Positions 1 through 64,000 of a stretch of 64,000 bases of DNA are shown piece after piece. Origin of the DNA: Candidatus Dormiibacterota bacterium (GTDB lineage Bacteria > Chloroflexota > Dormibacteria > Aeolococcales > Aeolococcaceae); the NCBI GenBank assembly GCA_036495095.1, contig DASXNK010000107.1, positions 11,042-75,041 of the forward strand. Direction: 5' to 3'. Below the pieces are notes generated by a model. The model did no database searches. It had not been told where the DNA came from and saw nothing but the letters and a program-made list of their open reading frames with translations. Numbering within the stretch: position 1 is the stretch's first letter; each line of letters starts with the position of its first letter. Made by a program: the position numbers and the translations under genes.

Positions 1-31
1 GCCGGGGTGAGCGACTCCGTCTGCATCGCCA

Positions 32-697
32 TCAGACCGCCTCCAGGTAGCTCTCGTAGAGGTCGATACGGGTGCTGAAGGGCTCCGCCTCCGGGCCCCA
101 CAGCTCGGTGGAATCGAAGCGCACCGAGTAGACGTGCTGCGGGTTCTCGGCGATGAAGTGCGCGTTGGTGTCGGGCAGCACCATCGCCGGCTGGACCCGC
201 TCCACCGTGCCCTCGCGCCGGCGCACGTAGCGGGGCAGCCGGGTGTGGCCGGAGGTGTGGAGGTCGACGGTCCGGACCCGCTGGCCGACGGCGAACCGCG
301 GGGGATCGTCGACCTGCCGGAGCGACCCGGGACCCGCCGGCTTGTAGTCCGGCCGGTTCGGCTCGGGCGCCGGCGGCTCCTCCACCGCCTCACCCCGGCG
401 GGCTCGCACCCGGGCGTCGATCGCCCCCGGCGCGAGCACGCCGGTCTCGGTCAGCAGGGTCTCGGCCATCCGCAGCCACCGGTTGTAGTAGGGGAGGGCC
501 AGGTACTCGTCCGGGGGGGTGCGGTCGATGGCGTGGCGGAAGGCGTCGAGGTTGGCTCCCGTCAGCCGGGTCTGGCACAGCGCGCCGATGGCGAAGATCC
601 GCCCCTCCCACGGCTCGTGGAACACCGGCTCGTCGCGCTCCGGGAGCTGGACCCCGCCCATGTTCTCCACGCCGCCCAGGTCGTGGATGCCGTCCAT
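32..697 (-). CDS. nthB: Nitrile hydratase beta subunit (alpha subunit expected beyond the window edge)
   Basis: 221-aa ORF beginning MDGIHDLGGVENMGG with a YYNRWL-type motif characteristic of NHase beta. RBS-like CCTCCT complement lies upstream of the start. Confidence 0.7.
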   Translation of the reverse strand: MDGIHDLGGVENMGGVQLPERDEPVFHEPWEGRIFAIGALCQTRLTGANLDAFRHAIDRTPPDEYLALPYYNRWLRMAETLLTETGVLAPGAIDARVRARRGEAVEEPPAPEPNRPDYKPAGPGSLRQVDDPPRFAVGQRVRTVDLHTSGHTRLPRYVRRREGTVERVQPAMVLPDTNAHFIAENPQHVYSVRFDSTELWGPEAEPFSTRIDLYESYLEAV

Positions 698-727
698 CTC
701 ACCTCCTCACTTTTTACAATCACTATC

Positions 728-1120
728 GTGAAGGTCACCGCCTACTGGAGTGGAGGCTACCGCTGCCGCGTGGCGGTTCGCCAGTTCGAGCTTCTCGCCG
801 ACGAGCCCGAGGAGGTCGCCGGGGGCACCGACACCGGGCCGACGCCCACCGAGCTGCTGCTCGCCTCGCTGGCGACCTGCTTCACGATGGCGCTCGCGCA
901 CGTCGCCCGCAAGCGGAGGATCGAGCTCGCCGCCGACCTCAGCGTGACCGCCGCCGGCGAGCACCACGGTCCCAGCTTCGGCGCGCTCCGGGTCGAGGTG
1001 CGCTCCAGCCAGCCGCGCGAGCAGCTCGAGCCGCTGCTGGAGCGGGCGGCGGCGCTCTGCTACGTGTCCAACACCCTGCGCGGGGCGCCCCCGGTGGAGT
1101 ACCTCATCGTGCCCGGCTGA
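728..1120 (+). CDS. OsmC/Ohr family peroxiredoxin-like protein
   Basis: C-terminal ~130 aa of the 134..1120 ORF match the OsmC fold pattern (GTDTGPTPTELLLASLATC ... ALCYVSNTL). GTG start at 728, just after the divergent nthB start. Confidence 0.65.
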   Translation: MKVTAYWSGGYRCRVAVRQFELLADEPEEVAGGTDTGPTPTELLLASLATCFTMALAHVARKRRIELAADLSVTAAGEHHGPSFGALRVEVRSSQPREQLEPLLERAAALCYVSNTLRGAPPVEYLIVPG

Positions 1121-1367
1121 GGTCGCTGCCGTGGCCGTTCTCGGCGGCTCCGATGAGCGGGTGGGTGCACGCGCTCACGTAGGCGCCGCGCCGCCGGAGG
1201 TCGGGCTGGGCCCGCAGGTGCCGGCAGGAGTGGCCGCTGCCGACGATCCGCTCGGCGCCGATGAGGACCAGCTCGGGCGCGTAGCCGGGGCAGCCCTCCA
1301 TCTCGGCGGAGTCGACGCCACGCACCGCGTACGGGCACCGCGGACGTGCATGGTCGAGGGTCTCCAC
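1104..1367 (-). CDS. Small Cys-rich hypothetical protein (four Cys, possible zinc-ribbon)
   Basis: The minus frame has near-100% GC3, whereas the overlapping plus ORF 1131..1394 has lower GC3. Candidate GTG start at 1367. Cys are spaced RCPY...GCPGY...SCRH...ACTH. Confidence 0.35.
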   Translation of the reverse strand: METLDHARPRCPYAVRGVDSAEMEGCPGYAPELVLIGAERIVGSGHSCRHLRAQPDLRRRGAYVSACTHPLIGAAENGHGSDLSRAR

Positions 1368-1559
1368 GGCCGGAGTGTGCCCGGCCGAGCGTAAGAATGC
1401 AGCAACAGTCGGAGGCGGCTGTTGCGCTGTCACTGTGCTGACGAAATTGTTGGGATTGCTGGAGTTTACCCGGTTTCCGCAGTTCCCTGTCCGCCCCTGT
1501 CGCCGTCTGGGTTCTGCTACGCTCGCCATGGTCGGTCGAGCGGTTGTTGGAGGGGCGTC

Positions 1560-2270
1560 ATGCCGCGGGTGGCGCCGGCACGCGCGCTGATCATCGAGGT
1601 CGACCCGGAATACCGCGCCGTCATCAGCTGCTGCGCCGGCCTCGCCGACGTCACCGCCGAGAGCGTGGCCACGGTCTCCGCCGGGGTGCACCGGCTCAGC
1701 GACGCCGAGTTCGACCTGGTGATCTGGGGCGTCCCGCCCGGCGACCCGCGCCGGGCGCCGGTGATCGCCCAGATCCACGAGGAGAGCACCGCGCCGCTGC
1801 TGCTGCTCGACGAGGCCGACGAGGAGTCGCGGGCGTCGTACGACGCCGGCGCCGACCAGATCCTCCCCAAGCCCTTCGTCCCCGGCCAGCTGGTCGGCGC
1901 GATCAGGGCGGCGCTTCGCGGCCCCGGCCCCACCTCGGTGGTGCCGCTGGCCACCCGCATCGAGCTCGCCGGCACCACCATCGACTCCGAGTCGCGCAGC
2001 ATCACCAGGGGCGACGGCACCGTCTCCTTCAGCAAGCGCGACTGGGAGCTGCTCACCTTCCTGCTCGCCAACCCCGGGCAGTGGTTCACCGCCGAGGACC
2101 TGGTGCGCCTCGCCTGGCGCAGCACCCGGTACTCGACCGAGCAGCTGCGCAGCTACGTGATGCGCCTGCGCCGCAAGATGGCCCCGCTGGAGCTGCCCTT
2201 CGCCGTCAACAGCCAGCAGGGCCGCGGCTACCGCTTCGATCTGGACGGGTCGGGGTCAGGCGGGAGCTGA
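1560..2270 (+). CDS. OmpR-family response regulator (receiver + winged-helix), orphan
   Basis: Receiver-like N-terminus (LIIEVDPEY ... EFDLVIWGV). C-terminal trans_reg_C-like segment (SFSKRDWELLTFLLANPGQWFTAEDLVRLAW ... GRGYRF). A low-GC promoter-like region lies upstream (1380-1555). No adjacent kinase. Confidence 0.7.
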   Translation: MPRVAPARALIIEVDPEYRAVISCCAGLADVTAESVATVSAGVHRLSDAEFDLVIWGVPPGDPRRAPVIAQIHEESTAPLLLLDEADEESRASYDAGADQILPKPFVPGQLVGAIRAALRGPGPTSVVPLATRIELAGTTIDSESRSITRGDGTVSFSKRDWELLTFLLANPGQWFTAEDLVRLAWRSTRYSTEQLRSYVMRLRRKMAPLELPFAVNSQQGRGYRFDLDGSGSGGS

Positions 2271-3755
2271 CCCGGCGACCTCGGTGGCGAGGCGGAGCAT
2301 GTCCTCCTGGGCGCGCCGGTGGTCGGCGCGCAGCGCGGCGGCGCGGGCGCCGAGGGTGCGCGCCGCCTCGGCGCAGCCGGCCGCCATCCGGGTGACCACC
2401 TCGGGGGCGGCGCCGCCGGGGGCGCTGCGGGTCTGCACGATGGCGCGCGGGTCGAGCACCTCGGTGAGGTCGGCACCGGCGAGCCCCAGGCTGCGTCCGA
2501 TCTGCTCGACCGCGGCGGCGTCGAGCATCTCCCCGGTGATGTCGATGCCGCGCAGCCCCTCGCGTCCCGCCCGGCTCACCGCGCGACCGACCACCAGGTA
2601 GGCGGTGCGGTAGTCGACGCCGCAGCTGAGCATCACGTGCTCGGCGAGGTCGGTGGCCTGGGAGAAGCCCTGGAGCAGCGCCTGCTCCATCCGCTCGGGG
2701 TGCACCCCGAGGGTCGCGACCACCTCGGCCATCAGGCGGACGACGCGGCTCGCCAGCTGCATCGAGCGGGGCACCTCGCCCTGGGCGTAGATGAGGTTGT
2801 CGCTGCGTGCCGAGGGGGTCTTGACCACCGCGAGGTAGCCGCTCAGCCGGCCGATCAGCACCCCCGCGGCGCCGCGCACGATTGCGAGCGCGTAGGGGTT
2901 GCGCTTCTGAGGCATGAGCACGCTCGACCGGGTGTAGGGGCCGGCGAGCTCGACGAAGTCGAACTCCTGGCTGTCCCAGATCTCCAGGTCCTCGGCGAGC
3001 TTGGCGAGGTTGGTGACCAGGCTGGCGGCGGTGGCGAGCAGGTCGACGAGGCCGTCGATCTGCCACATCGCGTCGCGGGTGTGCTCGATGACGCCGTCGA
3101 AGCCGAGCAGCCGGGCGATGTGGTCGCGGTCGCTGACCAGCCGGCTGCCGTTGACGCAGCCGGCGCCGCCCGGGCTCAGGTTGACCCAGTCGAGGCAGGC
3201 GAGGAGGCGGTCGGCGTCGCGCAGCGCCGGGTACGCGAAGGTGAGCAGGTAGTGCCCGAAGGTGGACGGCTGGGCCTGCTGGAGATAGGTCTGGTCGGGC
3301 ATCAGCGTGCCCGCGTGCGCCTCGCTCACCGCGGCGACGCTGGCGGCGAACCCGGCGGCCTCGGCGACCAGGTCGACGATCATCGAGCGCAGCAGCACGC
3401 GCAGCGCCACCCGCGCAGCCTCGCGCCGGGGCCGGCCGGCGTGGAGCCAGCCGGCGTCGTCGCCGATGCGCTCGACGAAGTGGCGCTCACGGCTGTTGTA
3501 GGGGTCGCCGTGGATGGCCGCATAGGGAAAGTCGGCCGCCGCCACCCCGTGGGTCTCGACGAGCAGGGCGAGCAGCCGCCGCGCCACCGGCTCGGGGACG
3601 ATGCCGCGGGCACGCAGGTCGAGGACGTGGGCGATGTCGGCGAGGGTGAGGCCCTCGTGGAGCAGCGGCGCGTCGGCGATCTCGAGGGCGAAGCCGGCCT
3701 CGACCAGCGATGCCGCCGGGGCCTCGTCCGAGGCGCCGTGGCCGCCCCGGCTCAC
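2256..3755 (-). CDS. Fumarate-lyase superfamily enzyme, argininosuccinate-lyase-like
   Basis: Contains the class II fumarase/aspartase signature SSVLMPQKRNP. ~500 aa. GTG start overlaps the upstream gene stop (GTGA). Confidence 0.75.
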   Translation of the reverse strand: MSRGGHGASDEAPAASLVEAGFALEIADAPLLHEGLTLADIAHVLDLRARGIVPEPVARRLLALLVETHGVAAADFPYAAIHGDPYNSRERHFVERIGDDAGWLHAGRPRREAARVALRVLLRSMIVDLVAEAAGFAASVAAVSEAHAGTLMPDQTYLQQAQPSTFGHYLLTFAYPALRDADRLLACLDWVNLSPGGAGCVNGSRLVSDRDHIARLLGFDGVIEHTRDAMWQIDGLVDLLATAASLVTNLAKLAEDLEIWDSQEFDFVELAGPYTRSSVLMPQKRNPYALAIVRGAAGVLIGRLSGYLAVVKTPSARSDNLIYAQGEVPRSMQLASRVVRLMAEVVATLGVHPERMEQALLQGFSQATDLAEHVMLSCGVDYRTAYLVVGRAVSRAGREGLRGIDITGEMLDAAAVEQIGRSLGLAGADLTEVLDPRAIVQTRSAPGGAAPEVVTRMAAGCAEAARTLGARAAALRADHRRAQEDMLRLATEVAGSAPA

Positions 3756-4732
3756 AGCGCGCTCCCCGCGCCGGCGGGGGCGAGCGCCACCGCCGTGCCG
3801 CCGGTGTGCCAGAAGAGCACCGGCCCGCCGGCGCCGGCGGCGAGCAGCCGGGGGAGCACGCCGAGCGCCTTGGCGGTGAAGGCGGGGTCCAGGACCAGCC
3901 CCTCGTGGGCGGCGGCGAGGGAGGCGGCTCTCGCCCCCTCGATCGAGGCCTGCCCGTAGCCGGGCCCGCGGGCGTCGTGGACCTCCACCGCGGCGGCCGG
4001 CGGCGGCGGCACGCCGAGGAGCCGGGCGCCGGTGCCGGCGAGCTCCAGCACCCGCGCCGCGGTCTCCTCCACGGGGCGGCTCACCGCGGCGCCGGCCACC
4101 CGCAGCCGCCGGCCCGCCGCGGTGAGGCCGGCGAGCAGGCCCGCCTGGGTCACCCCCGAGCCGGTGGCCAGCAGCAGCAGCGCCGGCTCCACGCCGGCGG
4201 CGTCGAGCTGGTCGAGCGCCTCGGCCGCGGCGGCGGCGTAGCCGAGGACAGCCACGTCCCGGGCACCCCCCCGGGGGATCGCATAGGGACGGCGGCCGGC
4301 GGCGCGCAGCTCCGCGGCGGCGGCCTCCAGCCCGGCGTCGACGGACTCGCGGCGGGGGTCGCCGGTGAAGCGCACCGTGGCGCCGAAGCCGCGGGCGAGC
4401 ACCAGGTTGGGGTGGGGGATCGCCGGCTCGCCGCCGTACAGCACCAGGGTGCAGCCGAGCCCGGCGACCGCGGCCGCGGCGGCGGCTCCCTGGCACCAGC
4501 TGGAGGCGGGGCCGCCGCCGGTGAGGAGCACGTCGCAGCCGGTGGCGAGGGCATCGCCCACCAGGAACTCGAGCGACCGGGTCTTGTTGCCGGCGAGCGC
4601 GAAGCCGCAGAGGTCGTCGCGCTTGCACCAGAGCGGCGGCGCCCCGAGCACGCGCTCCAGCCGCTCGAGGCGCACCAGCGGGGTGGGGAGCAGCGCCAGG
4701 CGCAGCCGGGCGGCGGCGGTGGTCAGCGCCAC
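3752..4732 (-). CDS. PLP-dependent ACC deaminase / D-cysteine desulfhydrase / cysteate sulfo-lyase (CuyA) family enzyme
   Basis: Motif WCKRDDLCGFALAGNKTRSLEFLV matches the ACC-deaminase family lysine region. ~326 aa. GTG start overlaps the upstream lyase stop. Confidence 0.75.
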   Translation of the reverse strand: MALTTAAARLRLALLPTPLVRLERLERVLGAPPLWCKRDDLCGFALAGNKTRSLEFLVGDALATGCDVLLTGGGPASSWCQGAAAAAAVAGLGCTLVLYGGEPAIPHPNLVLARGFGATVRFTGDPRRESVDAGLEAAAAELRAAGRRPYAIPRGGARDVAVLGYAAAAAEALDQLDAAGVEPALLLLATGSGVTQAGLLAGLTAAGRRLRVAGAAVSRPVEETAARVLELAGTGARLLGVPPPPAAAVEVHDARGPGYGQASIEGARAASLAAAHEGLVLDPAFTAKALGVLPRLLAAGAGGPVLFWHTGGTAVALAPAGAGSAL

Positions 4733-6084
4733 GGGTCGGGCTCGGCGGCGAGGGCGGCGCGTCCCCGCCGCACCGCGGCGTCGACGATGGCCCCGGCGCT
4801 GCCCGCGCCGGCGGCGACCGGCGGGCCGCCACCGGCGTCGCCGAGGTCGACGTGGTCGCGGAGCGCCTCCTCCAGGCTCTCGCCGCGCTCCTGACCGGCC
4901 CGCAGCGCCGCCTGCAGCAGGCTCTGGGCGCGGTGCCTGCCGATCCGGGGGGCGAGCTCGGCGAGCAGCGCCTCGGAGGCCGCGTACCCACCGCCGGCGC
5001 CGAGGTTGGCCAGCATCCGTTCGCCGTCCACCTCCAGGCCGTCGAGCAGCCGCCGGGCCAGCGCCAGGGCGGCGCCGGTGAGCAGGCAGGCCTCGGGGAG
5101 GGCGATCCACTCCGCCTTCCAGGCGCGCCCGTCGCGCTCGTGCTCGCCGACCATTCCCTCGAGCAGGGTCGCCGCCTGCTGGCGAACCAGCCGGGCGAGG
5201 GTGCCGAGATGCTCCGCGGCCTCGGGATTGCGCTTGTGGGGCATGGTGATGCTGCCCACCGCACCCGCCGCGGCGGGCTCCCGCAGCTCGCCGATCTCGG
5301 GGCGCTGGAGCTGGTACACCTCGGTGCCGATCCGCGCCAGGGTGGCGGTGACCATCGCCAGCAGGTGGCCGAACTCGGCGACCCGGTCGCGGGCGGTGAG
5401 CCATGGCACCAGCGGGTCGGCGAGGCCGAGGCGGGCGCAGAAGCGCGCCCGCAGCTCGAGGCCGTTCTCGCCGAAGAAGGCGAGGGTGCCGACGCCGCCG
5501 CCGAGCTGGCCGGCGAGCCAGCGCGGCGCCCCCTCGGTGAGCCGCTCGCGGTGGCGCCGGACCTCGTCGGCCCAGGAGGCGGCCTTGAGGCCGAAGCTGA
5601 TCGGCGACCCCGGCTGGCCGTGGGTGCGGCCCGGCATCAGGGTGTCGCGGTGGCGCTCGGCGAGGTCGAGCAGAAGGCCCTCGACCGCACCCAGGTCCCG
5701 CCACACCACCCGTCCGACCCGGCGCATCGCCAGCGCTGTCCAGGTGTCGGTGAGGTCCTGCACGGTGGCCCCGTAGTAGACGTGCTCCGCCGCCTCGGCG
5801 GGCAGCAGCCGCCGCAGCGCCGCGATCAGCCCGAGGGTGGAGTGCGAGGTGCTCCGGGTGACCTCGGCGGCGAGGTCGAGGTCGACCAGCTCGACCCGGG
5901 CGGCGGCCGCGATCGCCTCCGCCGAGGCGGCGGGGATCAGGCCCAGCTCGGCCTGGGTGGCGGCGAGGGCGGCGAGGATGTCCAGCCACGACTGCAGCCG
6001 CGCCTCCTCGTCGAAGACGGCGCGCATCTCGTCGGTGCCCCACAGGTGGGCGTAGAGACGCGAGTCGCTCAGGCGGGCGCCCAT
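4723..6084 (-). CDS. Fumarate-lyase superfamily enzyme, adenylosuccinate lyase / 3-carboxymuconate cycloisomerase (PurB/PcaB)-like
   Basis: Signature GSITMPHKRNP, 454 aa. ATG start at 6084 overlaps the upstream gene stop. Confidence 0.75.
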   Translation of the reverse strand: MGARLSDSRLYAHLWGTDEMRAVFDEEARLQSWLDILAALAATQAELGLIPAASAEAIAAAARVELVDLDLAAEVTRSTSHSTLGLIAALRRLLPAEAAEHVYYGATVQDLTDTWTALAMRRVGRVVWRDLGAVEGLLLDLAERHRDTLMPGRTHGQPGSPISFGLKAASWADEVRRHRERLTEGAPRWLAGQLGGGVGTLAFFGENGLELRARFCARLGLADPLVPWLTARDRVAEFGHLLAMVTATLARIGTEVYQLQRPEIGELREPAAAGAVGSITMPHKRNPEAAEHLGTLARLVRQQAATLLEGMVGEHERDGRAWKAEWIALPEACLLTGAALALARRLLDGLEVDGERMLANLGAGGGYAASEALLAELAPRIGRHRAQSLLQAALRAGQERGESLEEALRDHVDLGDAGGGPPVAAGAGSAGAIVDAAVRRGRAALAAEPDPWR

Positions 6085-6947
6085 GCCGGCTCCGCGATCC
6101 GTGCGACCTCGCCCAGGCCCTCGCGGACCAGCTCCAGCGACGCTCCCCAGGGCACCGTGACCCGCCCCGGCGTCACCTCCAGGTGCTCCTCGAGCAGGCA
6201 GCACTTGGTCAGCACCGGCGCCGGCGCCGCCATCCGCCGCGGGCAGATGTCGATCCGCTCGGCGTCGGCGCCGTAGAACCAGTGGTGGATCTCGCGGGAG
6301 CGCTCGCAGCCGAGCAGCAGCCAGTCGCGGTGGGGAGGATGCTGATCGAGGTAGGCGACCTCCACGCCCTCGAGCACGATCCCCGAGCCCCGGCAGGGCA
6401 GCAGCCGGTCGCGGCCGTCGCCGCCGTTCGCTCCCAGCTCGCGGAGATCGACGAGGTGGGGCACCAGCTCGATGGGGGGCAGGTCGTCGGCCACGGCCAG
6501 CACCCGGCGGCACTGGTCGAACAGCTTGGGCGGCTCCGGCGGCACCACCTCGACGACGGTGATGCGCAGCGGCCGGGGGTCGAGGATGAAGTTCAGGTGC
6601 TCGTAGCGCCCGTGCACGACCACGCAGCGCACCCCGGGGGCGTGCCGCCCGGCGGCGGCGGCGAGCTGGGTGGGCACCGCGGTGTCGACCTCGGCCAGGT
6701 GGAGCAGCGCGCACTCGTGGGGGAGGGCGAGGATCTCCACCGCGGTGATCGGCGAGAAGAGCGGCTCCTCGGTGGCCCGGTCGACCCGCACCACCGCGGT
6801 CTGCTCGCCGTGGCGGGCGATGATGTAGCGGGTCCGCCGGTAGGAGTCGCGGCCGAGCAGGTGCTGCCGGAGCGACGCCGGGTCGAGGGGGCGGTCGAGC
6901 TCGGCGACGGAGACGTCGCGGTAGCGCCGGGGGACGAGGTTGCTCAT
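6069..6947 (-). CDS. Hypothetical protein, operon-embedded
   Basis: 292-aa ORF overlapped at both ends with flanking operon genes. No recognisable motif apart from a conserved-looking C-terminus (LTKCCLLEEHLEVTPGRVTVPWG). Confidence 0.5.
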   Translation of the reverse strand: MSNLVPRRYRDVSVAELDRPLDPASLRQHLLGRDSYRRTRYIIARHGEQTAVVRVDRATEEPLFSPITAVEILALPHECALLHLAEVDTAVPTQLAAAAGRHAPGVRCVVVHGRYEHLNFILDPRPLRITVVEVVPPEPPKLFDQCRRVLAVADDLPPIELVPHLVDLRELGANGGDGRDRLLPCRGSGIVLEGVEVAYLDQHPPHRDWLLLGCERSREIHHWFYGADAERIDICPRRMAAPAPVLTKCCLLEEHLEVTPGRVTVPWGASLELVREGLGEVARIAEPAWAPA

Positions 6948-7732
6948 GTCCCCGCGGCGGCGGCGACCTCACCCTCGCCGCAGCTCAGCTCGATGGTGTC
7001 GGCGCGCAGCCCCAGCCGCAGCGCCTCGAGGCCGAGCACCTCGGCGGGCACCACGTTGCCGAGGCCGGCGTCGGCGCCGAGCCGGCGGATGAACCACGCC
7101 TGCTGGTCCTTGCGGGGAGCCTCGAAGATCACCCGGTGGCGGGTCGCCCGGAGGAGCGCGTCCACCAGCTCGGCGCGGACCGTGCCGTCCGCCGAGTAGA
7201 GCCCGACGGTGCCGCTCTCGCGGCCCTCGGCGACCACCCAGGTGGCGCCGGCCTCGAGGTCGCCGGCGGCCTCCTCGGCCCAGGCGAAGGCGTGCACCGG
7301 GGCGTCCGGCTGCTTCGCCCCGACCTCGGCGAGCACCGTGAACCGGCGCGCGGCGCGCTCGATGAGGTCCCGCTTGGCGGCGAGCGGCAGCCGGCGGGTG
7401 CCGTTGGAGACCTCGACGCAGGGGAAGCCGGCCTCCTCCGCCCAGTCGAGCAGCCGCTCGGCGGCGCCCTGCACCCAGGCCACCTCGAGCAGGGTGCCGC
7501 CCACGCACGCCTCCACCGCGTGCTCCCGGAGAATGGCCACCCTGTCCGCCACCCGAGGATCGAGGTACGCCGTGCCCCAGCCGAGCTTCCAGACGTCGAC
7601 GTGGCCGGCGCACAGGTCGAGGAGCGCGGACATCTCCGGGAGCGGCATCCCGCGGTCGAGAACGTGGGTGATCCCCGCTCGCCGGGGCTTCGAGCTGCGC
7701 GAGGGGAGCTCGAGGAAATCGGGATGCGGCAT
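6944..7732 (-). CDS. comA: (2R)-phospho-3-sulfolactate synthase (ComA) family protein
   Basis: N-terminal SKPRRAGITHVLDRGMP matches the ComA KPRxxGLTxVxDKG pattern. ~262 aa. ATG start at 7732. Confidence 0.7.
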   Translation of the reverse strand: MPHPDFLELPSRSSKPRRAGITHVLDRGMPLPEMSALLDLCAGHVDVWKLGWGTAYLDPRVADRVAILREHAVEACVGGTLLEVAWVQGAAERLLDWAEEAGFPCVEVSNGTRRLPLAAKRDLIERAARRFTVLAEVGAKQPDAPVHAFAWAEEAAGDLEAGATWVVAEGRESGTVGLYSADGTVRAELVDALLRATRHRVIFEAPRKDQQAWFIRRLGADAGLGNVVPAEVLGLEALRLGLRADTIELSCGEGEVAAAAGT

Positions 7733-7762
7733 TTCTTCGATAGTAGATGCGCATTTCGTCCC

Positions 7763-8740
7763 GTGCAAGTTGGGCCGCCGGTGACCGAGCTCGACGCGGT
7801 GGTGCGGACCGTCCGCGAGGGGCCGGGACTGCGCGCCAAGGCAGCCCTCGCGCTGGTCAGCGACGTGTTCGGGCCCAGCGACTGGACCGGCGGTCCCGGC
7901 GACGACGCCGCCGTCGTCGACGCCGGCGGGGGCCGGGTGGTGGCCGGTGGCGAGGCGCTCTGGCCGCCCTTCGTGGCCGCCGACCCGCGGGGCGCGGGCA
8001 TCGCCGCGGTGGTCGCCAACGTCAACGACGTCTGCGCCATGGGGGCGCGGCCGCTCGCGATCCTCGACACCGTGATCGCCCCCGAGCCGGTGGCGCGCCT
8101 GGCCCTGGAGGGGATGCGCCACGCCGCCGCCCTCTACGGGGTGCCGGTGGTGGGCGGGCACCTGACCATCCGCGATGGTCCGCCGGCGATCTCCGCCTTC
8201 GGGCTCGGCGAGCTGCGCGGCCCGGTGCTCAGCTCCCGCCACGTCGCCCCCGGTCAGGCGCTGCTCCTCGCCTGCTGCCTGGAGGGGACGATGCGCGCCG
8301 ACTTCCCCTACTTCTCCTCCCTGGCGGAGCGGGGCGAGCGCCTCGCCGGGGACGTCCGGCTGCTCCCCGAGCTCGCCGAGGAGGGGATCTGCGTCGCCGC
8401 CCGCGACGTCAGCATGGCCGGGGTGCTGGGCTCGCTGGCGATGCTCCTCGAGCCCACCGCCGCCGGCGCCTGCGTCGACCTCGACGCCCTGCCCCGGCCC
8501 GCCGGGGTGCCGCTGACCAGCTGGGTGATGGCCTTTCCCGCCTACGGCTTCCTGCTCTGCGCCGACCCCGGTGCCGTCGAGGCCTGCCGGGCCCGGTTCG
8601 CCGCCCGCGGCCTCGCCTGCGAGGTGATCGCCACCGTCGACGGCGGCGGCGAGCTGCGGGTGCGTGGGGGAGGGGAGGAGCGGCGGGTGCTCGACCTCCG
8701 CAGCGAGCCGGTCACCGGGCTGCGGCTGAGGGCGGAGTGA
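7763..8740 (+). CDS. AIR synthase-related (PurM/HypE/ThiL superfamily) protein, sll0787-like
   Basis: PurM-like N- and C-domains (AAVVANVNDVCAMGARPLAILDTV ... GGHLTIRDG ... ARDVSMAGVLGSL). Divergent from comA by ~30 bp. GTG start chosen in frame. Confidence 0.65.
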   Translation: MQVGPPVTELDAVVRTVREGPGLRAKAALALVSDVFGPSDWTGGPGDDAAVVDAGGGRVVAGGEALWPPFVAADPRGAGIAAVVANVNDVCAMGARPLAILDTVIAPEPVARLALEGMRHAAALYGVPVVGGHLTIRDGPPAISAFGLGELRGPVLSSRHVAPGQALLLACCLEGTMRADFPYFSSLAERGERLAGDVRLLPELAEEGICVAARDVSMAGVLGSLAMLLEPTAAGACVDLDALPRPAGVPLTSWVMAFPAYGFLLCADPGAVEACRARFAARGLACEVIATVDGGGELRVRGGGEERRVLDLRSEPVTGLRLRAE

Positions 8741-9912
8741 TCCGCATCGGCGCCGGGGAGCGCCGGGCCCGGCTGGCGCGGCGCCACCACCTCGCGCCGG
8801 CCGCCCGCGCGTCCGGCCCGGTCGAGGTGGCCGCCGGCCTCGTCGCCCTCCACGCCACCGACCCGGCCACGGTGTTCCTCGCCGCCGCCGCGCGGATGCG
8901 CCTCCCCGAGACCGCGGCCGTCGAGCGGGCGCTCTACGAGGACCGCGTTCTGGTGCGGATGCTCGGGATGCGCCGGACCATGTTCGTGGTGCCCCGCGAC
9001 CTGGTGGGGGTGGTGCAGGCGTCGAGCACCCGGGCGATCGCGGCCCTGGAGCGGCGCCGGAGCCTGCAGCTGCTGGAGGGGGCGGGGATCGGCGGCGACC
9101 TCGCCGCCTGGCTCGCCGGGGTCGAGGAGGCCACCCTGGCCGCGCTCGCCGCCCGCGGCGAGGCGACCGGGGCGGAGCTGTCCGCGGACGTGCCCGGGCT
9201 GCGCACCCGGGTGCTGCTCTCCGAGGGCAAGCCCTACGAGAGCCTGCAGAACATCACCACCCGGGTGCTGACCCTGCTCGCCGCCGACGGGCGCATCGTC
9301 CGCGGCCGGCCCCGCGGCACCTGGATCTCCAGCCAGTACCGGTGGTCGCCGGTGGAGGCGTGGCTGCCCGGCGGGGTGGCGGAGTGGACCGCCGAGGCGG
9401 CCCGGGCCGAGCTGGTGCGCCGCTGGCTCGCCGCCTACGGCCCCGGCACCGAGGCCGACCTGCGCTGGTGGACGGGATGGACGGCGGCCCAGGTGCGCGC
9501 CGCCCTCGCCAGCTGCGGCGCGGTGGCCGTCGACCTCGACGGCGTCCCCGGCCTGGCGCTCCCCGGCGACCTCGAGCCCGAGCCGGCGGCCGAGCCGTGG
9601 GTGGGGCTGCTCCCCGCCCTCGACCCCACGGTGATGGGCTGGGCCGGGCGCGACTGGTACCTGGGCGAGCACGGCCCGGCCCTCTTCGACCGCTCCGGCA
9701 ACGCCGGTCCCACGGTGTGGTGGGACGGCCGGATCGTCGGGGGCTGGGGTCAGACCCCGGCTGGCGGCGTCGCCGTCGAGCTCCTGGAGGACGTCGGGGC
9801 GGAGCCGGCGGTGGCGGTGGAGGAGGCGGCCGCGACGCTGGGCGGCTGGCTCGGCGGGGTCAGGGTCACCCCCCGCTTCCGGACGCCGCTGGAGCGGCGG
9901 CTCAGCTCCTGA
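8737..9912 (+). CDS. Winged-helix DNA-binding protein of the AlkZ/YcaQ (HTH_42) DNA-glycosylase family
   Basis: ERALYEDRVLVRMLGMRRTMFVV and the overall pattern match the AlkZ-like family. GTG start overlaps the upstream stop (GTGA). Confidence 0.65.
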   Translation: MIRIGAGERRARLARRHHLAPAARASGPVEVAAGLVALHATDPATVFLAAAARMRLPETAAVERALYEDRVLVRMLGMRRTMFVVPRDLVGVVQASSTRAIAALERRRSLQLLEGAGIGGDLAAWLAGVEEATLAALAARGEATGAELSADVPGLRTRVLLSEGKPYESLQNITTRVLTLLAADGRIVRGRPRGTWISSQYRWSPVEAWLPGGVAEWTAEAARAELVRRWLAAYGPGTEADLRWWTGWTAAQVRAALASCGAVAVDLDGVPGLALPGDLEPEPAAEPWVGLLPALDPTVMGWAGRDWYLGEHGPALFDRSGNAGPTVWWDGRIVGGWGQTPAGGVAVELLEDVGAEPAVAVEEAAATLGGWLGGVRVTPRFRTPLERRLSS

Positions 9913-10678
9913 GGGTCGCCTCGACGCCGCGGACGTCCCCGTCCTCGTCGACGAGCACGCCGGGGTCCGCGTAGCCGAGGCGGGCGAGGTCGCCGGCGAG
10001 CGCGCCCGCCTGGGCACCGCCGAGCTCGAGCAGGAGCGCGCCGCCTCGCCGGAGGAAGCGGACGCTGCCGGCGACGACGCGGCGGAGGACCTCGGTGCCG
10101 TCGGGGCCGCCGTCGTAGGCCAGCGCCGACTCGAAGGCGAAGGTGTCGCGCTGCAGCAGCGGCAGCTCCGGGGTGGGCACGTAGGGCACGACCGCCACGA
10201 CGACGTCGACGCGTCCCTCGAGGGTGGGCGGCAGCGGGGCGAAGAGGTCGCCGCGGTATGCCTCGACGCCGTTCGCCGCCGCGCAGGCGACGGCACGCTC
10301 GTCGAGGTCGGAGCCCACCACCCGCGCCCCGGGGTGGCGGGTGGCCAGCACCCGGGCGATCGCCCCCGACCCGGTGCAGAGGTCGATCGCCACGCCGTTC
10401 GCGGGCAGGCGCTCGGCGGCCCGGCACGCGAGCCGCTCGCTCTGCCAGCGGGGGACGTAGACCCCGGGGTCGACGCGGACCCCCACACCGCAGAACACGA
10501 CGCCGCCGGTGATCCAGGCGAGCGGCTCGCCGGTGAGCCGGCGCGCGACCAGCGACTCGAGGAGGCCGGCGTCGCCGGCGGCGCACGCCAGCAGCTCGCC
10601 GGCCTCCTCCGCCGCCGCGATGAAGCCGGCGACCGCCAGCCTGGCGGTGAGCACCTCGAGGTCGTTGGCCATCCGCAC
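9902..10678 (-). CDS. Class I SAM-dependent methyltransferase, HemK/PrmC-like
   Basis: Motif IDLCTGSGAIARVLA (SAM-binding GxGxG) and HemK-like N-terminal region. 258 aa. Confidence 0.7.
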   Translation of the reverse strand: MRMANDLEVLTARLAVAGFIAAAEEAGELLACAAGDAGLLESLVARRLTGEPLAWITGGVVFCGVGVRVDPGVYVPRWQSERLACRAAERLPANGVAIDLCTGSGAIARVLATRHPGARVVGSDLDERAVACAAANGVEAYRGDLFAPLPPTLEGRVDVVVAVVPYVPTPELPLLQRDTFAFESALAYDGGPDGTEVLRRVVAGSVRFLRRGGALLLELGGAQAGALAGDLARLGYADPGVLVDEDGDVRGVEATLRS

Positions 10679-10761
10679 CAGTACACCACGGGCACACCGC
10701 CGTCACCGTCTCGTTACCCGGTGCGGAGTAGTGGCCGCCGTATACTCGGCGCCGGATAGTC

Positions 10762-11439
10762 ATGAACGAGCCACGCCGCGACATCACCAACCCCCTCGCG
10801 CTGGCGGTCCTCGCGCTGCTCTTCGAGCGGCCGATGCACCCCTACGAGATCGCCTCGCTGATGCGCGAGCGCGCCATCCACGAGGCGATCAAGCTCAACT
10901 ACGGCTCGCTGTACACCGTCGTCGACCTGCTCCTCCGCCACGGGCTGATCGAGGCCCAGAGCACCGCTCGCGACGGGCGGCGCCCGGAGCGCACCGTGTA
11001 CCGGCTGACCGACGCCGGCCGTGCCAGGTTCCGGGGCTGGCTGCGGGAGCTGCTCCGCACCCCCGCCAAGGAGTACACCCAGTTCGCCGCCGGGCTCGCC
11101 TTCGCCGCCGCGGTGGGCATCGACGAGCTCGGCTCGCTGCTCGAGGAGCGTGCCGGCCGCATCGAGGCCGAGCTCGCCGAGGCGCGAGGGATCTTTGCGG
11201 ACCTCACCGCGAGGGGCCTGCCCCGGCTCTTCACGCTCGAGGGCGAGCACGCGATGGTGCTCCGCACCGCCGAGCTGGAGTGGGTCCGCGGCGTGATCGC
11301 CGCCATCGCCGGCGGCCGCCTCGCCCTCCCCACCGCGGAGGAGATGGCCGTCCTCCACCAGAACTTCCCCACCGCCGCGCCGATGCCGGCGCAGAGCGAC
11401 GGATCCGCACCTTCACCCCGAGAGGAGACGCCCCTGTGA
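10762..11439 (+). CDS. PadR-family transcriptional regulator
   Basis: N-terminal winged helix LALAVLALLFERPMHPYEIASLM ... GSLYTVVDLLLRHGLIE is typical of PadR. Confidence 0.8.
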   Translation: MNEPRRDITNPLALAVLALLFERPMHPYEIASLMRERAIHEAIKLNYGSLYTVVDLLLRHGLIEAQSTARDGRRPERTVYRLTDAGRARFRGWLRELLRTPAKEYTQFAAGLAFAAAVGIDELGSLLEERAGRIEAELAEARGIFADLTARGLPRLFTLEGEHAMVLRTAELEWVRGVIAAIAGGRLALPTAEEMAVLHQNFPTAAPMPAQSDGSAPSPREETPL

Positions 11440-12383
11440 TCGAGACCAATGGGCTGCGCCGCAGCTTCACGACCCGGCGGGGCGAGGTCGAGGCCGTCGC
11501 CGGCATCGACCTCCGCGTCGACGCCGGCGAGATCGTCGGCTTCCTCGGCCCCAACGGGGCGGGGAAGACCACCACCCTGCGGATGCTGACCACCCTGCTC
11601 GTGCCCAGCGGCGGCGAGGCCACCGTGGCCGGCTGCGACCTGCTCCGCGAGCCCCGTCAGGTGCGCGAGCGGATCGGCTACGTCGCCCAGGGCGGCTCCA
11701 CCGATCCCACCGTCACCGGCCGCCACGAGATGGTGCTCCAGGCCCGCCTCTACGGGATGGACCGCGCCACCGCCGAGGCGCGCGCCGCCGAGGTGCTCGG
11801 CGCCCTCGACCTCACCGCCTGCGCCGACCGCAAGGGCGGCACCTACTCGGGCGGCCAGCGCCGCCGCCTCGACCTCGGGCTGGGCCTGGTCCACAAGCCG
11901 CAGCTGCTCTTCCTCGACGAGCCCACCACCGGGCTCGACCCGCAGAGCCGCGCCCACCTCTGGGACGAGATCCGCGGCCTCCGCGAGCGGGGCACCACGG
12001 TGTTCATCACCACCCACTACCTCGACGAGGCCGACGCCCTCTGCGACCGCCTGGCGATCATCGACCACGGCCGCATCGTCGCCGAGGGCACCGCCGAGGA
12101 GCTGAAGCGGGATGTCGCCGGCGACGTGGTCACCGTGGGCGTCCTCGAGGACGTCGACGCGGCGCTGCGGCTGCTCCAGCACCAGCCCTTCGTGCGCGAG
12201 GCCACCGTCGACGAGGGCACCGTGCGCCTCTACGTGGAGCGCGGCGAGGCCGCCATGCCGCTGATCCTCCGCCTCCTCGACGGCGGCGGGCTGACCCTGC
12301 AGACCATCTCGCTGGCGCGGCCGTCGCTCGACGACGTGTTCCTCCGCCAGACCGGCCGCTCGCTCCGCGACGAGGCCGCATAG
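11436..12383 (+). CDS. ABC transporter ATP-binding protein (DrrA-like)
   Basis: Walker A GPNGAGKTT, signature YSGGQRRRL, Walker B LLFLDEPTTGLD. Start overlaps the PadR stop (GTGA). Confidence 0.85.
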   Translation: MIETNGLRRSFTTRRGEVEAVAGIDLRVDAGEIVGFLGPNGAGKTTTLRMLTTLLVPSGGEATVAGCDLLREPRQVRERIGYVAQGGSTDPTVTGRHEMVLQARLYGMDRATAEARAAEVLGALDLTACADRKGGTYSGGQRRRLDLGLGLVHKPQLLFLDEPTTGLDPQSRAHLWDEIRGLRERGTTVFITTHYLDEADALCDRLAIIDHGRIVAEGTAEELKRDVAGDVVTVGVLEDVDAALRLLQHQPFVREATVDEGTVRLYVERGEAAMPLILRLLDGGGLTLQTISLARPSLDDVFLRQTGRSLRDEAA

Positions 12384-12389
12384 GAGACC

Positions 12390-13154
12390 GTGATGAGAGT
12401 CCTCCGCGACAGCTGGCTGGTCTTCCAGCGGAGCATGGGCCAGACCCTCCGAAACCCGGTGTGGGTCGTGGTCGGGCTCATGCAGCCGATCTACTACCTG
12501 TTCCTCTTCGGCCCGGTGTTGAAGAAGGTCGCCGAGTCGTCGCCCGACTACGGCGGCAACGCCTACGACATCTTCGTCCCCGCGCTGCTCGTGCAGATGG
12601 CGCTCTTCGGCTGCGTCTTCGTCGGCTTCGGCCTCATCGCCGAGCTGCGCTACGGGGTCATCGAGCGGATGCGCGTGACCCCGATGAGCCGGCTGTCGAT
12701 GCTCCTCGGCCGGGCTGGCCGCGACATCGCCGTGCTGCTCTTCCAGTCGGCGCTGCTGGTGGTGATGTCGATCCCCTTCGGCCTGCACATCACCGCGACC
12801 TCGATCGCCATCATCAGCGTCCTCCTGGTGCTCATCGGGCTGGGGATGGCCTGCCTCTCCTACGGCCTCGCGCTCAAGCTGCGCAGCGAGGACGCGATGG
12901 CGCCGCTGCTCAATGCCATCTTCCTGCCGATCATGCTGCTCAGCGGCATGCTGCTTCCTCTGAGCCTGGCTCCCGCCTGGTTGCAGGGGGTGGGCCACGC
13001 CAACCCGTTCTACTACGCGGTCGAGGCGGCCCGGAAGGCGTTCCAGACCCCGGTCGCGGGCGGAACGGTCCTGGGTGGCATCGCGGTCGCCGCCGCTCTC
13101 GCCGCCGTCACCATCACCTGGGCGGCCCGCTCCTTCGGGCGGTCGGTGGCCTAA
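12390..13154 (+). CDS. ABC-2 type transporter permease (DrrB-like)
   Basis: 254-aa polytopic hydrophobic protein immediately downstream of the ATPase. Confidence 0.8.
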   Translation: MMRVLRDSWLVFQRSMGQTLRNPVWVVVGLMQPIYYLFLFGPVLKKVAESSPDYGGNAYDIFVPALLVQMALFGCVFVGFGLIAELRYGVIERMRVTPMSRLSMLLGRAGRDIAVLLFQSALLVVMSIPFGLHITATSIAIISVLLVLIGLGMACLSYGLALKLRSEDAMAPLLNAIFLPIMLLSGMLLPLSLAPAWLQGVGHANPFYYAVEAARKAFQTPVAGGTVLGGIAVAAALAAVTITWAARSFGRSVA

Positions 13155-13648
13155 ACCGGTCCCAGCGCGATCACCATGTCCTGGTGCGGCCTGCCGAGAT
13201 AGTCGGCAGGCCCACCCAGGGCGGTCCAGCCGAGGCGGCGGAAGAAGCGCACGTTGGCCACCTGCACGTGGGCGCGCATCACCCGGCCGCCGCGCTCGCC
13301 GGCGGTGCGCACCGCGTAGCGCACCAGCGGTTCGGCGACGTGGCGGGCCCGGTAGGCGGGCAGCACGCTGAGCCGGTCGCCCACCCAGACGCCCTCGCCG
13401 TCGAGGTCGAACAGCCGCACCGTCCCCGCCACCTCGCCGTCGCAGAAGCCGAGCACGTGGAGGGTCGTCGGGTCGGCGTCGCGGTCGTCGAGGTCGGTGA
13501 TCGCGAAGATCCCCTGCTCGTCGACGAAGACGCGCTCGCGGATGCGCAGGTGCACCTCGAGCTCGCCCGGCGAGGCCACCGGCCGGCAGTGGACGGTGGG
13601 CGGGCTAGTGGAGAGGGCGAAGGGGGATGCGCTCGAGGTCGTCACCAC
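13151..13648 (-). CDS. GNAT family N-acetyltransferase (MSMEG_0567/Sll0786-like)
   Basis: GNAT core RIRERVFVDEQ ... GTVRL. Sits immediately downstream of the radical SAM gene; the annotated start overlaps the rSAM 3' end, so the true start may be internal. Confidence 0.65.
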   Translation of the reverse strand: MVTTSSASPFALSTSPPTVHCRPVASPGELEVHLRIRERVFVDEQGIFAITDLDDRDADPTTLHVLGFCDGEVAGTVRLFDLDGEGVWVGDRLSVLPAYRARHVAEPLVRYAVRTAGERGGRVMRAHVQVANVRFFRRLGWTALGGPADYLGRPHQDMVIALGPV

Positions 13649-14741
13649 CGCTGCTCCGTTCCATGACTCCCATCACCGAGCACGCCTGGCAGCGGGCGCA
13701 GCCGGCGCGCACCGTCCCGGAGCTGATGCCGCGGGCCTGGAGGTGCGGCACCACCCGCCGGTAGATCGCGTCCATCCGCTCCGCCGGCGGCGGCGAGCAC
13801 GCCTCCATCAGGCTGCCCGGCACCGGCCGCAGCGGCACCACGAAGGGATAGACGCCGAGGTCGATGGCGCGCAGGCAGCCCTGCACGGTGACCTCGGGGT
13901 CCTCGCCCATGCCGATGATCACGTAGGTCGAGACCTGGCCGCGGCCGAAGAGCTCGACCGCCCGCTCCCAGGCGGCGAAGTAGCCCTCGATGCCGGTGCG
14001 CGCCTTCGCGGGGGCGATGCGGGCGAGCACCGCGGGGTCGAAGGACTCGACGTGGATGCCGACCGAGTCGACGCCGGCGTCGTGGACCCGGTCGAGCGCC
14101 GCGAGGTCGCCCGGGGGCTCGAACTGCGCCTCGATGGGCAGGCCGCTCGCCTCCTTGATCGCCGCCGCGCAGCGCGCCAGGTAGAGGGCGCCGCGGTCGG
14201 GGCCGTGGGTGCTGCCGGTGGTGAGGGTGACGTCGACCGCGCCGTCGAGGTCGCGCGCGGCCACCGCCACCGCGGCGAGGTGCTCGGGTCGCTTCACCCG
14301 CACCGTGCTCCCCGCCTGCAGGGTCAGCTCGATGCCGCAGAAGTGGCACTGGTCCTCGGTGTCCCAGTACGCGCAGGTCTGGATCACCGTGCTCGCCAGC
14401 GAGTCGAGGTGGAGGAGGGCGATCTTCCAGTAGGGGATGCCGTCGTCGGTGGTGAGGTCGTAGTACCGGGGACGCGCCGGCGCCGCCGCCGAGGCGAGGC
14501 GGACGCCCCCGCGGTAGATGCCCCAGCCCTCGTCCTCGCGTCGCATGGTGTACGGCGACCCGGCGACGTACGCGGCCGTCACCGGGACGGTCACCGGCAC
14601 CCCCTCGACGTGGATCATCCCCGCGTCGGAGGGGCCCGCGCCGCCACGCCGGGCCTCGACCGGCCCCTCCAGCCGCACGCCGCGGCTCTGCAGCTCGGTG
14701 AGCAGCCGTCCCAGGTCGGGCGTCACCGGAACAGTGGCCAT
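13605..14741 (-). CDS. Radical SAM protein (MSMEG_0568-like)
   Basis: Cys cluster CAYWDTEDQCHFC plus a C-terminal CARCQAC motif. ATG at 14741 preceded by a GGAGG-type RBS. ~378 aa. Confidence 0.65.
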   Translation of the reverse strand: MATVPVTPDLGRLLTELQSRGVRLEGPVEARRGGAGPSDAGMIHVEGVPVTVPVTAAYVAGSPYTMRREDEGWGIYRGGVRLASAAAPARPRYYDLTTDDGIPYWKIALLHLDSLASTVIQTCAYWDTEDQCHFCGIELTLQAGSTVRVKRPEHLAAVAVAARDLDGAVDVTLTTGSTHGPDRGALYLARCAAAIKEASGLPIEAQFEPPGDLAALDRVHDAGVDSVGIHVESFDPAVLARIAPAKARTGIEGYFAAWERAVELFGRGQVSTYVIIGMGEDPEVTVQGCLRAIDLGVYPFVVPLRPVPGSLMEACSPPPAERMDAIYRRVVPHLQARGISSGTVRAGCARCQACSVMGVMERSSGGDDLERIPLRPLH

Positions 14742-14857
14742 GCGCGCCTCCTCGCGACCGGACAATTCCACAAACTTTGGAAGACGACCGTTCACCAAAG
14801 GAAAACAGAATCTTGCCCGCGGCTTCGCACCGTGTCAAGGGTGCCAGGGCCCCGGCG

Positions 14858-15481
14858 TCACTCCTGCTCGAGATACCGGCGCAGCTCCTGGGTGGCCTTC
14901 GTCCAGGACTCGGCGTCGGCGAAGGTGCGGGCGTCCTCGACGGTGGTGCCGGGTGCGTGGTCGCCGCTGCCGGGGTCGAGACGCAGCCGCTGGAGGCCGT
15001 ACTCGGGGCGCCCGGTGGCCGGGTCCGGGTCGATGTACAGGTGGAGGGCCTCGCCGCTGCGGACGTGCATCTCCAGGCGGCGGTGGCCGGTGCGCTCGGG
15101 GCGGCCGCTCTCGTGCAGGACCACCCAGGCACCGCCCCGGTCGCGCGCCTCGGAGATCAGCCGCAGCGCACGCAGCCGTTCCAGCGCACCCAGGATCTCC
15201 CGGTGCCGGATGCCGAAGGCGGCGCCGGCGATCAGCCCCAGGTCGAGCTCCTCGGCGGCCATCCCGGTGCGCGCCAGGAGGCCGTCGAGGGTCTCCGGCG
15301 CCCGGGGGAAGGCGGCGGCCAGCTCCTCCACCGCGGTGTGCGCGCGGAGCTCGTCGGCGAACGCGCGGACCAGCAGCCCGGCGCGCTCGTAGAGGTCCGG
15401 ACGGACCATCACGACGGGGTAGAGGCGGGCCTCGTCCTCCCGCCACCGCCGCACCAGGGCGGCGATCTCCTGTTCATTCAT
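14858..15481 (-). CDS. Hypothetical protein (possible Nit1C-cluster accessory protein)
   Basis: 207-aa ORF with high GC3 and no recognisable motif. Lies upstream of the rSAM/GNAT pair. Confidence 0.45.
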   Translation of the reverse strand: MNEQEIAALVRRWREDEARLYPVVMVRPDLYERAGLLVRAFADELRAHTAVEELAAAFPRAPETLDGLLARTGMAAEELDLGLIAGAAFGIRHREILGALERLRALRLISEARDRGGAWVVLHESGRPERTGHRRLEMHVRSGEALHLYIDPDPATGRPEYGLQRLRLDPGSGDHAPGTTVEDARTFADAESWTKATQELRRYLEQE

Positions 15482-15587
15482 CCGAGTACCCGGCGTGTAC
15501 TATGTTCAACGCCTTGTCCTCTATCATGCACACGACCGGAAGGGGGGCGCCGAGCGCGCCGGGTCCCATCCGTGGCCCAGGCCCAGC

Positions 15588-16541
15588 ATGAGGCACACGG
15601 TCGTGCTGGCGCTGGGCGGCAACGCCCTCACCCCTCCGGACCAGTCAGGGGCCTGGGAGCAGCAGCGCGCCAACGCCGTGCCCCTCGCCCGCGCCGCCGC
15701 CGCCCTTCTCCACGCCGGCTGGCGGGTGGCGATCAGCCACGGCAACGGCCCCCAGGTCGGCGCTCTCGCGCTGCAGCAGGAGGCGGGCGCCTCCGGCGTC
15801 GCCGCCCAGCCGCTCCACGCGGTGGGGGCGATGACCCAGGGCCAGATCGGCAGCCTGCTGGCGATGGCGCTCGCAGAGGTCTGCGACGGCGGCGTCTCGG
15901 TGGTCTCCGTGGTCACCCACATGGTGGTGGCCGAGCCGGCGCCGGGCGCGGTGCCGACCAAGCCGATCGGCCCCTTCTACCCGCGGGAGCGGGCGCTGGA
16001 GCTGGCCGCGGAGCGGGGCTGGGCGGTGGTCGACGACGCCGGCCGGGGCTGGCGGCGGGTGGTCGACTCCCCCGAGCCGCTGGAGATCGTCGAGGCGCGG
16101 GCGGTCCGCGACCTCGTCGATGGCGGCCACCTGGTGATCGCGTGCGGCGGCGGCGGCATCCCGGTGACCCGCCGCGACGGCCGCCTCGACGGGGTCGAGG
16201 CGGTGATCGACAAGGACCTCGCCGCCTGGCGGCTGGCGGTGGAGCTGGGGGCGGGCGTGCTCGCGCTGGTCACCGGGGTGGACTGCGTCAGCCTCGACCA
16301 CGGCACCCCTCGCGAGCGGGCGATCACCGAGATGTCCCTGGCCGAGTCGGAGGCACTCGACAGCGCCGGGCACTTCCCCCCGGGGAGCATGGGTCCCAAG
16401 GTGGCCGCCGCCCGCCGCTTCGTCCGCGACGGCGGCGAGCTCGCGGTGATCACCTCGGCGGAGCACGTGCTCGAGGCGGTCGAGGGACGGCACGGCACCC
16501 GCATCGTCGCCGGCACGGGCACCGTGAGGGCGTCGGCTTGA
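15588..16541 (+). CDS. arcC: Carbamate kinase
   Basis: ALGGNAL, ISHGNGPQVG, KPIGPFY, ACGGGGIPV, EAVIDKDLA and GSMGPKV motifs all match the carbamate kinase family. Confidence 0.8.
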   Translation: MRHTVVLALGGNALTPPDQSGAWEQQRANAVPLARAAAALLHAGWRVAISHGNGPQVGALALQQEAGASGVAAQPLHAVGAMTQGQIGSLLAMALAEVCDGGVSVVSVVTHMVVAEPAPGAVPTKPIGPFYPRERALELAAERGWAVVDDAGRGWRRVVDSPEPLEIVEARAVRDLVDGGHLVIACGGGGIPVTRRDGRLDGVEAVIDKDLAAWRLAVELGAGVLALVTGVDCVSLDHGTPRERAITEMSLAESEALDSAGHFPPGSMGPKVAAARRFVRDGGELAVITSAEHVLEAVEGRHGTRIVAGTGTVRASA

Positions 16542-17734
16542 GCTCCGCGCCGGTGGCGCTGCTCACCTACTCGACCAAGCCGCGGGGCGGGGTGGTGCAC
16601 ACCGTCGAGCTCGCCGAGGCGCTCCACGACGCCGGCCGCCCGGTGCACATCGTCACCCTGGGCGACCCCGACCAGGGCTTCTACCGCCCGGTGCGGGCGC
16701 CCCACACCATCCTCCCCGCGCCCGCGTCCGCCGCCACCCTCGAGGAGCGGGTGACCGCGGCCGTCGACGCCCTGGCGGAGGGCCTGGCCCCGCTGGCGGG
16801 ACGCTTCCGGATCCTTCACGCGCAGGACTGCATCGCCGCCCGGGCGGCGGCGCGGGTGCGCGACCAGGGGGCTCGAGCGCTGGTGGTGCGCACCGTCCAC
16901 CACGTCGACGACTTCACCACCCCCGCGCTGATCGACTGCCAGCGGCGGGCCATCCTCGAGCCCGATCACGTGCTGGTGGTCAGCGAGCAGTGGCGCCGGC
17001 TGCTCGGCGAGGACCCCGGGGTCGAGGCGGAGGTGGTCCCCAACGGGGTCGACGCCGAGCGCTTCTCCGGCCCGGGCGCCGTGGACCCGGCGGAGTTGCG
17101 CGCCCGGGTGGGGGCCGAGGGCCGCTTCCTCTTCCTCACGGTCGGGGGGATCGAGCCGCGCAAGGGCAGCGCCGAGCTGCTCGAGGCGATGGCGGCGCTG
17201 TGCGGCGAGGCGGGGCCATCGCCGGTGCTGGCGGTGCTCGGCGGCCACTCGTTCCAGGACCACTCCGCCTACCGCGAGGCGGCGCTGGCGCGGGCCACCG
17301 ACCGGGGCCTCCGGCTGGGGACCGACGTGGTCGTGCTCGGCACCGTGCCCGACGCCGAGCTGGTGGCGTGGTATCGGGCCGCCGACGCGTTCGTGCTGCC
17401 CTCGACCCGGGAGGGGTGGGGGCTGGCGGTGCTCGAGGCGCTGGCCGCGGAGCGGCCGGTGGTGGCCAGCGACATCGAGGTGTTCCGCAGCTATCTGACC
17501 GACGGCGAGACCGCCCTGCTCGCGCCCGCCGGCGACGCCGGGGCGATCGCCGCGGCGATGCGGCGGCTGGTCGCCGACCGCGGGCTGCGCGAGCGCCTCG
17601 CCGGCGCCGGGCCCGCGGTGGCGGCGCGCTACAGCTGGGCGGCGAGCGCTCGTCGGCACGGCGAGATCTATGACCGCCTGGCGCCGGTGGCGCCCCCCGC
17701 CCGCTGGGCGGGACGCTTGGCCGCGCGCCGGTAG
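16538..17734 (+). CDS. GT4 family glycosyltransferase (possible MSMEG_0565-like)
   Basis: C-terminal GT-B motif VLPSTREGWGLAVLEALAAERPVVASD. TTG/GTG start overlaps the arcC stop. Confidence 0.75.
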   Translation: MSSAPVALLTYSTKPRGGVVHTVELAEALHDAGRPVHIVTLGDPDQGFYRPVRAPHTILPAPASAATLEERVTAAVDALAEGLAPLAGRFRILHAQDCIAARAAARVRDQGARALVVRTVHHVDDFTTPALIDCQRRAILEPDHVLVVSEQWRRLLGEDPGVEAEVVPNGVDAERFSGPGAVDPAELRARVGAEGRFLFLTVGGIEPRKGSAELLEAMAALCGEAGPSPVLAVLGGHSFQDHSAYREAALARATDRGLRLGTDVVVLGTVPDAELVAWYRAADAFVLPSTREGWGLAVLEALAAERPVVASDIEVFRSYLTDGETALLAPAGDAGAIAAAMRRLVADRGLRERLAGAGPAVAARYSWAASARRHGEIYDRLAPVAPPARWAGRLAARR

Positions 17735-17743
17735 GAGCCCGGC

Positions 17744-18163
17744 TCAGTCGCCCTGGCGCTTCCTGCGGGGGGCGGCGGTGCGCCGGCGGACGGCGCGGGC
17801 GGCGGTGCGCGGCACCGCGGTCAGCTGCACCAGCCGGGTCCCGGCCGGGCGGCTGCGCAGGTGCCACACCGCGGCCAGACCGGTGGCGATCGCCACCATG
17901 ACGAAGATCCCGGTGAAGGCGAGCGCCAGCAGCCAGTGGGAGGGGACCGCGATCGCGATCACCACCGTGGTGAGGCCGACGACGGCGAACGCCCCGGCCG
18001 CGGCGAGGGCGGCGACCGCGAAGAGGGTCGCCTGGGCGGCGGCCTCCTGCCGGGGCGTGTCGGACGGCTCGAGGGTGCCCAGGGGCGCCTCGGTCTCCTC
18101 GTCGACGACGGTCAGCGGGGGTGGGCGCTTGTTACCCCTTGACCCGGCAAAGCTATCAAACAT
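17744..18163 (-). CDS. Small membrane protein (two predicted TM helices)
   Basis: 139-aa ORF with two hydrophobic stretches and a basic C-terminus. Divergent from the oxidoreductase gene. Alternative starts at +12 and +36 nt. Confidence 0.4.
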   Translation of the reverse strand: MFDSFAGSRGNKRPPPLTVVDEETEAPLGTLEPSDTPRQEAAAQATLFAVAALAAAGAFAVVGLTTVVIAIAVPSHWLLALAFTGIFVMVAIATGLAAVWHLRSRPAGTRLVQLTAVPRTAARAVRRRTAAPRRKRQGD

Positions 18164-18238
18164 GCTATCAGGCATCGTGATGACGAACACTACCATGACT
18201 CCTGACACAATGCGAGCACTTCGAGGAGATCGAGGCAT

Positions 18239-19852
18239 GTGGTGCCCGTAGCCGACGCCGTGGTCGTGGGCGCCGGCCCCAACGGGCTGGTGGCGGCGGC
18301 GCTGCTCGCTCGGGCGGGCTGGGACGTCGCCGTCCTGGAGCGCGCCACCGAGCCCGGGGGCGCGGTGCGCAGCGGCGAGGTCACCCTGCCCGGCTACGTC
18401 CACGATCTCTACTCCGCGTTCTACCCGATGCTCTGGGCCTCGCCGGTGCTCGCCGAGCTGGGGCTCGACCGGCGGGTCGAGTGGGCCGGCTTCGAGGTGC
18501 CCGCCGGCGCCGCGGTCGCTCCCGGACGGGCGGCGGTGATCCACCGCGACCCCGAGACCACGGCCTCGCGGCTGGGGGGCGTCGACGCCGGGGGCTGGCG
18601 CCGGCTGATGCGCTGGTGGGAGGCGGCGGGACGGCCGCTGCTCGAGACCCTGCTCGCACCGCTGCCGCCGCTGCGGCCGGCGGCGGGGCTGGTGCGGCGC
18701 ACCGGGGTGGCCGGGGCCCTGGGCTGCGTCCGGCTGATGCTCGAGCCGATGGAGTCGGTGGCCCGCCGGCTGCTGGTCAGCGACAGCGCACGGGCGCTGC
18801 TCGCCTGCGGGGTCACCCACGGCGACGTCCCCGTCGACGCCTGCGGCAGCACCCCGGCGGCGCTGATGCTCGCGGTCACCGGGCAGGCGCTGGGGATGCC
18901 CATCCCCACCGGCGGCGCCGGCCGGCTCACCGCGGCGCTCGTGGACGTGCTGACCGAGGCGGGTGGGCGGCTGCGCACCGCCACCGAGGCGCGCCGGGTG
19001 CTCGTCGAGCGGGGCCGCGCCGCCGGGGTGGAGACCGCCGCCGGCGAGCGCTGGCGGGCGCGGCGCGCGGTGGTCGCCGACCTCGACGCCGGCCGGCTGC
19101 TCCTCGACCTGGTCGGCGCCGAGCGGCTGCCCGCCTCGGTGCCGGCGCGGCTGGCCCGCCGTCGCCACGGCAGCGGCATGTTCAAGCTCGACCTCGCCCT
19201 CGCCGGCACCGCGCCCTGGGCGGCGGAGGAGCTGCGCGACTGCGGCGTGGTCCACCTCTGCGGCGACCTCGACACCACCGCGGAGGCGCAGCACCAGGTG
19301 GGCCGCGGCCTGCTCCCCGCCCGCCCCCAGCTGATCTGCGGGCAGCAGTCGCTCGCCGACGCGAGCCGCGCGCCCGCCGGCGGCGCCACCCTCTGGGTCG
19401 AGTGCCACGTGCCCGGGGCCCCGCGCGGGGACGCCGCCGGCGAGATCGGCGGCGAGGGCTGGGCGGCGCTGCGCGACGGCTTCACCGAGCGGGTGCTCGC
19501 CCGGCTCGAGGAGCACGCCCCCGGGCTCCGGTCGCGGCTGCTCGGGATGGCGGTGCGCTCGCCCGCCGACCTCGAGGCGGAGAACCCCAACCTGGTCGGC
19601 GGCGACGTCGCCGGCGGCTCGTACGCGCTCGATCAGCAGGCGGTCTTCCGGCCGCTGCCGGGGTGGTCGCGGTACCGGATGCCGCTCGCCGGTCTCTACC
19701 TCTGCTCCGGCTCCACCCATCCCGGCGGCGGGGTGCACGGCATGGGTGGCCGCAACTGCGCCCGCCGCGTGCTCGCCGACGCCGGCGCCGGCCGGGTGCT
19801 GGCCCGGCTCGGACGGCGACGGGATCGGGGCGAGCCCGCCGCCGAGCTCTGA
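18239..19852 (+). CDS. NAD(P)/FAD-dependent oxidoreductase, phytoene-desaturase (CrtI)-like
   Basis: N-terminal dinucleotide-binding motif [20 protein letters not shown]. 537 aa. GTG start. Confidence 0.75.
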
Positions 19853-19858
19853 GCCATA

Positions 19859-20527
19859 TCAGCCGCCCAACAGGGAGTCGACCACCGCTGGGAGGACCAT
19901 CAGGTCGGGGATCACCGCCGACGCCAGGCCAGGGTCCTCGGAGCCGTGGTCGCGGTTCACCCAGACCGACGGCACCCCCAGCCGGTGGGCGGGCGCGATG
20001 TCGTGGAACCAGCTGCAGGCGGCGTGGACCCACTCCCCGGGCGCCGCTCCGGAGAGCTCGCGGAAGCGCTCGAAGTGGGCGGGTCCGGGCTTGTAGCTCT
20101 CCACGTCGGCGGCGGTCACCACCAGGTCGATCTCCACCGGCAGCCGCTCGCGGGTGGCGGCGAAGAGGTCGGGGTCGACGTTGGAGAGCACCGCGAGCCG
20201 GTATCCGGCGTCGTGGAGCGCCCCCAGCGAGGGGCCGACGTCGTCGAACACCGGCCACTCCGGGAGGCTGGCGGCGAGCGCCTGGTCGGCGCCCGCGCCG
20301 AGCTCGATCCCGGCGATCCGCGCGCTCCGCCGCAGCCCCTCGGCGAGCACCTCGCGGTAGCGGCGGAAGGGCCGCTCCGCCTGCACCTCGGGCTCGACCC
20401 GCTCGTAGACGGCGCGCAGCTCGGCGCCCCGCCCGGGGGCGACCGACTCCATCGCCGCGGCGATGCCGCGGTTCCAGTCGACCAGGGTGCCGTAGCAGTC
20501 GAAGGTGACCCAGCCGGGTGCGCTCAT
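19859..20527 (-). CDS. HAD-superfamily hydrolase (haloacid dehalogenase type II-like)
   Basis: Motif I FDCYGTLVDW and the downstream HAD motifs. Confidence 0.8.
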   Translation of the reverse strand: MSAPGWVTFDCYGTLVDWNRGIAAAMESVAPGRGAELRAVYERVEPEVQAERPFRRYREVLAEGLRRSARIAGIELGAGADQALAASLPEWPVFDDVGPSLGALHDAGYRLAVLSNVDPDLFAATRERLPVEIDLVVTAADVESYKPGPAHFERFRELSGAAPGEWVHAACSWFHDIAPAHRLGVPSVWVNRDHGSEDPGLASAVIPDLMVLPAVVDSLLGG

Positions 20528-20543
20528 GCCGCGGATTGTGCGC

Positions 20544-21170
20544 TCAGCCGAGGTCGGGGCGGCAGCCGTGCTCGCGGGCCACGGCCTCGAGGCTGCGCTG
20601 GGGAACCACCGGCACGCCGTAGCCGGCGGCGACCCGGCGCACCACCGATTCCGACGCCCACGGGCTCTGGGCGGCGCGCTCGGCGGCCCAGTCGGCGTCG
20701 GGCTCGACCCGGGCGAGGTAGCGAGCGAGCATGGCCTCGCAGCAGCCGCGGTCGGGGGCCGACAGCGCCACGATCCGGGCCCGGCCGGCGCGCCAGCCCT
20801 CGCGGTGCAGCACGACCCGGTCTCCCCAGCCCATCACCGCGCCGAGCACCGCCCCCAGCGGGTGCAGCCCGAGCGCGGTGGCGACCGCGTCGGCGGCCTG
20901 GCCGACGGCGGTGTCGTCGAGCTGCCACCAGGCGTACAGCCCGCACTCGCAGCGTTCGTCGGGGGGGTCGTGGGGCATCCGGCCGAGGCCGCACGCCGCG
21001 GTCTCATTCGCCGACCGCCAGGCGGAGTGGGGGAGGACCTGGCTGCGGAGCACGACCGCGCCCGACGCCTCCTCGGCGGCGATCCAGGCGCGCACCCCGG
21101 CGACGGGGCCGTCGAGCGCCGGCGCCGGCCCGGGCTCGGCGCGGCGGGCGCTGGCGCGGAAGAGGCGCAC
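20544..21170 (-). CDS. Hypothetical protein (CxC-containing)
   Basis: 208-aa ORF with high GC3 and a DERCECGLYAWW motif. Function unknown. Confidence 0.45.
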   Translation of the reverse strand: MRLFRASARRAEPGPAPALDGPVAGVRAWIAAEEASGAVVLRSQVLPHSAWRSANETAACGLGRMPHDPPDERCECGLYAWWQLDDTAVGQAADAVATALGLHPLGAVLGAVMGWGDRVVLHREGWRAGRARIVALSAPDRGCCEAMLARYLARVEPDADWAAERAAQSPWASESVVRRVAAGYGVPVVPQRSLEAVAREHGCRPDLG

Positions 21171-21357
21171 CTCCGGCTACGCGCGGACCGGCTCGCCTCG
21201 CTCCTCGCGACGCGGCGCCGGGTCGCGTTCGCGGCTGGGTGCGGGAACCCGCTCGGGCAGCGGCACCCGGGAGGGCTCGGGGACCTCGACGGTCCTCACC
21301 GGCTTGCTCAGGAAGCCCATCGCGCCCGCCCTCCAGTCGGCCCGACCTCGACGGTAC

Positions 21358-22401
21358 TCAGGATACCGGCGGGCCGGCGGCGACGACGATCCCGGCTTCG
21401 ACCCGGGTGGCGTCGGTCTGGCCGGCCAGGGTCATCGCGTTCGCGGTCTCGGCGGCCAGCCGGCGCAGCAGCGCCCCCACCCCCGCCTCGCCGCCGAGGG
21501 CGAGCGCCCAGAGGTAGGGCCGCCCCACCAGCACCGCCCGGGCGCCGAGCGCCAGCGCGCGGAGCACGTCGGCGCCGCTGCGCACCCCGCCGTCGACGTA
21601 CACCTCCAGCCCGCCGGCGATCGCCGCCACCACCTCGGGCAGCGCCAGCGCGGGCGGGATCGCGCCGTCGAGCTGGCGGCCGCCGTGGTTCGAGACCACC
21701 ACCCCGGCCACCCCGGCGGCGGCGGCGCGGGCGGCGTCGTCGGGGTGGAGGATGCCCTTCAGCACCACCGGCAGAGCGGTGGCGGCGACGATGCGCTCGA
21801 CCCCTGCCCAGTCGAGCCCGAGATGGGTGGCCGCCCCCGAGCTCACCGCGGTCGATCCCGCCGCCTCCGAGAAGGCGGCGGCGTCGCCGAGCCCGCGATA
21901 GCGCACCCCCCAGACCGGGGCGTCGACGGTGATCACCAGCGCGCCGCAGCCGCACTCCTCGGCGCGGCGCACCCGGCCCAGGGTCACCTCCGGATCGGGG
22001 TCGGCGTAGAGCTGGAACCAGGCGCCGGCGGTGGCGTGGGGCACCACCTCCTCGAGGGGCAGCGAGCTGTGGGTCGAGACCACCATGACCGTGCCTGCCG
22101 CCGCCGCCGCCCGCGCCGTGGCCGCCTCGGCGTCGGCGTGGGCGAGGCGGTGGAAGGCGCAGGGCGCGAGCAGCACCGGGAGCGCGACCGGAGTGCCCTG
22201 CACCGTGGTCGCGGTGCTCACCGTGGCGACGTCGACGAGCACCCGCGGTCGCAGCCACCAGCGCTCCCACGCCCGCGGATTGGCGGCGACGCTGGTCTCC
22301 ATCCCCGCTCCCGCGGCGTAGTACGCGTAGGCGATCGCCGGCAGCCGCTCGCGCGCCGCCGCCTCCAGCGCGGCCGGGTCCCAGGGCAGCTCCCCGTTCA
22401 T
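21358..22401 (-). CDS. FMN-dependent alpha-hydroxy-acid oxidase/dehydrogenase (L-lactate oxidase / LldD family)
   Basis: TIM-barrel FMN motifs VVSNHGGRQLDG and VYVDGGVRSGADV. 347 aa. Confidence 0.8.
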   Translation of the reverse strand: MNGELPWDPAALEAAARERLPAIAYAYYAAGAGMETSVAANPRAWERWWLRPRVLVDVATVSTATTVQGTPVALPVLLAPCAFHRLAHADAEAATARAAAAAGTVMVVSTHSSLPLEEVVPHATAGAWFQLYADPDPEVTLGRVRRAEECGCGALVITVDAPVWGVRYRGLGDAAAFSEAAGSTAVSSGAATHLGLDWAGVERIVAATALPVVLKGILHPDDAARAAAAGVAGVVVSNHGGRQLDGAIPPALALPEVVAAIAGGLEVYVDGGVRSGADVLRALALGARAVLVGRPYLWALALGGEAGVGALLRRLAAETANAMTLAGQTDATRVEAGIVVAAGPPVS

Positions 22402-22490
22402 GCTGACGATGCTGCCAGCGGAGTCGCCGCTGGCGCATCCCCCGGCATAAGCTCGACACCTCTGGGAGGAGGTCAGGGGGAGGGTCGTCG

Positions 22491-24107
22491 ATGCCCGCGC
22501 TGTTCCGTCAGGTGCTCGACCCGGCGCACAACCTGGGGCTGACCTCGCTGCTGGCGCTGGTGCCGGTGGTGGCGCTGCTGGTGATGCTCGCCGCCCTCCG
22601 GGTCACCGCCTGGCTGGCGGCGGTGATCGGATCGGCGGTGACGCTGCTGCTCGCGGTCACGGTGTGGCAGGCGCCGGCCGGCCCCGCGCTGCGCGCCTAC
22701 GTCTACGGGAGCGCCACCGGGGTGCTCGCCGTCGACTGGATCACGTTCTGGGGCGTGGTCATCTTCAACACCCTGGTGGTCACCGGGGTCTTCACCACCT
22801 TCCAGCGCTGGCTGGTCTCCCAGGCGACCGCCGACGTGCGGGTGCAGGCGATGCTGCTCGCCTGGGCCTTCGGCGCGCTGCTCGAGGGGCTGGTGGGGTT
22901 CGGTTACCCGTGGGCGGTGGTGGCGCCGATCCTCGTCGGCCTGGGGATCGCCGAGCTCGACGCCATCCGGGTCGCCGCCATCGCCAACAACGCGCCGGTG
23001 TCCTTCGGTGCCCTGGGAGCGCCGATCATCGGCCTCGCCGCGGTCACCGGCCTGCAGACCTCGGTGCTCGCCGCGTCGGTGGGGAGGGTGGTGGCGGTGC
23101 TGGCGCTGCTGCCGCCGTGGATCCTCATCTACCTGGTCAGCGGGCGCCGCGGGCTCCGCGACGGCTGGCCGCTCGCCGTGGTCGGCTCGCTCGGGTACGT
23201 CGCCGGCCAGCTGCCGGTCTCGCAGCTCTTCGGTCCCTACCTGCCCGACGTGGTCGGCTCGCTCACCTGCTTCGCCTCACTGCTGCTGCTGCTGCGCTTC
23301 TGGCGGCCCCGCGAGGTGCTCGGCTACCGGGGCGTCCCCCTCCACGGCGCCGCCGCGACCCAGGAGGCGGCCGGGCTGCCGGCGCGGCGGGTGCTCGGCG
23401 CGGTGCTGCCCTTCCTCATCCTGATCGCCGTCGTGGTGGCGTGGACCGGCCCCTGGTCGGCGCGCTTCGCCGGCTACGTGGTGCGCCGCTTCTCGGTCTC
23501 CGCGGGCTCGTCCATCACCGGCGCGAAGCCGGTGGTGGTGGCCTTCGCGCTCCAGCCGTTCGTCGCCGGCACCGCCATCCTCGCCGCCTGGGTGCTCATC
23601 GCCGTGGCGCTCCGGCCCGGCGGCGCGGCGATCGCCGAGGCCTTCCGGCGCACCGCCCGGCAGATGTGGGGGGCGCTGCTGGTCGGCGTCTTCATCTTCG
23701 GCCTGGCCTTCGTCTTCAACTTCGCGGGGATGGGCAACTCGCTCGCCTTCGGCCTCAGCCGCATCGGGAAGCCCTTCCTCCTGCTCGCCCCGGTGCTGGG
23801 CTGGATCGGCGTCGCCCTGTCGGGGAGCAACACCTCCACCAACGCCCTCTTCGGCGGGTTCCAGCTCACCGTCGGGCGGCTGCTCCACCTCCCCGTCCTG
23901 CTCCTGCCCACCCTCAACTCGGTGGGGGCGGAGGTGGGGAAGCCGGTGGCGCCGCAGACCGCCAGCGTCGGCGTGTCCACCAGCAGGTACGTGCGCAACG
24001 AGGGGGCGGTGATCCGCCACAACCTGCCCTGGACGCTGTTCCTGCTCGGCTACCTGGTGATCATCGGCGCGGTGTTCTACCTGGTCGCCCCGCAGGCCTT
24101 CCGGTAG
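22491..24107 (+). CDS. lctP: L-lactate permease (LctP family)
   Basis: 538-aa polytopic protein with the LctP-family N-terminal pattern. Divergent from the lactate oxidase gene. Confidence 0.85.
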   Translation: MPALFRQVLDPAHNLGLTSLLALVPVVALLVMLAALRVTAWLAAVIGSAVTLLLAVTVWQAPAGPALRAYVYGSATGVLAVDWITFWGVVIFNTLVVTGVFTTFQRWLVSQATADVRVQAMLLAWAFGALLEGLVGFGYPWAVVAPILVGLGIAELDAIRVAAIANNAPVSFGALGAPIIGLAAVTGLQTSVLAASVGRVVAVLALLPPWILIYLVSGRRGLRDGWPLAVVGSLGYVAGQLPVSQLFGPYLPDVVGSLTCFASLLLLLRFWRPREVLGYRGVPLHGAAATQEAAGLPARRVLGAVLPFLILIAVVVAWTGPWSARFAGYVVRRFSVSAGSSITGAKPVVVAFALQPFVAGTAILAAWVLIAVALRPGGAAIAEAFRRTARQMWGALLVGVFIFGLAFVFNFAGMGNSLAFGLSRIGKPFLLLAPVLGWIGVALSGSNTSTNALFGGFQLTVGRLLHLPVLLLPTLNSVGAEVGKPVAPQTASVGVSTSRYVRNEGAVIRHNLPWTLFLLGYLVIIGAVFYLVAPQAFR

Positions 24108-24116
24108 CCGGCCGGC

Positions 24117-24218
24117 TCACATCCCGCGCAGACGGAGGTAGCGGAGGAAGCTGGGAACGATCAGCACCCCGAGTCCCGCGACGACGAGGACGACCAGAAT
24201 GATCAGCACGATTCCCAT
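24117..24218 (-). CDS. Putative 33-aa hydrophobic peptide (MGIVLIILVVLVVAGLGVLIVPSFLRYLRLRGM)
   Basis: Short ORF, not in the six-frame track, that I translated myself. Single TM-like segment. Lies directly downstream of another small ORF on the same strand. Confidence 0.3.
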   Translation of the reverse strand: MGIVLIILVVLVVAGLGVLIVPSFLRYLRLRGM

Positions 24219-24284
24219 CGGTGTGTCCTCCCCGTGTCAGTGCCGGTGCTCTCCCGGCGCCGGACCGGCGCCCGTCGGGACCCG

Positions 24285-24446
24285 TCAACAGCCCGGCTGA
24301 CCGGGGTGCCCGCAGCAGCCGTGGCGCAGCGCCCGCAGCCGGTTGGCGAGCAGCGGCCTGAGCTTCGCGGGCCAGGGAGGCCCGGCGCCCAGGTTGGTGA
24401 CCAGGTCGCGGCCGCGCTCGCGGAGCTCGTCGAGGATGCCGGGCAT
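24285..24446 (-). CDS. Small 53-aa protein with C-terminal Cys cluster (MPGILDELRERGRDLVTNLGAGPPWPAKLRPLLANRLRALRHGCCGHPGQPGC)
   Basis: Not in the ORF track (below 60 aa). GC3 ~95% in this frame versus the alternative listed frame 24203..24463. Confidence 0.35.
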   Translation of the reverse strand: MPGILDELRERGRDLVTNLGAGPPWPAKLRPLLANRLRALRHGCCGHPGQPGC

Positions 24447-24476
24447 GGCCGGGATGGTGCCACGGCGCGGCCCTCT

Positions 24477-25028
24477 CTAGCGAGGGGTCGTCCCGAGGCC
24501 GCCGCTCTGCAGATCGGCGGCCGTGCCCTCGTCCTCGAAGAGCCGGAGCTGCTCGACGGTGCGGGCCCGGCGCACCAGCTGGCCGCCCGCCATGGTCGCG
24601 GCTGCGGCGAGGAGACCCAGGTACCACCCCGGGCCCGGCCCGATCGATACCGGACCGACCGTGACCGACGGATTGTCGACCCAGAAGAGGAAGCAGCCGA
24701 GGAGCTCGACGCCTCCGAGCGCGGTGTAGAGGCTCCGATCCGAGACGGTGAGCCGGGGCAGCCCGTCGGCGTCGCCGAGGAGCCCTCGGACCACCAGCAG
24801 GCACACCGTCGCGGCCAGGCCGCCGAAGCTGAGCCAGGCCCAGCCGTGCAACCCGGCGGACGCCGCCGGCGGCTGCAGTGCGCAGAGGGCGCCGCCGGCG
24901 CACGACACCGAGGTCCAGTCGAGGAGCAGGGCCACGGCCATCACCACCGAGGCGACCGCGACCACCCATTCCCCCTGGCTCCACCTCGGGAGGAACCTCC
25001 ACGGATCCCGCGGCGATGTGCTCATCAT
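24477..25028 (-). CDS. Hypothetical membrane protein
   Basis: Hydrophobic segments. Probable start at MMSTSPRD, preceded by a GAGGGGG RBS. Confidence 0.5.
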   Translation of the reverse strand: MMSTSPRDPWRFLPRWSQGEWVVAVASVVMAVALLLDWTSVSCAGGALCALQPPAASAGLHGWAWLSFGGLAATVCLLVVRGLLGDADGLPRLTVSDRSLYTALGGVELLGCFLFWVDNPSVTVGPVSIGPGPGWYLGLLAAAATMAGGQLVRRARTVEQLRLFEDEGTAADLQSGGLGTTPR

Positions 25029-25085
25029 GTCCGCACCCCCTCTTAATGATATTGACACTATATCATCGGCGCTCCGGCGCCAGGG

Positions 25086-25871
25086 TCAGGGGGTCGGGAT
25101 CGCCTCCTCCGCCAGCCAGGGCCGGAGCAGCCCGGTGAGCGCGTCGGGATTCTCCATCGGGAGCATGTGGCCCGCCCCGGCGACGACCAGGGGCGGCTGC
25201 CGGAGCGCGCCCGGGATGGTGCCGGCGAGCCAGCGCGCGGTCTCGACGAACTCGGGGAGGTCGAGGTCGCCGACCACCACCAGGGTGGGGGTCTCGATCG
25301 CCGCCGCGGCCGCCACCACCTGCCGTCCCAGGCCGCGCGGCGCCGGACCGGTGAAGGTGCTGAGGTCGTTGGCGCCGACGATCTCCCGCAGCCGCGCCGC
25401 CACCTCGGGGATCGCCCGTGCGGCGGCGAAGAGGCGGTCGCCGAGCCAGGCCTCCCGGGCCACGTCGGCGCCCTTCTCCCGGGCCAGCAGGAACGGCGCC
25501 GACCAGGTGCTCATCGCCTCGATCGGCATCCAGGCGTCGACCAGCACCAGGGTGTGCAGCCGCTCGGGCAGGCGGGCGGCGGCGGCCACGGCGTCGAGGC
25601 CGCCCAGCGACATCCCCACCAGGTGACAGCGGTCGACACCGGCGTGGTCGAGCACGCCCTCGAGGTCGTCGACCGGGTCCCAGCCCTGGTGGAGTGGGGC
25701 GGAGAGCCCGTGGCCGCGGCGGTCGACGGCGAGGCAGCGGTGGGTGGCGGCGAGGGCGTCCACCTGGGCCGCCCACATCCGGCGGTCGAGGGTGACGCCG
25801 TGGAGGAGAACGACCGGCTCGCCGCCCTGCAGGCTGTCGTCGTAGTGGATTCCGGCGGGGGTGACGGGCAT
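25086..25871 (-). CDS. Alpha/beta-fold hydrolase
   Basis: HGVTLD oxyanion region and GMSLGG nucleophile elbow. Confidence 0.8.
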   Translation of the reverse strand: MPVTPAGIHYDDSLQGGEPVVLLHGVTLDRRMWAAQVDALAATHRCLAVDRRGHGLSAPLHQGWDPVDDLEGVLDHAGVDRCHLVGMSLGGLDAVAAAARLPERLHTLVLVDAWMPIEAMSTWSAPFLLAREKGADVAREAWLGDRLFAAARAIPEVAARLREIVGANDLSTFTGPAPRGLGRQVVAAAAAIETPTLVVVGDLDLPEFVETARWLAGTIPGALRQPPLVVAGAGHMLPMENPDALTGLLRPWLAEEAIPTP

Positions 25872-25884
25872 GGCGGAGAAGGTA

Positions 25885-27021
25885 TCAGGGCGCCAGCACC
25901 GTCGACGCCAGCCCGGCGGCGGCGCCGGTGAGGATGGCCACCGGCTGGGCGGTCGGGCGGGCGAGGAGGAGGAGGAGCGCGAGCGCCGCCCCGACCACCT
26001 CTGCGGGGCCGGTGAGGGTGGTCCGCGCCAGGGCCACCGCGGCGGCGGCGATCAGCCCGATCGCGGCCGCGAGCACGCCGTGGAGCGCGGCGCGCGCCGC
26101 CGGCCGGGTGCGCACCGCCGTGGCCACCGCGCCGGCCACCTGCACGTACACCACCGAGGGCGCGAACACCGCGAGCGCCGCCACCACCCCGCCGGGGATG
26201 CCCGCGACCTGGACGCCGAGGAAGGCGGCGGTGGCGAAGACCGGTCCGGGGGTGGCCTGGGCGACCCCGAAGGCGTCGGCGATCTGGTGGTCGGTGAGCC
26301 CGAAGCGCCCTCCCACCAGCTCGGCGTGGAGCAGGGGCAGGAGCACGTAGCCGCTGCCGACGGCCAGCGCCCCGATCTTCAGGAAGGCGAGGCCGAGGGG
26401 CAGGAGCGTGCCGGTCCCCCCCGCCGGTGTGGCGGCGATCAGCAGCGCCCGGACCCCACCCCGGCGACCGCGGGTCAGCGCCGCGGGGTCGAGCAGCAGC
26501 ACGCCGGCCGCCGCGGCGGCGGCGAGGACCGGGACGGGCGCGGCGCCGAGCAGGCTCGTCACCCCGGCGGCGGCGCCGATCAGCCCGGTCCGCCGGCCGC
26601 GGAGGCCCAGCCGGGAGAGGTCGAGGACCGCCCGGGCGAGGATGGCGACCACCGCGGCGTCGACGCCGAGGAGCGCGGCGGCGATCTGCCGGCGGCCGGC
26701 GAGGTGGAGATACAGCTCGCCGAGTGCGAGCATGCAGAGCACCGCCGGCCCGATGAAGAGCACGGCCGTCAGCGCCATCCCCGCCCAGCCGGCGCGCAGC
26801 CTCCCGATCAGCAGCGCGAGCTGGGTCGACGCCGGACCGGGGACCAGGTTGCAGGCGGCGAAGAGCTCGCCGAACCGGGCGGCGTCGAGCCAGCCGCGGC
26901 GGCGCACCACCTCCCGCTCCATCAGCGCGACGTGGCTCGCGGGGCCGCCGAAGGCGGTCCACCCCAACCGCCCGAAGACCGCCGCAACCTCGGCGAGCCG
27001 CGAGCGCCCGGCGTCCTCCAC
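25885..27021 (-). CDS. chrA: Chromate transporter ChrA (fused two-domain)
   Basis: Two repeated CHR domains with FGGPASH and GPGP-type motifs. 378 aa. Confidence 0.75.
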   Translation of the reverse strand: MEDAGRSRLAEVAAVFGRLGWTAFGGPASHVALMEREVVRRRGWLDAARFGELFAACNLVPGPASTQLALLIGRLRAGWAGMALTAVLFIGPAVLCMLALGELYLHLAGRRQIAAALLGVDAAVVAILARAVLDLSRLGLRGRRTGLIGAAAGVTSLLGAAPVPVLAAAAAAGVLLLDPAALTRGRRGGVRALLIAATPAGGTGTLLPLGLAFLKIGALAVGSGYVLLPLLHAELVGGRFGLTDHQIADAFGVAQATPGPVFATAAFLGVQVAGIPGGVVAALAVFAPSVVYVQVAGAVATAVRTRPAARAALHGVLAAAIGLIAAAAVALARTTLTGPAEVVGAALALLLLLARPTAQPVAILTGAAAGLASTVLAP

Positions 27022-27085
27022 GCGGCCATGATGGCGGTCGCCGGCAAGTCTTCACCGGGTCTTCATCGGATCCGCGCAGCTCCGG

Positions 27086-27331
27086 GTGGATGCTCGGCGG
27101 ATGCACGATCCGACCCCGGTGCCGGCGGGAGCGCGGGCGCTCGCCGGCCGCGCCCTGCGGCTGCGCCGCCGCGCCGCCGGCTGGGACGTGCTCCGCCCGT
27201 ATCTCGACGCGGTGAGCGCGCTCGCGGCGGTTCTCTTCCTGATGTCCGCCGCCGACCTCGACACCCCGGTCCCCTACCTCTGCGGCGCCGCCGCGCTGCT
27301 CGCCGCCCTCGGGGCCGAGCTGGCGCGCTGA
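27086..27331 (+). CDS. Small hypothetical protein (81 aa)
   Basis: GC3 ~90% and a hydrophobic central segment. Sits between two minus-strand genes. Confidence 0.35.
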   Translation: MDARRMHDPTPVPAGARALAGRALRLRRRAAGWDVLRPYLDAVSALAAVLFLMSAADLDTPVPYLCGAAALLAALGAELAR

Positions 27332-27341
27332 GCCGCGCCGG

Positions 27342-28460
27342 TCAGCCTCCCTTCCGGCCGGGACCGCCGCCGGGACGCGCCGCGCGGCCGGTCAGCTCCC
27401 GCCGCGGCGCCCCCGCTCCGGCGGCGCCCTGGCCGGCCATCGACGCCTCGGGATCGACGGCGCCGCCCGGCGGCACGTCGATGCCGGCGGTGCGGCGGAC
27501 CGCGTAGGGGGGTCGCTGCCCGACCTCGTGGTAGATGCGGATGAGCAGCTCGCCGAGCAGGCCCATCGAGATGAACTGCACCCCGATGATCACCAGGAGC
27601 ACGCTGAGCACCAGCAGCGGGCGCTCGGCGATGCCCGCGCCGGAGACCACCTTGTAGACCAGCAGCCCGGTGAGGGTGGCGCCGCCGATCAGCAGGCTGA
27701 CCAGCCCGAGCAGCCCGAAGAACTGCATCGGCCGGGCGATGTAGCGGAGCAGGAACCGCACCGTGAGCAGGTCGAGGACGACGCGCAGGGTGCGGGTCAG
27801 CCCGTACTTCGAGGCACCCCGGGTGCGCGGCCGGTGGTTGATCGGCACCTCCGCGACCCGCGCCCCGGCGAGGCCGGCGAGCGCCGGGATGAAGCGGTGC
27901 ATCTCGCCGTACAGGTGGAGCTGCCGCACCACGTCCGAGTGGTACGCCTTGAGGGTGCAGCTGTGGTCGTGCAGCGGGGTGCTGGTGATCCGCGAGATCA
28001 GCCGGTTGGCCAGCCTCGAGGACAGCCGGTGGTCCCGCCGGTCCCGCCGCCAGCCGCTGACGACGTCGTAGCCCTCCTCCATGGGGGCGAGCAGGTGGGG
28101 CAGGTCGCGGGGATCGTTCTGCTGGTCGCCGTCCATCGGCACCACCGCCCGGCCTCGCGCGAAGCGGAAGCCGGCGCTGATCGCGGCGGTCTGCCCGAAG
28201 TTGCGCCGGAACTGGATGACCCGCACCCGGGGGTCGCGCCGGTGCCAGGCCAGTGCCCGGTCGCCGGTGGAGTCACTGCTGCCGTCGTCGACGAGGATCA
28301 CCTCGGCCGACTGGGGCATGGTGTCGAGCACCGCGAGCAGCTCCTCGACCGCGGGGTCGATGTTCTCCTCCTCGTTGTAGAGGGGGACGACCACGGTGAG
28401 GTCCAGGCCTCGCTGCGGCGGGGCCCGGTCGGGAGCCTGGGTGGGGGTCTCGACGGCCAT
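27342..28460 (-). CDS. GT2 polyprenyl-phosphate glycosyltransferase (DPM1/ArnC/GtrB-like) with C-terminal TM anchors
   Basis: VVVPLYNEE, ILVDDGSSD and DGD(Q) motifs plus C-terminal hydrophobic helices. ATG at 28460 with an AGGGAG RBS. Confidence 0.8.
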   Translation of the reverse strand: MAVETPTQAPDRAPPQRGLDLTVVVPLYNEEENIDPAVEELLAVLDTMPQSAEVILVDDGSSDSTGDRALAWHRRDPRVRVIQFRRNFGQTAAISAGFRFARGRAVVPMDGDQQNDPRDLPHLLAPMEEGYDVVSGWRRDRRDHRLSSRLANRLISRITSTPLHDHSCTLKAYHSDVVRQLHLYGEMHRFIPALAGLAGARVAEVPINHRPRTRGASKYGLTRTLRVVLDLLTVRFLLRYIARPMQFFGLLGLVSLLIGGATLTGLLVYKVVSGAGIAERPLLVLSVLLVIIGVQFISMGLLGELLIRIYHEVGQRPPYAVRRTAGIDVPPGGAVDPEASMAGQGAAGAGAPRRELTGRAARPGGGPGRKGG

Positions 28461-28642
28461 CTCCCTCTGATGATGCTGCTTCGCCCGCCGCATGTGTCAT
28501 CGCATCGGAGAAAGGAGGAGGGCGGCGACACCCGGTGTCGCCGCCCTCGGCCGGTCGTGATCCGTCTGACCACGCCCGCGTCCACGACCCGTGGGAGGGT
28601 CGGGCGACGTCAGCTTCGCCCAACCCCCCCGATGGATCGTGA

Positions 28643-29167
28643 TCAGTCGCCGGTCTTGGACTTGGCGCTGCCGCCGGTGGACTTGGCCGAGCCGCCGCTG
28701 CCGCCCTTGCCGCCGGTGGCCGTGCCGCCCTTGGCGCCGCTGCCGCCGTCGCCGGCGCCGCCGCACGCGGTGTTCCCGGTGCTGCCGCTCACCGACGAGC
28801 CACGGTTGCCGCTCATCGACGAGCCGCTCGCGCTCGAGTTCTGGTTGGGGTTGCTGCCCGGGCTGAGAACCGGCACGAACAGGTTGTTCAGCAGGTTGGT
28901 GCCGTTCAGCAGCTGGTTCTGGCCGCCCAGGATGTTGTTGAGGTCGTTGCTGGCGATGCCACTCAGCACGCCGCAGGCGATGCCGTTGCCGCCGGTGCTG
29001 CTGCCGCCGGCGCCGCCGGACGACTTGGCCGACCCGCCGGCGCCGCCCTTGGACGACGAGTGGGCGCTGCCACCCTTCGCCTTGGCTGCGTGGCTGGTCA
29101 TCGTCATCGCCGAGCCGCCCAGGACTGCGGCGGTGGTGATCGCGGCGATGCTCATGATGCGGATCAA
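28643..29167 (-). CDS. Secreted Gly/Ser/Asn-rich protein, paralogue A
   Basis: Signal-peptide-like N-terminus. Conserved core GNGIACGVLSGIASNDLNNILGGQNQLLNGTNLLNNLFVPVLSPG. TTG start with a strong GGGAGGG RBS. Confidence 0.6.
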   Translation of the reverse strand: MIRIMSIAAITTAAVLGGSAMTMTSHAAKAKGGSAHSSSKGGAGGSAKSSGGAGGSSTGGNGIACGVLSGIASNDLNNILGGQNQLLNGTNLLNNLFVPVLSPGSNPNQNSSASGSSMSGNRGSSVSGSTGNTACGGAGDGGSGAKGGTATGGKGGSGGSAKSTGGSAKSKTGD

Positions 29168-29422
29168 GATGTATCCCTCCCTGTTGCCGTCGGATCAGCC
29201 TTGCGGATCCGGGCAGTGACCGTTGCGTCTCTCCCTACGTTCGGGTCCGCCGGAACCTTGCAGTTTTCAGAAACCTGGGTTGACGGAGTTCACGGGCCCC
29301 CAGGTCGAGATCGGGCGCGCCCTCCCCCGACTCCTCCCCCCACAGGGTGATTGACCCTCACCTGAGAGCCCGCAGACAATGCCTCGACACGGGGCGCGGC
29401 CCCGGGTCACGGGACACGGTGC

Positions 29423-30454
29423 ATGGCTGAGCTGGGCCGGCGGGTCCTCATCGGGGGGCCATACTTCGAGGACCTGGCTCACGGCCGGGTCTTCGATGAC
29501 GCGCCGTCGGTCACGCTCACCGACGGGCTCGCCGCGGTCTCCCAGGCGATCTTCGGCGATCGCCTGCGCCTGCCCCTCGACGCCGGCCTCAGCGCCGCGG
29601 TCACCGGGGGCGGGGCGGCGCTGGCGCATCCGATGCTGGTGTGCAACGTCGTCATCGGCCAGAGCACCGGCCCCTCCCAGCGGGTCCGGGGCAACCTCTT
29701 CTACCGGGGCCTGGTGCTGCTCCGCCCGGTGTTCATCGGCGACACCCTCCGCACCCGCACCGAGGTGGTCGGGCTCCGGCAGAACGCGGTGCGCGAGGGC
29801 CGGCCGGCCACCGGGGTGGTGGCGCTGCGGGTCCGCGCCGAGAACCAGCGCGGCGAGCCGGTGCTCGACTTCTGGCGCTGCCCGATGCTGCCGCTCGCCG
29901 ACCCCGGGGTGCGCACCGGCCACGCCGACGGCTTCGACGACATCCCCGCGGACCTCGAGCCCGGACGGGTGGCCGCGGCGGTGCCCGGGGGGTGGCGGCT
30001 CGACGCCTTCCGCGTGGCCTGCCCAGGCGAGCACTTCGCCGCCCTCGTCGAGGGCACCGTCTACGAGGTCGAGAGCCGCGACACCGTCAGCTGCGCCCCG
30101 GAGCTCGCGCGGCTCACCCTGAACATGGCGCAGACCCACACCGACGCCGGCGCCAGCGCCTACGGCCGCCGGCTCGTCTACGGCGGCCACACCATCTCGG
30201 TGGCCGCGGCCCAGCTGGTGCGGGCGCTGCCCAACCTGGTGACCATCCTCGCCTGGCGGCGCTGCGACCACCTCGCGCCGGTCTTCGAGGAGGACCTGCT
30301 CCGCTCCGAGGTGGAGGTGGCCGGGCTCCATCCTCTCGACGGCGGCGGCGGGCTGGTCGAGCTGCGGGTGGTGGTGCACGCCGCCCGGGACGCCGCCGCG
30401 GGCGCCGAGGAGGTGCCGGTCCTGGACTGGCGGCTCTGGGGCCTGATGGCGTGA
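29423..30454 (+). CDS. MaoC-like (double hot-dog) enoyl-CoA hydratase/dehydratase
   Basis: 343-aa ORF with a hot-dog fold pattern; an N-terminal inactive half plus a C-terminal half is typical of mesaconyl-CoA/itaconyl-CoA hydratases. Confidence 0.75.
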   Translation: MAELGRRVLIGGPYFEDLAHGRVFDDAPSVTLTDGLAAVSQAIFGDRLRLPLDAGLSAAVTGGGAALAHPMLVCNVVIGQSTGPSQRVRGNLFYRGLVLLRPVFIGDTLRTRTEVVGLRQNAVREGRPATGVVALRVRAENQRGEPVLDFWRCPMLPLADPGVRTGHADGFDDIPADLEPGRVAAAVPGGWRLDAFRVACPGEHFAALVEGTVYEVESRDTVSCAPELARLTLNMAQTHTDAGASAYGRRLVYGGHTISVAAAQLVRALPNLVTILAWRRCDHLAPVFEEDLLRSEVEVAGLHPLDGGGGLVELRVVVHAARDAAAGAEEVPVLDWRLWGLMA

Positions 30455-30470
30455 GCGGGAGGGAGGCCGG

Positions 30471-31745
30471 ATGAGCGTGCAGCCGCCGGGCATCCTCGGC
30501 GGGATGCGGGTGGTCGAGGGATCGGCCTTCGTCGCCGCCCCGCTCGGCGGCATGACCCTCGCCCAGCTCGGCGCCGAGGTGATCCGCTTCGACCAGATCG
30601 GGGGCGGCCTCGACGCCCGGCGCTGGCCGATCACCAGGGAGGGTCGCAGCCTCTTCTGGGCCGGCATGAACAAGGGCAAGCGGTCGATCGCCGTCGACCT
30701 GCGCTCACCCCGGGGGCGGGAGCTGCTCACCGAGCTGATCACCGCGCCCGGTCCCGACGCGGGGCTCTTCCTCACCAACTTCCCGGTGCAGGGCTGGCTC
30801 GACTACGGGCGGCTCCGCGCCCGCCGCCCCGACCTGGTGATGGTGGCGATCACCGGCAACCACGACGGCTCGTCGGCGGTCGACTACACCGTCAACCCCG
30901 CCACCGGGTTCCCCTGGGCGACCGGCCCCACCAACCTCGCGGTGCCCTTCAACCACCTGCTGCCCGCCTGGGACGCGATCACCGGCACCCTCGCCGCCAC
31001 CGGCCTCCTCGCCGCCGAGCGCTTCCGCACCCGCAGCGGCCAGGGCCAGCTGGTGAAGCTCGCCCTCAGCGACGTGGCCATCGCCATGGTCGCGCATCTC
31101 GGCAAGATCGCTGAGGTGCAGATCAGCCGCCACGAGCGGCCGAAGTACGGCAACTATCTGTACGGCGCCTTCGGCCGCGACTTCCTGACCCGGGACAACC
31201 GGCGGGTCATGGTGGTGGCGCTCACCGCCCGGCAGTGGATGAGCCTCAAGGACGCCACCGGCCTCCACGAGAGCTTCGCCATGGTCGAGCAGCAGATGGG
31301 CGTCGACCTCTCCCGCGAGGGCGACCGCTTCACGGCCCGCGAGGTGCTCGGCGCCATCCTCAAGGCGTGGACGACCCGGCACACCCTGGCCGAGATCCGC
31401 GAGTGCTTCGACGAGCACGGGGTGTGCTGGGGCCCGTACCAGACCTTCACCCAGCTGGTCGACCAGGACCCGCGGTGCTCCACCGCGAACCCGATGTTCG
31501 CGGAGGTCGAGCAGCCCGGGATCGGCACCTACCTGATGCCGGGATCACCGCTCGACTGCGGCGCGATGCCCCGCGTCGAGGTGCGCCGCGCGCCCCTGCT
31601 CGGCGAGAACACCGACGAGATCCTGGCCACCTGCCTGGGGCTCGGTGACGCCGAGATCGGCCGGCTCCACGACGCCGGCGTGGTCGCCGGTCCCGAGCCG
31701 GAGGAGGCGAGCGTCAGCGTCACCGGCAGGCTCGCGGTCCAGTAG
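30471..31745 (+). CDS. Family III CoA-transferase (CaiB/BaiF family)
   Basis: N-terminal GMRVVEGSAFVAAPLGGMTLAQLGAEVIRFD is the classic family III signature. 424 aa. Confidence 0.85.
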   Translation: MSVQPPGILGGMRVVEGSAFVAAPLGGMTLAQLGAEVIRFDQIGGGLDARRWPITREGRSLFWAGMNKGKRSIAVDLRSPRGRELLTELITAPGPDAGLFLTNFPVQGWLDYGRLRARRPDLVMVAITGNHDGSSAVDYTVNPATGFPWATGPTNLAVPFNHLLPAWDAITGTLAATGLLAAERFRTRSGQGQLVKLALSDVAIAMVAHLGKIAEVQISRHERPKYGNYLYGAFGRDFLTRDNRRVMVVALTARQWMSLKDATGLHESFAMVEQQMGVDLSREGDRFTAREVLGAILKAWTTRHTLAEIRECFDEHGVCWGPYQTFTQLVDQDPRCSTANPMFAEVEQPGIGTYLMPGSPLDCGAMPRVEVRRAPLLGENTDEILATCLGLGDAEIGRLHDAGVVAGPEPEEASVSVTGRLAVQ

Positions 31746-31881
31746 AGCCCCCGGCCGCCGGGCGCGGGGCCGTGAATCCCACCGAACCTCGCAAGACTGT
31801 CAGAGCTCTCCCGTTGTGTAGCCGTAGGGTCAGGGAGCCGTCCAGTGTGGACTCCCACCCTCGGTCAGGGAGGGAAATTCC

Positions 31882-32454
31882 ATGCGTGTACTGGGTATTG
31901 CTGCGCTCGCGACCGCTGCGGTCATGGGCGGCTCGGCGATCACACTCACCACCTACGCCTCGGCATCGAGCCCGTCGAGCCCGTCCAGCCCCTCGAGCAG
32001 CGGCGGGCACGGCACCACCCAGGGTGGGAGCGGCACGTCCTCGTCGACGGGCGGCAGCGGCGGCGGCGCCACCTCGACCGGCGGCTCGGGCGGGAGCAGC
32101 ACCGGCGGCAACGGGATCGGCTGCGGTCTGCTCAGCGGGATCGGGAGCAACGACCTCAACAACATCCTCGGCGGCCAGAACCAGCTGCTCAACGGCACCA
32201 GCCTGCTGAACAACATCTTCGTGCCGATCCTGAGCCCGGGCGCCAAGGCGAACCAGAACAGCAACTCGGGCACGACCACGGCCAGCGGCAGCCACGGCGC
32301 CTCGAACAGCGCCAGCACCGGCAACACCAACTGCGGCAATGCCGGCAACGGTGGCACCGGTGGCAAGGGCGGCACCGCCACCGGCGGCAAGGGCGGCAGC
32401 GGCGGCAAGTCCACCTCGAAGGGCGGCAGCGCCAAGTCCACGAAGAAGTCCTAG
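31882..32454 (+). CDS. Secreted Gly/Ser/Asn-rich protein, paralogue B
   Basis: Signal peptide. Core GNGIGCGLLSGIGSNDLNNILGGQNQLLNGTSLLNNIFVPILSPG is nearly identical to paralogue A. GGGAGGG RBS 8 nt upstream. Confidence 0.6.
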   Translation: MRVLGIAALATAAVMGGSAITLTTYASASSPSSPSSPSSSGGHGTTQGGSGTSSSTGGSGGGATSTGGSGGSSTGGNGIGCGLLSGIGSNDLNNILGGQNQLLNGTSLLNNIFVPILSPGAKANQNSNSGTTTASGSHGASNSASTGNTNCGNAGNGGTGGKGGTATGGKGGSGGKSTSKGGSAKSTKKS

Positions 32455-32621
32455 CTTCCGAGCTCGCACTCCGGAGGGCGGTCGCAGCTCGCTGCGGCCG
32501 CCCTTGGTGTGCTCGGCGGTCTCCCGCGGAGTGGCCGGGTGCCGAGAGTCCGCGGGATGAAGGGCGCGCCGGGACCTCTGCTACGGTCGTCACGGTCGAG
32601 GAACCGAGGAGGAGTTCGAGC

Positions 32622-33428
32622 GTGGCCGTCCCCACCACCGTCGCCGACCTGCACCAGGTCGCCGCTCTCACCCGTCGCGAGTCCGAGTCGCTCGCCACCG
32701 TCCTCGAGGGGCTGTCCGCGGAGCAGTGGCAGCTCCCGGCGTGCGGCGACTGGAGCGTCGACCAGGTCACCGGTCACCTCGGGATCGTGCCCAGCAGCGT
32801 CGAGCAGTGGTACGACGCGGCGGTGGCGGGGGAGGAGGTCGAGCCCCTGGACATGCGCGACCCGGAATTCCAGGAGACCCAGCTCGACATGATCGGCGAG
32901 GCCGATCCCCAGGACCGCATCGACGGGGTACGCCACGCCTACGGCTCGGCCGCCGACTACCTCGACAGGCTCGACCCCGGCGGCCTCGGCCTCCCCACCT
33001 ACACCCCCGAGGGCATGCTGCCGCTCACCCTGGCGGGCCGCATCTCGCTCAGCGAGCTCTTCGTCCACGGCTTCGACGTGCGCCGCGCCGCCGGCCTCGA
33101 CGACCGCGGCGATCCCGAGGTCGCGGAGGCGCTGCTGCCCCACGCGATGGCGGTGCTGCCCTCCTTCCTCGGCGGCGTCAGCGATCTGGAGGCTCCGGTC
33201 GAGGTGACCGCCGGGGAGCAGCGCTGGACCCTCGCCCCGGCGTCGCCCGGAGTGACGGTGGAGGAGGGGGGAGCCGGCGCCGGCACGACCCTGCGGATCG
33301 CACCCGCCGACCTGGTGCTGCTGGTCTGGGGGCGGATCACCCTCGCCGAGGCGCGCACCCGGGGCGCCGGCGTCGACGGCGACGCCGCGGCCCTGGAGCG
33401 GCTCCTCGCCCAGCTCGACCCGCTGTAG
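32622..33428 (+). CDS. Mycothiol-dependent maleylpyruvate isomerase N-terminal-domain (DinB_2/MDMPI) family protein
   Basis: N-terminal HLxxxxxxLxxLS ... W pattern (LHQVAALTRRESESLATVLEGLSAEQWQLPA) and DinB-like fold features. GTG start with an AGGAGGAG RBS. Confidence 0.6.
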   Translation: MAVPTTVADLHQVAALTRRESESLATVLEGLSAEQWQLPACGDWSVDQVTGHLGIVPSSVEQWYDAAVAGEEVEPLDMRDPEFQETQLDMIGEADPQDRIDGVRHAYGSAADYLDRLDPGGLGLPTYTPEGMLPLTLAGRISLSELFVHGFDVRRAAGLDDRGDPEVAEALLPHAMAVLPSFLGGVSDLEAPVEVTAGEQRWTLAPASPGVTVEEGGAGAGTTLRIAPADLVLLVWGRITLAEARTRGAGVDGDAAALERLLAQLDPL

Positions 33429-33475
33429 CGGAGGTTGCCCCGGGCGCAGGGAACGGGGTAGGCTGCTCGTTATCA

Positions 33476-33499
33476 TGAGTAAGTCGATCGAATTACTCA
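33476..33499. promoter_or_regulatory. 24-bp palindromic putative operator TGAGTAA-N10-TTACTCA in an AT-rich island
   Basis: Perfect 7-bp inverted arms around a near-palindromic GTCGATCGAA core. Located 22 bp upstream of the 33521 start; local GC is far below the genome average. Confidence 0.3.
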
Positions 33500-33520
33500 A
33501 CAAATAGAGGAGCCGGGACC

Positions 33521-34021
33521 GTGCCCGACGGTGGCGCGACGCTGCTGGAGATCCTGCCCGTGGCGCTCGCCGCGGGGTCGATCCAGAGCCTGCGCCCGGC
33601 CGGCGCCGCCTCCTGGCGGCTCGAGTGCCCGCCCGGCGCCGACCCCGGCCCGGTGGTCGTCGAGGCCCTGCGGGAGCTCGGCCTGGCCGTCTCCGTCGTG
33701 CACTCCACCTCCTGGCGCCACCAGGGCGGCGGCCTGGTGCTGACCTACCTGGTGGTGCTCGCCGCCCCCGCGCCACCGGCCGCCGGGCTGGTGACCCGGG
33801 CGGTGCGGCCGCTGCCGCTGGCGAGGGGCGGCCCGACCACCGCGCCGGCCGGACTCGACGTCGACCAGGTGCTCCAGCACGCGCTGCGCCACCTCGCCTG
33901 GCTGCAGCGCGACGATCCCGGCATCGCCGCGGCGCTCGACCCCGGCTGGGGGGCGCCGCTCGCCGGATACGTGCCCGAGCCCTTCCATGCCCACCCCACC
34001 GAGGCCGCGCTCAGCGCCTGA
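33521..34021 (+). CDS. Hypothetical protein
   Basis: 166-aa ORF with high GC3 and no recognisable motif. GTG start. Confidence 0.45.
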   Translation: MPDGGATLLEILPVALAAGSIQSLRPAGAASWRLECPPGADPGPVVVEALRELGLAVSVVHSTSWRHQGGGLVLTYLVVLAAPAPPAAGLVTRAVRPLPLARGGPTTAPAGLDVDQVLQHALRHLAWLQRDDPGIAAALDPGWGAPLAGYVPEPFHAHPTEAALSA

Positions 34022-34173
34022 CGGCGCCCCCGCGCCGCGTTCCTCACGCGTCACCTCCTCGACACCGCCGCGACACCTGCGACGGCGGCGGCAGGCCTAG
34101 CGTTGACATAGCCCCGGGGAGGGGGAGCGACGCCCACCCTGAGGGCCCCGAGGCTCTCCACGGGAGACCGGCC

Positions 34174-34335
34174 ATGCAGAAGACCCCCCACCTGGCCATC
34201 ATCGCCGCCGTCCACGCGCGTCTGGTGATCGTCGACAACGCTCTCGCCGCCGCGCCCCGCGACCCCGCTCTCCACCGCACCCAACGTGAGCTCGAGGACT
34301 GGCTGTCCGGGTTGACCCGCGGCCGCGCCGCCTGA
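34174..34335 (+). CDS. Small hypothetical protein (53 aa, MQKTPHLAIIAAVHARLVIVDNALAA...)
   Basis: Not listed in the track (falls within a longer out-of-frame ORF). GC3 ~90%. GGGAGACCGGCC precedes the ATG. A TTGACA -35-like hexamer lies ~65 bp upstream. Confidence 0.35.
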   Translation: MQKTPHLAIIAAVHARLVIVDNALAAAPRDPALHRTQRELEDWLSGLTRGRAA

Positions 34336-34357
34336 CCTTCCCGAGCACCTCTCGGGC

Positions 34358-35524
34358 TCAGACCGCGACCAGCGCCTCCAGCGGCGCGACCAGCGCCTCC
34401 GGCGGTGGCATCGCGGCGATCTCGGCGGCCATCGCGGCCGCCGCGGTGCGGTAGGCGGGGTCGCCGAGCAGCAGGTCCATCTCGGCGCCCACCGTGGCCG
34501 CGGTGACCCGGTCGGTGAGCAGGGTGCGGCCGACTCCCCGAGCGGCGCAGAGCTGCGCGTTGAGGTACTGGTCGGCGCCCTGCGGGATGGTGAGCAGCGG
34601 CAGCCCGCAGGCGAGCGCGGCGAGCATGGTGCCGGCGCCGCCGTGGGTGACCACCGCGGCGCAGCGGGGCAGCAGCGCGCCGTGGGGCACGTAGCGCTCG
34701 ACCCGGACGTTGCCGGGCTGGGCGCCCAGACCGGCGGGGTCGTGGTCGGGACCCACCGTCACCACCAGGTCGAGGGGCCGCTCGCGCAGGCCCGCCACCG
34801 CGGTGGCGAGCACCGCCTGGTTGGAGTTGGTCACCGAGGTGCCGAGGGTGAGGTGCACCACCGGACGGCCGCCGAGGGACTCGAGCCAGGCGGGCGCCGG
34901 CGCGGTGTCGATGCTGGCCGCGCCCGGCCGCATCGGCAGCTGGTCGAGCGCCGGGCCGCGGGGGTTGCGCAGGCTGGGCGGGCAGATGTCGAGGGTGGGC
35001 CCGCGACCGGCGCCGGCGAGGGCGGGGGAGGGGAGGCCGCGTTCGACCCAGAGCGGCTCCGCCGCCGCGGCGCAGGCGTCGAACACGGCGGTGCCGGCGA
35101 GCGGCCCGAGGGTGTGGTGCACCGACGGGATCCCCGCAGCGGCCGCCACCGCCGGCGCCGCGAACTCGAGGCTCTCGTGGACGATCAGGTCGGGCCTCCA
35201 GCGCTCGACCTGGGCGGTGAGCCCGGCCGCCATCGCCTCCGCGGCCACCTCGACGAAGAGGTGGGGGGTGAACCAGAGCAGGATCTCCTCGGGGAGGAGC
35301 TGCTCCCAGGGCCGGCCGGGATGGCGTTTGAGCAGCAGCGGGAACCACTCCTCGCCGTCGAGCCCCGCCTCGAGCACGGCCAGCCCCGCGGCGGCGGCGC
35401 GCGCCCCCATCCGCGGGGCGGTGGCGACGGCGACGTCGTGCCCCGCCCCCTGGAGCGCGCGGGCGAGCGGCAGCATCGGCTGCAGGTGACCGTGGGCGGG
35501 GGTCGAGGAGAACAGGACGCGCAT
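34358..35524 (-). CDS. GT1 UDP-glycosyltransferase (MGT / macrolide-glycosyltransferase-like)
   Basis: N-terminal MRVLFSSTPAHGHLQPMLPLARAL and C-terminal donor-binding VTHGGAGTMLAALACGLPLLTIPQGADQ. Confidence 0.8.
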   Translation of the reverse strand: MRVLFSSTPAHGHLQPMLPLARALQGAGHDVAVATAPRMGARAAAAGLAVLEAGLDGEEWFPLLLKRHPGRPWEQLLPEEILLWFTPHLFVEVAAEAMAAGLTAQVERWRPDLIVHESLEFAAPAVAAAAGIPSVHHTLGPLAGTAVFDACAAAAEPLWVERGLPSPALAGAGRGPTLDICPPSLRNPRGPALDQLPMRPGAASIDTAPAPAWLESLGGRPVVHLTLGTSVTNSNQAVLATAVAGLRERPLDLVVTVGPDHDPAGLGAQPGNVRVERYVPHGALLPRCAAVVTHGGAGTMLAALACGLPLLTIPQGADQYLNAQLCAARGVGRTLLTDRVTAATVGAEMDLLLGDPAYRTAAAAMAAEIAAMPPPEALVAPLEALVAV

Positions 35525-35810
35525 CGGCGGGCGCGTCGAGAGTAACGCTCGGGATGCCGCCCGCAGGGGTTGGTCGGTGTCCATGCCCCGGCGCCGGAGC
35601 GCGCAGTCGCCGCTGACAGCACTCCCGGTGCCCCTGATGAATGCACGCTGAAATGCACGTACAGTCGGTTTGACGCGGTTGATGACAGCGTGATGAAACC
35701 GGCGCGGCGGGCTCGCAAGCTTCACACATTGTGAGCGTTGAAGCCATATCGCCGGGTTCCGGCGAGGACGCAAGAGCTTCGATCGCCACGCCTGTTGATC
35801 TTCTGTTCAG

Positions 35811-35829
35811 GTTCCGTTAGTGTTCCGTT
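35811..35829. promoter_or_regulatory. Direct repeat GTTCCGTT-N3-GTTCCGTT, flanked by GTTCAG copies, upstream of the RND operon
   Basis: Four GTTC-containing repeats within 35 bp, ~90 bp upstream of the RND-1 start, in a lower-GC intergenic region. Confidence 0.3.
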
Positions 35830-35917
35830 CAGCAGGAAGGGATGGCGGTCGAAGGACGGAGATGAAGATGCCGCACGCGATGCCGGCCGCCACCCGGAGA
35901 GGAGGGGGACACACGTC

Positions 35918-38900
35918 ATGATCCGCGAGCTCGTCGCGCTGAGCCTCAAGTTCCGCGTCCTCGTCGTCGGCGTGGCCGTCGTGGTCATGGGCGTCGGAGT
36001 GTTCCAGCTCCGCAGCGCGTCGGTGGACGCGCTCCCCGAGTTCGCGCCGCCCACGGTCACCGTGCAGGCCGAGGCGAGCGGCCTGTCCGCCGCCGAGGTG
36101 GAGCAGTACGTCACCACCGGCCTCGAGCAGGACCTGCTCAACGGGGTTCCCTGGCTCGATCACATGGAGTCGAACTCCTCGGCCGGGCTGGTGCGGGTCG
36201 ACCTCGTGTTCAAGCCCGGCACCGACCCGCTGAAGGCGCGGCAGGCGGTGCAGGAGCGCCTCACCCAGGCGTACGTGCTTCCCCAGGTCGGCACGCCGCC
36301 GACGATGCTCCAGCCGCTGTCCTCGACCAGCCGGGTGATGATGGTCGGCCTGTCGTCGAAGGACCTCTCCCTCACCGACCTGTCGGTCCTGGCGCGCTGG
36401 AAGATCAAGCCGCGGCTCACCGGCATCCCCGGGGTGGCCAACGTGAGCATCTGGGGCCAGCGCGACCGCCAGCTCCAGGTGCAGGTCGATCCGGACAAGC
36501 TCCGCCAGAACGGCGTGACCCTGAACCAGGTGATCAGCACCGCCGGCAACGCGCTGTTCGTGTCGCCGCTGAACTTCCTCCAGGCGTCGACGCCCGGGAC
36601 CGGCGGCTTCGTCGACACCTCCACCCAGCGGCTGGCGATCCAGCACGTGCTGCCCGTGACCACCGCCAAGAACCTCTCCTCGGTGACCATCGAGGACACC
36701 ACCGGCAAGTCGCTCACCCTCGGTGACGTGGCCTCCGTGGTCGAGGACCACCAGCCCTACCTGATCGGCGACGCGGTCCTGCACAACGGCCCCGGCCTGA
36801 GGCTGGTGATCCAGAAGTTCCCGGAGGCGAGCACCCAGCAGGTGACCAGGGGCGTGCAGGACGCCCTCGCCGCGCTCCGTCCCGGCCTGTCCGGCGTCGC
36901 CATCGACACCGGCGTCTACCAGGCGCAGTCGTTCGTCGACACCGCGCTCCACGACCTCGGCGTGGTCGGGCTGGTGAGCCTGGCCATGTTCGTGCTCGTG
37001 GTCGGGCTGCTCCTCCTCTCCTGGCGGCGGGCGGTGATCACCGTCACCGCCGCGCTGCTGTCCCTCGTGGCCGCCGCCTACGTGCTCTACCTGCGCGGCA
37101 GCACCTTCAACCTCATGGTGCTGGGTGGCCTGGCGATGGCCCTGGGCGTGGTCGTCGACGACGCCGTCGCCGAGCTCGGCGCGGTCCGCCGCAGGCTGCG
37201 CGAGCACCGTGCCTCGGGGGCCTCCACCTCCATCGCCACGGTCATCGCCGAGGCGTCGGGCGCGGTGCGCGGCCCGCTCCTCTACGGGACCCTGGTGGCC
37301 CTGCTGGTGCCGCTCCCGCTCCTCTTCCTCGACGGGGTGGCGGGGTCGTTCACCCGGCCGATCGTCCTCTCGTACGCGATCGCGGTGGCGGTCTCGACGG
37401 TGGTGGCGCTCGCGGTCACCCCCGCCCTGGCCTCGCTGCTGCTCGGCGGCGCGAGCGACGACCGGCCCGGCCCGGGGCTCCGCGCCGCCCACCGCGTCTT
37501 CGACGTCACCGTGGCGCGGCTCATCGGCCAGCCCCGCGCGGCCTACGCGATGGTCGCGCTGCTGCTCGCCGCCGGGCTGGCGGTGGTCCCGCAGCTCACC
37601 ACCCGCGCCGCGCTGCCCACCCCGCAGGACCGCAACGTGCTGGTTCGCTGGCAGGCCGTGCCCGGCACCTCGCTGGCCGAGATGGACCGGATCACCGGCG
37701 CCGCCTCCGCGGAGCTGCGCCACCTGTCCGGGGTGCGCGACGTCGGCGCCCACGTGGGCCGCGCGATCGCCTCCGACGAGGTCGTCGACGTCAACGCCGG
37801 CGAGATGTGGGTCAGCCTCAACGACACCGCCGACTACGACGCCACCCTGGCGGCGGTGCGCCGCGTCCTCCGCGGCTATCCCGGCCTGGCGAGCACGATC
37901 GAGTCGTACACGCAGGACCGTGTCGACGCCGTCACCGCCGACGCGGGGACGGGCAGCGACCTGGCGGTGCGGGTGTACGGCACCGACCTGGCCACGCTGA
38001 AGAGCACCGCGCAGGAGATGAGCCACCGGGTCGCCAGGGTGAACGGCGTGGTCCAGCCCAAGGTGCTGGAGCAGCCGGAGCAGCCCACCCTCGAGGTGAA
38101 GGTCGACCTCGACGCGGCCCAGAAGTACGGGATGGCCCCGGGCGACGTGCGCCGCGCCGCCTCCACCTTCTTCGCCGGCACCCTGGTCGGGAACCTGTAC
38201 CAGGACCAGCGGATCTTCGACGTGGTGGTGTGGAGCACGCCGTCGACGCGGTACGCCCCCGCCAACCTCGCCGATCTCATGGTCGACACCCCCGCCGGCC
38301 CGCAGGTGCGGCTCGGGGACGTCGCCAGTGTGAAGGTGGTGCCCTATCCGACCCAGCTCCTCCACGACGCCGACTCGCGCTACGTGGAGATCGACGCGCA
38401 GATCGGCGGCCGGGACACCGGCGCGGTGCTGAACGACGTGCGCCGCCAGGTGGCGGCGATGCCGATGCCGCTCGAGTATCACGCGGAGGTGTTCTCCCAG
38501 CTGGCCCAGCAGCAGGGCCAGGACCGGACCATGCTCGGCCTCGCCGCCGGCACCGCGATCGTCATCTTCCTGCTGCTGCAGGCGGCGTTCGGCAGCTGGC
38601 GGCTGGCGACGCTGGCCTCGCTGCTGCTGCCGCTGTCGCTGGTCGGCGGCATTGCGGGCAACCTCCTCGCCGGCGGTGAGCTCTCGCTCGCCGCGATGCT
38701 GGGCCTGGTCACGGTGCTGGGCCTGACGGCGCGCCACATCGTGGTGCTGGTCTGCGGGTACCTGGGTCTCGAGGCGGCGGAGGGATTCGTCGACCGCGGC
38801 GCCGCGGTGCGGCGTGTCACCCGCGACCGGGTCGGCCCCATCCTGCTCACCGCGGCCGCGACGGCGGCGGTGTTCGTCCCGGTGCTGGTGGCGGGAAGCC

Positions 38901-39106
38901 GCCCCGGCACCGAGGTCCTGTACCCGATGGCAGCCGTGGTCCTGGGTGGCCTGGTCAGCTCGACGCTGGTCGCCCTGGTGGTGGTGCCGTCGCTGTATCT
39001 GCGCTTCGCACCCGCGTTGACGCTGACCGGCAGGGGGACCAGTCGGGTCCGCCTGCGGCCGCGTGGCGAACGGGTCGTCACGAGCTCGCCAATGGGGGAA
39101 GGTTGA
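35918..39106 (+). CDS. RND efflux permease, CzcA/CusA (HME)-like, copy 1
   Basis: 1062 aa. N-terminal ALPEFAPPTVTVQAEASGLSAAEVEQYVTTGLEQ matches the heavy-metal-efflux RND family. 12-TM architecture with two large loops. Confidence 0.85.
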   Translation: MIRELVALSLKFRVLVVGVAVVVMGVGVFQLRSASVDALPEFAPPTVTVQAEASGLSAAEVEQYVTTGLEQDLLNGVPWLDHMESNSSAGLVRVDLVFKPGTDPLKARQAVQERLTQAYVLPQVGTPPTMLQPLSSTSRVMMVGLSSKDLSLTDLSVLARWKIKPRLTGIPGVANVSIWGQRDRQLQVQVDPDKLRQNGVTLNQVISTAGNALFVSPLNFLQASTPGTGGFVDTSTQRLAIQHVLPVTTAKNLSSVTIEDTTGKSLTLGDVASVVEDHQPYLIGDAVLHNGPGLRLVIQKFPEASTQQVTRGVQDALAALRPGLSGVAIDTGVYQAQSFVDTALHDLGVVGLVSLAMFVLVVGLLLLSWRRAVITVTAALLSLVAAAYVLYLRGSTFNLMVLGGLAMALGVVVDDAVAELGAVRRRLREHRASGASTSIATVIAEASGAVRGPLLYGTLVALLVPLPLLFLDGVAGSFTRPIVLSYAIAVAVSTVVALAVTPALASLLLGGASDDRPGPGLRAAHRVFDVTVARLIGQPRAAYAMVALLLAAGLAVVPQLTTRAALPTPQDRNVLVRWQAVPGTSLAEMDRITGAASAELRHLSGVRDVGAHVGRAIASDEVVDVNAGEMWVSLNDTADYDATLAAVRRVLRGYPGLASTIESYTQDRVDAVTADAGTGSDLAVRVYGTDLATLKSTAQEMSHRVARVNGVVQPKVLEQPEQPTLEVKVDLDAAQKYGMAPGDVRRAASTFFAGTLVGNLYQDQRIFDVVVWSTPSTRYAPANLADLMVDTPAGPQVRLGDVASVKVVPYPTQLLHDADSRYVEIDAQIGGRDTGAVLNDVRRQVAAMPMPLEYHAEVFSQLAQQQGQDRTMLGLAAGTAIVIFLLLQAAFGSWRLATLASLLLPLSLVGGIAGNLLAGGELSLAAMLGLVTVLGLTARHIVVLVCGYLGLEAAEGFVDRGAAVRRVTRDRVGPILLTAAATAAVFVPVLVAGSRPGTEVLYPMAAVVLGGLVSSTLVALVVVPSLYLRFAPALTLTGRGTSRVRLRPRGERVVTSSPMGEG

Positions 39107-39107
39107 G

Positions 39108-39581
39108 ATGCACCGCCGCAATCACTGGGTCGCCGCCGGTCTCATCGTCGTCGGCCTCGGCCTGACCGGGTGCGGCACGACCAAGGCTGACTACGGAGAG
39201 GCCGGCCAGGGGAGTCCCGCCGAGGTCGTGCCGGTGAAGGGCACCAGTCTCAACCGGGTGACCCTCACCTCCGATGCCGCCTCGAAGCTCGGCGTCCAGA
39301 CCGTGCCGGTGGCGGCCGCGGTCATGCCGGCGAGCACCGACGGCACCGCCGCCGCCCCGGAGACGACCGTCCCCGTCAACGCGGTGATCTACGACAAGGA
39401 CGGCAACACCTGGGTGTACACGGTCACGCAGTCGCTCACCTACCAGCGGCAGGCGGTCGGCATCGCCCGGGTCGACGGTGACACCGCGGTGCTGAAGTCC
39501 GGTCCCGCACCGGGGACCAGGGTCGTGACCGTGGGTGCCCAGGAGCTCCTCGGCGCCGAGCTGGGTGTCGCAGGGGAATGA
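39108..39581 (+). CDS. Lipoprotein resembling a truncated membrane-fusion (periplasmic adaptor) protein
   Basis: Lipobox LTGCGT. C-terminal beta-barrel/MP-like pattern (VPVNAVIYDKDGNTWVYTV ... GTRVVTVGAQELLGAEL). GGGGGAAGG RBS. Translationally coupled to RND-2 (ATGA). Confidence 0.5.
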   Translation: MHRRNHWVAAGLIVVGLGLTGCGTTKADYGEAGQGSPAEVVPVKGTSLNRVTLTSDAASKLGVQTVPVAAAVMPASTDGTAAAPETTVPVNAVIYDKDGNTWVYTVTQSLTYQRQAVGIARVDGDTAVLKSGPAPGTRVVTVGAQELLGAELGVAGE

Positions 39582-42500
39582 CCACGCCGGGGGGGAACCG
39601 CACGCTGATGCGGTTCATCGTCAGCACCAGTCTGCGGTTCCGCTTCCTGGTGGTCGCCGCCGCCACCGCCATGATGGTGGTGGGCATCCTCCAGATCCAG
39701 AACATGCGGGTCGACGTCTTCCCTGAGTTCGCGCCGCCGCGCGTCCAGATCCAGACGATCTGCCAGGGTCTGTCCACCGCGGATGTCGAGGCGCTGGTCA
39801 CCGTCCCGCTCGAGCAGGCCCTGAACGGGATCAAGGGCCTCGACGTGATGCGGTCCAAGTCGGTGCCCCAGCTCTCCGCCATCGACATGATCTTCAAGCA
39901 GGGCGCCGACGAGCTCCAGGCTCGCCAGCTCGTCCAGGAGAGGCTGTCGACGGTGGTGAGCAGCCTGCCCACCTGGGCGTCGCCCCCGGTGATGCTGGCG
40001 CCGCTCTCGGCGACCGCCCGGGTGATGCAGATCGGGATGACCTCCAAGGAGCACACCCAGGTCGCCATGTCGATGATGGCGTACTGGACGGTCAGGTCGC
40101 GGATGCTCGAGGTTCCCGGGGTGGCCAACGTGGCCATCTGGGGCGAGCAGCTGCAGATGCGCACCGTCCAGGTCAAGCCCGAGGAGATGCAGGCGAAGAA
40201 GGTGACCCTCGAGGCGGTCATGGAGGGGGTCTCGTCCTCGATCGACACCGGCCTGCTGCGGTTCTCCAGCGGCAACGTGATCGGCACCGGCGGCAACGTG
40301 GTGACCGCCGGCCAGTCGATCAACATCCGCCACGTCATCCCGATCGTCACCCCCGCGGACCTCGCCCGGATCACGGTGCAGAACACCGATGGCACCTCGG
40401 TCCCGATCAGCTCGGTGGCCGACGTCAAGGAGGACCACCAGCCCCTGATCGGCGACGCCATCGTGGGCGACAGCACCGGCCTGATGCTGGTGGTCGAGAA
40501 GCTGCCGTGGGCCGACACCGTCAGGGTCACCCAGGGCGTGGAGGAGGTGGTCCGGATGCTCCAGCCGGGCCTCCCCGGGATCACCTTCGACACCAGGATC
40601 TTCCAGCAGGCCGACTTCATCCAGACCTCGATCCACAACCTCACCCAGTCGCTGCTGCTGGGCTTCGCGCTGGTGGTCGCCATCCTCCTGCTCTTCCTCT
40701 TCGAGTGGCGGGTGGCGCTGATCAGCCTGCTGACCATCCCGCTGTCGCTGATGGCGGCGATGCTGGTGCTCTACCTGCGCGGTGACACGGTCAACACGAT
40801 GACCCTCGCCGGGCTGGTGATCGCCCTGGGGGCGGTGGTCGACGACGCCATCATCGACGTCGAGAACATCCTCCGACGCCTTCGCGAGGCCCGCCGCGGC
40901 GGCAGCGAGGTGTCGACCGGGCGGATCATCCTCGACGCCTCGCTCGAGGTGCGGAGCCCGATCGTCTACGCGACGATGATCATCGTCGCCGCGGCGATCC
41001 CGGTGTTCCTGCTCGGGGGGCTGACCGGGTCGTTCTTCCAGCCGCTCGCGGTCTCCTACACGCTGGCGATCGTCGCCTCGATGGCGGTGGCGCTGACGGT
41101 GACGCCGGCGCTCACCCTGATCCTGCTGAGCCGGACCCGGGTGGAGCGGCGCGAGTCGCCGGTCACCCGCTGGCTGCAGCGCCGGTACACGGCGATGCTG
41201 TCGCGCATCGTGGTGCGACCGCGCAGCGTCTACCTCGGCTTCCTCGCGGTGGTCGCGGCCGCGGTGCTGCTGCTCCCGCAGATGGGGTCGAGCTTCTTCC
41301 CCACCTTCAAGGAGCGCGACTTCCTGATCCACCTGCTCACCACCCCGGGCACCTCCGCCCAGGAGCAGGACCGGATCGTCATCGCCCTCGGCAAGGACCT
41401 GCGCAGGGTTCCCGGGGTGCTCAGCTTCGGCAGCCACATCGGCCAGGCGTACCAGGGCGAGGAGGTCGCGGGCGTCAACTTCGCCGAGAACTGGCTGAGG
41501 ATCGACCCCAACGCCGACCTCGACGCGACCCTTGCGGGGGTGCGCAAGGTCATCGCCAGGTACCCCGGCGTCTATCGCGACGTGATGACGTACCTCAACG
41601 AGCGGATCGAGGAGGTGCTCACCGGCGCCAAGGAGCCGATCATCGTCCGCGTCTACGGTCAGGACCTGCAGACCCTGCGCGACGAGGCGGCGCAGATCCA
41701 GCACCGGCTGGCGGGCATCAGGGGCATCGCCGACGACCACACCGACCTCCAGTTCGACACTCCCCAGATCCAGGTCGAGGTCGACCTCGCCAAGGCCGCC
41801 GCCTACGGGTTGAAGCCCGGTGACGTGCGCCGCGCCGCCTCCACCCTGGTCGCCGGCGAGGAGGTCGGCGACATCTTCCGCGACGGCAAGGCCTACGACA
41901 CCGTGGTGTGGAGCACCCCCGAGACCCGCTCGAGCGTGGCGAGCATCAGCGAGCTGCCGATCGACACCCCGTCGGGCAAGGCGGTGCGGCTCGGCGACGT
42001 CGCCACCGTGAAGGTCCAGCCCAATCCCAGCTCGATCGACCGTGAGAACGACTCCCGCAAGATCGACGTGGCCGCGTCCGTCAGCGGTCGTGACCTCGGC
42101 TCGGTGGTCGCCGACGTGCGCAAGGCCGTGGACAGCATGCAGCTGCCCCAGGGGTACAACGCCGAGGTGCTCGGCGAGTACACCGAGCGCCAGGGGGCGC
42201 AGGGTCAGATGCTCTGGGTGGGCCTCATCGCCGGCCTGGCGATCCTGCTCCTGCTGCAGACGTCATTCCGCAGCTGGCGGCTCGCCGTGCTCATCCTGAG
42301 CACCCTGCCGATGGCCCTGGTCGGCGGTGTCATCGGCGCCTACCTCGGCGGCGGCATCGTCTCGATCGGCTCGCTGGTCGGGTTCTTCACGGTCTTCGGG
42401 ATCGCCGCCCGCAACGGCATCCTGCTGATCAACCACTTCCAGCACCTCGAGGAGGTCGAGGGCGAGCCCTTCGGACCGGAGCTGGTGCTGCGCGGCGCCC

Positions 42501-42739
42501 GGGAGCGGCTCTCGCCGATCCTGATGACCTCGCTGGCGACGGGCCTCGCCGTTGTGCCCCTGGTGGTGCTCGGCGCCCGGCCCGGATACGAGATCGAGTA
42601 CCCGCTGGCGGTGGTCATCATCGGCGGGCTGCTGACCTCGACGCTGCTCAACCTGTTCCTGGTGCCCTCCCTCTACCTGCGTTTCGGCAGGCGCCGCGAG
42701 GGAAGCCCGCGGGGATGGCGACTGCGTCGCAATCCCTGA
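39578..42739 (+). CDS. RND efflux permease, CzcA/CusA (HME)-like, copy 2
   Basis: 1053 aa, paralogous to copy 1 (VFPEFAPPRVQIQTICQGLSTADVEALVTVPLEQ). Confidence 0.85.
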   Translation: MTTPGGNRTLMRFIVSTSLRFRFLVVAAATAMMVVGILQIQNMRVDVFPEFAPPRVQIQTICQGLSTADVEALVTVPLEQALNGIKGLDVMRSKSVPQLSAIDMIFKQGADELQARQLVQERLSTVVSSLPTWASPPVMLAPLSATARVMQIGMTSKEHTQVAMSMMAYWTVRSRMLEVPGVANVAIWGEQLQMRTVQVKPEEMQAKKVTLEAVMEGVSSSIDTGLLRFSSGNVIGTGGNVVTAGQSINIRHVIPIVTPADLARITVQNTDGTSVPISSVADVKEDHQPLIGDAIVGDSTGLMLVVEKLPWADTVRVTQGVEEVVRMLQPGLPGITFDTRIFQQADFIQTSIHNLTQSLLLGFALVVAILLLFLFEWRVALISLLTIPLSLMAAMLVLYLRGDTVNTMTLAGLVIALGAVVDDAIIDVENILRRLREARRGGSEVSTGRIILDASLEVRSPIVYATMIIVAAAIPVFLLGGLTGSFFQPLAVSYTLAIVASMAVALTVTPALTLILLSRTRVERRESPVTRWLQRRYTAMLSRIVVRPRSVYLGFLAVVAAAVLLLPQMGSSFFPTFKERDFLIHLLTTPGTSAQEQDRIVIALGKDLRRVPGVLSFGSHIGQAYQGEEVAGVNFAENWLRIDPNADLDATLAGVRKVIARYPGVYRDVMTYLNERIEEVLTGAKEPIIVRVYGQDLQTLRDEAAQIQHRLAGIRGIADDHTDLQFDTPQIQVEVDLAKAAAYGLKPGDVRRAASTLVAGEEVGDIFRDGKAYDTVVWSTPETRSSVASISELPIDTPSGKAVRLGDVATVKVQPNPSSIDRENDSRKIDVAASVSGRDLGSVVADVRKAVDSMQLPQGYNAEVLGEYTERQGAQGQMLWVGLIAGLAILLLLQTSFRSWRLAVLILSTLPMALVGGVIGAYLGGGIVSIGSLVGFFTVFGIAARNGILLINHFQHLEEVEGEPFGPELVLRGARERLSPILMTSLATGLAVVPLVVLGARPGYEIEYPLAVVIIGGLLTSTLLNLFLVPSLYLRFGRRREGSPRGWRLRRNP

Positions 42740-42765
42740 CAGACGACACCGTCATCGACCACAAG

Positions 42766-42814
42766 AGAACCCGCGGGGTCCCGTTCCATGAACGAGGCAC
42801 CGCGGGTTCTTTTC
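42766..42814 (+). terminator. Putative intrinsic terminator after the RND operon
   Basis: Perfect 11-bp stem AGAACCCGCGG / CCGCGGGTTCT with a ~23-nt loop, followed by TTTTC. Confidence 0.4.
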
Positions 42815-42863
42815 ATGAATCCCGGTCCGCCCGAATCGGTCAGGTTGGGAAGGGATCATTGCG

Positions 42864-43805
42864 ATGTTGCGTCTGCCCCAGGTCCGCCGCGCGTGGGCCG
42901 GTCCGCTGTTCCTCTCCGCGCTCGCGCTGACCACCTTCGTGCCCGCCGCGGCGTCCTCCACCCCGGCCCCGGCCGCCCCGGCGACGGCGCACCTCGCCAC
43001 CGACTGCGGGCAGCCGCTGAAGCTCGACCGCAGGGACTTCCCCAACAGCCCCAAGGTCACCAACAGATATCTCCCGCTGTCGCCGGGGATGCAGTACGTG
43101 CTCGACGGCGTCGTCCTCGACGACCTCGGCCAGCCGCACCCGCACCAGATCGTGACCACGGTGACCGACCTGACCAAGGTGATCGACGGGGTCCGGACCC
43201 TGGTGGTGTTCGACGAGGACATCCAGGACGGTGAGACCACCGAGTCGGAGATCTTCTTCGTCTCCCAGGACCACGACGGCACCGTCTGGACCTTCGGCGA
43301 GAACCCCGAGCTCTACGACAACGGCGTGCTCACCGGCGCGCCGAGCAGCTGGCTCTCCGGGGTGCAGGGCGCCCACGCGGGGATCGCCATGCTCGCCAAG
43401 CCGAAGGTCGGCACCAGGACCTACCTCCAGGGCCTGGCGCCGGCGGTCGACTTCAAGGACTGCGCCACGGTGTTCAGGACGGGCGAGAAGAACGTCTGCG
43501 TCCCGGCCGGCTGCTTCGGCAATGTGCTCGAGATCGACGAGTTCGCCCCCCTCGATCCCGCCGGCGGCCACCAGCGCAAGTTCTACGCGCCCGGCGTCGG
43601 CGTCGGCCTCATCCAGGTCACCGCCGCCGGCGGCGTCGACCCCGAGGCGCTCAAGCTGATCTCGTCGGAGCGGCTCTGCAAGGCCGACCTCGCCGGCATC
43701 CGCCAGCGGGCGCTCGACCAGGACACCCGCGCCTACACCACCGCCGCCGGGGTGTGGGCCGGCTCCCCGCACGCCAGGGACACCATCGACGCCAGGACCT
43801 GCTAG
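42864..43805 (+). CDS. Secreted hypothetical protein
   Basis: Signal-peptide-like N-terminus (LFLSALALTTFVPAAASS). 313 aa. No family recognised. Confidence 0.55.
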   Translation: MLRLPQVRRAWAGPLFLSALALTTFVPAAASSTPAPAAPATAHLATDCGQPLKLDRRDFPNSPKVTNRYLPLSPGMQYVLDGVVLDDLGQPHPHQIVTTVTDLTKVIDGVRTLVVFDEDIQDGETTESEIFFVSQDHDGTVWTFGENPELYDNGVLTGAPSSWLSGVQGAHAGIAMLAKPKVGTRTYLQGLAPAVDFKDCATVFRTGEKNVCVPAGCFGNVLEIDEFAPLDPAGGHQRKFYAPGVGVGLIQVTAAGGVDPEALKLISSERLCKADLAGIRQRALDQDTRAYTTAAGVWAGSPHARDTIDARTC

Positions 43806-44588
43806 TCAGAGGGCGAACCGCCCCTCGGCGGCGAGGACGACCCCGCCGGCCACCCGGAGATCGCCGGGCTCGGCGTGGACCCGGATCCGGCAGGGCCGGC
43901 CGATCTCGTCCCCCTGGCGGATCAGCAGGTCGGGCTCGAGGTCCCACAGCCGCCGTGCCAGCACCCCGATCGGCCCCGCCGCCGACCCGGTCCCCGGGTC
44001 CTCGGCGATGCCGGCGGCGCGGAAGAAGACCCGGACCTGCAGGGTGGTCGCGTCGAGGCGGTGGACCAGCCCGAGGGTGGTGGTGGCGTGGCGGTCGAGC
44101 AGCTCGCGGGCGGCCTCGGGATCGGGGCGGAGGGTGTCGAGCGGCGCGTCGACGGCGACCACCAGGTGGGCGTTGCCCGCCGCCGCGGCCCGCCAGGCAC
44201 CGAGGACGCGGTCGACGCCCAGCGCCTCGGGCACCCCGCCGTCGCCGGCCTCGGTCACCTCGGGGTCGGGCTGGGTCATCTCCGCGCCGCGCTCGTCGAC
44301 GGTGACCGGGATCGGGCCGCCGGCGGTGTGCTGGGTCCACCGGCCCGGGCCCATCACCCAGGCGGTCCCCAGGGTGGGATGGCCGGCGAAGGGCAGCTCG
44401 GTCCCCGGGGTGAAGATCCGCATCGAGTAGGTGCCCTCGCCCCGGTCGGTGACGAAGGTGGTCTCGCTGAGGTTCGTCTCCCGGGCGATCGCCTGCATGC
44501 GCTCCTCCGGGCAGGGGTCGAGCACGACGCAGAGCGCGTTGCCCGCCAGCGGCCGGTCGGTGAAGACGTCGACGACGCGGTATCGCAT
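43806..44588 (-). CDS. PhzF-family isomerase (phenazine biosynthesis-like protein)
   Basis: N-terminal MRYRVVDVFTDRPLAGNALCVV and ETTFV match the PhzF/DapF-fold family. Confidence 0.8.
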   Translation of the reverse strand: MRYRVVDVFTDRPLAGNALCVVLDPCPEERMQAIARETNLSETTFVTDRGEGTYSMRIFTPGTELPFAGHPTLGTAWVMGPGRWTQHTAGGPIPVTVDERGAEMTQPDPEVTEAGDGGVPEALGVDRVLGAWRAAAAGNAHLVVAVDAPLDTLRPDPEAARELLDRHATTTLGLVHRLDATTLQVRVFFRAAGIAEDPGTGSAAGPIGVLARRLWDLEPDLLIRQGDEIGRPCRIRVHAEPGDLRVAGGVVLAAEGRFAL

Positions 44589-44610
44589 CCGGCGATTGTG
44601 GCCGGAGGGC

Positions 44611-44976
44611 CTAGAGGCGGGCCGCGAGGACGGTGAGCATCCCGCTCGTCAGGCCGAGGAAGCTGCCGACGATCACCGCGTCCTCCCAGTGCGGGCAGCG
44701 CTCCTCGAGCCAGTCGAGCAGACGCTCCAGCCGGGGCGGGAAGACCCACTCGGCGGGTCGCTCCCCGAACAGGTGGGACAGGTCGCGCTCCTTGCCGTCG
44801 AATCGCGTCCAGATGCTAATGGCGGTATACCCTCTCGTCTCAGTTCTGCGGCGCTGCTCGCCCCTGGTCAGAGGACGACTAGGTGACAGCAGTCTACGCA
44901 GATGTCCTGACCAGGGCAAGGATTCGCCATTCGGCGGACAGGCGTTTAAGCTGTGGGGTCGACATGGACTGTCCAC
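44611..44976 (-). CDS. Uncertain ORF; only the 3' ~200 nt look coding (possible gene remnant)
   Basis: GC3 is ~100% across 44611-44810 but drops in the 5' half, which also contains a 13-bp hairpin. No in-frame canonical start near the coding-like part. Confidence 0.25.
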   Translation of the reverse strand: MDSPCRPHSLNACPPNGESLPWSGHLRRLLSPSRPLTRGEQRRRTETRGYTAISIWTRFDGKERDLSHLFGERPAEWVFPPRLERLLDWLEERCPHWEDAVIVGSFLGLTSGMLTVLAARL

Positions 44977-45040
44977 ATCGGGGATGTGCGCACACCCGTT
45001 CGACGGTGTCGTGAGACAGTGCGCGGCGCTGAACCCGCAG

Positions 45041-45312
45041 TCAGTCGGGGAGGTGGAACTCCAGGTGACCGGCGCCGCGGAGGTCGAGCCAGAGGCGCCG
45101 CGGCCCCCGGACCAGGCGGAGGACCACGGCCTCGCAGACCGGGCAGCGGAGCACCGCCCCGGGCCCGTCGGTGTAGGCGGCGAGGGCGGCGACGGGCGCG
45201 GTGGCCCCGCATCCGGCGCAGCGGCTGGTGGCCGCGGTGATCTCCAGGGCGAACAGCTCGCTGAGCTGTCCGGCCACCGCGTTGCCGTCGAGCGTGCGTG
45301 CCATCGGGGTCA
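45041..45312 (-). CDS. Small CxxC...CxxC protein (DUF6510-like)
   Basis: 90-aa protein MTPMARTLDGNAVAGQLSELF...CAGCG...CPVCE. AGGAGGA RBS upstream. Confidence 0.5.
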
Positions 45313-46046
45313 TCCTCCTGTGGCGCCGAAGCGCTCGGTCCGCACCCGGCCGGGGGGGTGGCCGAGCCCGGTGAGCAGGCTCGCCATCGATTCGACGAAC
45401 GCGGTCGGGCCGCACACGTAGGTGAGCGGCCGGGTCGAGAGCGGCAGCGCGAGCTCGGCGAGGGCGGCGGCGTCGTACCGCCCGGTCCGCCCCTCCCAGC
45501 CGGGCGGCGCCGAGCGGGTGAGGGTGTGCACCACCCGGGGCCCCTCCTCCCGCCGCGCGAGGGCGGCGAGCTCATCCCGGTAGATGATGTCGTCCGCGGT
45601 CCGCGAGGAGAGCAGGAGGATCGCCGGCGGCGGCGACGCCAGCCCGGCGCGGGCGCGGAGCATCGCCATCAGCGGCACCACCCCGGAGCCGCCGGCGAGC
45701 AGCTGGAGCGGCGAGGGATCGTCGGGGCACCAGACGAAGTGGCCGCCGATCGGCCCGCGCAGCTCGAGGCGGTCGCCGGGCATCGCCTCGTCGACCAGGT
45801 ACGGCGACACCTCGCCGTCGTCGAGGCGCTCGACGGTGAGGGTCACGGTGGGCTCCTCCGGGGCGGAGGCGATGGAGTAGCTGCGCTGGGCGGTGTAGCC
45901 GTCCTCGGCGGTGAGGCGGACGTCGACGTGCTGGCCGGCGCGGTGCCCGGGCCAGGCGCCGGCGTCGAGCACCAGGGAGCGCACCCGGGGGGTCTCCCAC
46001 CGGGCGCCGACCACGGTGGCGGCCTGCCAGGTCAGTCGCCCCAATA
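45310..46046 (-). CDS. FNR-like FAD/NAD(P)-binding oxidoreductase (ferredoxin-reductase-type)
   Basis: RSYSIAS (RxYS FAD motif), GGSGVVPLMAML (NAD motif) and a C-terminal CGP motif. TTG start overlaps the upstream gene. Confidence 0.65.
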
Positions 46047-46637
46047 CCGCTCCTCCCTCCAGGGGTCGCCGTGGTTGTGGTAGCCGAGCGACTCCCAGAA
46101 GCCCGGCTGGTCGGCGGTGACGGCCCGGAGGCGCCGGACCCACTTGGCGCTCTTCCAGAGGTAGAGGTGCGGCACCAGCAGCCGCGCCGGGCCGCCGTGC
46201 TCGGCCTCCAGCGGAGCGCCGCCGTAGGTGTCCACCACCCAGGCGCGGCCGCCGGTCAGGTCCGCGATCGGGAGGTTCGTGGTGTAGTCGCCGTGGCACT
46301 CGGCGACGAGGTGGGTGGCCGCCGGCTCCAGCTCGCCGAGGAGGAGGTCGAGGGAGACCCCCTCCCAGCTGGTGTCGAGCTTCGACCAGGTGGTGACGCA
46401 GTGGATGTCGGCGGTCACCGGCTCGTGCTCGAGGGCCTGGAACTCCGCCCAGGTCCAGCGCCGGGGGGTGACCACGGCGCCGTCGACGGCAAGCTCCCAG
46501 CGGTCGAGCCTGACCGCCGGGGTCGGCCCCGCGCTGAGCACCGGGAAGTCGCCGACGAGGTGCTGGCCGGGAGGGATGCGTCCCGCGACCTCCGGCCTCT
46601 GGCGGCGTCCCCGGAAGCCACGGCTGATGATCGGCAT
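46032..46637 (-). CDS. Molybdopterin-dependent oxidoreductase (sulfite-oxidase fold, YedY/MsrP-like)
   Basis: 202-aa ORF with the sulfite-oxidase-family catalytic-core pattern (HCVTTWS ... HLYLWKSAKWVRRL). Confidence 0.7.
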   Translation of the reverse strand: MPIISRGFRGRRQRPEVAGRIPPGQHLVGDFPVLSAGPTPAVRLDRWELAVDGAVVTPRRWTWAEFQALEHEPVTADIHCVTTWSKLDTSWEGVSLDLLLGELEPAATHLVAECHGDYTTNLPIADLTGGRAWVVDTYGGAPLEAEHGGPARLLVPHLYLWKSAKWVRRLRAVTADQPGFWESLGYHNHGDPWREERYWGD

Positions 46638-46753
46638 CGGCGGCTCTCCCTGGTCGGTGCACGCACAGTGTGCCCGGAACCACACGCGGCGGGGCGGCAG
46701 GCCGGCCGGGCGCGGGGCGCTGGGATCGCGCCCGTGCGGAGCAGGGCTGTACG

Positions 46754-47791
46754 ATGCCGGGGATGGCCGACGAGGTCGCGCTGGTCGAGGCCGCCGGACG
46801 CGAGGTCCCGATCACGAGTCCCGGCAAGGTCCTCTTCGCAGAGCGCGGCGAGACCAAGCTGGACCTGGCCCGGTACTACCAGGCCGTCGAGGAGCCGCTG
46901 ATGCGGGCGATGGGCGGCCGGCCGGTGCTGCTCCAGCGTTTCCCGAATGGCGCCGAGGGGCCGTCCTTCTTCCAGAAGAGGGTGCCGGACACCGCTCCCG
47001 ACTGGCTCGAGACGACCGTCGTCAGCACCCCGAACGGCACCACCTCGCGTGCGCTGGTGGCGGCCGACCTGGCCCACGTGCTCTGGGCGGTGAACCTGGC
47101 CTGCCTCGGCTTCCACGTGTGGCCGTCGAAGGCCTCCGACCCCGAGCACGCCGACGAGCTGCGCATCGACCTCGACCCCACCCCCGGCGTCACCTTTCCG
47201 ATGGTGCGCGAGGCCGCCCACCACGTGCGCGCACTGCTCGACGAGATGGGGGTCGCGGCGATGCCGAAGACCACCGGCAACCGCGGTATCCACGTCTACG
47301 TGCGCCTGCAGCCGCTCTGGACCTCCTACCAGGTGCGGTCGGCGGCGGTCGCGGTCGCGCGCGAGCTGGAGCGGCGCCATCCCGACCTCATGACCGCGGC
47401 GTGGTGGAAGGAGGAGCGCGGACGCCGCGTCTTCATCGACTTCAACCAGAACGCGCCGCACAAGACCATCTTCGGTGCCTGGTCGGTGCGCGCCCGGCGG
47501 GGTGCCCAGGTGTCGACCCCGTTCCCGTGGGACGAGCTCGACACCGTCGATCCCGACCAGCTGACCATCGCCACCGTGCCGGCGCGGGTCGCCCGCGCCG
47601 GTGATCCGTGGGCCGGGATGGACGCCGCGCCGCAGTCGCTCGATCCGCTGCTCGTCCTGCACGCCCGCGACGTGGACGCCGGGCTGGTCGACGCGCCCTG
47701 GCCGCCGGTCTATCCCAAGATGCCGGGCGAGCCGCCACGGGTGGCGCCGAGCCGGGCCCGCAAGGTCGCCGACCCCGGCCCGCAAGCGTGA
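46754..47791 (+). CDS. Stand-alone LigD polymerase/primase (PolDom) domain protein
   Basis: Matches the NHEJ polymerase domain pattern (KLDLARYY, LLQRFPNG, VSTPNG, NLACLGFHVWPS, IDLDP, KTTGNRGIHVYV, FIDFNQNAPHKT). Confidence 0.8.
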   Translation: MPGMADEVALVEAAGREVPITSPGKVLFAERGETKLDLARYYQAVEEPLMRAMGGRPVLLQRFPNGAEGPSFFQKRVPDTAPDWLETTVVSTPNGTTSRALVAADLAHVLWAVNLACLGFHVWPSKASDPEHADELRIDLDPTPGVTFPMVREAAHHVRALLDEMGVAAMPKTTGNRGIHVYVRLQPLWTSYQVRSAAVAVARELERRHPDLMTAAWWKEERGRRVFIDFNQNAPHKTIFGAWSVRARRGAQVSTPFPWDELDTVDPDQLTIATVPARVARAGDPWAGMDAAPQSLDPLLVLHARDVDAGLVDAPWPPVYPKMPGEPPRVAPSRARKVADPGPQA

Positions 47792-48348
47792 CCGGCCCCG
47801 ACCCGGTGACCTGGGCGGCGGCCGAGTCGGCGGAGCTGCTGAGCGGCCTCGGGGATCGCTGGCGGTACGTCCAGGGGGTGGTGGCGGCGGCGCGGACGGT
47901 GGGGGAGACCTTCGAGCGGGAGGACGGGGAGCAGCTCGTCGCCGCCGCCCACCTCCACGCCGCCGGCCACGCCCCGGCGCTCCACGTGACCGGCCTCTTC
48001 CAGCTCGACGGCGCCCGCCACGTCCGGGCCCACGGCCACGAGCGGCTCGCCGGCCTCGTCGCCCATCAGACCGAGTCGCGGTACGAGCTCACCATGCGCG
48101 GCTACGCGAGCCACCTCGACGCCTACCCCGCGGAGCGCTCCGAGGTCTCCGCCGCGCTGATCTACTGCGTGATGACGACCGGGCACGACGGGGCGAGGAT
48201 GACCTTCGCCGACCGGGTCGCCGAGATCCAGCGGCGGAACGGCCCCGCGACGCTGCTCGGGGAGGCGCTGCGGCGGGCGCTGCCCGACCTCGCCCTCGCG
48301 ATCGCGGGCATCACCGTGCGGCTGCGCCGCTTCGGGCGGGTCGCCTAG
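47788..48348 (+). CDS. HD-domain phosphohydrolase-like protein
   Basis: His/Asp-rich metal-binding pattern (AAAHLHAAGHAP...H...HGHE). Start overlaps the LigD-Pol stop (GTGA). Confidence 0.55.
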   Translation: MTGPDPVTWAAAESAELLSGLGDRWRYVQGVVAAARTVGETFEREDGEQLVAAAHLHAAGHAPALHVTGLFQLDGARHVRAHGHERLAGLVAHQTESRYELTMRGYASHLDAYPAERSEVSAALIYCVMTTGHDGARMTFADRVAEIQRRNGPATLLGEALRRALPDLALAIAGITVRLRRFGRVA

Positions 48349-48354
48349 GTCTCA

Positions 48355-48912
48355 TCAGCCGGGCAGCCCGCGCTCGCGCGCGATCTGCTGGTCGCGGCGG
48401 GCCCGCAGCCGCACCGCGCCGGGGGTGGCGTGGCGGGCGACGGGGTCCATCGGCGGGGGCGGCACCACCCCGTACTCGGCGAGGCCGGCGAGGTCGAGCG
48501 CCCAGTCCTCGATCAGCTCGCGCCGCCGCCAGACCTCAGCGGCGTCGCCGAGATGCGCCTCCACCTCGGCCTCGCTCCATCCGTTGACCCGGGCCAGGTG
48601 GGCGGTCACCCGGTCGCCGCGACCCAGCCGCAGCGCCCGGCCGTAGTGCTTGACCTCGTGGCAGTCGGGGCAGAGCGCCATCATCCCGGCGAGCCGCTGC
48701 ACCCGTTCCGCCTCGTCGAACTCCCAGACCTCGTGGGCCTCGACGGGGTGGCCGGCCCCGACGCCCGCGCAGATCGCGCAGCGCGAGCCGTAGCGCCGGT
48801 ACACCCGTCTCCGCAGCGTGTCCCACCGCCCCTCCGAGACCGACGATCGGACGTTGCTGCAGTGGCAGGAGCTGGGCGTCCGCTCGGCGGTGAGCCGGGG
48901 CGGGGTGGTCAT
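48355..48912 (-). CDS. HNH-motif nuclease-like protein
   Basis: RCAICAG...HPVEAHEVWEFDE...LCPDCHEVKH is an HNH-type Cys/His arrangement. Confidence 0.55.
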   Translation of the reverse strand: MTTPPRLTAERTPSSCHCSNVRSSVSEGRWDTLRRRVYRRYGSRCAICAGVGAGHPVEAHEVWEFDEAERVQRLAGMMALCPDCHEVKHYGRALRLGRGDRVTAHLARVNGWSEAEVEAHLGDAAEVWRRRELIEDWALDLAGLAEYGVVPPPPMDPVARHATPGAVRLRARRDQQIARERGLPG

Positions 48913-48928
48913 CGCCGGGGTGTCCCTC

Positions 48929-50110
48929 CTACGCGGCCTCGCCCTCGCCGGGGCAATGGGGCACGGGCTCGTCGATCACGCCGGCCTCCTCGACGCCGCC
49001 GATCTCCTCGCCCAGGCGGGGCAGGCTGTCGACGGTGACGGCTCCGTCGCCCTGGGTGCTCAGCGCCTCGTCGCCCCGGCGGGAGCGGTAGAGGGCCCCG
49101 AGAAAGATGTTGGCGATCGCCGCGACCGGAACGGCGAAGAGGGCACCGAGGATACCGCCGAGCTCGGCGCCGACGATCAGCGCCGCCATCGCCACCAGCG
49201 GATGCAGCTGGGTGACCCGGCCGTTCACCCGGGGGCCGACGATGTAGGCGTCGAGGGCGTGCCCGACGATCCCGGCGATCGCCGCCAGGAGGGCGAGCAG
49301 CGGGCTCTGGAGGAGGGCGATCACCACCGCGAGGCCCATCGCCACCACCGCCCCGACGACCGGGACGAACTCGAGGAAGAACGCCGCCACCCCGATCAGG
49401 ATCCCGTAGTGGACGCCGAGGAGGGTCATCGCCACCGCGGTGTACAGGCCGATCAGGCACGACATCAGCAGCTGCCCCCGGACGTAGGCGCCGACGGTCG
49501 CGCCCACCGCGAGCACGGTGAAGTCGAAGGCGCGGGCCCGCCGCGGGAAGAGGTTCCGCAGGGTCGCGATCAGGACCCGTCCCTCGATGAGCAGGTAGAT
49601 CGAGATCACCAGCACGAGCACGACGCTGGTCACCGTCGAGATCACGCCGCTGACCAGGCTCACCGCCGCGCCGATGTCGAGGGCGCTCCCCGAGGGTCGC
49701 AGCGCGGCGAGGCTGAGATGGAGGCCGCGGCGGTCGATCTCGGTCTGCAGCCGGGCGGCGAGGTCGGGAAGGTGGCGCGCCTGGGTGACGATCGAGGGGA
49801 CGACCAGCGTGACCGCGGCGGCGACGGCACCGACGATGGCGAGGTACAGGGCCAGCACGGTCGCGCCCCGATGCCATCGGAACGGGGCCACCCGCTGCAT
49901 CCCGTCGACCACCGGGGTGAGCACCAGGGCGACGATCGCGGCGAAGGTGAAGAGGAGGACCACGCTGAAGACGTGGACCACCAGGAACTCGGCGCCGTGG
50001 TAGAGGCTGACCACGCTCAGGGCGATGAGCAGCCACACCAGCGCCCGGGCAGGACCGTAGAGGTGCTGCCACCTGGACTGCGGGTCGGTGACCAAGGATT
50101 CGTGCTCCAT
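48929..50110 (-). CDS. AI-2E family transporter (PerM/UPF0118)
   Basis: Polytopic membrane protein with the AI-2E-family pattern. Probable start at MEHESLV. Confidence 0.75.
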   Translation of the reverse strand: MEHESLVTDPQSRWQHLYGPARALVWLLIALSVVSLYHGAEFLVVHVFSVVLLFTFAAIVALVLTPVVDGMQRVAPFRWHRGATVLALYLAIVGAVAAAVTLVVPSIVTQARHLPDLAARLQTEIDRRGLHLSLAALRPSGSALDIGAAVSLVSGVISTVTSVVLVLVISIYLLIEGRVLIATLRNLFPRRARAFDFTVLAVGATVGAYVRGQLLMSCLIGLYTAVAMTLLGVHYGILIGVAAFFLEFVPVVGAVVAMGLAVVIALLQSPLLALLAAIAGIVGHALDAYIVGPRVNGRVTQLHPLVAMAALIVGAELGGILGALFAVPVAAIANIFLGALYRSRRGDEALSTQGDGAVTVDSLPRLGEEIGGVEEAGVIDEPVPHCPGEGEAA

Positions 50111-50355
50111 CTGGCGGGACACCGGCGTTGTTGCCGGAGTGACAGCGAGCCTATCAGAAAACACAGCATTGACGTGTGGGTGTGACCTGCACGCCTGATT
50201 GCCACCATGAGTGCAGACCGCCCAGCGAGCATGACGGCCGGCTCTCGGTCCCGGTCAGCCACGGCGTCATAGGTGATACGATCGCGCTTCGGTTATCCGT
50301 CATAGTCGATATCAGAAAAAATCGGCTCTCGTCTGGATGGAGGTGCTCTGACGTG

Positions 50356-51417
50356 TCAATGTCGCATGGCAACGGCCATGTCCCCGTCACCGGAGGTGAC
50401 GGATGGGAGCCATCTCTTCCGCGGCCGCGGGGCCCGGTGAGCGCGGTCCTGCTGTCGCTCCTGACGTCATCCCCCCGGCGCCTTCCCGAGCCGCCGTCCC
50501 TTCCCGGGGATGCGCTCGGCGACGACGACCTCCACCTCGCCCTCTACGTCTGCTACGAGCTCGGCTACCGCGGCTTCGCCGGTGTCGACGAGGGCTGGGA
50601 GTGGCATCCCTCGCTGATCGCGTACCGCGCCCGTCTCGAGCAGGCCTTCGAGGCCGCACTCCGCGCCGCTCACCCGGCCCGCCCGGTGGACCCGCGGGAC
50701 GTCGCCGGCGAGCTGCAGTCGATCGTGGATGGAGACCGGTCGCCGTCGCTGTCCGGAACGCTGGCCACCACCGGCACGATTGCGCAGTATCGCGAGTTCG
50801 TCGTCCACCGCTCCGCGTACCAGCTCAAGGAGGCGGACCCGCACACCTGGGCGATCCCACGGCTGGCGGGTGTCCCCAAGGCGACCCTCGTCCGCATCCA
50901 GTTCGAGGAGTACGGGGACGGGTGCGCCGAGCGGATGCACTCCGCCCTCTTCGCGCGCACAATGGAGCAGCTCGGCCTCGACAGCCGGTACGGCGCTCAC
51001 CTCGAGCATCTGCCCGGACCCACCCTGGCCACCGTGAACCTCATGTCGATGTTCGGGCTGCACCGCCGCCTGCGTGGAGCGATCGTCGGTCACCTCGCCG
51101 TGTTCGAGATGACCTCGTCCGGGCCGAACGCGCGCTATGCCGCCGGCCTCCGCCGCCTCGGCCTCGACGCGGCGGCGACCCATTTCTACGACGAGCACGT
51201 CGAGGCCGACGGCGTGCACCAGGTGATGGCGCGCGACCAGCTGGCTGCGGCCCTCGCCCGCGCCGAGCCGCGACTCGGCGCGGACATCCTGTTCGGTGCC
51301 CGCGCCCTGCTCGGCCTCGAGGGCCGCTTCGCACAACGGCTGCTCGAGCGCTGGGCCGGTGGGGAGAGTTCGCTGCTCGGCCCCCTGGCGGAGCCCGCAG
51401 CCCTCTCCGTCGGATGA
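50356..51417 (+). CDS. Iron-containing redox enzyme family protein (haem-oxygenase-like fold)
   Basis: LALYVCYELGYRGFAGVDEGWEWHPSLIAYR and downstream helical His/Glu-rich segments resemble the HO-like di-iron/iron enzyme family. GGAGG RBS upstream. Confidence 0.55.
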   Translation, partial: SMSHGNGHVPVTGGDGWEPSLPRPRGPVSAVLLSLLTSSPRRLPEPPSLPGDALGDDDLHLALYVCYELGYRGFAGVDEGWEWHPSLIAYRARLEQAFEAALRAAHPARPVDPRDVAGELQSIVDGDRSPSLSGTLATTGTIAQYREFVVHRSAYQLKEADPHTWAIPRLAGVPKATLVRIQFEEYGDGCAERMHSALFARTMEQLGLDSRYGAHLEHLPGPTLATVNLMSMFGLHRRLRGAIVGHLAVFEMTSSGPNARYAAGLRRLGLDAAATHFYDEHVEADGVHQVMARDQLAAALARAEPRLGADILFGARALLGLEGRFAQRLLERWAGGESSLLGPLAEPAALSVG

Positions 51418-52390
51418 CGCTCAGCTACGTGCTGCCGCTCCGCTGCGACGCTGCGTGCGAGGGCACCCACCAGGACCTCATCGCCTACCTGCGGACCGTC
51501 GGTGGCCTGGCCGAGGTCCTGGTCGTGGACGGTTCCGGTCCGGCCGGCTTCGAGCGTCACCGGGGCGTCTGGCCGCCCGGCGTCCGCCACCTGCGCCCTG
51601 ACCCCGACCTCGGTGGCCGCAACGGGAAGGTGGCCGGGGTGCTCACCGGCGTGCGCCATGCCGCCGGCGAGCATGTGGTGATCGCCGACGACGATGTCCG
51701 CTGGTGTGCCGCGGGACTGCGCCGTGTCGACGCGCTCCTCGACGGCGCCGAGGTCGTTCGGCCGCAGAACTACTTCGACCCGGCGCCGTGGCACGCGCTG
51801 TGGGATACGGGACGGACCCTGATCAACCGGTGCACCGGCGGCGATTTCCCCGGCACCCTGGCGGTGCGCGGCTCGGTGCTGCTCGAGGCGGGCGGGTACT
51901 CGGGCGACGTGCTCTTCGAGAACCTCGAGCTGATCCGCACGGTGCGTGCGGCCGGCGGCCGCGAGGCGGTGCCGCTCGACCTGTACGTGGCCCGCCGGCC
52001 GCCGTCGACCCGCCGGTTCCTCTCGCAACGGGTGCGCCAGGCCTACGACGACCTCGCCATCCACAGCCGGCTCGCCGCCGCCCTGGCGGTGGTCCCGGTG
52101 GTGGCCTGGACCGGCCGCCGGCGGCCCGCAGCCCTGGGGCCGCTGGCGCTGTCCGTGGTGGTGCTGGCGGAGGCCGGCCGCCGCCGCGCCGGAGGCGCCG
52201 CGGTGTTCCCGGCGCGCGCGTCCTGGCTCGCTCCGCTGTGGGTCCTGGAGCGCGGCGTGTGCTCCTGGCTCGCGCTGGCCAGCCGGCTGCTGCTGGGCGG
52301 CTGCCGGTATCGAGGCGTTCGCATCGCCCGCGCCGCGTCGTCGCCGGCGGCGCTGCGCAGAGACATCGCCAGGAGTGGCAGGGTGGGTGG

Positions 52391-52394
<4 letters not shown>
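51414..52394 (+). CDS. GT2-family glycosyltransferase
   Basis: VVDGSG ... [10 protein letters not shown] (DxD) pattern. Translationally coupled (ATGA) to the genes on both sides. Confidence 0.6.
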
Positions 52395-54505
<2,111 letters not shown>

Positions 54506-54558
54506 GTCACTGCCAGCCACCTGGCCATCGGGACCGGAGGGTTGCGTGGGTGGTGCGT

Positions 54559-54819
54559 TCAGGGCGCCGAGGGCCCGCCTCCCGCGAGGCCGCGGACCAG
54601 CGTCTCCAACGAGCCTCCGCCGCCCGCGCTGCCGCTGACCGGCGGGCGCCCGCCACTCGGGCCTCCCACCTGGAGCGTCGCCGCCGCCGCTGTGACCGAC
54701 GGGGAGGTGGCCGAGAGGGTGGTTGTCCCGCCGCCGTGGACGATCCCCGCGAGCGCCAGGGTGGCCGCACCTGCGGCCGCACCGAGGAGGAGGGCGATCC
54801 TGCTGGGCATGAGGGTCTC
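54559..54819 (-). CDS. Possible small secreted Gly-rich protein
   Basis: C-terminal 87 aa of a longer ORF beginning MPSRIALLLGAAAGAATLALAG (signal-like). Frame statistics are not decisive in this GC-saturated region. Confidence 0.2.
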   Translation of the reverse strand, partial: ETLMPSRIALLLGAAAGAATLALAGIVHGGGTTTLSATSPSVTAAAATLQVGGPSGGRPPVSGSAGGGGSLETLVRGLAGGGPSAP

Positions 54820-55005
54820 CGCGTGGGCTGCACCCCACCTGCCGGGAGAGCAACCGGCAGAAGGGGGAACGACGGCGGGAGACGAAGCCTTGCGGCTGCG
54901 CCGGCGTCCGGGGCCCCGTCGCCACAACGACGGGTACATTCGTACACGCGCCGTGTGGCATCCGGCGTTGGTGGCGGCGACCCGAGCGCTCAGCATCAGG
55001 GAAAC

Positions 55006-55194
55006 GTGGGCGTGTTCCATCGCAACATCGACGTCGCCATCAATCCGCTGTACCAGAGCAGGAACTTTCTCAGCCAGAACTGGCAGTGGTTGTTCGGCCT
55101 CCTCTTCGGAGGCGGCGGCGGCCTGGTGATCTGGGTGGTGCGCTGCCTGCGATCGCGAGGGCCCACCGATTGCGCGAAAGGTCGACCGAGTTGA
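55006..55194 (+). CDS. Possible small membrane protein (62 aa)
   Basis: Codon-like periodicity in a lower-GC stretch and a hydrophobic WLFGLLFGGGGGLVIWVV segment. GTG start. Confidence 0.25.
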   Translation: MGVFHRNIDVAINPLYQSRNFLSQNWQWLFGLLFGGGGGLVIWVVRCLRSRGPTDCAKGRPS

Positions 55195-55290
55195 CAGAGC
55201 ACGTTGACGCTTGCTGACGGCCGCCGTACACTCGCGCAGCGGTCGTAGCGAGCCCATACCCCGACGACCGAGGGGAGTGGTGTGAACGCG

Positions 55291-55979
55291 ATGGGGCAGT
55301 CGTCCCGGGGGGGCGGGCGATCGCCGGCTTCCTCGCCGAGCTGACGCCACCGGAGACGGAGGATCTTCGGGCCCGGGCCCGTCATCGGCGATTCGCCCGC
55401 GGATCGTCGATCGTCAACGAGGGCGAGGTCCCGCGTCGGGTCGTCGTGCTGCTCAGCGGCCGCGTCAAGGTCTGCGACCATTCGGCGGATGGCCGCGAGA
55501 TCGTGCTCGGAGCCCGGGGCCCCGGCGACCTGATCGGGGAGATCTCCGTGATCGACGACCAGCCCTGCTCGGCCACGGTGACCGCCTTCGAGCCCGTCGA
55601 GGCGATGGTGATCGACGCCGCGGGGTTCACGGCCTTCCTCGACAGCCATCCCCGCATCCTCCGCGTGCTGCTGCGGTCGGTGGTACGGAAGCTCCGCGAC
55701 TCCGACCGCAAGCGCGTCGAGTTCGGGGTGTACGACACCGAGGGCCGGGTCGCGCGCCGGCTCGTGGAGCTGGCCGACGAGTACGGTGACGATCAGGAGG
55801 GAAGGGTCGGCATCACCCTGCCGCTCACGCAGCAGGAGCTGGCCGGCTGGACCTGTGCGTCGCGGGAGGCGGTCAGCAAGGCGCTGGGGAGCCTGCGCGG
55901 ATGCGGCTGGGTCGAGACCGATCGCCGGCGCGTCACCATCGTGAATCTCGATGCCCTTCGCCGTCGCGGGGGCCTCTGA
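55291..55979 (+). CDS. Crp/Fnr-family cNMP-binding transcriptional regulator; N-terminus out of frame at a G7 homopolymer
   Basis: The cNMP-binding beta-roll (RRFARGSSIVNEGEVPRRVVVLLSGRVKVC) and C-terminal HTH (LTQQELAGWTCASREAVSKAL) are in frame 0 from 55320 onward. The only start (ATG 55291, MGQSSRGG) is in frame +1, and one extra G in the G7 run 55307-55313 joins the two. Confidence 0.6.
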
Positions 55980-56003
55980 GGAGGCCCACCCGGGCCGGCG
56001 GGG

Positions 56004-57125
56004 TCACTCCGACTCGCGTTCGACCTCGTCGTGCAGGTCCGCGAGGATCTGGCAGAACCCGGGGTTGGCCCAATAGTCGTGGGAGCGCAGGCCACCGCCA
56101 CCCGGCCGCGCATCCTGCACGTTGTCGACCATCCTGTCCGTCACCGTGACAGGCCCGAGCTCGCCCTCGGCTGGAGACCACCGGTGAAAGAGGCCGGGGC
56201 CGCCCGTGTGGGGCTGACCTCGGCGCCACGTGACCGGCGGCTGAAGGGAGTCGGCAACCGGATCACGACGATCCCAGACGTTGATCCACCGCCGCGGGCA
56301 GAGCCGGCCCGCGTCGGTGCCCCAGCCGAGGAGGTCGGCGTACTTCCGCAGCGGGCTGCCGGCGGTGACCAGGCCGCGGATCTTGAGGTCGGTCGAGGGA
56401 TCGAGGTCGGAGAGCACGTCGAAGCCGACCACCGTGCCGTTGCTGTGGGTGTTGAGCACGATGGCGCGCACATCCTCGCGGCAGCTGAGAGAGGTCAGCA
56501 CCGCCTCGACGAAGCTGCGGACGCGCTCCCGGTACTTGTGGCGGGCCACATAGCCGCCGACATCCTGGGAGACCTGCCAGACGATGCTGAACGGACCGGA
56601 CGGGCGCCGGTTGGGCTCGCGCCGGCGCGGATGACGCCGCATGCGATTCCGCAGCTGCCTCCTCTGCGCCTCGTCCCGCAGTCGGAGCGAGCCGGGATAC
56701 GAGGTGGCGCCCGGAGATCCCTTGCGACGGAGGCTCTGGAGGGTGCCGACGAGCATCTGCACCGCACCTCGCGCGGTGATGTAGCTCCGGGCGTAGCGCA
56801 CCGACCAGAGGATGATCGCGAACAGTCCCAGAGGGTCGGGCATGCTCTCCTCGAAGCACGTGTACACGAGGGCGACGTGGGCGCAGTGCGCCCCGGGGGT
56901 GGCGAGCGGGCGGGAGGGATCGAGGCGGTCCATCGACGTCGGGCTGGGACCGGCAACGTACACCGCTCCATGGCCCCGCTCGGGATCGTCGCCGAGCCCG
57001 GGGATGACCTCCCGCAGCATCGAGTGGAGGGCATCCGCGTAGCCGGGCATGCCCTGGCCGTCGTCGGGCGGCTCCTCGAACCCGATGCCGTGGATCGTGA
57101 CCAGGCAGGTCAGCGGCCCGCTCAT
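56004..57125 (-). CDS. Alpha/beta-hydrolase-like (lipase/esterase-type) protein, translationally coupled to the AC-STAND gene
   Basis: LVTIHGIGFE oxyanion-type region, NTHSNGT nucleophile-elbow-like motif, and later Asp/His candidates (WINVWDRRDPVA, RSHDYWANP). ATG overlaps the upstream stop (ATGA). Confidence 0.55.
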   Translation of the reverse strand: MSGPLTCLVTIHGIGFEEPPDDGQGMPGYADALHSMLREVIPGLGDDPERGHGAVYVAGPSPTSMDRLDPSRPLATPGAHCAHVALVYTCFEESMPDPLGLFAIILWSVRYARSYITARGAVQMLVGTLQSLRRKGSPGATSYPGSLRLRDEAQRRQLRNRMRRHPRRREPNRRPSGPFSIVWQVSQDVGGYVARHKYRERVRSFVEAVLTSLSCREDVRAIVLNTHSNGTVVGFDVLSDLDPSTDLKIRGLVTAGSPLRKYADLLGWGTDAGRLCPRRWINVWDRRDPVADSLQPPVTWRRGQPHTGGPGLFHRWSPAEGELGPVTVTDRMVDNVQDARPGGGGLRSHDYWANPGFCQILADLHDEVERESE

Positions 57126-60100
57126 CGGCCCTCGGCACTCCCGAGGACGTCGAACGACGGCACCACCGGCCCGGCCGTCGTCGTCGCCCGGTCGCGGTCG
57201 GCCAGAACGCTGAGGTGCCATCGTTCGCCCGCCTCGAGCAACTGAAGGGCGTCGAGAGCGGCGTCGAAGCGGACGATGGCCTGGACGCGGGCCGGCCCCC
57301 CCTGCGCCAGCAGGGCGCGCCCGTGGAGCTGGTGCGCCTCGGCCACGTCCCAGGGGAGTCCCTGGCGGCGAAAGCCGTCCACCGCTTCCGAGAAGAGGTG
57401 CGTGGCCTCACCCATGCGGCCGTCGGTGGCGAGGATCGACGCCTCGGCGAGGTCGAGCGCGGTGGCGGCGCCTCCCCAGTCCTCGCCGCCGGCGACGATC
57501 GCGCGGCACCGCGCCAGCTGCTCCCGCGCCTGCTCGCTCCTGCCGGTCTCCGCCAGCACGAGGCTGAGCTGGCACCGGCATCGCAGCTCGTGCGGCAGGT
57601 TCTGCTCGCCGTGCCGGGGCAGTGCCGAGAGCAGCTCGACCTCCGCCTCGGCGTGCCGCCCGAGCAGCCGGAGAAGCTCGGCGATCCGGCTCGAGTCGGC
57701 CGCCTCGAACCACCGGTTGCCCGACTGCCGGGCGCGGGCCCGGGAGTGTTCGAGAACCTCCAGGCCCTCCTCCCAACGCCCTTCGGCAAGCGCGAGGAGG
57801 TACTGGGCGTGGAACTGTGCGGAGCGCGGCGGCGGCCCGACGCTCCGGGCCCGGTCGAGAGCACCTCCCAGGACCAGGCCGTAGGCGAGCGCGCTCCGCA
57901 GGACGTCCTGGTGGATGGGACTCGTGGCCGCCCGGGACGAGGCCAGCTCCCGCTCCGCCGACCGCCGGGCCGCCTCGGGGTCGCGCCGGAAGAAGCAGTG
58001 GAGACCGCACAGGACGACCGTGGCCATGAACGCGGGAACCTGATGGCCGGCGGCGTCGGCCGTGTTCCACGCCCGCTCACAGAGCGCCACGCCCTCGGCC
58101 ACCCGCCCGCACATCACCAGCTGGCAGCCGTGGACCGCTGCAGCGTTGGCCCAGAGGACCTCGTTGCCGGACCGCTCGCCGATCAGCATCGACCTCTCCG
58201 AGAGCGCCATCCCCTCCGCCGGGCGCATCCGCCAGGTGGCGACCAGCGCCATGCCGGCGCACAGATATCCGTTGGAGAGGCTCGGGCCACCCGCCGAGAG
58301 CACCGCCTCGGCGGCGCGGAGGTGGGCGTCGGCGAGGTTCACCTCGGTCATCTCGGGGTTGGTGATGTACTGCGCGCCGAGATGCGCATGCATCTTCGCG
58401 GCGCCGGCCTCGTCACCCATGTCGCGGTGGAGGCGGAGCGCCTCCTCCAGGTACTCGGCGGCGGCTGCATAGTCGAGGTTGCTGATGAACATGGCGACGC
58501 CCAGCCGGCGCAGCAACCGTGCGCGCGCCGGTGGATCCGGGTCCAGCTTTGCCAGCAGGTCCAGGGCCGTCCGCCAGTGCAGGATCGCCTCCTCCCAGGC
58601 GAAGACCGTGGCGGACAGGTCCCCAGCCAACCGGGCCCAATGTGCCGCCGTGGATGGGTCGGCGTTGTGGCCCGCCAGCCGGTAGTGGGTCGCGATCTCG
58701 GGGATCCGTGATGCCATCGCGGGTGCGGCGGTCGCCTCGATCGCCTCCGCGGCTCGAAGGTGGGCGCGCTGCCTCCGCGGCGTGCTCAACCCTTCGTACA
58801 GGGCCTGCCGCACCAGCGCGTGGCTGAAGGCATAGCGGGGGTCGGGCCGGTCCTTCACCTCAGCGACCAGTCGACGTTCGATCGCCTCCTCGAGCGCGGA
58901 GATCAGCGGCTCCTCCTCCAGGCCGGTCACGCCAGGCAGCACGGCGAGGTCGAACTGGCGGCCGAGGACGGAGGCGTGGGCGAGCAGCGAGCGGCACCCC
59001 TCGGAGAGCCGCGAGAGCCGTTCCCCGATCACCTCGCGCACGCTGGCGGGGATCCCGGCTCGCTCCACCGAGTGGACCGGGACGTCACATCCGGATCCGC
59101 TGGCGATGCTGCCGGTCTCGAGCAGGTGACGGATGACCTCCTCGAGGAAGAACGCGTTGCCCTCGGTCTCGGAGTGGATCGCCGAGACCAGCGCCTCGCT
59201 CGCCTCACCTCCGGCGAGCGCGTGGATCAGCGTGGCCACGGAGCCGCGGTCGAGCCCCGCCATGGAGATCCGCTCGACGACCTGCCGCCGGCGGAGAGCG
59301 GTGAGGGTCTCTACGAACGGATGGGTCCGGGCCAGGTCGCTGTCGCGATAGGTGCCGAGCACGAGCAGGGACGATGGCACCGGTGACTGCAGAAGATGCT
59401 GCAGCAGCTGCAGGGTGGGACGATCCGACCAGTGGAGGTCGTCGAGCACGAGCACCATCGGTGTCAGCGACGAGGCGCCGACCAGGGTGGACACCACCGC
59501 CTCGAAGAGGCGGTAGCGCTCGATCTCGGGGTCGCCGCTGCGTGGTTGCGGTTGGCCTGCGAGGCGGTCGCAGAGCTCCGGGATCAGGCGCGCGACCTCC
59601 CAGGCGGCATCGCGATGCTGCAGCTGCAGATCCTCGGCGGGCACGTGGGAGAGGTGGTGGCGGAGCGCCTCGGTGAAGGGCTGGTACGGAGTCTGGGTCG
59701 CCTCGTCGCAACGACCATAGAGCACGGTGCCGCCCCCGGCGTGCACCGAGGTCGCGAACTCGGCGGCCACCCGCGTCTTGCCGATGCCCGCCTCGCCGGC
59801 GATGAGCACCAGGCGCCGATCGCCATTTCGTGCCCGAGCCCAGGCGGCGTGCAGCAGCGTGAGCACGTCGCGGCGCCCGACGAACGGCGTGTCGGCGCCG
59901 GCGGCGAGCGACATCGGCGAGGGAGCCGGGAGGCGCGGCTCCCACACCACCTCCGCCAGAGCGATGGGCGTGCGCACCCCCCGGATCGACCGGATGCCGA
60001 GCCCTCGGAAACCGTGGCGTCCACGCGGCTCGGCGAGGTTGCGCACCAGGTCCGAGGCGATGATCTGGCCCCCGTCGGCGATGTCGCAGATCCGTTTGGC

Positions 60101-60460
60101 GATGTTGACCGATGCCCCGAAGTAGTCGTCCTCGTCCCGAATCGGCTCGCCGATGTGCAGCCCGATGCGCACCTCGAGTGGGTGCCCACCGGGTTGACAG
60201 TTGTGCCGGTGCACCGCCTGCTGCATGGCGACGGCGCAGGCGACAGCATCGAGCGCCGACCCGAAGGCGACCATCAGTCCGTCGCCCACCTGCTTCACCT
60301 CCTCGCCGCAGCCGTGCGAGACCACCGCACGGAGCAGACGATAGTGGGCGCGGCGCACTCCCTCTGCGACCTCGTCTCCCAGACGGTCGTAGAGATCCGT
60401 CGACCCCACGATGTCGGTGAAGAGCAGGGTGACGGTTGCGCCCCTCCGCACGGACACCAT
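57122..60460 (-). CDS. Multidomain signalling protein: class III adenylyl/guanylyl cyclase domain + STAND/AAA P-loop NTPase + TPR repeats
   Basis: N-terminal CHD (LLFTDIVGSTDL...GDGLMVAFG), Walker A LIAGEAGIGKTRV, then ~700 aa of helical/TPR-like repeats. 1112 aa. No C-terminal LuxR HTH is visible. Confidence 0.85.
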   Translation of the reverse strand: MVSVRRGATVTLLFTDIVGSTDLYDRLGDEVAEGVRRAHYRLLRAVVSHGCGEEVKQVGDGLMVAFGSALDAVACAVAMQQAVHRHNCQPGGHPLEVRIGLHIGEPIRDEDDYFGASVNIAKRICDIADGGQIIASDLVRNLAEPRGRHGFRGLGIRSIRGVRTPIALAEVVWEPRLPAPSPMSLAAGADTPFVGRRDVLTLLHAAWARARNGDRRLVLIAGEAGIGKTRVAAEFATSVHAGGGTVLYGRCDEATQTPYQPFTEALRHHLSHVPAEDLQLQHRDAAWEVARLIPELCDRLAGQPQPRSGDPEIERYRLFEAVVSTLVGASSLTPMVLVLDDLHWSDRPTLQLLQHLLQSPVPSSLLVLGTYRDSDLARTHPFVETLTALRRRQVVERISMAGLDRGSVATLIHALAGGEASEALVSAIHSETEGNAFFLEEVIRHLLETGSIASGSGCDVPVHSVERAGIPASVREVIGERLSRLSEGCRSLLAHASVLGRQFDLAVLPGVTGLEEEPLISALEEAIERRLVAEVKDRPDPRYAFSHALVRQALYEGLSTPRRQRAHLRAAEAIEATAAPAMASRIPEIATHYRLAGHNADPSTAAHWARLAGDLSATVFAWEEAILHWRTALDLLAKLDPDPPARARLLRRLGVAMFISNLDYAAAAEYLEEALRLHRDMGDEAGAAKMHAHLGAQYITNPEMTEVNLADAHLRAAEAVLSAGGPSLSNGYLCAGMALVATWRMRPAEGMALSERSMLIGERSGNEVLWANAAAVHGCQLVMCGRVAEGVALCERAWNTADAAGHQVPAFMATVVLCGLHCFFRRDPEAARRSAERELASSRAATSPIHQDVLRSALAYGLVLGGALDRARSVGPPPRSAQFHAQYLLALAEGRWEEGLEVLEHSRARARQSGNRWFEAADSSRIAELLRLLGRHAEAEVELLSALPRHGEQNLPHELRCRCQLSLVLAETGRSEQAREQLARCRAIVAGGEDWGGAATALDLAEASILATDGRMGEATHLFSEAVDGFRRQGLPWDVAEAHQLHGRALLAQGGPARVQAIVRFDAALDALQLLEAGERWHLSVLADRDRATTTAGPVVPSFDVLGSAEGR

Positions 60461-60588
60461 TCGACTCCTGCTGATGAAACGAATCGGGTGGAGGGTCCCT
60501 CGAGACGAAACCGATCTGTGTAGGTGCTCTGCTTCCCGTATGGGCCTATACTGGACGAACTCTCAGAAGGGCGCAAGCTGGGCAGGTT

Positions 60589-61155
60589 GTGTCAGATACG
60601 AGACGATTGACCGGCGAGACCGAGGCCATGACCGTGGTCTGCCCGGTGCACCGCTGGGGGCCATTGCAGCTCGGACTGGTGTTCTCGGTCATCCATCTGG
60701 TTCCGGCGCTCCTGCGCAAGCTGCGACGGCTGTCGTTCATCGACTACGCGGGCTGGGGCGTCACCGATCCGCTGCCGTGGGGCGGGCCCGTACCCGGTGC
60801 TCGCCGGCAGGCAAACACCCTTGTGTTCATCAGCAACTTCGACGGCGGCCGTGACGAGTACCTGGCCGAGTTCGCCGAGGCCCTGCGCGTTCGCCTCGGT
60901 CTGGTATGGCTCAGCTCCGTGGGATTCCCCGGCCCATTTCGGCTGACCCCGTTCCAGCGCTCGGCGACCATGTATGACTACGGCGCCGACCACTACTACG
61001 CCGCCCGGCCGACGGCCACGGCGACCGACATCACCCGAGCCCTGGAACTCGAGCGGTCGCTGCTGACGTTCCGTGCGGAGGCCGCCGCCGTCGACGCGGA
61101 CGCATTCCCGGAGCGCTTTCACCGGTTCCTGAGTGAGGTGCAGCGGCTGCTGTGA
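60589..61155 (+). CDS. Hypothetical protein paralogous to the N-terminal extension of the downstream DyP-type peroxidase
   Basis: Shares LVFISNFDGGRDEYL / YDYGAD...ITRALELERSL with the LLYASTFDGTVDAHVEL / GYNATLEDVIRSLELHGRF segments of the 61152 protein. Stop overlaps the next start (GTGA). Confidence 0.45.
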   Translation: MSDTRRLTGETEAMTVVCPVHRWGPLQLGLVFSVIHLVPALLRKLRRLSFIDYAGWGVTDPLPWGGPVPGARRQANTLVFISNFDGGRDEYLAEFAEALRVRLGLVWLSSVGFPGPFRLTPFQRSATMYDYGADHYYAARPTATATDITRALELERSLLTFRAEAAAVDADAFPERFHRFLSEVQRLL

Positions 61156-63185
61156 CGGCGGTCTCGCAACCCCGACGACGGCAGCGGAGGCGGGTCGCTC
61201 TGACGGGAGGGAGGCCGCTTCCGGTGTTCGCCGTCCTCAGTCCCATCAGGGATGACCAGGTGCTGGGCCTGAGGGACTACCTGAGGGGGCTCGGGACCGG
61301 CGAGCACAGCCCCTTCCACCGGATGAACGGGACCATCCACTTCGCGCGGTGGGTGGTCATCGACGACAGCGATCGTCAGCCGGCCCACGATCGCTGCCGT
61401 TTCGTTCAACCCCACCTCCTCTACGCCAGCACCTTCGACGGCACTGTGGACGCGCACGTCGAGCTGCTCCGCACCCTGCTCAGCGACGAGGTCGAGGAGA
61501 CGTGGGGACGGTGCGTGGACGGCCCCCACCCGGGCGACAGGGCGGCGTTCACCGAATACCTGGAGCGGTGCCGGCTGGTCGTCGGCCTGCCCTTCAGTGG
61601 ATACAACGCAACCCTCGAGGACGTCATCCGGAGCCTCGAGCTCCACGGGCGTTTCCGCGAGATGGCCTTCGCCGCCGCCGCGACCCGGCCGGCGTCGCTC
61701 AAGGCGCGGTTCGAGGCGGTCTTCACCGAGGCGATGACACCCACCCGCAGGCCCCGGCCGCGCGCCCGGCGGCCGGCGTGGATCGCGGGCAGGGGACAGC
61801 CGGGCGGGCACAACCCTCCTCAGGGAAACGTGCTGCGACCCTACCGGCTGCCCTTCGCGGTCATCAGCTTCGTCGAGGTGGGCGGGGGGGCTGCGGCCGC
61901 CCGGTGGCTCGCCGAGGTCGGATCGAGGGTGACCTATGAGGACGAGCCGGACCGTCCGCCCTGGGCTCTCAATGTCGGCTTCACCTACCCGGGCCTGAGG
62001 GCACTCGGGTTCGATGACGAGTCGCTCGCCCTGTTTCCAACCGACTTCCGTGAGGGGCCGGTGCACAGGGCCAGGCTCCTCGGCGACGTCGGCGACAGCG
62101 CGCCCCAGTACTGGGACGACGGCACCGGGTCGCCCGACCGCGTGCACGTCATGGTGGCGATCCACGCTCGGGACCAGGAGACGCTGGAGGAGGAGCACAG
62201 CCGTCTGCTCGGTGACATCGACGGCACCGGAGGACAGGTGGTCATCGTCGGCGAGCGGCGGGCGAAGCGGATGCCGGACGGCCGTGAGCACTTCGGCTTC
62301 GTCGACGGCATCAGCCAGCCGCGCATCCTGTCCGGCCGCGGTCGCGTCGGGATGTGGCGCATCTGGCCCTGGCGGCGTGGCCCCAACCCTCGCATCGCGC
62401 TTGGCGAGTTCCTCCTCGGACATCGCGACGAGGGCGGCACCCGGCCGCACGGCCCACCGGGTGCGCTGTCGCACAACGGAAGCTACCTCGTGTACCGCAA
62501 GCTGCAGCAGCACGTGGGCTGTTTCCGTGCGCTGCTGCGCGAGCAGGCGCCGCCGGGCGGCGAGGAGGAGCTCGCCGCCAAGCTGATGGGACGCTGGCGC
62601 GACGGCACCCCGCTGGTGCTCTCCCCGGACGGGCCCGATCCCCTGCGGGCCCGCTCCCCGCGGCTGAGCAACGACTTCGGCTACCGCGGCGATCGGGACG
62701 GCTTCGCATGCCCCATCGGTGCCCACATCCGGCGCGCGAATCCCCGTGACGCCCTGGAGGCGGACAGCTTCCCCCTCCGCCACCGGATGCTGCGCCGCGG
62801 CATCCCGTACGGAGATCCGCTTCCCCCTGACGCGACCGAGGACCGGGAGGAGGGCGATCCCCGGGGCCTGGTGTTCATGGCCTACATGAGCAGCATCGAC
62901 CGGCAGTTCGAGTTCATCCAGACCCGGTGGCTGAACCGCGGTGACGCCTTCAAGCTGGGTCCGGCGAGGGACGTTATCGCGGGTGACAGCAGCTCCGGCC
63001 GCTGGATGGTCGTCCAGGGGCGCCCCCCGCGCCTTCTTCCCGACCTCGCGCCGCTGGTCACCACCCGGGGGGGCGCCTACCTCCTCGTGCCCGGGCGCGA
63101 CGGGGTCGACCACATCGTCGAACACGCGACTGCGGCGGCCAGGTCCGCGGAACAGCAGGCGCGGAGCGGGGCCTCGCCGGGATGA
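61152..63185 (+). CDS. DyP-type haem peroxidase with an additional ~220-aa N-terminal domain
   Basis: DyP motifs HFGFVDGISQP and GEFLLGHRDEGG in the C-terminal 430 aa. An unusual N-terminal extension is paralogous to the upstream gene. Confidence 0.65.
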   Translation: MTAVSQPRRRQRRRVALTGGRPLPVFAVLSPIRDDQVLGLRDYLRGLGTGEHSPFHRMNGTIHFARWVVIDDSDRQPAHDRCRFVQPHLLYASTFDGTVDAHVELLRTLLSDEVEETWGRCVDGPHPGDRAAFTEYLERCRLVVGLPFSGYNATLEDVIRSLELHGRFREMAFAAAATRPASLKARFEAVFTEAMTPTRRPRPRARRPAWIAGRGQPGGHNPPQGNVLRPYRLPFAVISFVEVGGGAAAARWLAEVGSRVTYEDEPDRPPWALNVGFTYPGLRALGFDDESLALFPTDFREGPVHRARLLGDVGDSAPQYWDDGTGSPDRVHVMVAIHARDQETLEEEHSRLLGDIDGTGGQVVIVGERRAKRMPDGREHFGFVDGISQPRILSGRGRVGMWRIWPWRRGPNPRIALGEFLLGHRDEGGTRPHGPPGALSHNGSYLVYRKLQQHVGCFRALLREQAPPGGEEELAAKLMGRWRDGTPLVLSPDGPDPLRARSPRLSNDFGYRGDRDGFACPIGAHIRRANPRDALEADSFPLRHRMLRRGIPYGDPLPPDATEDREEGDPRGLVFMAYMSSIDRQFEFIQTRWLNRGDAFKLGPARDVIAGDSSSGRWMVVQGRPPRLLPDLAPLVTTRGGAYLLVPGRDGVDHIVEHATAAARSAEQQARSGASPG

Positions 63186-63733
63186 CCACGCGGGGCCCGG
63201 ACACACCGCCCAGCGCTGCTCGGTCACGGTCGCCGGCACGACGCGGACCGGCAGGGCTCGGCGTGGCCGTCGTCTTCCTCTGGGCGCTCGCGTTCCAGCT
63301 GCTCGCGCAGGGCGTTGCCGGCCTGTGGGGACGGCTCGGCGAGCACCACGGTGTCACGGGCCTGGCCGCCCGTGTGATCCCGGCCGTGCTGCTCCTGGTG
63401 CTGGGCGAGTCACTGCGACGGGGGAATCACACGGCGCTCTGCATCGACATCGTCCTGCTGTGGCTGGTCGCCGCCGCCGGCCTGCTTCTGGACCTCGCGC
63501 TGGCGATGCGGTGGGTGCCGGTGCACTACCTGCCCTCGATGCTGATCATGGTCACGGTGGCGCCGTGGATCGCCTGGCGCCTCTCGCTGCCGCGGACCGC
63601 GGCATGGTTCGCCGTGGAGGACGGAGGCCGGCGCCGGTGTCGCGCCCCACGCATCGGTCGTTCCTGGGTTCTGGTCATGTTCGGCCTGAGCAGCATCGCC
63701 GGTGTCGCGGTCGCGCTCTCCCAGGCCGCATGA
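63182..63733 (+). CDS. Hypothetical membrane protein
   Basis: 183 aa with four hydrophobic segments. Start overlaps the DyP stop (ATGA). Confidence 0.45.
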   Translation: MTTRGPDTPPSAARSRSPARRGPAGLGVAVVFLWALAFQLLAQGVAGLWGRLGEHHGVTGLAARVIPAVLLLVLGESLRRGNHTALCIDIVLLWLVAAAGLLLDLALAMRWVPVHYLPSMLIMVTVAPWIAWRLSLPRTAAWFAVEDGGRRRCRAPRIGRSWVLVMFGLSSIAGVAVALSQAA

Positions 63734-63769
63734 CCCGCCGGAGCAGCCTGCGGCCGGGGCGCATCGAGC

Positions 63770-64000
63770 TCACGCGACACGGCCGAGGTGGTCACGTCCC
63801 CGCATGCGTGCTGCTCCGGCTCCCACCACCGTCACCTCGGTGGCGGCCCGCCACTCCGGCGCCGCGGGGCCGCAGCCCACGATCAGATACTCGAGCTGGC
63901 CGGCGTTGCTCGGGTCCTCGCGCAGCGCCAGCGCCCGGAGACGAGCCGGTCCCTGTCCGGCGACGGTGACCTCGAACCCCCGGGTGAGCGGCACGATGCC
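63770..64000 (-). CDS. 3' end of a gene running off the window (possible FAD/NAD-binding oxidoreductase)
   Basis: Open minus-strand frame reaching the window edge. A YLIVGCGPAAPE segment hints at a dinucleotide-binding protein. Confidence 0.25.
   Translation of the reverse strand, partial: GIVPLTRGFEVTVAGQGPARLRALALREDPSNAGQLEYLIVGCGPAAPEWRAATEVTVVGAGAARMRGRDHLGRVA

Follow-up and report, generated by a model that had tools for sequence, protein, structure and literature searches.

A complete bacterial operon for coenzyme M biosynthesis beside Nit1C/gpr-type genes in a Candidatus Dormiibacterota locus

Does the stretch between positions 2256 and 17734 of this Candidatus Dormiibacterota contig encode a cryptic small-molecule pathway with its own resistance genes, as the original prediction proposed, or a system of another kind? 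GC3-based gene calls and Pfam and NCBIfam scans recover, within the window (the whole 64-kb stretch of DNA analysed), every gene type that had been listed, together with three that had been left out: a DUF7714/XcbA protein, a PrmC-related methyltransferase and a 207-aa protein (Table 1). Translational coupling of many genes is borne out by seven same-strand overlapping junctions of 4–16 bp, which include ATGA at ComA/XcbA, GTGA at XcbE/XcbC, AIRS/AlkZ and PadR/DrrA, TTGA at CK/GT4, and longer overlaps at XcbA/XcbD (16 bp) and XcbD/XcbE (10 bp). The data show what the genes are, how the operon is built, that the linkage spans phyla and that an insertion is present. Rather than being an unknown antibiotic cluster, the locus contains a full set of bacterial coenzyme M (CoM) biosynthesis genes in one operon, with Nit1C/gpr genes alongside. 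The region as a whole is probably a composite of three layers, namely the CoM operon, a nitrilase-less group of Nit1C/gpr genes with their partners, and a lineage-specific insertion.

Table 1. Features of the locus, with family-model evidence and the number of the 82 related loci (see text) that hold a homologue
Feature	Coordinates	Strand	Evidence	Loci of 82
Nitrile hydratase beta subunit	32..697	-	nitrile_beta 194.8 bits (cut-off 152.2); identical gene on contig L001	12-13 (nitrile hydratase)
OsmC/Ohr-family peroxiredoxin-like protein	683..1120	+	PF02566 on L001; NCBIfam OsmC-like matches	56 (tblastn)
OmpR-family (Trans_reg_C) regulator, convergent with xcbC	1560..2270	+	lineage-specific	4
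XcbC-like, aspartase/fumarase superfamily (Lyase_1)	2256..3755	-	best NCBIfam model CoM_syn_XcbC, 439 bits	62
XcbE-like PLP enzyme, PALP/ACC-deaminase family	3752..4732	-	CoM_syn_XcbE 283 bits	
XcbD, 3-sulfopropionyl-cysteine synthase, aspartase/fumarase superfamily (Lyase_1)	4723..6084	-	CoM_syn_XcbD 626.4 bits (cut-off 600)	
XcbA-family protein (DUF7714)	6069..6947	-	PF24830 310.8 bits; XcbA_fam 341 bits (cut-off 150)	
XcbB/ComA, phosphosulfolactate synthase, first operon gene	6944..7732	-	PF02679 246 bits	
comA/AIRS-like divergent intergenic region, 48 bp, relatively AT-rich	7733..7780	.	sequence read directly	
sll0787-type AIR-synthase-like (AIRS-like), PurM superfamily, ATP-dependent	7781..8740	+	AIR_rel_sll0787 267 bits (cut-off 321)	59
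AlkZ-like (HTH_42) DNA glycosylase, first insertion gene	8737..9912	+	PF06224 222.5 bits	3
PrmC-related methyltransferase	9902..10678	-	TIGR03704 167.7 bits (cut-off 248.8)	2
PadR regulator	10762..11439	+	Pfam/NCBIfam scans	3
DrrA-type ABC ATPase	11436..12383	+	drrA 347.6 bits (cut-off 312.45)	10-11 (within 10 kb)
DrrB-type ABC-2 permease	12390..13154	+	Pfam/NCBIfam scans	4
MSMEG_0567/Sll0786-family GNAT	13151..13648	-	TIGR04045 99.3 bits (cut-off 68.45)	46
MSMEG_0568-family radical SAM (rSAM) enzyme	13605..14726	-	TIGR04043 396.4 bits (cut-off 303.7)	39
207-aa protein, no family	14858..15481	-	no Pfam/NCBIfam match	10-17
Carbamate kinase (CK)	15588..16541	+	arcC 328.7 bits (cut-off 358); NF009007 268.2 bits (cut-off 266)	35
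MSMEG_0565-family GT4 glycosyltransferase	16538..17734	+	TIGR04047 378.9 bits (cut-off 259.85)	31

The enzyme combination had been taken not to correspond to any described pathway, but five of the genes match a published one. The minus-strand operon at 2256-7732, translationally coupled in the order xcbB(comA)-xcbA-xcbD-xcbE-xcbC, encodes one-to-one reciprocal best matches, at 39–48% identity, to XcbA-E of the characterised CoM pathway of Xanthobacter autotrophicus Py2, where the genes are also co-operonic (xcbABCDE, Xaut_5051-5055; PMC9457059). Identities to Py2 and to the Mycolicibacterium chubuense NBB4 proteins are 39% and 48% for XcbC, 47% and 50% for XcbE, 48% and 62% for XcbD, and 42% and 53% for ComA, and XcbA is 40% identical to its Xanthobacter counterpart. 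Five XcbA cysteines are conserved across the window protein, NBB4 and Py2; the aspartase/fumarase SS-loops of XcbC (SVLMPQK at residue 278) and XcbD are conserved too, and the 262-aa start of ComA is the same call as on contig L001. CuyA is only the second-best NCBIfam model for the PLP enzyme (222 bits, against 283 for XcbE). XcbD and XcbA pass their NCBIfam cut-offs and XcbC, XcbE and ComA fall below theirs; as a control, the proteins of NBB4, a genuine CoM user, also score under the strict XcbC, XcbD, XcbE and ComA cut-offs. Following the published chemistry (PMC9457059), ComA would join sulfite to PEP, XcbC would convert phosphosulfolactate to sulfoacrylate and phosphate, XcbD would add cysteine to give 3-sulfopropionyl-cysteine, the PLP-dependent XcbE would turn this into sulfoethanethioaldehyde, and XcbA, a predicted [2Fe-2S] thioaldehyde reductase, would carry out the last step to CoM. 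From the 39–62% identity and the operon structure, the product is most likely coenzyme M (2-mercaptoethanesulfonate).

Alkene and epoxide metabolism accounts for every experimentally known bacterial use of CoM (PMC9457059, PMC11507031), and the operon could in principle feed CoM to ethene, propene or vinyl chloride metabolism encoded elsewhere, the Nit1C-type, carbamate kinase and OsmC neighbours being unrelated. The gene order supports this: it differs from the A-B-C-D-E of Py2 but is that of the etn-linked clusters of NBB4 (pMYCCH.01) and Nocardioides sp. JS614 (pNOCA01), in which a divergent flavoprotein of the CoA-disulfide-reductase-like (CoADR-like) type is present too, and whose proteins are 48–62% and 44–58% identical to those of the window with similar family-model scores. 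Those clusters are plasmid-borne and lie beside an alkene monooxygenase, CoA-transferases and SDRs, but have no AIRS, GNAT, rSAM, CK, GT4 or OsmC neighbours, unlike the window-type loci. Py2 carries xcb on a megaplasmid, whereas the window comes from a metagenomic contig; its genes are of the ordinary cellular kind, with no plasmid or mobility genes detected, and it lacks the adjacent 2-hydroxypropyl-CoM lyase/EaCoMT, 2-KPCC and dehydrogenases of Py2. Epoxyalkane:CoM transferase, which Py2, JS614 and NBB4 all carry on their xcb plasmids, has no tblastn match in the 64-kb window or any of the 82 related loci; no monooxygenase is present in the rest of the window, and no alkene monooxygenase in any related locus. 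A weaker point concerns the best 120 EaCoMT matches: the named close homologues belong to Proteobacteria, apart from one in Anaerolineae, and neither Dormibacterota nor Actinomycetota is represented. Genes for CoM-dependent enzymes may lie in other parts of the carrier genomes, but with linkage to the neighbours persisting through rearrangement (see below) the alkene role is quite unlikely.

The neighbours are themselves largely of a described type. Three proteins (radical SAM, GNAT and GT4) pass the curated NCBI cut-offs of the Nit1C/gpr families, known from sll0783-0787, MSMEG_0565-0572 and Pseudomonas nitBCDEFGH (PMC1199592, PMC6039565), and the AIRS-like protein, whose nearest solved relatives are PurL, SelD and PurM, has its best match there (sll0787) yet falls below the cut-off. 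The radical SAM enzyme has a variant cluster motif, C118-x8-C127-x2-C130, plus C343-x2-C346-x2-C349. The GNAT has an alternative start at 13579; with the longer start it runs into the end of the radical SAM gene, an arrangement also seen in L086, a metagenome contig retrieved separately through its AIRS homologue. The 207-aa protein recurs upstream of the radical SAM gene, with homologues also in L086 and on a Methylocystis plasmid. Relative to the Nit1C/gpr systems the window lacks the Nit6803 nitrilase, MSMEG_0570 and the MSMEG_0569 flavoprotein, and its genes lie on both strands and are interrupted by the insertion; the MSMEG_0572 family is found in its relatives. The window-type set is moreover joined to xcb, carbamate kinase/AllFG, OsmC and a CoADR-like flavoprotein, whereas canonical Nit1C operons on Acetobacter and Methylorubrum plasmids have neither xcb genes nor any of these additions, and Nit1C thus needs no CoM genes in cis.

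The co-location of these enzymes is beyond chance and is seen again in dozens of genomes that are distant relatives. The 82 related loci, picked by XcbA similarity and phylogenetically non-independent, represent Dormibacterota and many orders of Actinomycetota. Their xcb operons repeatedly have as neighbours Nit1C/gpr genes, carbamate kinase, AllF/AllG, an OsmC peroxiredoxin and a CoADR-like flavoprotein. In the 38 loci for which about 8 kb or more is available on either side, the CoADR-like flavoprotein is present in 33, AllG in 31, AIRS and the MSMEG_0572 family in 30 each, GNAT in 26, OsmC in 25, radical SAM in 24, GT4 in 22, FdrA in 21 and CK in 20. No gene is more tightly conserved alongside the xcb operon than the AIRS-like gene: of the 57 loci that have it, 48 show it next to and divergent from ComA. 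The 48 bp between the two genes presumably form a shared promoter region. XcbC adjoins AllG in 38 loci and rSAM adjoins GNAT in 33, and L086 holds the whole set within about 18 kb. Most of the enzymes thus lie in a multi-gene neighbourhood conserved across phyla, and the possibility that they are scattered housekeeping genes therefore does not apply to them. The modules are rearranged between lineages while their linkage is retained, which argues for a shared function.

Together with the xcb operon the set constitutes a conserved chromosomal supercluster in soil Dormibacterota and Actinomycetota, found also on plasmid pSS37A-Re-1 of a cultured proteobacterium, Methylocystis iwaonis SS37A-Re (NZ_AP027143.1, 212-237 kb), with proteins 34–60% identical to those of the window. 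DUF1116/AllG, an MSMEG_0565 glycosyltransferase, an FdrA-like protein, a cupin regulator, an sll0787 AIRS, a GNAT and an rSAM lie on one side of that locus, and OsmC with ComA-XcbA-XcbD-XcbE-XcbC on the other. Unlike the window, it is plasmid-borne and has kept a Nit6803-family nitrilase and a Pnap_2097-family protein.

The conserved unit extends beyond the left boundary originally drawn, through OsmC, in which two cysteines are invariant across all 45 family members, and nitrile hydratase beta, and then out of the window. Contig L001 continues with nitrile hydratase alpha (NCBIfam 300.2 bits, cut-off 249.85), its accessory protein, AllG, an HTH-cupin regulator and the CoADR-like flavoprotein, a single-cysteine protein with an invariant YSPCGIPY active-site motif. 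In Escherichia coli, allFGH-allK encode oxamate carbamoyltransferase and carbamate kinase. Relatives of the window similarly pair carbamate kinase with homologues of AllF/FdrA, AllG (PF06545) and AllH (PF11392), FdrA adjoining CK in 29 loci; in contrast to E. coli, the window itself holds CK only, with AllG past its left edge and no allantoin-pathway genes. AllF/FdrA, AllH, the MSMEG_0572 family and a 98-aa family were not found within the 64-kb window, and because AllF/FdrA and the latter two families are missing the local supercluster is eroded and split.

A recent local insertion of 4.4 kb (8737-13154), comprising the glycosylase, methyltransferase, PadR and DrrAB genes, lies outside the conserved system and splits AIRS from GNAT; in the more distant relatives L017, L025 and L073 GNAT directly adjoins AIRS/ComA. 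It contains the AlkZ-like, PadR and DrrAB genes that had been assigned to self-resistance, regulation and export, as dedicated parts of one cryptic cluster for a sulfonated or carbamoylated, possibly DNA-alkylating glycoside. The synteny of the enzymes across many genomes and the coupling of the glycosylase gene to the AIRS-like gene favour such a cluster, and L086 also has an adjoining ABC-2 exporter pair, at a different position. The AlkZ-like, PrmC-related, PadR and DrrB genes, however, are confined to the closest Dormibacterota relatives, and although a DrrA-like ATPase is somewhat more widespread, matches beyond these relatives are only 33–44% identical and ABC-2 exporters are common. The glycosylase contains a full-length AlkZ-like domain, and its H40-A-T-D43 sequence matches the H-phi-(S/T)-(D/E) consensus of the AZL2 subgroup of HTH_42 (AlkZ/YcaQ) proteins, an assignment by motif only and from Dormibacterota rather than Streptomyces; in Streptomyces, no AZL2 protein was found less than 20 kb from a biosynthetic cluster (PMC9040887). 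Pfam and NCBIfam scans find no PKS, NRPS, terpene or RiPP core enzyme at the locus, and a known primary cofactor pathway already accounts for five of the genes. One cryptic cluster with its own resistance genes is thus very improbable.

CoM, or a close sulfonate analogue, might instead be an intermediate from which GT4, GNAT, the AIRS-like enzyme and the radical SAM enzyme build a larger, new low-molecular-weight thiol or cofactor, by analogy with mycothiol, which is built by a GT4 and a GNAT. GT4 has secondary matches to MshA (95.8 bits) and BshA (67 bits), NCBIfam model names point to a GNAT-AIRS fusion in M. smegmatis MSMEG_0567, the AIRS-like gene is tightly coupled to comA, and OsmC and a thiol-disulfide-reductase-like protein are conserved neighbours. 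Canonical Nit1C operons, however, carry the same GT, GNAT, AIRS and rSAM without xcb, so that the substrate of these enzymes cannot generally be CoM, and some xcb loci (L009, L012 and L041, for example) keep AIRS with no GT4, GNAT or rSAM within 10 kb. A derivatised thiol of this kind is doubtful.

For the combined cluster of CoM and Nit1C/gpr-type genes, we infer a role in thiol-based peroxide defence or nitrogen scavenging. In M. smegmatis, nitrogen starvation raises expression of the MSMEG_0565-0572 (gpr) genes more than 100-fold, and the cluster confers peroxide resistance (PMC6039565). CoM may serve here as a low-molecular-weight thiol or as a cofactor unconnected with alkene metabolism. 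The CoADR-like enzyme would keep it reduced, and its users would be the OsmC-type peroxidase, the enzymes of Nit1C/gpr type and of carbamoyl transfer, or both, under nitrogen starvation or peroxide stress.

The xcb genes of the window form a complete, intact and translationally coupled operon of five consecutive same-strand genes, in the order ComA/XcbB, XcbA, XcbD, XcbE and XcbC, with every junction overlapping by 4–16 bp. The same five enzymes make up the bacterial coenzyme M (CoM) pathway as established in Xanthobacter autotrophicus Py2: XcbB/ComA adds sulfite to PEP, XcbC eliminates phosphate to give sulfoacrylate, XcbD adds cysteine, the PLP-dependent XcbE releases sulfoethanethioaldehyde, and XcbA, a [2Fe-2S] protein, serves the reduction step (PMC9457059). 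The window proteins pair one-to-one with those of the fetched clusters, at 39–48% identity to Py2 and 48–62% to Mycolicibacterium chubuense NBB4, and the gene order is that of NBB4 and of Nocardioides sp. JS614. ComA (PF02679, 246 bits) shares 42% identity with Xanthobacter XcbB, which has been characterised, and 53% with its NBB4 counterpart; XcbE, of the D-cysteine desulfhydrase/ACC deaminase family of PLP enzymes, is 47% identical to Xanthobacter XcbE; and five cysteines of XcbA are common to the window, Py2 and NBB4 proteins. The two lyases are distinct members of the aspartase/fumarase superfamily, XcbC being argininosuccinate-lyase-like and XcbD adenylosuccinate-lyase-like, and both have the SS-loop motif. 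From these similarities we infer that the operon encodes the known CoM pathway, with 2-mercaptoethanesulfonate as the predicted product. The original prediction had found no described pathway in this enzyme combination, which the model matches and the pairing with Py2 and NBB4 show to be wrong for these five genes.

The scores of XcbC, XcbE and ComA lie below the model cut-offs, and could be read as belonging to a different pathway. As a control, the proteins of NBB4, an ethene oxidiser, were scored on the NCBIfam XcbC, XcbD, XcbE and ComA models and all fell below the strict cut-offs; because they do, the sub-threshold scores in the window are no sign of another pathway, and that reading was rejected.

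Features of the window and of related loci (L-numbers). Denominators mark tblastn counts with all window proteins; counts without one come from gene calling and clustering across all loci.
Feature	Coordinates (strand)	Best model, bits (cut-off)	Loci
Nitrile hydratase (NHase) beta	32-697 (-)		12/82
Nitrile hydratase in L001	10191-11823
xcb operon	2256-7732 (-)
XcbC		CoM_syn_XcbC, 439 (575); NBB4 counterpart 396	62/82
XcbE		CoM_syn_XcbE, 283 (450); CuyA 222; NBB4 counterpart 328	66/82
XcbD		CoM_syn_XcbD, 626 (600)	77/82
XcbA (DUF7714)	6069-6947	XcbA family (XcbA_fam), 341 (150)	82/82
ComA/XcbB		arch_ComA, 234 (280); NBB4 counterpart 204	76/82
AIRS (PurM superfamily)	7781-8740	sll0787 family, 267.3 (321.3)	59/82
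Variable block	8737-13154
AlkZ-like			3/82
PrmC-related methyltransferase	9902-10678		2/82
PadR			3/82
DrrB			4/82
GNAT		MSMEG_0567/Sll0786, 99.3 (68.45)	46/82
207-aa orphan	14858-15481
Radical SAM (rSAM)		MSMEG_0568, 396.4 (303.7)	39/82
Carbamate kinase (CK)			35/82
GT4		MSMEG_0565, 378.9 (259.85)	31/82
OsmC			56/82
AllG/PF06545			48
CoA-disulfide-reductase-like (CoADR-like) flavoprotein			47
MSMEG_0572 family			39
FdrA/AllF			34
HTH-cupin regulator			29
150-aa orphan	17744-18196 (-)
537-aa FAD protein	18239-19852 (+)
L-lactate dehydrogenase/oxidase-like	21358-22401 (-)
Lactate permease	22491-24107 (+)
DinB/MDMPI_N protein	32622-33428
Tandem RND transporters	35918-42739
LigD primase-polymerase domain protein	46754-47791	PF21686, 312.7
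1112-aa regulator	57122-60460 (-)
~85-aa ORF in L023	16695-16952
262-aa call in L086	930-1718
LarE/LarC in L062	5419-6258
LarE/LarC in L078	6982-8187

The G+C content of the window is ~75%, which makes raw ORF lists rich in spurious frames; genes were called by a GC3/GC2 log-odds score and identified by Pfam and NCBIfam scans. All of the enzyme and "resistance" gene types originally listed were recovered at their positions, together with three genes absent from that list, encoding the DUF7714 protein, the PrmC-related methyltransferase and the 207-aa orphan. The translational coupling described for the locus is also real, given overlaps of 4–16 bp at seven same-strand junctions. No RNA genes were found in the window by an Rfam gathering scan and a tRNA scan. 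Window proteins are matched exactly on soil-metagenome contigs (JGI 3300036845; Logan SRR11835593), and the nearest genomes, whose XcbA proteins are 83–95% identical, are MAGs under the labels Candidatus Dormibacterota, "Chloroflexota" or Chloroflexia.

Alignment of 14 XcbA-family proteins and a scan of one genome per species yielded 80 loci with 10-kb flanks, and occurrence was counted by tblastn over 82 loci; gene calling and clustering across all loci added recurrent families that are missing from the window or lie just off its left edge. The xcb operon is linked across phyla to Nit1C-type genes, to CK with AllF/G/H, to OsmC and to a CoADR/Nox-type flavoprotein. AIRS is divergent from ComA in 48 of 57 loci, and other typical adjacencies are XcbC–AllG (38 loci), rSAM–GNAT (33) and FdrA–CK (29). 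The modules are reshuffled in some lineages (L023, L038, L073) and still stay within the neighbourhood, which argues for selection on linkage and not inherited order alone. A 200-kb metagenome contig, found via an AIRS homologue, carries the whole set within ~18 kb, with CoADR-like, MSMEG_0572, AllH, AllG, OsmC and XcbC-E-D-A-ComA in order on the first side, and AIRS, GNAT, rSAM, amidohydrolase, 207-aa homologue, CK, AllF and GT4 on the divergent side. On a plasmid of Methylocystis iwaonis, a cultured methanotroph and alphaproteobacterium (L089; NZ_AP027143.1, 212342-237217), a complete xcb operon and OsmC adjoin a canonical, nitrilase-containing Nit1C cluster in a back-to-back arrangement; the PGAP annotation there includes Nit6803 nitrilase, MSMEG_0568 rSAM, GNAT, sll0787 AIRS and MSMEG_0565 GT, and OsmC and DUF1116/AllG are also present. 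AIRS, GNAT, rSAM, CK, GT4 and OsmC-type neighbours are all missing from the alkene-type clusters of Py2, NBB4 and JS614. In several Pseudonocardia loci, LarE and LarC, of nickel-pincer cofactor biosynthesis, are encoded a few kb upstream of xcb (L062, L078).

The expectation of a conserved neighbourhood thus holds for the enzymes, which recur across phyla, and fails for AlkZ, PadR and DrrB, which had been taken as dedicated self-resistance genes; they occur only in the closest relatives (three or four loci each) and are not co-conserved with the enzymes. In the window and in its closest relatives L001, L003, L005, L006 and L022, AIRS and GNAT are separated by a block containing genes for AlkZ-like, PrmC-related methyltransferase, PadR, DrrA and DrrB proteins, and its contents vary even among these loci. 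GNAT abuts AIRS or ComA in L017, L025, L073 and most Actinomycetota. A repeat search over positions 1–20 kb of the window revealed no IS-like or direct-repeat boundaries to the block and only low-identity GC-rich matches. The AlkZ-like protein has the motif H40-A-T-D43, fitting the AZL2 pattern H-phi-(S/T)-(D/E) and not the cluster-associated (Q/H)-phi-Q; because PDB sequence searches gave no usable match, its predicted placement in the AZL2 subgroup is by motif only. In Streptomyces, no AZL2 protein lay within 20 kb of any biosynthetic cluster (PMC9040887). The AlkZ-like gene is coupled to AIRS (GTGA), and the two are therefore probably co-transcribed in this lineage. The view of the locus as a self-resistant cryptic biosynthetic cluster is largely wrong; five of its genes are a CoM operon and the "resistance" genes a lineage-specific insertion. 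Genome mining should not take an AlkZ-like glycosylase and a DrrAB exporter beside unusual enzymes as a sure mark of a genotoxin cluster.

The Nit1C cluster was defined in 2005 (PMC1199592), and in M. smegmatis it is the GlnR-dependent peroxide-resistance ("gpr") operon, induced >100-fold by nitrogen starvation (PMC6039565). The rSAM, GNAT and GT4 proteins of the window score above the cut-offs for their Nit1C families. AIRS falls under that of its best model and is 37–46% identical to canonical plasmid-borne sll0787 proteins; its nearest solved relatives are PurL, SelD and PurM. A role for AIRS as a HypE-type S-carboxamide dehydratase was considered and rejected as a supported claim, the similarity to HypE being marginal (26 bits with NCBIfam; PDB E = 0.008) and PurL, SelD and PurM being closer. 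The rSAM protein has a variant Cx8CxxC motif and a C-terminal CxxCxxC, and a PDB sequence search with it gave no usable match.

The canonical Nit1C order, as in Acetobacter and Methylorubrum, is MSMEG_0572, nitrilase, rSAM, GNAT, AIRS, GT, MSMEG_0570 and MSMEG_0569. No Nit6803/sll0784 nitrilase was found among the window genes scanned or the annotated recurrent families of 83 loci, and the window has no ORF1 (MSMEG_0572/Sll0783), ORF6 (MSMEG_0570) or MSMEG_0569 flavoprotein. MSMEG_0570 and MSMEG_0569 were not found in the related loci examined either, and the CoADR-like flavoprotein is present instead. Canonical Nit1C operons without xcb genes exist, and CoM is therefore not a universal Nit1C substrate. 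Ahead of the MSMEG_0572-family gene there is a conserved ~85-aa ORF in 13 loci (e.g. L023), which in L086 is called together with that gene as one 262-aa protein, which is a fusion or else an error of gene calling; another group, of 98-aa proteins without a family match, occurs in 27 loci. Immediately to the right of GT4 lie the 150-aa orphan and a 537-aa FAD amine-oxidase/CrtO-like protein. These were considered as MSMEG_0572 and as the Nit1C flavoprotein respectively, and neither matches the family in question. Homologues of both are missing from all related loci, and this puts the right end of the conserved cluster at 17734, the boundary originally proposed; by tblastn, each gene beyond it is found in 0/82 loci.

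At ~1.5 kb from xcbC, past the 3' end of the xcb operon, are the genes of a nitrile hydratase (beta and alpha subunits plus a beta-like accessory protein), which continue over the left edge of the window. The alpha and beta subunits both score above NCBIfam equivalog cut-offs, and the enzyme recurs in 12–13 related loci; it may be a stand-in for the nitrilase missing from these Nit1C-type clusters. CK is encoded in the window and AllG (DUF1116) just outside it; AllF (FdrA) and AllH (DUF2877) are absent from the window and present in relatives. The OsmC protein has two invariant cysteines, and the CoADR/Nox-type flavoprotein an invariant single-cysteine motif, YSPCGIPY. Elsewhere in the window, a DinB/MDMPI_N (mycothiol-dependent maleylpyruvate isomerase N-terminal) protein is possibly informative on the low-molecular-weight thiol of the organism.

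Unlike all described bacterial cases, the xcb operon of the window has no linked epoxide or alkene catabolism. A tblastn search with epoxyalkane:CoM transferase (EaCoMT/EtnE; query Xaut_5047) gave no match in the window or the 82 loci, and the remaining window genes include no alkene monooxygenase or CoM-dependent epoxide genes. Among plasmids, those of Py2, JS614 and NBB4 are the only ones with EaCoMT-like genes (at least 46% identity), and the Methylocystis xcb plasmids, including NZ_AP027143.1, have none. In a collection of 5.8 billion proteins, the named best matches among EaCoMT homologues, a minority of all matches, are from Proteobacteria and one Anaerolineae; Dormibacterota and Actinomycetota may still have the enzyme. 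Ordinary genes, such as those for a chromate transporter, PhzF and a glycogen debranching enzyme, make up the other 46 kb of the window. Also in this region are a divergent pair encoding an FMN-dependent L-lactate dehydrogenase/oxidase-like protein and a lactate permease, probably a lactate-utilisation unit unrelated to the CoM finding; two large RND (AcrB/MMPL-type) transporters in tandem, 1062 aa and 1053 aa long and separated by a 157-aa ORF; a LigD primase-polymerase domain protein that stands alone and, after it, a 186-aa ORF that matches no family; and a 1112-aa regulator with an adenylate/guanylate cyclase domain, AAA_16 and TPR repeats, to which a ~1050-aa family in 7 related xcb loci is weakly similar (25–29% identity).

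According to a 2024 paper, methanogens and aerobic alkene-utilising bacteria are the only known holders of CoM biosynthesis genes (PMC11507031). The complete xcb operon described here comes from an uncultured soil bacterium of the Dormibacterota, and its contig otherwise carries ordinary cellular genes; public metagenomes hold >2,000 close homologues of the marker protein XcbA, and such homologues, with no epoxide-metabolism genes nearby, are found in cultured Pseudonocardia, Streptomyces, Nonomuraea and Methylocystis. In other organisms, Nit1C/gpr genes have been connected with nitrogen starvation, with the assimilation of cyanide and with resistance to peroxide, and the linkage of xcb to them across phyla suggests a second biological role for CoM. 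We found no earlier description, in the literature searched, of the xcb–Nit1C link, of the conserved fusion of xcb with a nitrilase-less Nit1C set, a carbamoyl-transfer module and thiol-redox enzymes, or of the wide occurrence of xcb outside alkene oxidisers.

In our main reading, CoM probably serves the window's organism as a small thiol. The CoADR-like enzyme would return it to the reduced state, and the OsmC-type peroxidase, the Nit1C-type and carbamoyl-transfer enzymes, or both, would draw on it during nitrogen starvation or peroxide stress, a setting that fits the gpr phenotype of M. smegmatis. It is possible, though we regard it as doubtful, that CoM reaches well beyond methanogens and alkene oxidisers as a small thiol or cofactor widespread in soil Dormibacterota, Actinomycetota and some Proteobacteria, and that xcb is joined with Nit1C/gpr, carbamoyl-transfer/CK, OsmC and CoADR-like genes into a system that depends on CoM and either defends against peroxide or scavenges nitrogen from nitriles, cyanide or carbamoyl compounds. 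A purely speculative version would have an S-cyano-CoM/S-carbamoyl-CoM cycle, with nitrile hydratase or nitrilase, AllFGH and CK processing the intermediates to NH3, CO2 and ATP. Were this reading to hold, it would offer a first biochemical way into Nit1C, a cluster of unexplained function since 2005. The xcb–Nit1C linkage is a directly testable lead on both the second role of CoM and this 20-year-old question; its carriers include culturable strains, among which the Methylocystis iwaonis strain is a ready experimental system.

Follow-up and report, generated by a model that had tools for sequence, protein, structure and literature searches.

A probable coenzyme M biosynthesis operon among Nit1C-type genes in a soil bacterium

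The window, a stretch of 64,000 nucleotides, carried five consecutive minus-strand genes between positions 2256 and 7732. Third-position GC frame analysis placed them at exactly the coordinates of the original prediction, and JGI gene calls made independently on an identical contig from a metagenome returned the same five products of 262, 292, 453, 326 and 499 aa, confirming an overlapped operon. The first gene was comA (xcbB; 6944..7732, 262 aa, ATG start), coding for a predicted phosphosulfolactate synthase, followed by xcbA (6069..6947, 292 aa), coding for a DUF7714 protein whose counterpart in Xanthobacter autotrophicus Py2 is a [2Fe-2S] reductase, and xcbD (4723..6084, 453 aa), whose product is a PurB/CMLE-like protein belonging to the aspartase-fumarase superfamily and a candidate 3-sulfopropionylcysteine synthase. 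The last two were xcbE (3752..4732, 326 aa), coding for a PLP enzyme with the D-cysteine desulfhydrase/ACC deaminase fold, and xcbC (2256..3755, 499 aa), for an ArgH-like protein predicted to eliminate phosphate from phosphosulfolactate. The genes had been described as joined by GTGA and ATGA couplings, which held for two junctions (ATGA at comA/xcbA, GTGA at xcbE/xcbC), while the overlaps at xcbA/xcbD and xcbD/xcbE were longer (16 and 10 nt, respectively); translation of the five genes is probably coupled via these 4- to 16-nt overlaps.

A putative −10 hexamer, TACTAT (7740..7745, minus strand), preceded the ATG of comA by 7 nt, inside a 48-bp divergent intergenic region. A TANNNT hexamer was present 5–9 nt (mostly 7 nt) before an in-frame start in 45 of 67 comA genes, and stood at the called start in 23 of the 67, as compared with 18 of 678 other genes. 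The position of TACTAT suggests that the comA transcript is probably leaderless, with transcription predicted to start at the comA start codon.

The best NCBIfam or Pfam match of all five proteins was an Xcb model or ComA. XcbD (626 bits, cutoff 600) and XcbA (341 bits with the 'XcbA family' model, cutoff 150) exceeded the curated NCBIfam cutoffs, while XcbC (439 bits, cutoff 575), XcbE (283 bits, cutoff 450) and ComA (236 bits) scored below theirs. The corresponding proteins of Nocardioides sp. JS614, a CoM-dependent ethene/vinyl-chloride oxidiser whose cluster lies beside ethene/vinyl-chloride genes (PMC8727900), also scored low (378, 315 and 217 bits, respectively), indicating that these cutoffs are too strict to rule orthology out. 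The window proteins were 39–48% identical to the reconstituted enzymes of Py2, and those of JS614 were 36–45% identical to the Py2 proteins. On these scores and identities, the five genes are very likely orthologues of the characterised coenzyme M (CoM) pathway genes of Py2.

Individual proteins were consistent with this assignment. ComA (Pfam ComA, 248 bits, E 1e-73) was 42% identical to Py2 XcbB and 52% to JS614 ComA, and aligned over its full length with the solved phosphosulfolactate (PSL) synthases 1u83 and 1qwg, with which it has the blocks KxGWGT, GGTLxE, EVGxK, EGRESG and FEAP in common, in support of the earlier proposal that it makes phosphosulfolactate. The 292-aa protein, previously thought to have no recognisable family, matched DUF7714 (9e-93) as well as XcbA, and retained five cysteines and two histidines of the Fe-S-containing Py2 protein; conservation of these redox residues argues for a pathway that continues as far as the thiol. 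Both lyases matched Pfam Lyase_1 (3e-39 and 2.5e-33, the second also with ASL_C2). XcbD was 48% identical to Py2 XcbD and 58% to that of JS614, and scored below cutoff with the purB (264, cutoff 326) and nitrosuccinate lyase (278, cutoff 650) models. In XcbC, three motifs of argininosuccinate lyase (ASL) were replaced exactly as in Py2 (SRNDQ to PRREA, TH to TY and TGSSIMPQKKNPD to RSSVLMPQKRNPY), and these replacements were invariant or nearly so among 60 family members; its score with the argH model was 273.7, slightly below the cutoff of 279.5. XcbE (Pfam PALP, 8e-34; 47% identical to Py2 XcbE) carried the PLP-lysine motif GNKTR and a C-terminal HTGG, and CuyA, with which the PLP enzyme had been compared, was its second NCBIfam match (222 bits against 450).

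The steps of the pathway are established for the Py2 Xcb enzymes, which have been reconstituted (PMC9457059), and are assigned to the proteins of the window by orthology. In the order xcbB(comA)-xcbA-xcbD-xcbE-xcbC, the operon would make CoM (2-mercaptoethanesulfonate) from phosphoenolpyruvate (PEP), sulfite and cysteine. ComA would convert sulfite and PEP to phosphosulfolactate, from which the ArgH-like XcbC would eliminate phosphate to give sulfoacrylate, as Py2 XcbC does, and the PurB-like XcbD would add the thiol of L-cysteine to sulfoacrylate to yield 3-sulfopropionyl-cysteine, a reaction in which the Py2 enzyme forms a C-S and not a C-N bond (PMC9457059). The PLP enzyme XcbE would then cleave and decarboxylate this adduct to sulfoethanethioaldehyde, and the [2Fe-2S] protein XcbA would reduce the latter to CoM, the conversions reported for Py2 XcbE and XcbA (PMC9457059). 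The first step, catalysed by ComA, is common to the PEP-dependent pathway of methanogens (ComA-ComB-ComC-ComDE), but unlike that pathway the window had no ComB, ComC or ComDE homologues; the later methanogen steps use unrelated enzymes, and the bacterial pathway has been called convergent (PMC9457059).

Divergent from comA and 48 bp away lay a gene for an AIR-synthase-like protein of the sll0787 family (7781..8740, plus strand; TIGR04049, 267 bits, cutoff 321), which adjoined comA/xcbA divergently in 56 of 80 related loci and was present in 29 of the 33 loci with full flanks. On the other side were an OsmC/Ohr-like gene of the thiol peroxidase family (617..1120, plus strand; Pfam OsmC), found in 53 of the 80 loci and in 28 of the 33 with full flanks, and the nitrile hydratase beta subunit (32..697, minus strand; NHase_beta_N, NHase_beta_C). 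The alpha subunit, whose family passes TIGR01323 (292 bits, cutoff 250), and an accessory gene were found just past the left end of the window on an identical contig (L001). Further genes coded for an MSMEG_0567/Sll0786-family GNAT of the Nit1C nitE type (13151..13648, minus strand; TIGR04045, 100 bits, cutoff 68; 42/80 loci), an MSMEG_0568-family radical SAM protein of the nitD type (13605..14726, minus strand; TIGR04043, 396 bits, cutoff 304; 39/80), a carbamate-kinase-family protein (15588..16541, plus strand; arcC 329, cutoff 358; PRK12352 268, cutoff 266; 37/80) and an MSMEG_0565-family GT4 glycosyltransferase (16538..17734, plus strand; TIGR04047, 379 bits, cutoff 260; 33/80). This conserved set was split by an insertion (8737..13154; AlkZ-like, methyltransferase, PadR, DrrA-like ABC ATPase and ABC-2 permease genes by Pfam) that was lineage-specific, being found only in the closest relatives of the window (L005, L007, L008 and L028). 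The host is a soil bacterium of high GC content; its nearest relatives are MAGs that carry the labels Chloroflexia, Chloroflexota or Candidatus Dormiibacterota.

A search for conserved synteny, as had been proposed, found strict synteny of the five-gene set in 80 loci, spread over several phyla, all five genes co-occurring in 32–33 of the 33 full-flank loci. The xcb genes were accompanied by Nit1C/gpr-type genes (radical SAM, GNAT, AIR-synthase-like, GT4 and Sll0783) and by genes for an AllFGH-like carbamoyltransferase and carbamate kinase, nitrile hydratase, a CoA-disulfide-reductase (CoADR)-like flavoprotein and OsmC, an association seen in Actinomycetota, Dormibacterota and Methylocystis; among the genomes of other soil bacteria that were surveyed, dozens showed the same setting. 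No epoxyalkane:CoM transferase (EaCoMT) was found in the 64 kb of the window or in 1.34 Mb around the 80 loci, and none appeared when 54 genes of the window were annotated with Pfam.

In Py2, xcbABCDE (pXAUT01, Xaut_5051-5055; Partovi 2018; Wu 2022, PMC9457059) has the same five families, with the same XcbC active-site substitutions and conserved XcbA cysteines, but its order is A-B-C-D-E rather than B-A-D-E-C, and it directly follows 2-hydroxypropyl-CoM lyase (EaCoMT), 2-KPCC and CoM dehydrogenase genes on an alkene-catabolic megaplasmid, genes that the window lacks. The etn-associated clusters of JS614 (pNOCA01) and Mycolicibacterium chubuense NBB4 (pMYCCH.01) have the same B-A-D-E-C order (comA, hypothetical [XcbA], ADL-like, PLP, ASL-like), with the window proteins 44–58% identical to those of JS614; they also have a CoADR-like flavoprotein nearby, although the window's family is only ~35% identical to that of JS614. 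These clusters lie on plasmids, with SDR, CoA-transferase and ethene/vinyl-chloride genes on their flanks (PMC8727900), whereas that of the window is flanked by Nit1C-type genes. The Nit1C/gpr cluster (nitBCDEFGH; Synechocystis sll0783-0787; M. smegmatis MSMEG_0565-0572) shares with the window the MSMEG_0568, MSMEG_0567 and MSMEG_0565 families and, just below cutoff, the sll0787 family, and its MSMEG_0572/Sll0783 family occurred in related loci. In place of its Nit6803-type nitrilase, the window has a Co-type-looking nitrile hydratase nearby, and classical Nit1C clusters, unlike the window, have no xcb genes; Nit1C phenotypes so far are cyanide assimilation and peroxide resistance (PMC7815647, PMC6039565). 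The arrangement of the window recurred on plasmid pSS37A-Re-1 of the alphaproteobacterium Methylocystis iwaonis, where OsmC-comA-xcbA-xcbD-xcbE-xcbC adjoins, and is divergent from, radical SAM, GNAT and AIR-synthase-like genes, but with a canonical Nit6803 nitrilase and a Pnap_2097 protein instead of nitrile hydratase, and with XcbA only 45% identical.

Our preferred reading, with a probability of about 0.8, is that the operon is a CoM biosynthesis operon whose product would serve not alkene or epoxide metabolism but the conserved gene set alongside it (Nit1C/gpr-like, nitrile hydratase, carbamoyltransferase and disulfide-reductase genes), its likeliest role being that of a small thiol carrier or redox thiol. 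Bacterial CoM genes have so far always been tied to alkene-degradation genes. The pathway is already known, while its orphan nitrile and nitrogen-starvation gene context is undescribed in the literature searched, and provides a link between CoM and the orphan Nit1C system that can be tested. No known CoM-consuming enzyme was encoded near the operon that would independently point to CoM as its end product.

Much less probable is that Xcb-type chemistry operates but CoM or an intermediate (sulfoacrylate, 3-sulfopropionyl-cysteine or the thioaldehyde) is converted further by co-transcribed or nearby enzymes (AllG-like, GT4, GNAT, radical SAM and AIR-synthase-like) into a larger sulfonated thiol metabolite. 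An AllG-like gene directly follows xcbC in about 50 loci, and in most loci shares its strand, suggesting that an intermediate could be diverted; the GT4 (second-best matches MshA and BshA), GNAT, CoADR-like reductase and OsmC together recall the way low-molecular-weight thiol systems are built, xcbE and comA are absent from the cluster in four loci, and the XcbD proteins linked to Nit1C fall into a clade apart from the alkene-type XcbD. Against this, all five Xcb functions are kept together in nearly every full-flank locus, the XcbA redox residues are conserved, and classical Nit1C clusters function although they lack xcb genes (PMC7815647), so the accessory genes need no Xcb-derived building block.

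Very improbable is the original prediction itself, in which C-N lyases or synthases install aspartate nitrogen on a sulfonated C3 unit alongside a CuyA-type cysteate sulfo-lyase, in a biosynthetic or catabolic direction. Both lyases do belong to the aspartase-fumarase superfamily, the solved relatives of the PurB-like protein include CreD (nitrosuccinate lyase), and CuyA ranks second for the PLP enzyme. However, the family-specific motifs already contradict it, the ArgH-like protein bearing the XcbC signature instead of the SRNDQ and TH of ASL, and the nitrosuccinate lyase and CuyA scores fall far short of their cutoffs. The reconstituted orthologues perform no aspartate C-N chemistry (PMC9457059), and the cluster has no sulfonate importer or desulfonating enzyme. 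What stood of the prediction was a dedicated sulfonate pathway, with lyase paralogues distinct from housekeeping ArgH and PurB. Least likely of all is that the two lyases are ordinary paralogues from arginine and purine biosynthesis, lying by chance beside a ComA gene for sulfolactate production, as the near-cutoff argH score might suggest, given the replaced ASL catalytic and substrate-binding motifs, the low purB score and the strict synteny of the five genes.

Because the G+C content of the window is approximately 75%, raw ORF lists were crowded with spurious frames, and the genes were resolved by third-position GC analysis together with inspection of the start codons. This gave five consecutive minus-strand genes whose span, 2256–7732, was exactly that of the original prediction: comA/xcbB (7732–6944, 262 aa, Pfam ComA), xcbA, coding for the 292 aa protein (6947–6069, Pfam DUF7714), xcbD, coding for the PurB-like lyase (6084–4723, 453 aa, Pfam Lyase_1), xcbE, coding for the PLP enzyme (4732–3752, 326 aa, Pfam PALP), and xcbC, coding for the ArgH-like lyase (3755–2256, 499 aa, Pfam Lyase_1 and ASL_C2), with Pfam E-values from 1e-33 to 1e-93. 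All five are clustered on one strand and overlap, the junctions being, in order, ATGA, a 16 nt overlap, a 10 nt overlap and GTGA. Independent gene calls on an identical metagenomic contig (JGI 3300036845) gave the same five product lengths.

The NCBIfam models for Xcb enzymes of coenzyme M (CoM) biosynthesis were the top match for four of the five proteins. The 292 aa protein scored 341 bits against the XcbA family (NF052538, cutoff 150) and the PurB-like protein 626 bits against XcbD (NF052536, cutoff 600); the PLP enzyme reached 283 bits with XcbE (cutoff 450; runner-up CuyA, 222), and the ArgH-like protein 439 bits with XcbC (cutoff 575; runner-up argH, 274 with a cutoff of 279.5). ComA matched the Pfam ComA family at 248 bits (cutoff 25) and the archaeal ComA equivalog model at 236 (cutoff 280). 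Since the proteins of Nocardioides sp. JS614, an ethene/vinyl-chloride oxidizer used as a control, also failed the same cutoffs (XcbC 378, XcbE 315, ComA 217), these narrow models could not be used to exclude orthology. When compared with the reference cluster of Xanthobacter autotrophicus Py2 (plasmid pXAUT01), the window enzymes presented 39–48% identity (XcbD 48%, XcbE 47%), the JS614 enzymes showing 36–45% with Py2 and 44–58% with the window. The gene order B-A-D-E-C is the same in the window, JS614 and Mycolicibacterium chubuense NBB4. We found no solved structure for any Xcb enzyme.

ComA aligned over its full length with the solved phosphosulfolactate synthases 1u83 and 1qwg, with the conserved motif blocks intact. 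The earlier proposal that ComA feeds a sulfonate pathway was correct. For the ArgH-like protein, we aligned the window sequence with Mycobacterium tuberculosis argininosuccinate lyase (ASL), the Py2 and JS614 XcbC proteins and 57 family members, and derived the XcbC signature from this alignment. Four ASL motifs were replaced in the same way in Py2 XcbC and in the window: SRNDQ by (A/P)RREA, the catalytic T-H by T-Y, TGSSIMPQKKNPD by R(A/S)S..(L/M)PQKRNPY, and YNRDLQ by ..DN.... The resulting RRE, TY and R-x-S...PQKRNPY motifs, common to Py2 XcbC and the window, were invariant or nearly so among the 60 sequences. At the ASL motif sites the window protein reads PRREA, TY and RSSVLMPQKRNP, and the SRNDQ, T-H (catalytic His) and GSSxMPxKxNP motifs are absent from it; its score with TIGR00838 (argH), 273.7, is also below the 279.5 cutoff. 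As the ASL motifs are replaced as in a characterized XcbC, alignment identifies the ArgH-like protein as XcbC and not as an ASL. PurB identity was likewise rejected for XcbD (TIGR00928, 263.7 with a cutoff of 326.2; PRK08937, 431 with a cutoff of 626), its closest solved proteins being CMLE, Tad1 and CreD, not ADL. The original view that neither lyase is a housekeeping ArgH or PurB was correct. Its assignment of the PLP enzyme as CuyA-like was not supported: the score with the CuyA cysteate sulfo-lyase model (NF052482) was 222, lower than both the cutoff of 450 and the XcbE score. The PLP enzyme, a probable XcbE, keeps the PLP-lysine motif. The 292 aa protein, earlier left without a family, has a DUF7714/XcbA match, its Py2 counterpart is the terminal reductase, and its cysteines C185, C214, C235, C249 and C250 are conserved with those of Py2 XcbA (Fe-S/redox cysteines).

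The pathway has been reconstituted with the Py2 enzymes (PMC9457059): XcbB/ComA forms phosphosulfolactate from PEP and sulfite, XcbC eliminates phosphate to give sulfoacrylate, XcbD adds cysteine to yield 3-sulfopropionyl-cysteine, XcbE generates sulfoethanethioaldehyde, and XcbA, a [2Fe-2S] protein, reduces the latter to CoM. Judging from the sequence comparisons, the window operon probably makes CoM in the way established for Py2 (probability of about 0.8). The main rival retains the Xcb chemistry and has it feed a larger sulfonated thiol through the GT4-, GNAT- and AllG-type enzymes encoded nearby; we consider this reading improbable. The model of the original prediction and one of housekeeping paralogues are both contradicted by the motif data. 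Aspartate-based nitrogen chemistry was not upheld, and a reverse, catabolic route is unsupported, the homologues carrying out phosphate elimination and C–S bond formation with cysteine. The proposal of a new C–N/sulfonate pathway fails because the chemistry of the operon has been known since 2018–2022; its lineage and genomic context are not described in the literature searched.

The comA gene is separated by 48 bp from a divergent gene of the sll0787 family, coding for an AIR-synthase-like (AIRS-like) protein. In this spacer, the hexamer TACTAT (7745–7740, minus strand) precedes the comA ATG by exactly 7 nt, and inspection of the sequence upstream of this ATG revealed no Shine–Dalgarno element. 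A TANNNT hexamer was present 5–9 nt (mostly 7) upstream of an in-frame start in 45 of 67 comA genes, and at the called start in 23/67 comA genes as compared with 18/678 other genes. Leaderless mRNAs are found in actinobacteria, and on this basis the hexamer can be read as a promoter −10 element, suggesting that comA transcription may start at its start codon (leaderless, putative −10 TACTAT). A search of the comA–AIRS intergenic region for a GlnR-type operator produced no convincing GlnR box, only the conserved −10-like hexamer. In Nocardioidaceae-type loci (L022, L026, L035, L037, L042, L064, L078, L082 and others of the collected set), a strongly conserved block, TGTCGGAAAGTGAAC(G), was observed just upstream of the hexamer, approximately 20–45 nt upstream of comA. 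This block may be an operator or the −35 region of the divergent comA/AIRS promoters; the window sequence at this position is different. At the other end of the operon, an OmpR/PhoB-type regulator (1560–2270, plus strand; Trans_reg_C, weak receiver-domain similarity) is convergent with xcbC, and as the two genes share 15 nt at their 3′ ends (2256–2270) a terminator has no room between them. This regulator is present in just two or three close relatives. Scanning the window for Rfam families and tRNAs gave no match.

To the comA side of the operon, the AIRS-like gene is followed by genes for an MSMEG_0567-family GNAT, an MSMEG_0568-family radical SAM protein, a carbamate-kinase-family protein and an MSMEG_0565-family GT4; to the other side there are an OsmC-like gene and the nitrile hydratase beta subunit. 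The identical contig continues, just left of the window, with the nitrile hydratase alpha subunit, its accessory protein, an AllG-like protein, an HTH-cupin regulator and a pyridine-nucleotide disulfide oxidoreductase. The radical SAM protein, GNAT and glycosyltransferase exceeded the cutoffs of their Nit1C-family models (396/304, 100/68 and 379/260, respectively), while the AIRS-like protein fell just under that of the sll0787 model (267/321). The window has the radical SAM, GNAT, AIRS and GT families in common with the Nit1C/gpr cluster (nitB-H; sll0783-0787; MSMEG_0565-0572), but it differs in the Nit6803-family nitrilase (nitC) that is a feature of that cluster: the genes annotated in the window include no CN_hydrolase, and nitrile hydratase is present in its place. 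A HypE-like, protein-bound thiocyanate on the AIRS-like C-terminus was ruled out, there being no C-terminal cysteine. The runner-up family of the AIRS-like protein (7781–8740) was 'methanogenesis marker 2' (TIGR03267, 165 bits), an uncharacterized protein of methanogens, which also use CoM and are the other lineage to do so; the family resemblance may be a coincidence.

In CoM-dependent alkene/epoxide islands, the epoxyalkane:CoM transferase (EaCoMT) and downstream CoM enzymes lie near xcb, whereas the window has none of them. Among the 54 annotated genes (of 59 predicted), Pfam identified no alkene monooxygenase, EaCoMT, 2-KPCC or CoM dehydrogenase. tblastn with Py2 EaCoMT (EtnE/XecA) produced no matches in the window and 84 related loci (1.34 Mb), and with Py2 2-KPCC only weak, generic flavoprotein similarity. 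An ordinary alkene-degradation island was accordingly rejected, and the location of the operon matters since it represents, in the window and in related loci, a complete xcb set with no CoM-consuming alkene enzyme nearby. Genes for an AlkZ-like DNA glycosylase, a methyltransferase, a PadR regulator and a DrrAB-type ABC transporter (8737–13154) lie between the AIRS-like and GNAT/radical SAM genes; because this block is restricted to the closest relatives of the window (L005, L007, L008 and L028) and interrupts the conserved set, it was treated as a lineage-specific insertion and a natural-product cluster was set aside. The block resembles a module for self-resistance or efflux that splits a cluster conserved elsewhere.

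More than 2,000 XcbA relatives were present in the protein database, the closest in metagenome-assembled genomes labelled Chloroflexota, Candidatus Dormibacteraeota and Actinomycetota, and scanning a single genome for each species located them at 313 places. We fetched the best 80 of the 313 with flanks of ±10 kb, a set chosen for similarity to the window XcbA, not necessarily representative of all xcb clusters and viewed within 10 kb only. They belong mostly to soil Actinomycetota, plus Dormibacterota, and the cultured carriers include Streptomyces chiangmaiensis JCM 16577, a Nonomuraea strain, Pseudonocardia spinosispora DSM 44797 and P. sulfidoxydans NBRC 16205. When genes were called and clustered without bias, a recurrent arrangement emerged (< and > indicating gene direction): CoADR-like, Sll0783, <GT4, <FdrA-like, <carbamate kinase, >rSAM (radical SAM), >GNAT, <AIRS, >comA, >xcbA, >xcbD, >xcbE, >xcbC, >AllG-like, >OsmC, often also with nitrile hydratase (alpha, beta and accessory) and an AllH-like gene. 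Each of the five xcb genes was found in 32–33 of the 33 full-flank loci, along with AllG-like (31/33), AIRS-like (29/33), OsmC (28/33), the CoADR-like flavoprotein (27/33) and rSAM, GNAT and Sll0783 (24/33 each); at least one of AIRS, rSAM or GNAT was present in 31/33. The gene caller missed xcbE in 13 loci, where tblastn recovered it, and four loci truly have no xcbE. In this set of the 80 closest loci, the physical linkage between xcb and the Nit1C/gpr genes extends over three phyla. RefSeq annotation provided an independent example: on a plasmid of the cultured Methylocystis iwaonis SS37A-Re, OsmC-comA-xcbA-D-E-C is the immediate neighbour of a canonical Nit1C set that includes the Nit6803 nitrilase. 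A neighbour-joining tree of XcbD, midpoint-rooted and only indicative, placed the alkene-type Py2 and JS614 proteins outside a large Nit1C-linked clade that holds the window.

Several variations on this arrangement were observed. Loci L021, L050, L072 and L084 carry xcbA-xcbD-xcbC only, followed by OsmC, AllG and AllH, with comA and xcbE not in place; these genes may be elsewhere, or the pathway may be truncated. In Pseudonocardiales-type loci (L011, L017, L019, L020, L039, L060, L065, L073 and L080), a protein of approximately 700 aa with two AAA domains (family f23, Cdc48/FtsH-like by sequence appearance) and a 94 aa protein (f16) recur upstream of OsmC, adjacent to it and to the AIRS gene, while Pseudonocardia loci L074, L076 and L081 have instead an upstream LarE-type sacrificial sulfur transferase (TIGR00268, 285 bits). 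In the window lineage, the carbamate kinase gene directly abuts the GT4 gene (15588–17734), without the FdrA-like gene that most Actinomycetota carry between the two; AllH was not observed.

Nit1C/gpr is known by phenotypes alone, namely cyanide assimilation, induction by nitrogen starvation and peroxide resistance (PMC7815647, PMC6039565), and in a 2021 paper its biochemical function was still called obscure, some 15 years after the cluster had been described (PMC7815647). According to a 2024 paper (PMC11507031), methanogens and aerobic alkene users are the only organisms in which CoM biosynthesis genes are known. The conserved company of xcb, comprising nitrile hydratase or nitrilase, an AllFGH-like carbamoyltransferase with carbamate kinase, the CoADR-like flavoprotein (single-cysteine type, motif YSPCGIPY) and the OsmC peroxidase-family protein, suggests a thiol carrier or redox role for CoM in nitrile/cyanide-nitrogen metabolism. 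We tentatively propose, as a possibility with the odds against it, that CoM is in use beyond methanogens and alkene oxidizers: the orphan Nit1C/gpr system would receive it from a large and diverse xcb clade distributed over soil Actinomycetota, Dormibacterota and some Alphaproteobacteria. In one chemically coherent version, which we infer, a CoM thiocyanate or other nitrile adduct would be hydrated by nitrile hydratase (or nitrilase) to S-carbamoyl-CoM, the AllFGH-like carbamoyltransferase would phosphorolyse this to carbamoyl phosphate and CoM, carbamate kinase would generate ATP, CO2 and NH3, and the CoADR-like flavoprotein and OsmC would handle the CoM thiol/disulfide couple. If true, such a cycle would account for the nitrogen-starvation, cyanide-assimilation and peroxide-resistance phenotypes of Nit1C/gpr. 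The linkage would surprise specialists and opens an old orphan cluster to experiment; were CoM the Nit1C cofactor, both CoM use by soil bacteria and Nit1C function would be testable in cultured carriers of the supercluster.

Farther along the window, two tandem RND/MMPL-type transporters (35918–42739, 1062 and 1053 aa, ACR_tran) flank a 157 aa ORF with no family match. A minus-strand gene at 57122–60460 codes for a protein of 1112 aa combining an adenylate/guanylate cyclase domain, an AAA_16/NACHT-like ATPase and TPR repeats, a STAND-type signalling architecture, with a Crp-family regulator nearby (55446–55979).

Follow-up and report, generated by a model that had tools for sequence, protein, structure and literature searches.

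Nit1C-type genes linked to a bacterial coenzyme M operon in a conserved locus of a Candidatus Dormiibacterota bacterium

Introduction

The question raised by this locus is whether its radical SAM, GNAT, PurM-like and glycosyltransferase genes are a scrambled Nit1C cluster or part of an arrangement of their own. A sequence-only reading had favored the former, describing a dispersed, nitrilase-less Nit1C variant with a carbamate kinase. Genes were called by third-position GC across the window, the whole 64-kb stretch of DNA analyzed here, and the resulting gene map agrees with that of a 95%-identical contig (L028) whose genes were called independently.

Nit1C-type proteins of the window

Four proteins had been proposed as Nit1C-associated and were compared with NCBI curated models:

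7781–8740 (alternative start 7763), + strand: PurM-superfamily protein of the sll0787/NitF type (TIGR04049; PF00586, PF02769)
13151–13648, − strand: GNAT of the MSMEG_0567/Sll0786 (NitE) family (TIGR04045, 100.4 bits; cut-off 68.45)
13605–14798, − strand: radical SAM protein of the MSMEG_0568 (NitD) family (TIGR04043, 396.1 bits; cut-off 303.7)
16538–17734, + strand: GT4 glycosyltransferase of the MSMEG_0565 family (TIGR04047, 378.9 bits; cut-off 259.85)

The radical SAM protein, the GNAT and the glycosyltransferase exceed the cut-offs of the MSMEG_0568, MSMEG_0567 and MSMEG_0565 families, so that their proposed membership holds, including that of the GNAT and radical SAM pair on which the proposal had been staked. 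The PurM-like protein has TIGR04049 as its best model and stays below the cut-off (267.2 against 321.3 bits); its DX4GAXP motif reads D89VCAMGARP. The true start of the radical SAM gene is probably near 14741. Its product carries a variant C142-x8-C151-x2-C154 motif and a C-terminal C367xxC370xxC373, and a sequence search of the PDB returned no relative.

The window thus has homologs of the NitD, NitE and NitF families and the optional MSMEG_0565 glycosyltransferase, as in Nit1C, MSMEG_0565-0572 (gpr) and sll0783-0787. The adjacency noticed earlier is also genuine, with the radical SAM gene immediately followed by the GNAT gene, the canonical Nit1C order. In contrast to canonical clusters, the PurM-like gene lies on the opposite strand, and nitrilase, NitG and NitH are missing: neither tblastn against the 64 kb (E ≤ 1e-3) nor scanning the called genes with NCBIfam models detected a homolog of any of the three, which bears out the reported absence of a nitrilase. 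The window proteins also form a separate clade (34–45% identity), the radical SAM protein being 41–45% and the PurM-like protein 34–38% identical to canonical Nit1C proteins. The locus is therefore not simply a scrambled Nit1C cluster; it belongs to a radical SAM/PurM-like clade with its own conserved partner genes. The idea of a rearranged Nit1C variant survives as family kinship, and fails as mere rearrangement in view of the separate clade, its own partners and the xcb operon described below.

A lineage-specific insertion

Five genes separate the PurM-like gene from the GNAT gene:

8737–9912, + strand: AlkZ-like glycosylase of the AZL2 subtype (PF06224, 222.5 bits; H-A-T-D motif)
9902–10678, − strand: HemK/PrmC-like methyltransferase (family match)
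10762–11439, + strand: PadR (family match)
11436–12383, + strand: DrrA (family match)
12390–13154, + strand: DrrB (family match)

In L006, L010–L016, L022–L024 and L026, the PurM-like and GNAT genes are not separated by this 4.4-kb block, and none of the actinobacterial or Methylocystis loci carries it. L001/L028 have it, as does L005 in a version without the methyltransferase. The segment 8737–13154 is a lineage-specific insertion unrelated to the conserved locus that it splits. The cluster had been called dispersed and interrupted by resistance genes; the intervening genes are there, and the apparent dispersal arises because five genes were inserted in one lineage.

An AlkZ-like glycosylase beside a DrrAB efflux pump could be read as self-resistance genes of a biosynthetic cluster that makes a DNA-damaging natural product, and the glycosylase start and the PurM-like stop overlap. 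We give this reading very little credence. The H-A-T-D motif fits the AZL2 pattern H-Phi-(S/T)-(D/E), and in Streptomyces no AZL2 gene turned up within 20 kb of a biosynthetic cluster (PMC9040887). Given the AZL2 subtype, calling these "resistance genes" gives no hint of the product, and the versions of the locus in the other phyla do without the block.

The coenzyme M operon

Directly upstream of the PurM-like gene, and divergent from it, all five genes of a bacterial coenzyme M operon are present in the order xcbB-A-D-E-C (2256–7732):

6944–7732, − strand: XcbB, ComA phosphosulfolactate synthase homolog (TIGR03849, 235.9 bits; archaeal equivalog cut-off 280)
6069–6947, − strand: XcbA/DUF7714, Fe-S reductase of the coenzyme M pathway (NF052538, 341 bits; cut-off 150; PF24830, 310.8 bits)
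4723–6084, − strand: XcbD, 3-sulfopropionylcysteine synthase type (NF052536, 626.4 bits; cut-off 600)
3752–4732, − strand: XcbE-like PLP enzyme (NF052537, 283 bits; cut-off 450)
2256–3755, − strand: XcbC-like lyase of the aspartase/fumarase superfamily, phosphosulfolactate to sulfoacrylate (NF052535, 439 bits; cut-off 575)

XcbD and XcbA score above their curated cut-offs, and XcbB/ComA, XcbC and XcbE below their equivalog cut-offs. All five genes are shared with Xanthobacter autotrophicus Py2, Nocardioides JS614 and Mycolicibacterium chubuense NBB4, and the B-A-D-E-C order is the same as in JS614. Identity to the JS614 set is 44–58%, whereas the JS614 and biochemically characterized Py2 sets are only 36–45% identical to each other. 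Catalytic loops and XcbA cysteines are kept: XcbC shares the SSVLMPQKRNPY loop with Py2 (47% identity to JS614, 39% to Py2), XcbD conserves GSITMPHKRNPE (58% to JS614), XcbE retains the GNK(T/I)R lysine motif (47–48% to Py2 and JS614), and XcbA has five invariant Cys columns in common with Py2 XcbA. XcbB is 52% identical to its JS614 counterpart, and its L028 ortholog matches PF02679. By homology to the described bacterial pathway (PMC9457059), XcbB, C, D, E and A are predicted to make coenzyme M (2-mercaptoethanesulfonate).

Coenzyme M from xcb genes serves alkene or epoxide metabolism in Xanthobacter, in Mycolicibacterium and in Nocardioides JS614, which degrades vinyl chloride and ethene. 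The same role here, with the rest of the locus incidental, would agree with the gene order and identities shared with JS614. It is nevertheless highly improbable, as neither the window nor any related locus yielded a homolog of epoxyalkane:CoM transferase or 2-KPCC. The alkene-type operons have entirely different neighbors; the window operon is linked to Nit1C-type genes instead of alkene monooxygenase, epoxyalkane:CoM transferase and 2-KPCC. The sequence-only reading does not mention the xcbBADEC operon, which we consider the decisive partner.

Conservation of the locus across phyla

The window genes from approximately 32 to 17734 form one conserved multi-operon locus, which extends past the left edge; the genes flagged earlier are its right-hand half. 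Additional members are as follows:

32–697, − strand: nitrile hydratase beta subunit (TIGR03888, 194.8 bits; cut-off 152.2)
728–1120, + strand: OsmC-family peroxiredoxin-like protein (OsmC/Ohr models)
1560–2270, + strand: winged-helix (Trans_reg_C) regulator (OmpR/PhoB-type C-terminal matches; PF00486 on the L028 ortholog)
14858–15481, − strand: unk207, cluster-specific 207-aa protein (ortholog position shared in ~15 loci, including Methylocystis)
15588–16541, + strand: carbamate kinase (NF009007, 267.7 bits against 266; TIGR00746, 328 bits, below its 358)

Related loci were sampled as 12 genome loci via the PurM-like protein and as environmental contigs via the radical SAM protein or XcbA. 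About 20 loci, independent of one another, link xcb to Nit1C-type genes; they come from Chloroflexota/Dormibacterota, Actinomycetota and one Methylocystis plasmid. Every environmental contig so sampled shows this linkage. Across the three phyla, the radical SAM/GNAT pair, the MSMEG_0565-type GT4, carbamate kinase, unk207, OsmC and AllG/AllF-like proteins are co-inherited with the xcb operon; a DsrE-like NitB and a CoA-disulfide-reductase-like flavoprotein belong to the conserved set and lie outside the window. NitB, shared with canonical Nit1C, occurs in the actinobacterial and Methylocystis versions; the actinobacterial proteins score 205 bits with TIGR04044 (cut-off 110) and match DsrE at the Pfam gathering score. 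Gene order varies among lineages while the gene set is retained, which argues for selection on the linkage. This linkage appears in no paper of the literature searched.

The Methylocystis iwaonis plasmid carries genes for an FAD-oxidoreductase, NitB, AllG, a glycosyltransferase, AllF-like and unk207-like proteins, a cupin regulator, Pnap_2097, PurM-like, GNAT and radical SAM proteins and a nitrilase, divergent from OsmC-ComA-XcbA-D-E-C; carbamate kinase is absent from this locus. A nitrilase stands here, and in canonical Nit1C clusters, where the window's lineage has a nitrile hydratase operon embedded in the cluster. The beta subunit had been recognized earlier, rightly by its TIGR03888 score; the alpha subunit and accessory gene are expected by synteny just past the left edge, the order in L005 and L028 being nitrile hydratase beta-alpha-accessory, AllG, HTH-cupin regulator and Pyr_redox_2. 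In L023 and L024 the nearby xcb genes are reduced to ComA, XcbD and XcbA, and therefore coenzyme M may not always be the product.

The translational coupling proposed for the carbamate kinase and glycosyltransferase genes is present as a TTGA overlap of the kinase stop and the TTG start of the glycosyltransferase, and the kinase is part of the unit, with the order carbamate kinase-(AllF)-glycosyltransferase kept in ~15 related loci. A kinase start at 15495 is a less likely alternative to 15588.

These data bear on the earlier view that a rearranged, nitrilase-less Nit1C acts alone in nitrogen starvation next to an unrelated xcb operon. Three proteins do pass the TIGR04043, TIGR04045 and TIGR04047 cut-offs, and canonical Nit1C clusters have no xcb genes. 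Against it, xcb genes adjoin the separate radical SAM/PurM-like clade in every locus examined, even in distant Methylocystis with another gene order, and we regard it as improbable.

Possible functions

This locus type carries genes foreign to canonical Nit1C (xcb, carbamate kinase, AllF/AllG-like, unk207, OsmC and the CoADR-like reductase). Assimilation of cyanide depends on canonical Nit1C, which nitrogen starvation induces (PMC11049912), and MSMEG_0565-0572 makes M. smegmatis resistant to peroxide and increases its NADPH/NADP ratio (PMC6039565). In E. coli, AllFGH is an oxamic transcarbamylase and YbcF (AllK) a catabolic carbamate kinase (PMC11326118, PMC9843812). As in that system, carbamate kinase is co-operonic in related loci with AllF-like, AllG-like and sometimes AllH-like genes, and by synteny an AllG-like gene is placed just left of the window. 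Unlike it, the locus lacks allantoin and ureidoglycolate genes, AllF and AllH were not found in the window's lineage, and carbamate kinase is directly co-operonic with the glycosyltransferase.

We tentatively favor, at somewhat less than even chances, that cells with this locus make coenzyme M and use it as a thiol partner of the Nit1C-type machinery in processing C-N compounds and in redox stress. The C-N unit might be a nitrile, thiocyanate or carbamoyl group. Hydration or hydrolysis of a nitrile-type intermediate would fall to nitrile hydratase here and to nitrilase in other lineages; in Actinomycetota, the Amidohydro_2 protein may take this part. The carbamoyl group could then pass to phosphate via succinyl-CoA-synthetase-like AllF/AllG, in the window's lineage by AllG alone, and carbamate kinase would convert carbamoyl phosphate to ATP, NH3 and CO2, with OsmC, the DsrE-like protein and the disulfide reductase keeping the thiol pool cycling. 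The carbamoyl-thiol chemistry is our own proposal. Speaking against this model, no single enzyme chain suits all variants, as AllF/Amidohydro_2 (not found at syntenic positions in the window's lineage) or carbamate kinase is missing, and canonical Nit1C clusters work without xcb genes.

A somewhat less likely alternative, doubtful though worth weighing, is a new low-molecular-weight thiol made by mycothiol/bacillithiol-type logic. The GT4 enzyme would glycosylate a sulfonated hydroxy-acid or coenzyme M intermediate, the amidohydrolase would deacetylate it, the ATP-dependent PurM-like enzyme would ligate or cyclize it and the GNAT would acylate it, giving a redox buffer partnered by the OsmC peroxidase and the CoA-disulfide-reductase-like enzyme. 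MshA (95.8 bits) and BshA (67 bits) do rank next after TIGR04047 for the glycosyltransferase, whose EX7E motif is E292–E300. The GNAT, the Amidohydro_2 protein (a metal-dependent amidohydrolase in Actinomycetota loci) and the ATP-using PurM-like enzyme are co-conserved, most loci keep OsmC and Pyr_redox_2 as thiol peroxidase-like protein and disulfide reductase, and a glmS paralog lies beside the GNAT and radical SAM genes in Pseudonocardia (L009); the M. smegmatis peroxide and NADPH/NADP phenotype would also fit. However, the resemblance is one of logic only, as the locus has no MshC/BshC-type cysteine ligase or LmbE-type deacetylase, the window's lineage lacks the Amidohydro_2 gene, and the glycosyltransferase is missing from many canonical Nit1C clusters. 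Nor would such a thiol pathway account for carbamate kinase, the AllF/AllG-like proteins, nitrilase and nitrile hydratase.

Other genes

The ORF at 18239–19852 had been suggested as a flavin oxidoreductase of the cluster. Its product is a CrtO/CrtI-type amine-oxidase-fold flavoprotein, unrelated to the MSMEG_0569-family/NitH enzyme, and the gene is absent even from the nearest, 95%-identical relative; the candidate was rejected. The protein unk207 has no match in Pfam or NCBIfam, its ~55 homolog clusters are all annotated as hypothetical, and for its AlphaFold2 model (pLDDT 92.3) Foldseek found no PDB structure at E < 0.08. OsmC homologs lie in or adjoin the cluster in L001, L002, L005–L008, L010, L013/14, L019, L022 and L026. 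The winged-helix regulator is lineage-specific, being confined to L001, L002 and L005.

Nit1C-type genes in the window

Raw ORF lists were full of spurious frames because the G+C content of the window is about 74%; genes were called from third-position GC and start-codon context, and the map was matched gene by gene by an independent gene call on L028, a related contig whose proteins are about 95% identical.

Nit1C-family members and neighboring cluster genes (coordinates, strand, product, model score)
7763/7781–8740, plus strand: PurM-superfamily protein; top model sll0787/TIGR04049, 267.2 bits, under the curated cut-off of 321.3
13151–13648, minus strand: NitE, MSMEG_0567/Sll0786 GNAT; TIGR04045, 100.4 bits vs. 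cut-off 68.45
13605–14798, minus strand: NitD, MSMEG_0568-family radical SAM protein; TIGR04043, 396.1 bits vs. cut-off 303.7
14858–15481, minus strand: cluster-specific 207-aa protein
15495/15588–16541, plus strand: carbamate kinase; NF009007, 267.7 bits, marginally over 266; TIGR00746, 328 bits, under 358
16538–17734, plus strand: MSMEG_0565-family GT4 glycosyltransferase, an optional Nit1C member; TIGR04047, 378.9 bits vs. 259.85

The GNAT gene directly adjoins the radical SAM gene downstream, both on the minus strand, and both products exceed the cut-offs of the MSMEG_0567 and MSMEG_0568 families to which a sequence-only reading had assigned them. The glycosyltransferase, which retains the EX7E motif, is a cluster member as that reading had proposed. 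Its designation of the PurM-like protein as sll0787-type agrees with the best-scoring model, but the score does not reach the cut-off and the protein falls into a separate clade; the DX4GAXP ATP motif is retained. The absence of a nitrilase near these genes was borne out by tblastn with three canonical nitrilases and by NCBIfam scans, which found no Nit6803/sll0784-family nitrilase (NitC, TIGR04048) in the 64 kb. Likewise, tblastn and NCBIfam scans of the called genes gave no homolog of NitG (TIGR04042) or of the NitH flavoprotein (TIGR04046) across the 64 kb, and the flavin oxidoreductase candidate formerly placed at 18239 is a CrtO/CrtI-like ORF (18239–19852). NitB (TIGR04044) is missing from the window and may lie to the left of it in the source genome. 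The canonical colinear order NitB-C-D-E-F-(GT)-G-H is not kept: the PurM-like gene is on the strand opposite to the radical SAM/GNAT pair, and the glycosyltransferase forms a separate operon with the carbamate kinase, to which it is coupled, as previously noted, by a TTGA overlap of the kinase stop with the glycosyltransferase TTG start. The CrtO/CrtI-like FAD oxidoreductase is an indel, absent from the 95%-identical relative L001, in which the flanking membrane-protein and HAD genes are only 73 bp apart.

The radical SAM protein carries a variant C-x8-C-x2-C motif (C142, C151, C154) in place of the usual CX3CX2C, and a C-terminal CxxCxxC (C367xxC370xxC373) suggests an auxiliary cluster. It shows a weak likeness to the LipS2 lipoyl synthase model (34.5 bits), and a PDB sequence search with it returned no matches. 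The 207-aa protein is restricted to loci of this type, and its family is small, with about 55 homolog clusters, none of them annotated. Its AlphaFold2 model (pLDDT 92.3) consists of a helical domain followed by a beta-sheet and gave no significant Foldseek match in the PDB, and the predicted structure may be a new fold. The possibility that this protein, or an 86-aa protein conserved in related loci, is a diverged NitB or NitG was rejected, as BLASTP and hhalign revealed no relation.

A probable coenzyme M operon divergent from the PurM-like gene

Directly upstream of the PurM-like gene, five minus-strand genes encode homologs covering the entire bacterial pathway to coenzyme M, which was elucidated in Xanthobacter (PMC9457059). 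This operon beside Nit1C-type genes had been overlooked in the sequence-only reading.

Coenzyme M (xcb) operon (coordinates, strand, product, model score)
2256–3755, minus strand: XcbC-like; 439 bits, below the curated cut-off of 575
3752–4732, minus strand: XcbE-like; 283 bits, below the curated cut-off of 450
4723–6084, minus strand: XcbD, 3-sulfopropionylcysteine synthase; NF052536, 626.4 bits, exceeding the cut-off of 600
6069–6947, minus strand: XcbA/DUF7714, Fe-S reductase; NF052538, 341 bits vs. 150; PF24830, 310.8 bits
6944–7732, minus strand: XcbB/ComA; TIGR03849, 235.9 bits, below the curated cut-off of 280; GC3-consistent frame

Neighboring genes overlap by 4–16 nt, and the order B-A-D-E-C is exactly that of Nocardioides JS614. 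XcbB, XcbC and XcbE are clear homologs in syntenic positions, with identities to the proteins of Xanthobacter autotrophicus Py2 and JS614 of 42–52%, 39–47% and 47–48%, respectively. The window set shares 44–58% identity with the JS614 set, which is itself less similar (36–45%) to the biochemically characterized Py2 set. The lyase signature loops (including those of XcbD), the PLP lysine motif and the five XcbA cysteines are invariant; a PDB sequence search with XcbD returned generic lyases only. The product of the operon is most likely coenzyme M or a closely similar sulfonate thiol. A 261-aa protein without matches at 6969–7754 on the minus strand was discarded as a wrong frame of XcbB.

JS614 is a degrader of vinyl chloride and ethene, and the shared gene order could point to a supply of coenzyme M for alkene metabolism. 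This explanation is unlikely, as neither epoxyalkane:CoM transferase (EaCoMT) nor 2-KPCC has a homolog in the window or the related loci, and alkene-type xcb operons carry no Nit1C genes.

When the divergent intergenic regions were examined for a common operator, only AT-rich TANNNT-type elements emerged, best read from their sequence as putative -10 boxes of leaderless transcripts; at xcbB, TACTAT lies 5–7 nt ahead of the start codon, which suggests that its transcript is leaderless. AT-rich (G)TTTAnnAT(A/C)G elements are prominent across phyla in the divergent promoter regions of the locus (window 7733–7780 and 15482–15587; matching intergenic regions in the related loci L013, L015, L022–L024, L026 and L027) and could be -10 boxes or an operator of a conserved HTH-cupin regulator. 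An Rfam scan of the whole window found nothing.

Conservation of the locus across lineages

Searched with the PurM-like protein, a genome collection gave 12 loci, with identities of 83–94% in Chloroflexota and Dormibacterota metagenome-assembled genomes and 53–59% in Actinomycetota (Jiangellaceae, Actinophytocola, Terrabacter sp. SO27, Pseudonocardia, Nocardioides daejeonensis MJ31 and Acidimicrobiales). In every one of the 12 with enough flank, the xcb genes and the PurM-like gene are divergently oriented, with the radical SAM/GNAT pair, carbamate kinase and glycosyltransferase close by. Environmental contigs reached independently, via the radical SAM protein and via XcbA, and read from precomputed Pfam labels, carry the identical gene set. 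Typically, GT4, AllF-like and carbamate kinase genes occupy one strand, and genes for the 207-aa protein, Amidohydro_2, radical SAM and GNAT occupy the other, converging on the PurM-like gene. Past the latter follow ComA, DUF7714, Lyase_1, PALP and Lyase_1, then OsmC, AllG, sometimes AllH, the DsrE-like NitB, the 86-aa protein and Pyr_redox_2, together with an HTH-cupin regulator. The window contains none of AllF, AllG and AllH; AllG lies just outside its left edge in L028, and AllF and AllH were not seen in the window lineage, which has no AllF between carbamate kinase and glycosyltransferase and no Amidohydro_2 before the radical SAM gene.

The same extended gene set is found on the plasmid of the methanotroph Methylocystis iwaonis, there together with a Nit6803-family nitrilase: FAD-oxidoreductase, NitB, DUF1116/AllG, MSMEG_0565 glycosyltransferase, AllF-like protein, a 207-aa homolog, cupin regulator, Pnap_2097, PurM-like protein, GNAT, radical SAM and the nitrilase, with OsmC-ComA-XcbA-D-E-C divergent from the Nit1C-type genes. 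Neighbor-joining trees of the radical SAM and PurM-like proteins separate a proteobacterial, nitrilase-linked clade, including Methylocystis, from a clade linked to carbamate kinase and xcb genes, including the window. The xcb linkage is present in both clades with unlike gene orders, which is hard to explain without a functional connection. A stand-alone variant of Nit1C, the form seen on Komagataeibacter, Klebsiella and Sagittula plasmids with textbook order and no xcb genes, is thus an unlikely description of this locus.

The XcbA homologs nearest to that of the window, the best 120 of 2247 scored matches (E ≤ 1e-10) and all of at least 56% identity, come mostly from soil and sediment metagenomes. 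All five contexts sampled among these 120 are of the Nit1C type and not of the alkene type, so that the Nit1C-type setting may be common in nature for the bacterial coenzyme M pathway, in a sample biased towards relatives of the window.

NitB is present in the related actinobacterial and Methylocystis loci and in the former exceeds the TIGR04044 cut-off (205 bits vs. 110). Members of this MSMEG_0572/Sll0783 family ('nitrogen starvation response protein') resemble the Pfam model for DsrE/DsrF sulfur relay, and the actinobacterial NitB proteins reach the DsrE gathering score (23.4–26.7 bits vs. 22.7), which hints that Nit1C clusters as a whole involve chemistry of sulfur or persulfides.

NitB proteins matching the DsrE/DsrF model (locus and coordinates)
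L013:20068–20559
L024:5077–5565
L017:5556–6038

Two Dormibacterota-type contigs (L023 and L024) keep only XcbA, XcbD and ComA beside the PurM-like gene and have an AMP-binding enzyme at the place of XcbE and XcbC, so the sulfonate pathway may end differently in some lineages. In a Pseudonocardia locus (L009:3304–5109), a full-length glmS gene (725 bits), encoding glutamine-fructose-6-phosphate transaminase, directly adjoins the GNAT/radical SAM pair and hints that the glycosyltransferase uses a hexosamine donor.

Nitrile hydratase at the left edge

The nitrile hydratase beta subunit recognized earlier at the start of the window was verified by its model score, and the window cuts a longer operon after it.

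Nitrile hydratase genes (coordinates, product)
32–697, minus strand: nitrile hydratase beta subunit; 194.8 bits vs. 152.2
Window 32–697 and to its left; L028:16262–20879; L005:44–3088: nitrile hydratase operon of the lineage (beta, alpha, accessory)

To the left of the window start, L028 encodes nitrile hydratase alpha (TIGR01323, 298 bits vs. 250), an accessory protein, AllG, the HTH-cupin regulator and Pyr_redox_2, and the related locus L005 agrees. The operon is complete in this lineage and, judged by this gene order, lies within the conserved locus, flanked by AllG and OsmC; the window truncates the locus at its left edge. The variants differ in this respect: Methylocystis and the canonical clusters have a nitrilase, the window lineage has nitrile hydratase, and the Actinomycetota versions have an Amidohydro_2 protein instead. 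What the variants have in common may therefore be a step on a nitrile or amide, which lends some support to the attention first drawn to the nitrile hydratase gene.

The five-gene block

8737–13154, between the PurM-like gene and GNAT: AlkZ-like protein, HemK/PrmC-like methyltransferase, PadR, DrrA and DrrB

The sequence-only reading had described the cluster as dispersed and interrupted by resistance genes. The interruption is real, but it is a lineage-specific block missing from other versions: in every actinobacterial and environmental locus the PurM-like and GNAT genes meet end to end, at most a few bases apart, and the block was found only in the window lineage (L001 and L028, and L005 without the methyltransferase). 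A resistance role, and with it a cluster for a genotoxin, would fit an AlkZ-like glycosylase beside transport genes. The window protein carries L-H-A-T-D, that is, the AZL2 motif H-Phi-(S/T)-(D/E), and lacks the (Q/H)-Phi-Q catalytic motif of the AlkZ-type self-resistance glycosylase (AZL). Streptomyces AZL2 genes are single-copy, and none was located nearer than 20 kb to a biosynthetic cluster (PMC9040887). Since the AlkZ-like gene, like the rest of the block, is missing from the orthologous loci of other lineages and is of the AZL2 type, the block is best read as an unrelated insertion and not as self-resistance to the cluster product; the genotoxin explanation is unlikely and was dropped.

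Possible function of the locus

Canonical Nit1C is needed for cyanide assimilation and induced by nitrogen starvation (PMC11049912), its nitrilase acts poorly on cyanide and prefers trans-alpha,beta-unsaturated nitriles (PMC7815647), and the M. smegmatis cluster confers peroxide resistance (PMC6039565). Starting from the observed gene content, family memberships and conserved linkage of the locus, we tentatively propose that a pathway for the processing of C-N units uses coenzyme M as its thiol partner; we infer the mechanism of this pathway in its entirety. A nitrile-type intermediate would be hydrated or hydrolyzed, the carbamoyl group would be passed to phosphate via AllF/AllG-type proteins, carbamate kinase would then give ATP and NH3, and the thiol would be cycled by OsmC, the DsrE-like NitB and a reductase similar to CoA-disulfide reductase (CoADR). 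AllF is a relative of the alpha subunit found in succinyl-CoA synthetase, a type of enzyme that phosphorolyses thioesters. In E. coli, AllFGH is an oxamic transcarbamylase that converts a carbamoyl compound and phosphate to carbamoyl phosphate, and YbcF is a catabolic carbamate kinase (PMC11326118, PMC9843812). The main rival, the biosynthesis of a new glycosylated sulfonate thiol by the logic of mycothiol and bacillithiol, would draw on the xcb genes and the glycosyltransferase; we consider it somewhat less likely.

To our knowledge, coenzyme M has so far been known only from methanogens, related archaea and a few alkene-oxidizing bacteria, and the Nit1C cluster was defined in 2005. A bolder form of the thiol-partner proposal, which we regard as quite improbable, is that coenzyme M, as a cofactor widespread among soil Actinomycetota, Dormibacterota/Chloroflexota and certain methanotrophs, is the thiol partner so far missing from the picture of Nit1C. 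C1-N units derived from cyanide, cyanate or nitriles would be carried as thiocyanato-CoM or S-carbamoyl-CoM, hydrated by nitrile hydratase or nitrilase, and phosphorolysed by the succinyl-CoA-synthetase-like AllF/AllG to carbamoyl phosphate, from which carbamate kinase would yield ATP and NH3.

A literature search found no paper that connects nitrilase, radical SAM and Nit1C with either coenzyme M or phosphosulfolactate synthase; the protein families are all known, and the architecture that joins them is without description in the searched literature. The locus ties together two questions, the role of the non-nitrilase Nit1C genes and the presence of coenzyme M genes in bacteria that do not oxidize alkenes, and makes both testable. 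Experiments are feasible, since Nocardioides daejeonensis MJ31, Terrabacter sp. SO27 and Methylocystis iwaonis SS37A-Re are cultured carriers.

Other genes in the window

21358–24107: FMN-dependent L-lactate dehydrogenase-like gene divergent from an LctP-family lactate permease
29423–31745: (R)-enoyl-CoA hydratase-like gene, then a 2-methylfumaryl-CoA isomerase-like CoA-transferase (TIGR04253, 586.6 bits, under the cut-off of 725)
35918–42739: two RND-type efflux permeases in tandem, about 1050–1060 aa each

The first of these looks like an ordinary lactate-utilization pair just outside the cluster, and the second recalls the mesaconyl-CoA chemistry of the 3-hydroxypropionate bi-cycle or itaconate pathways.
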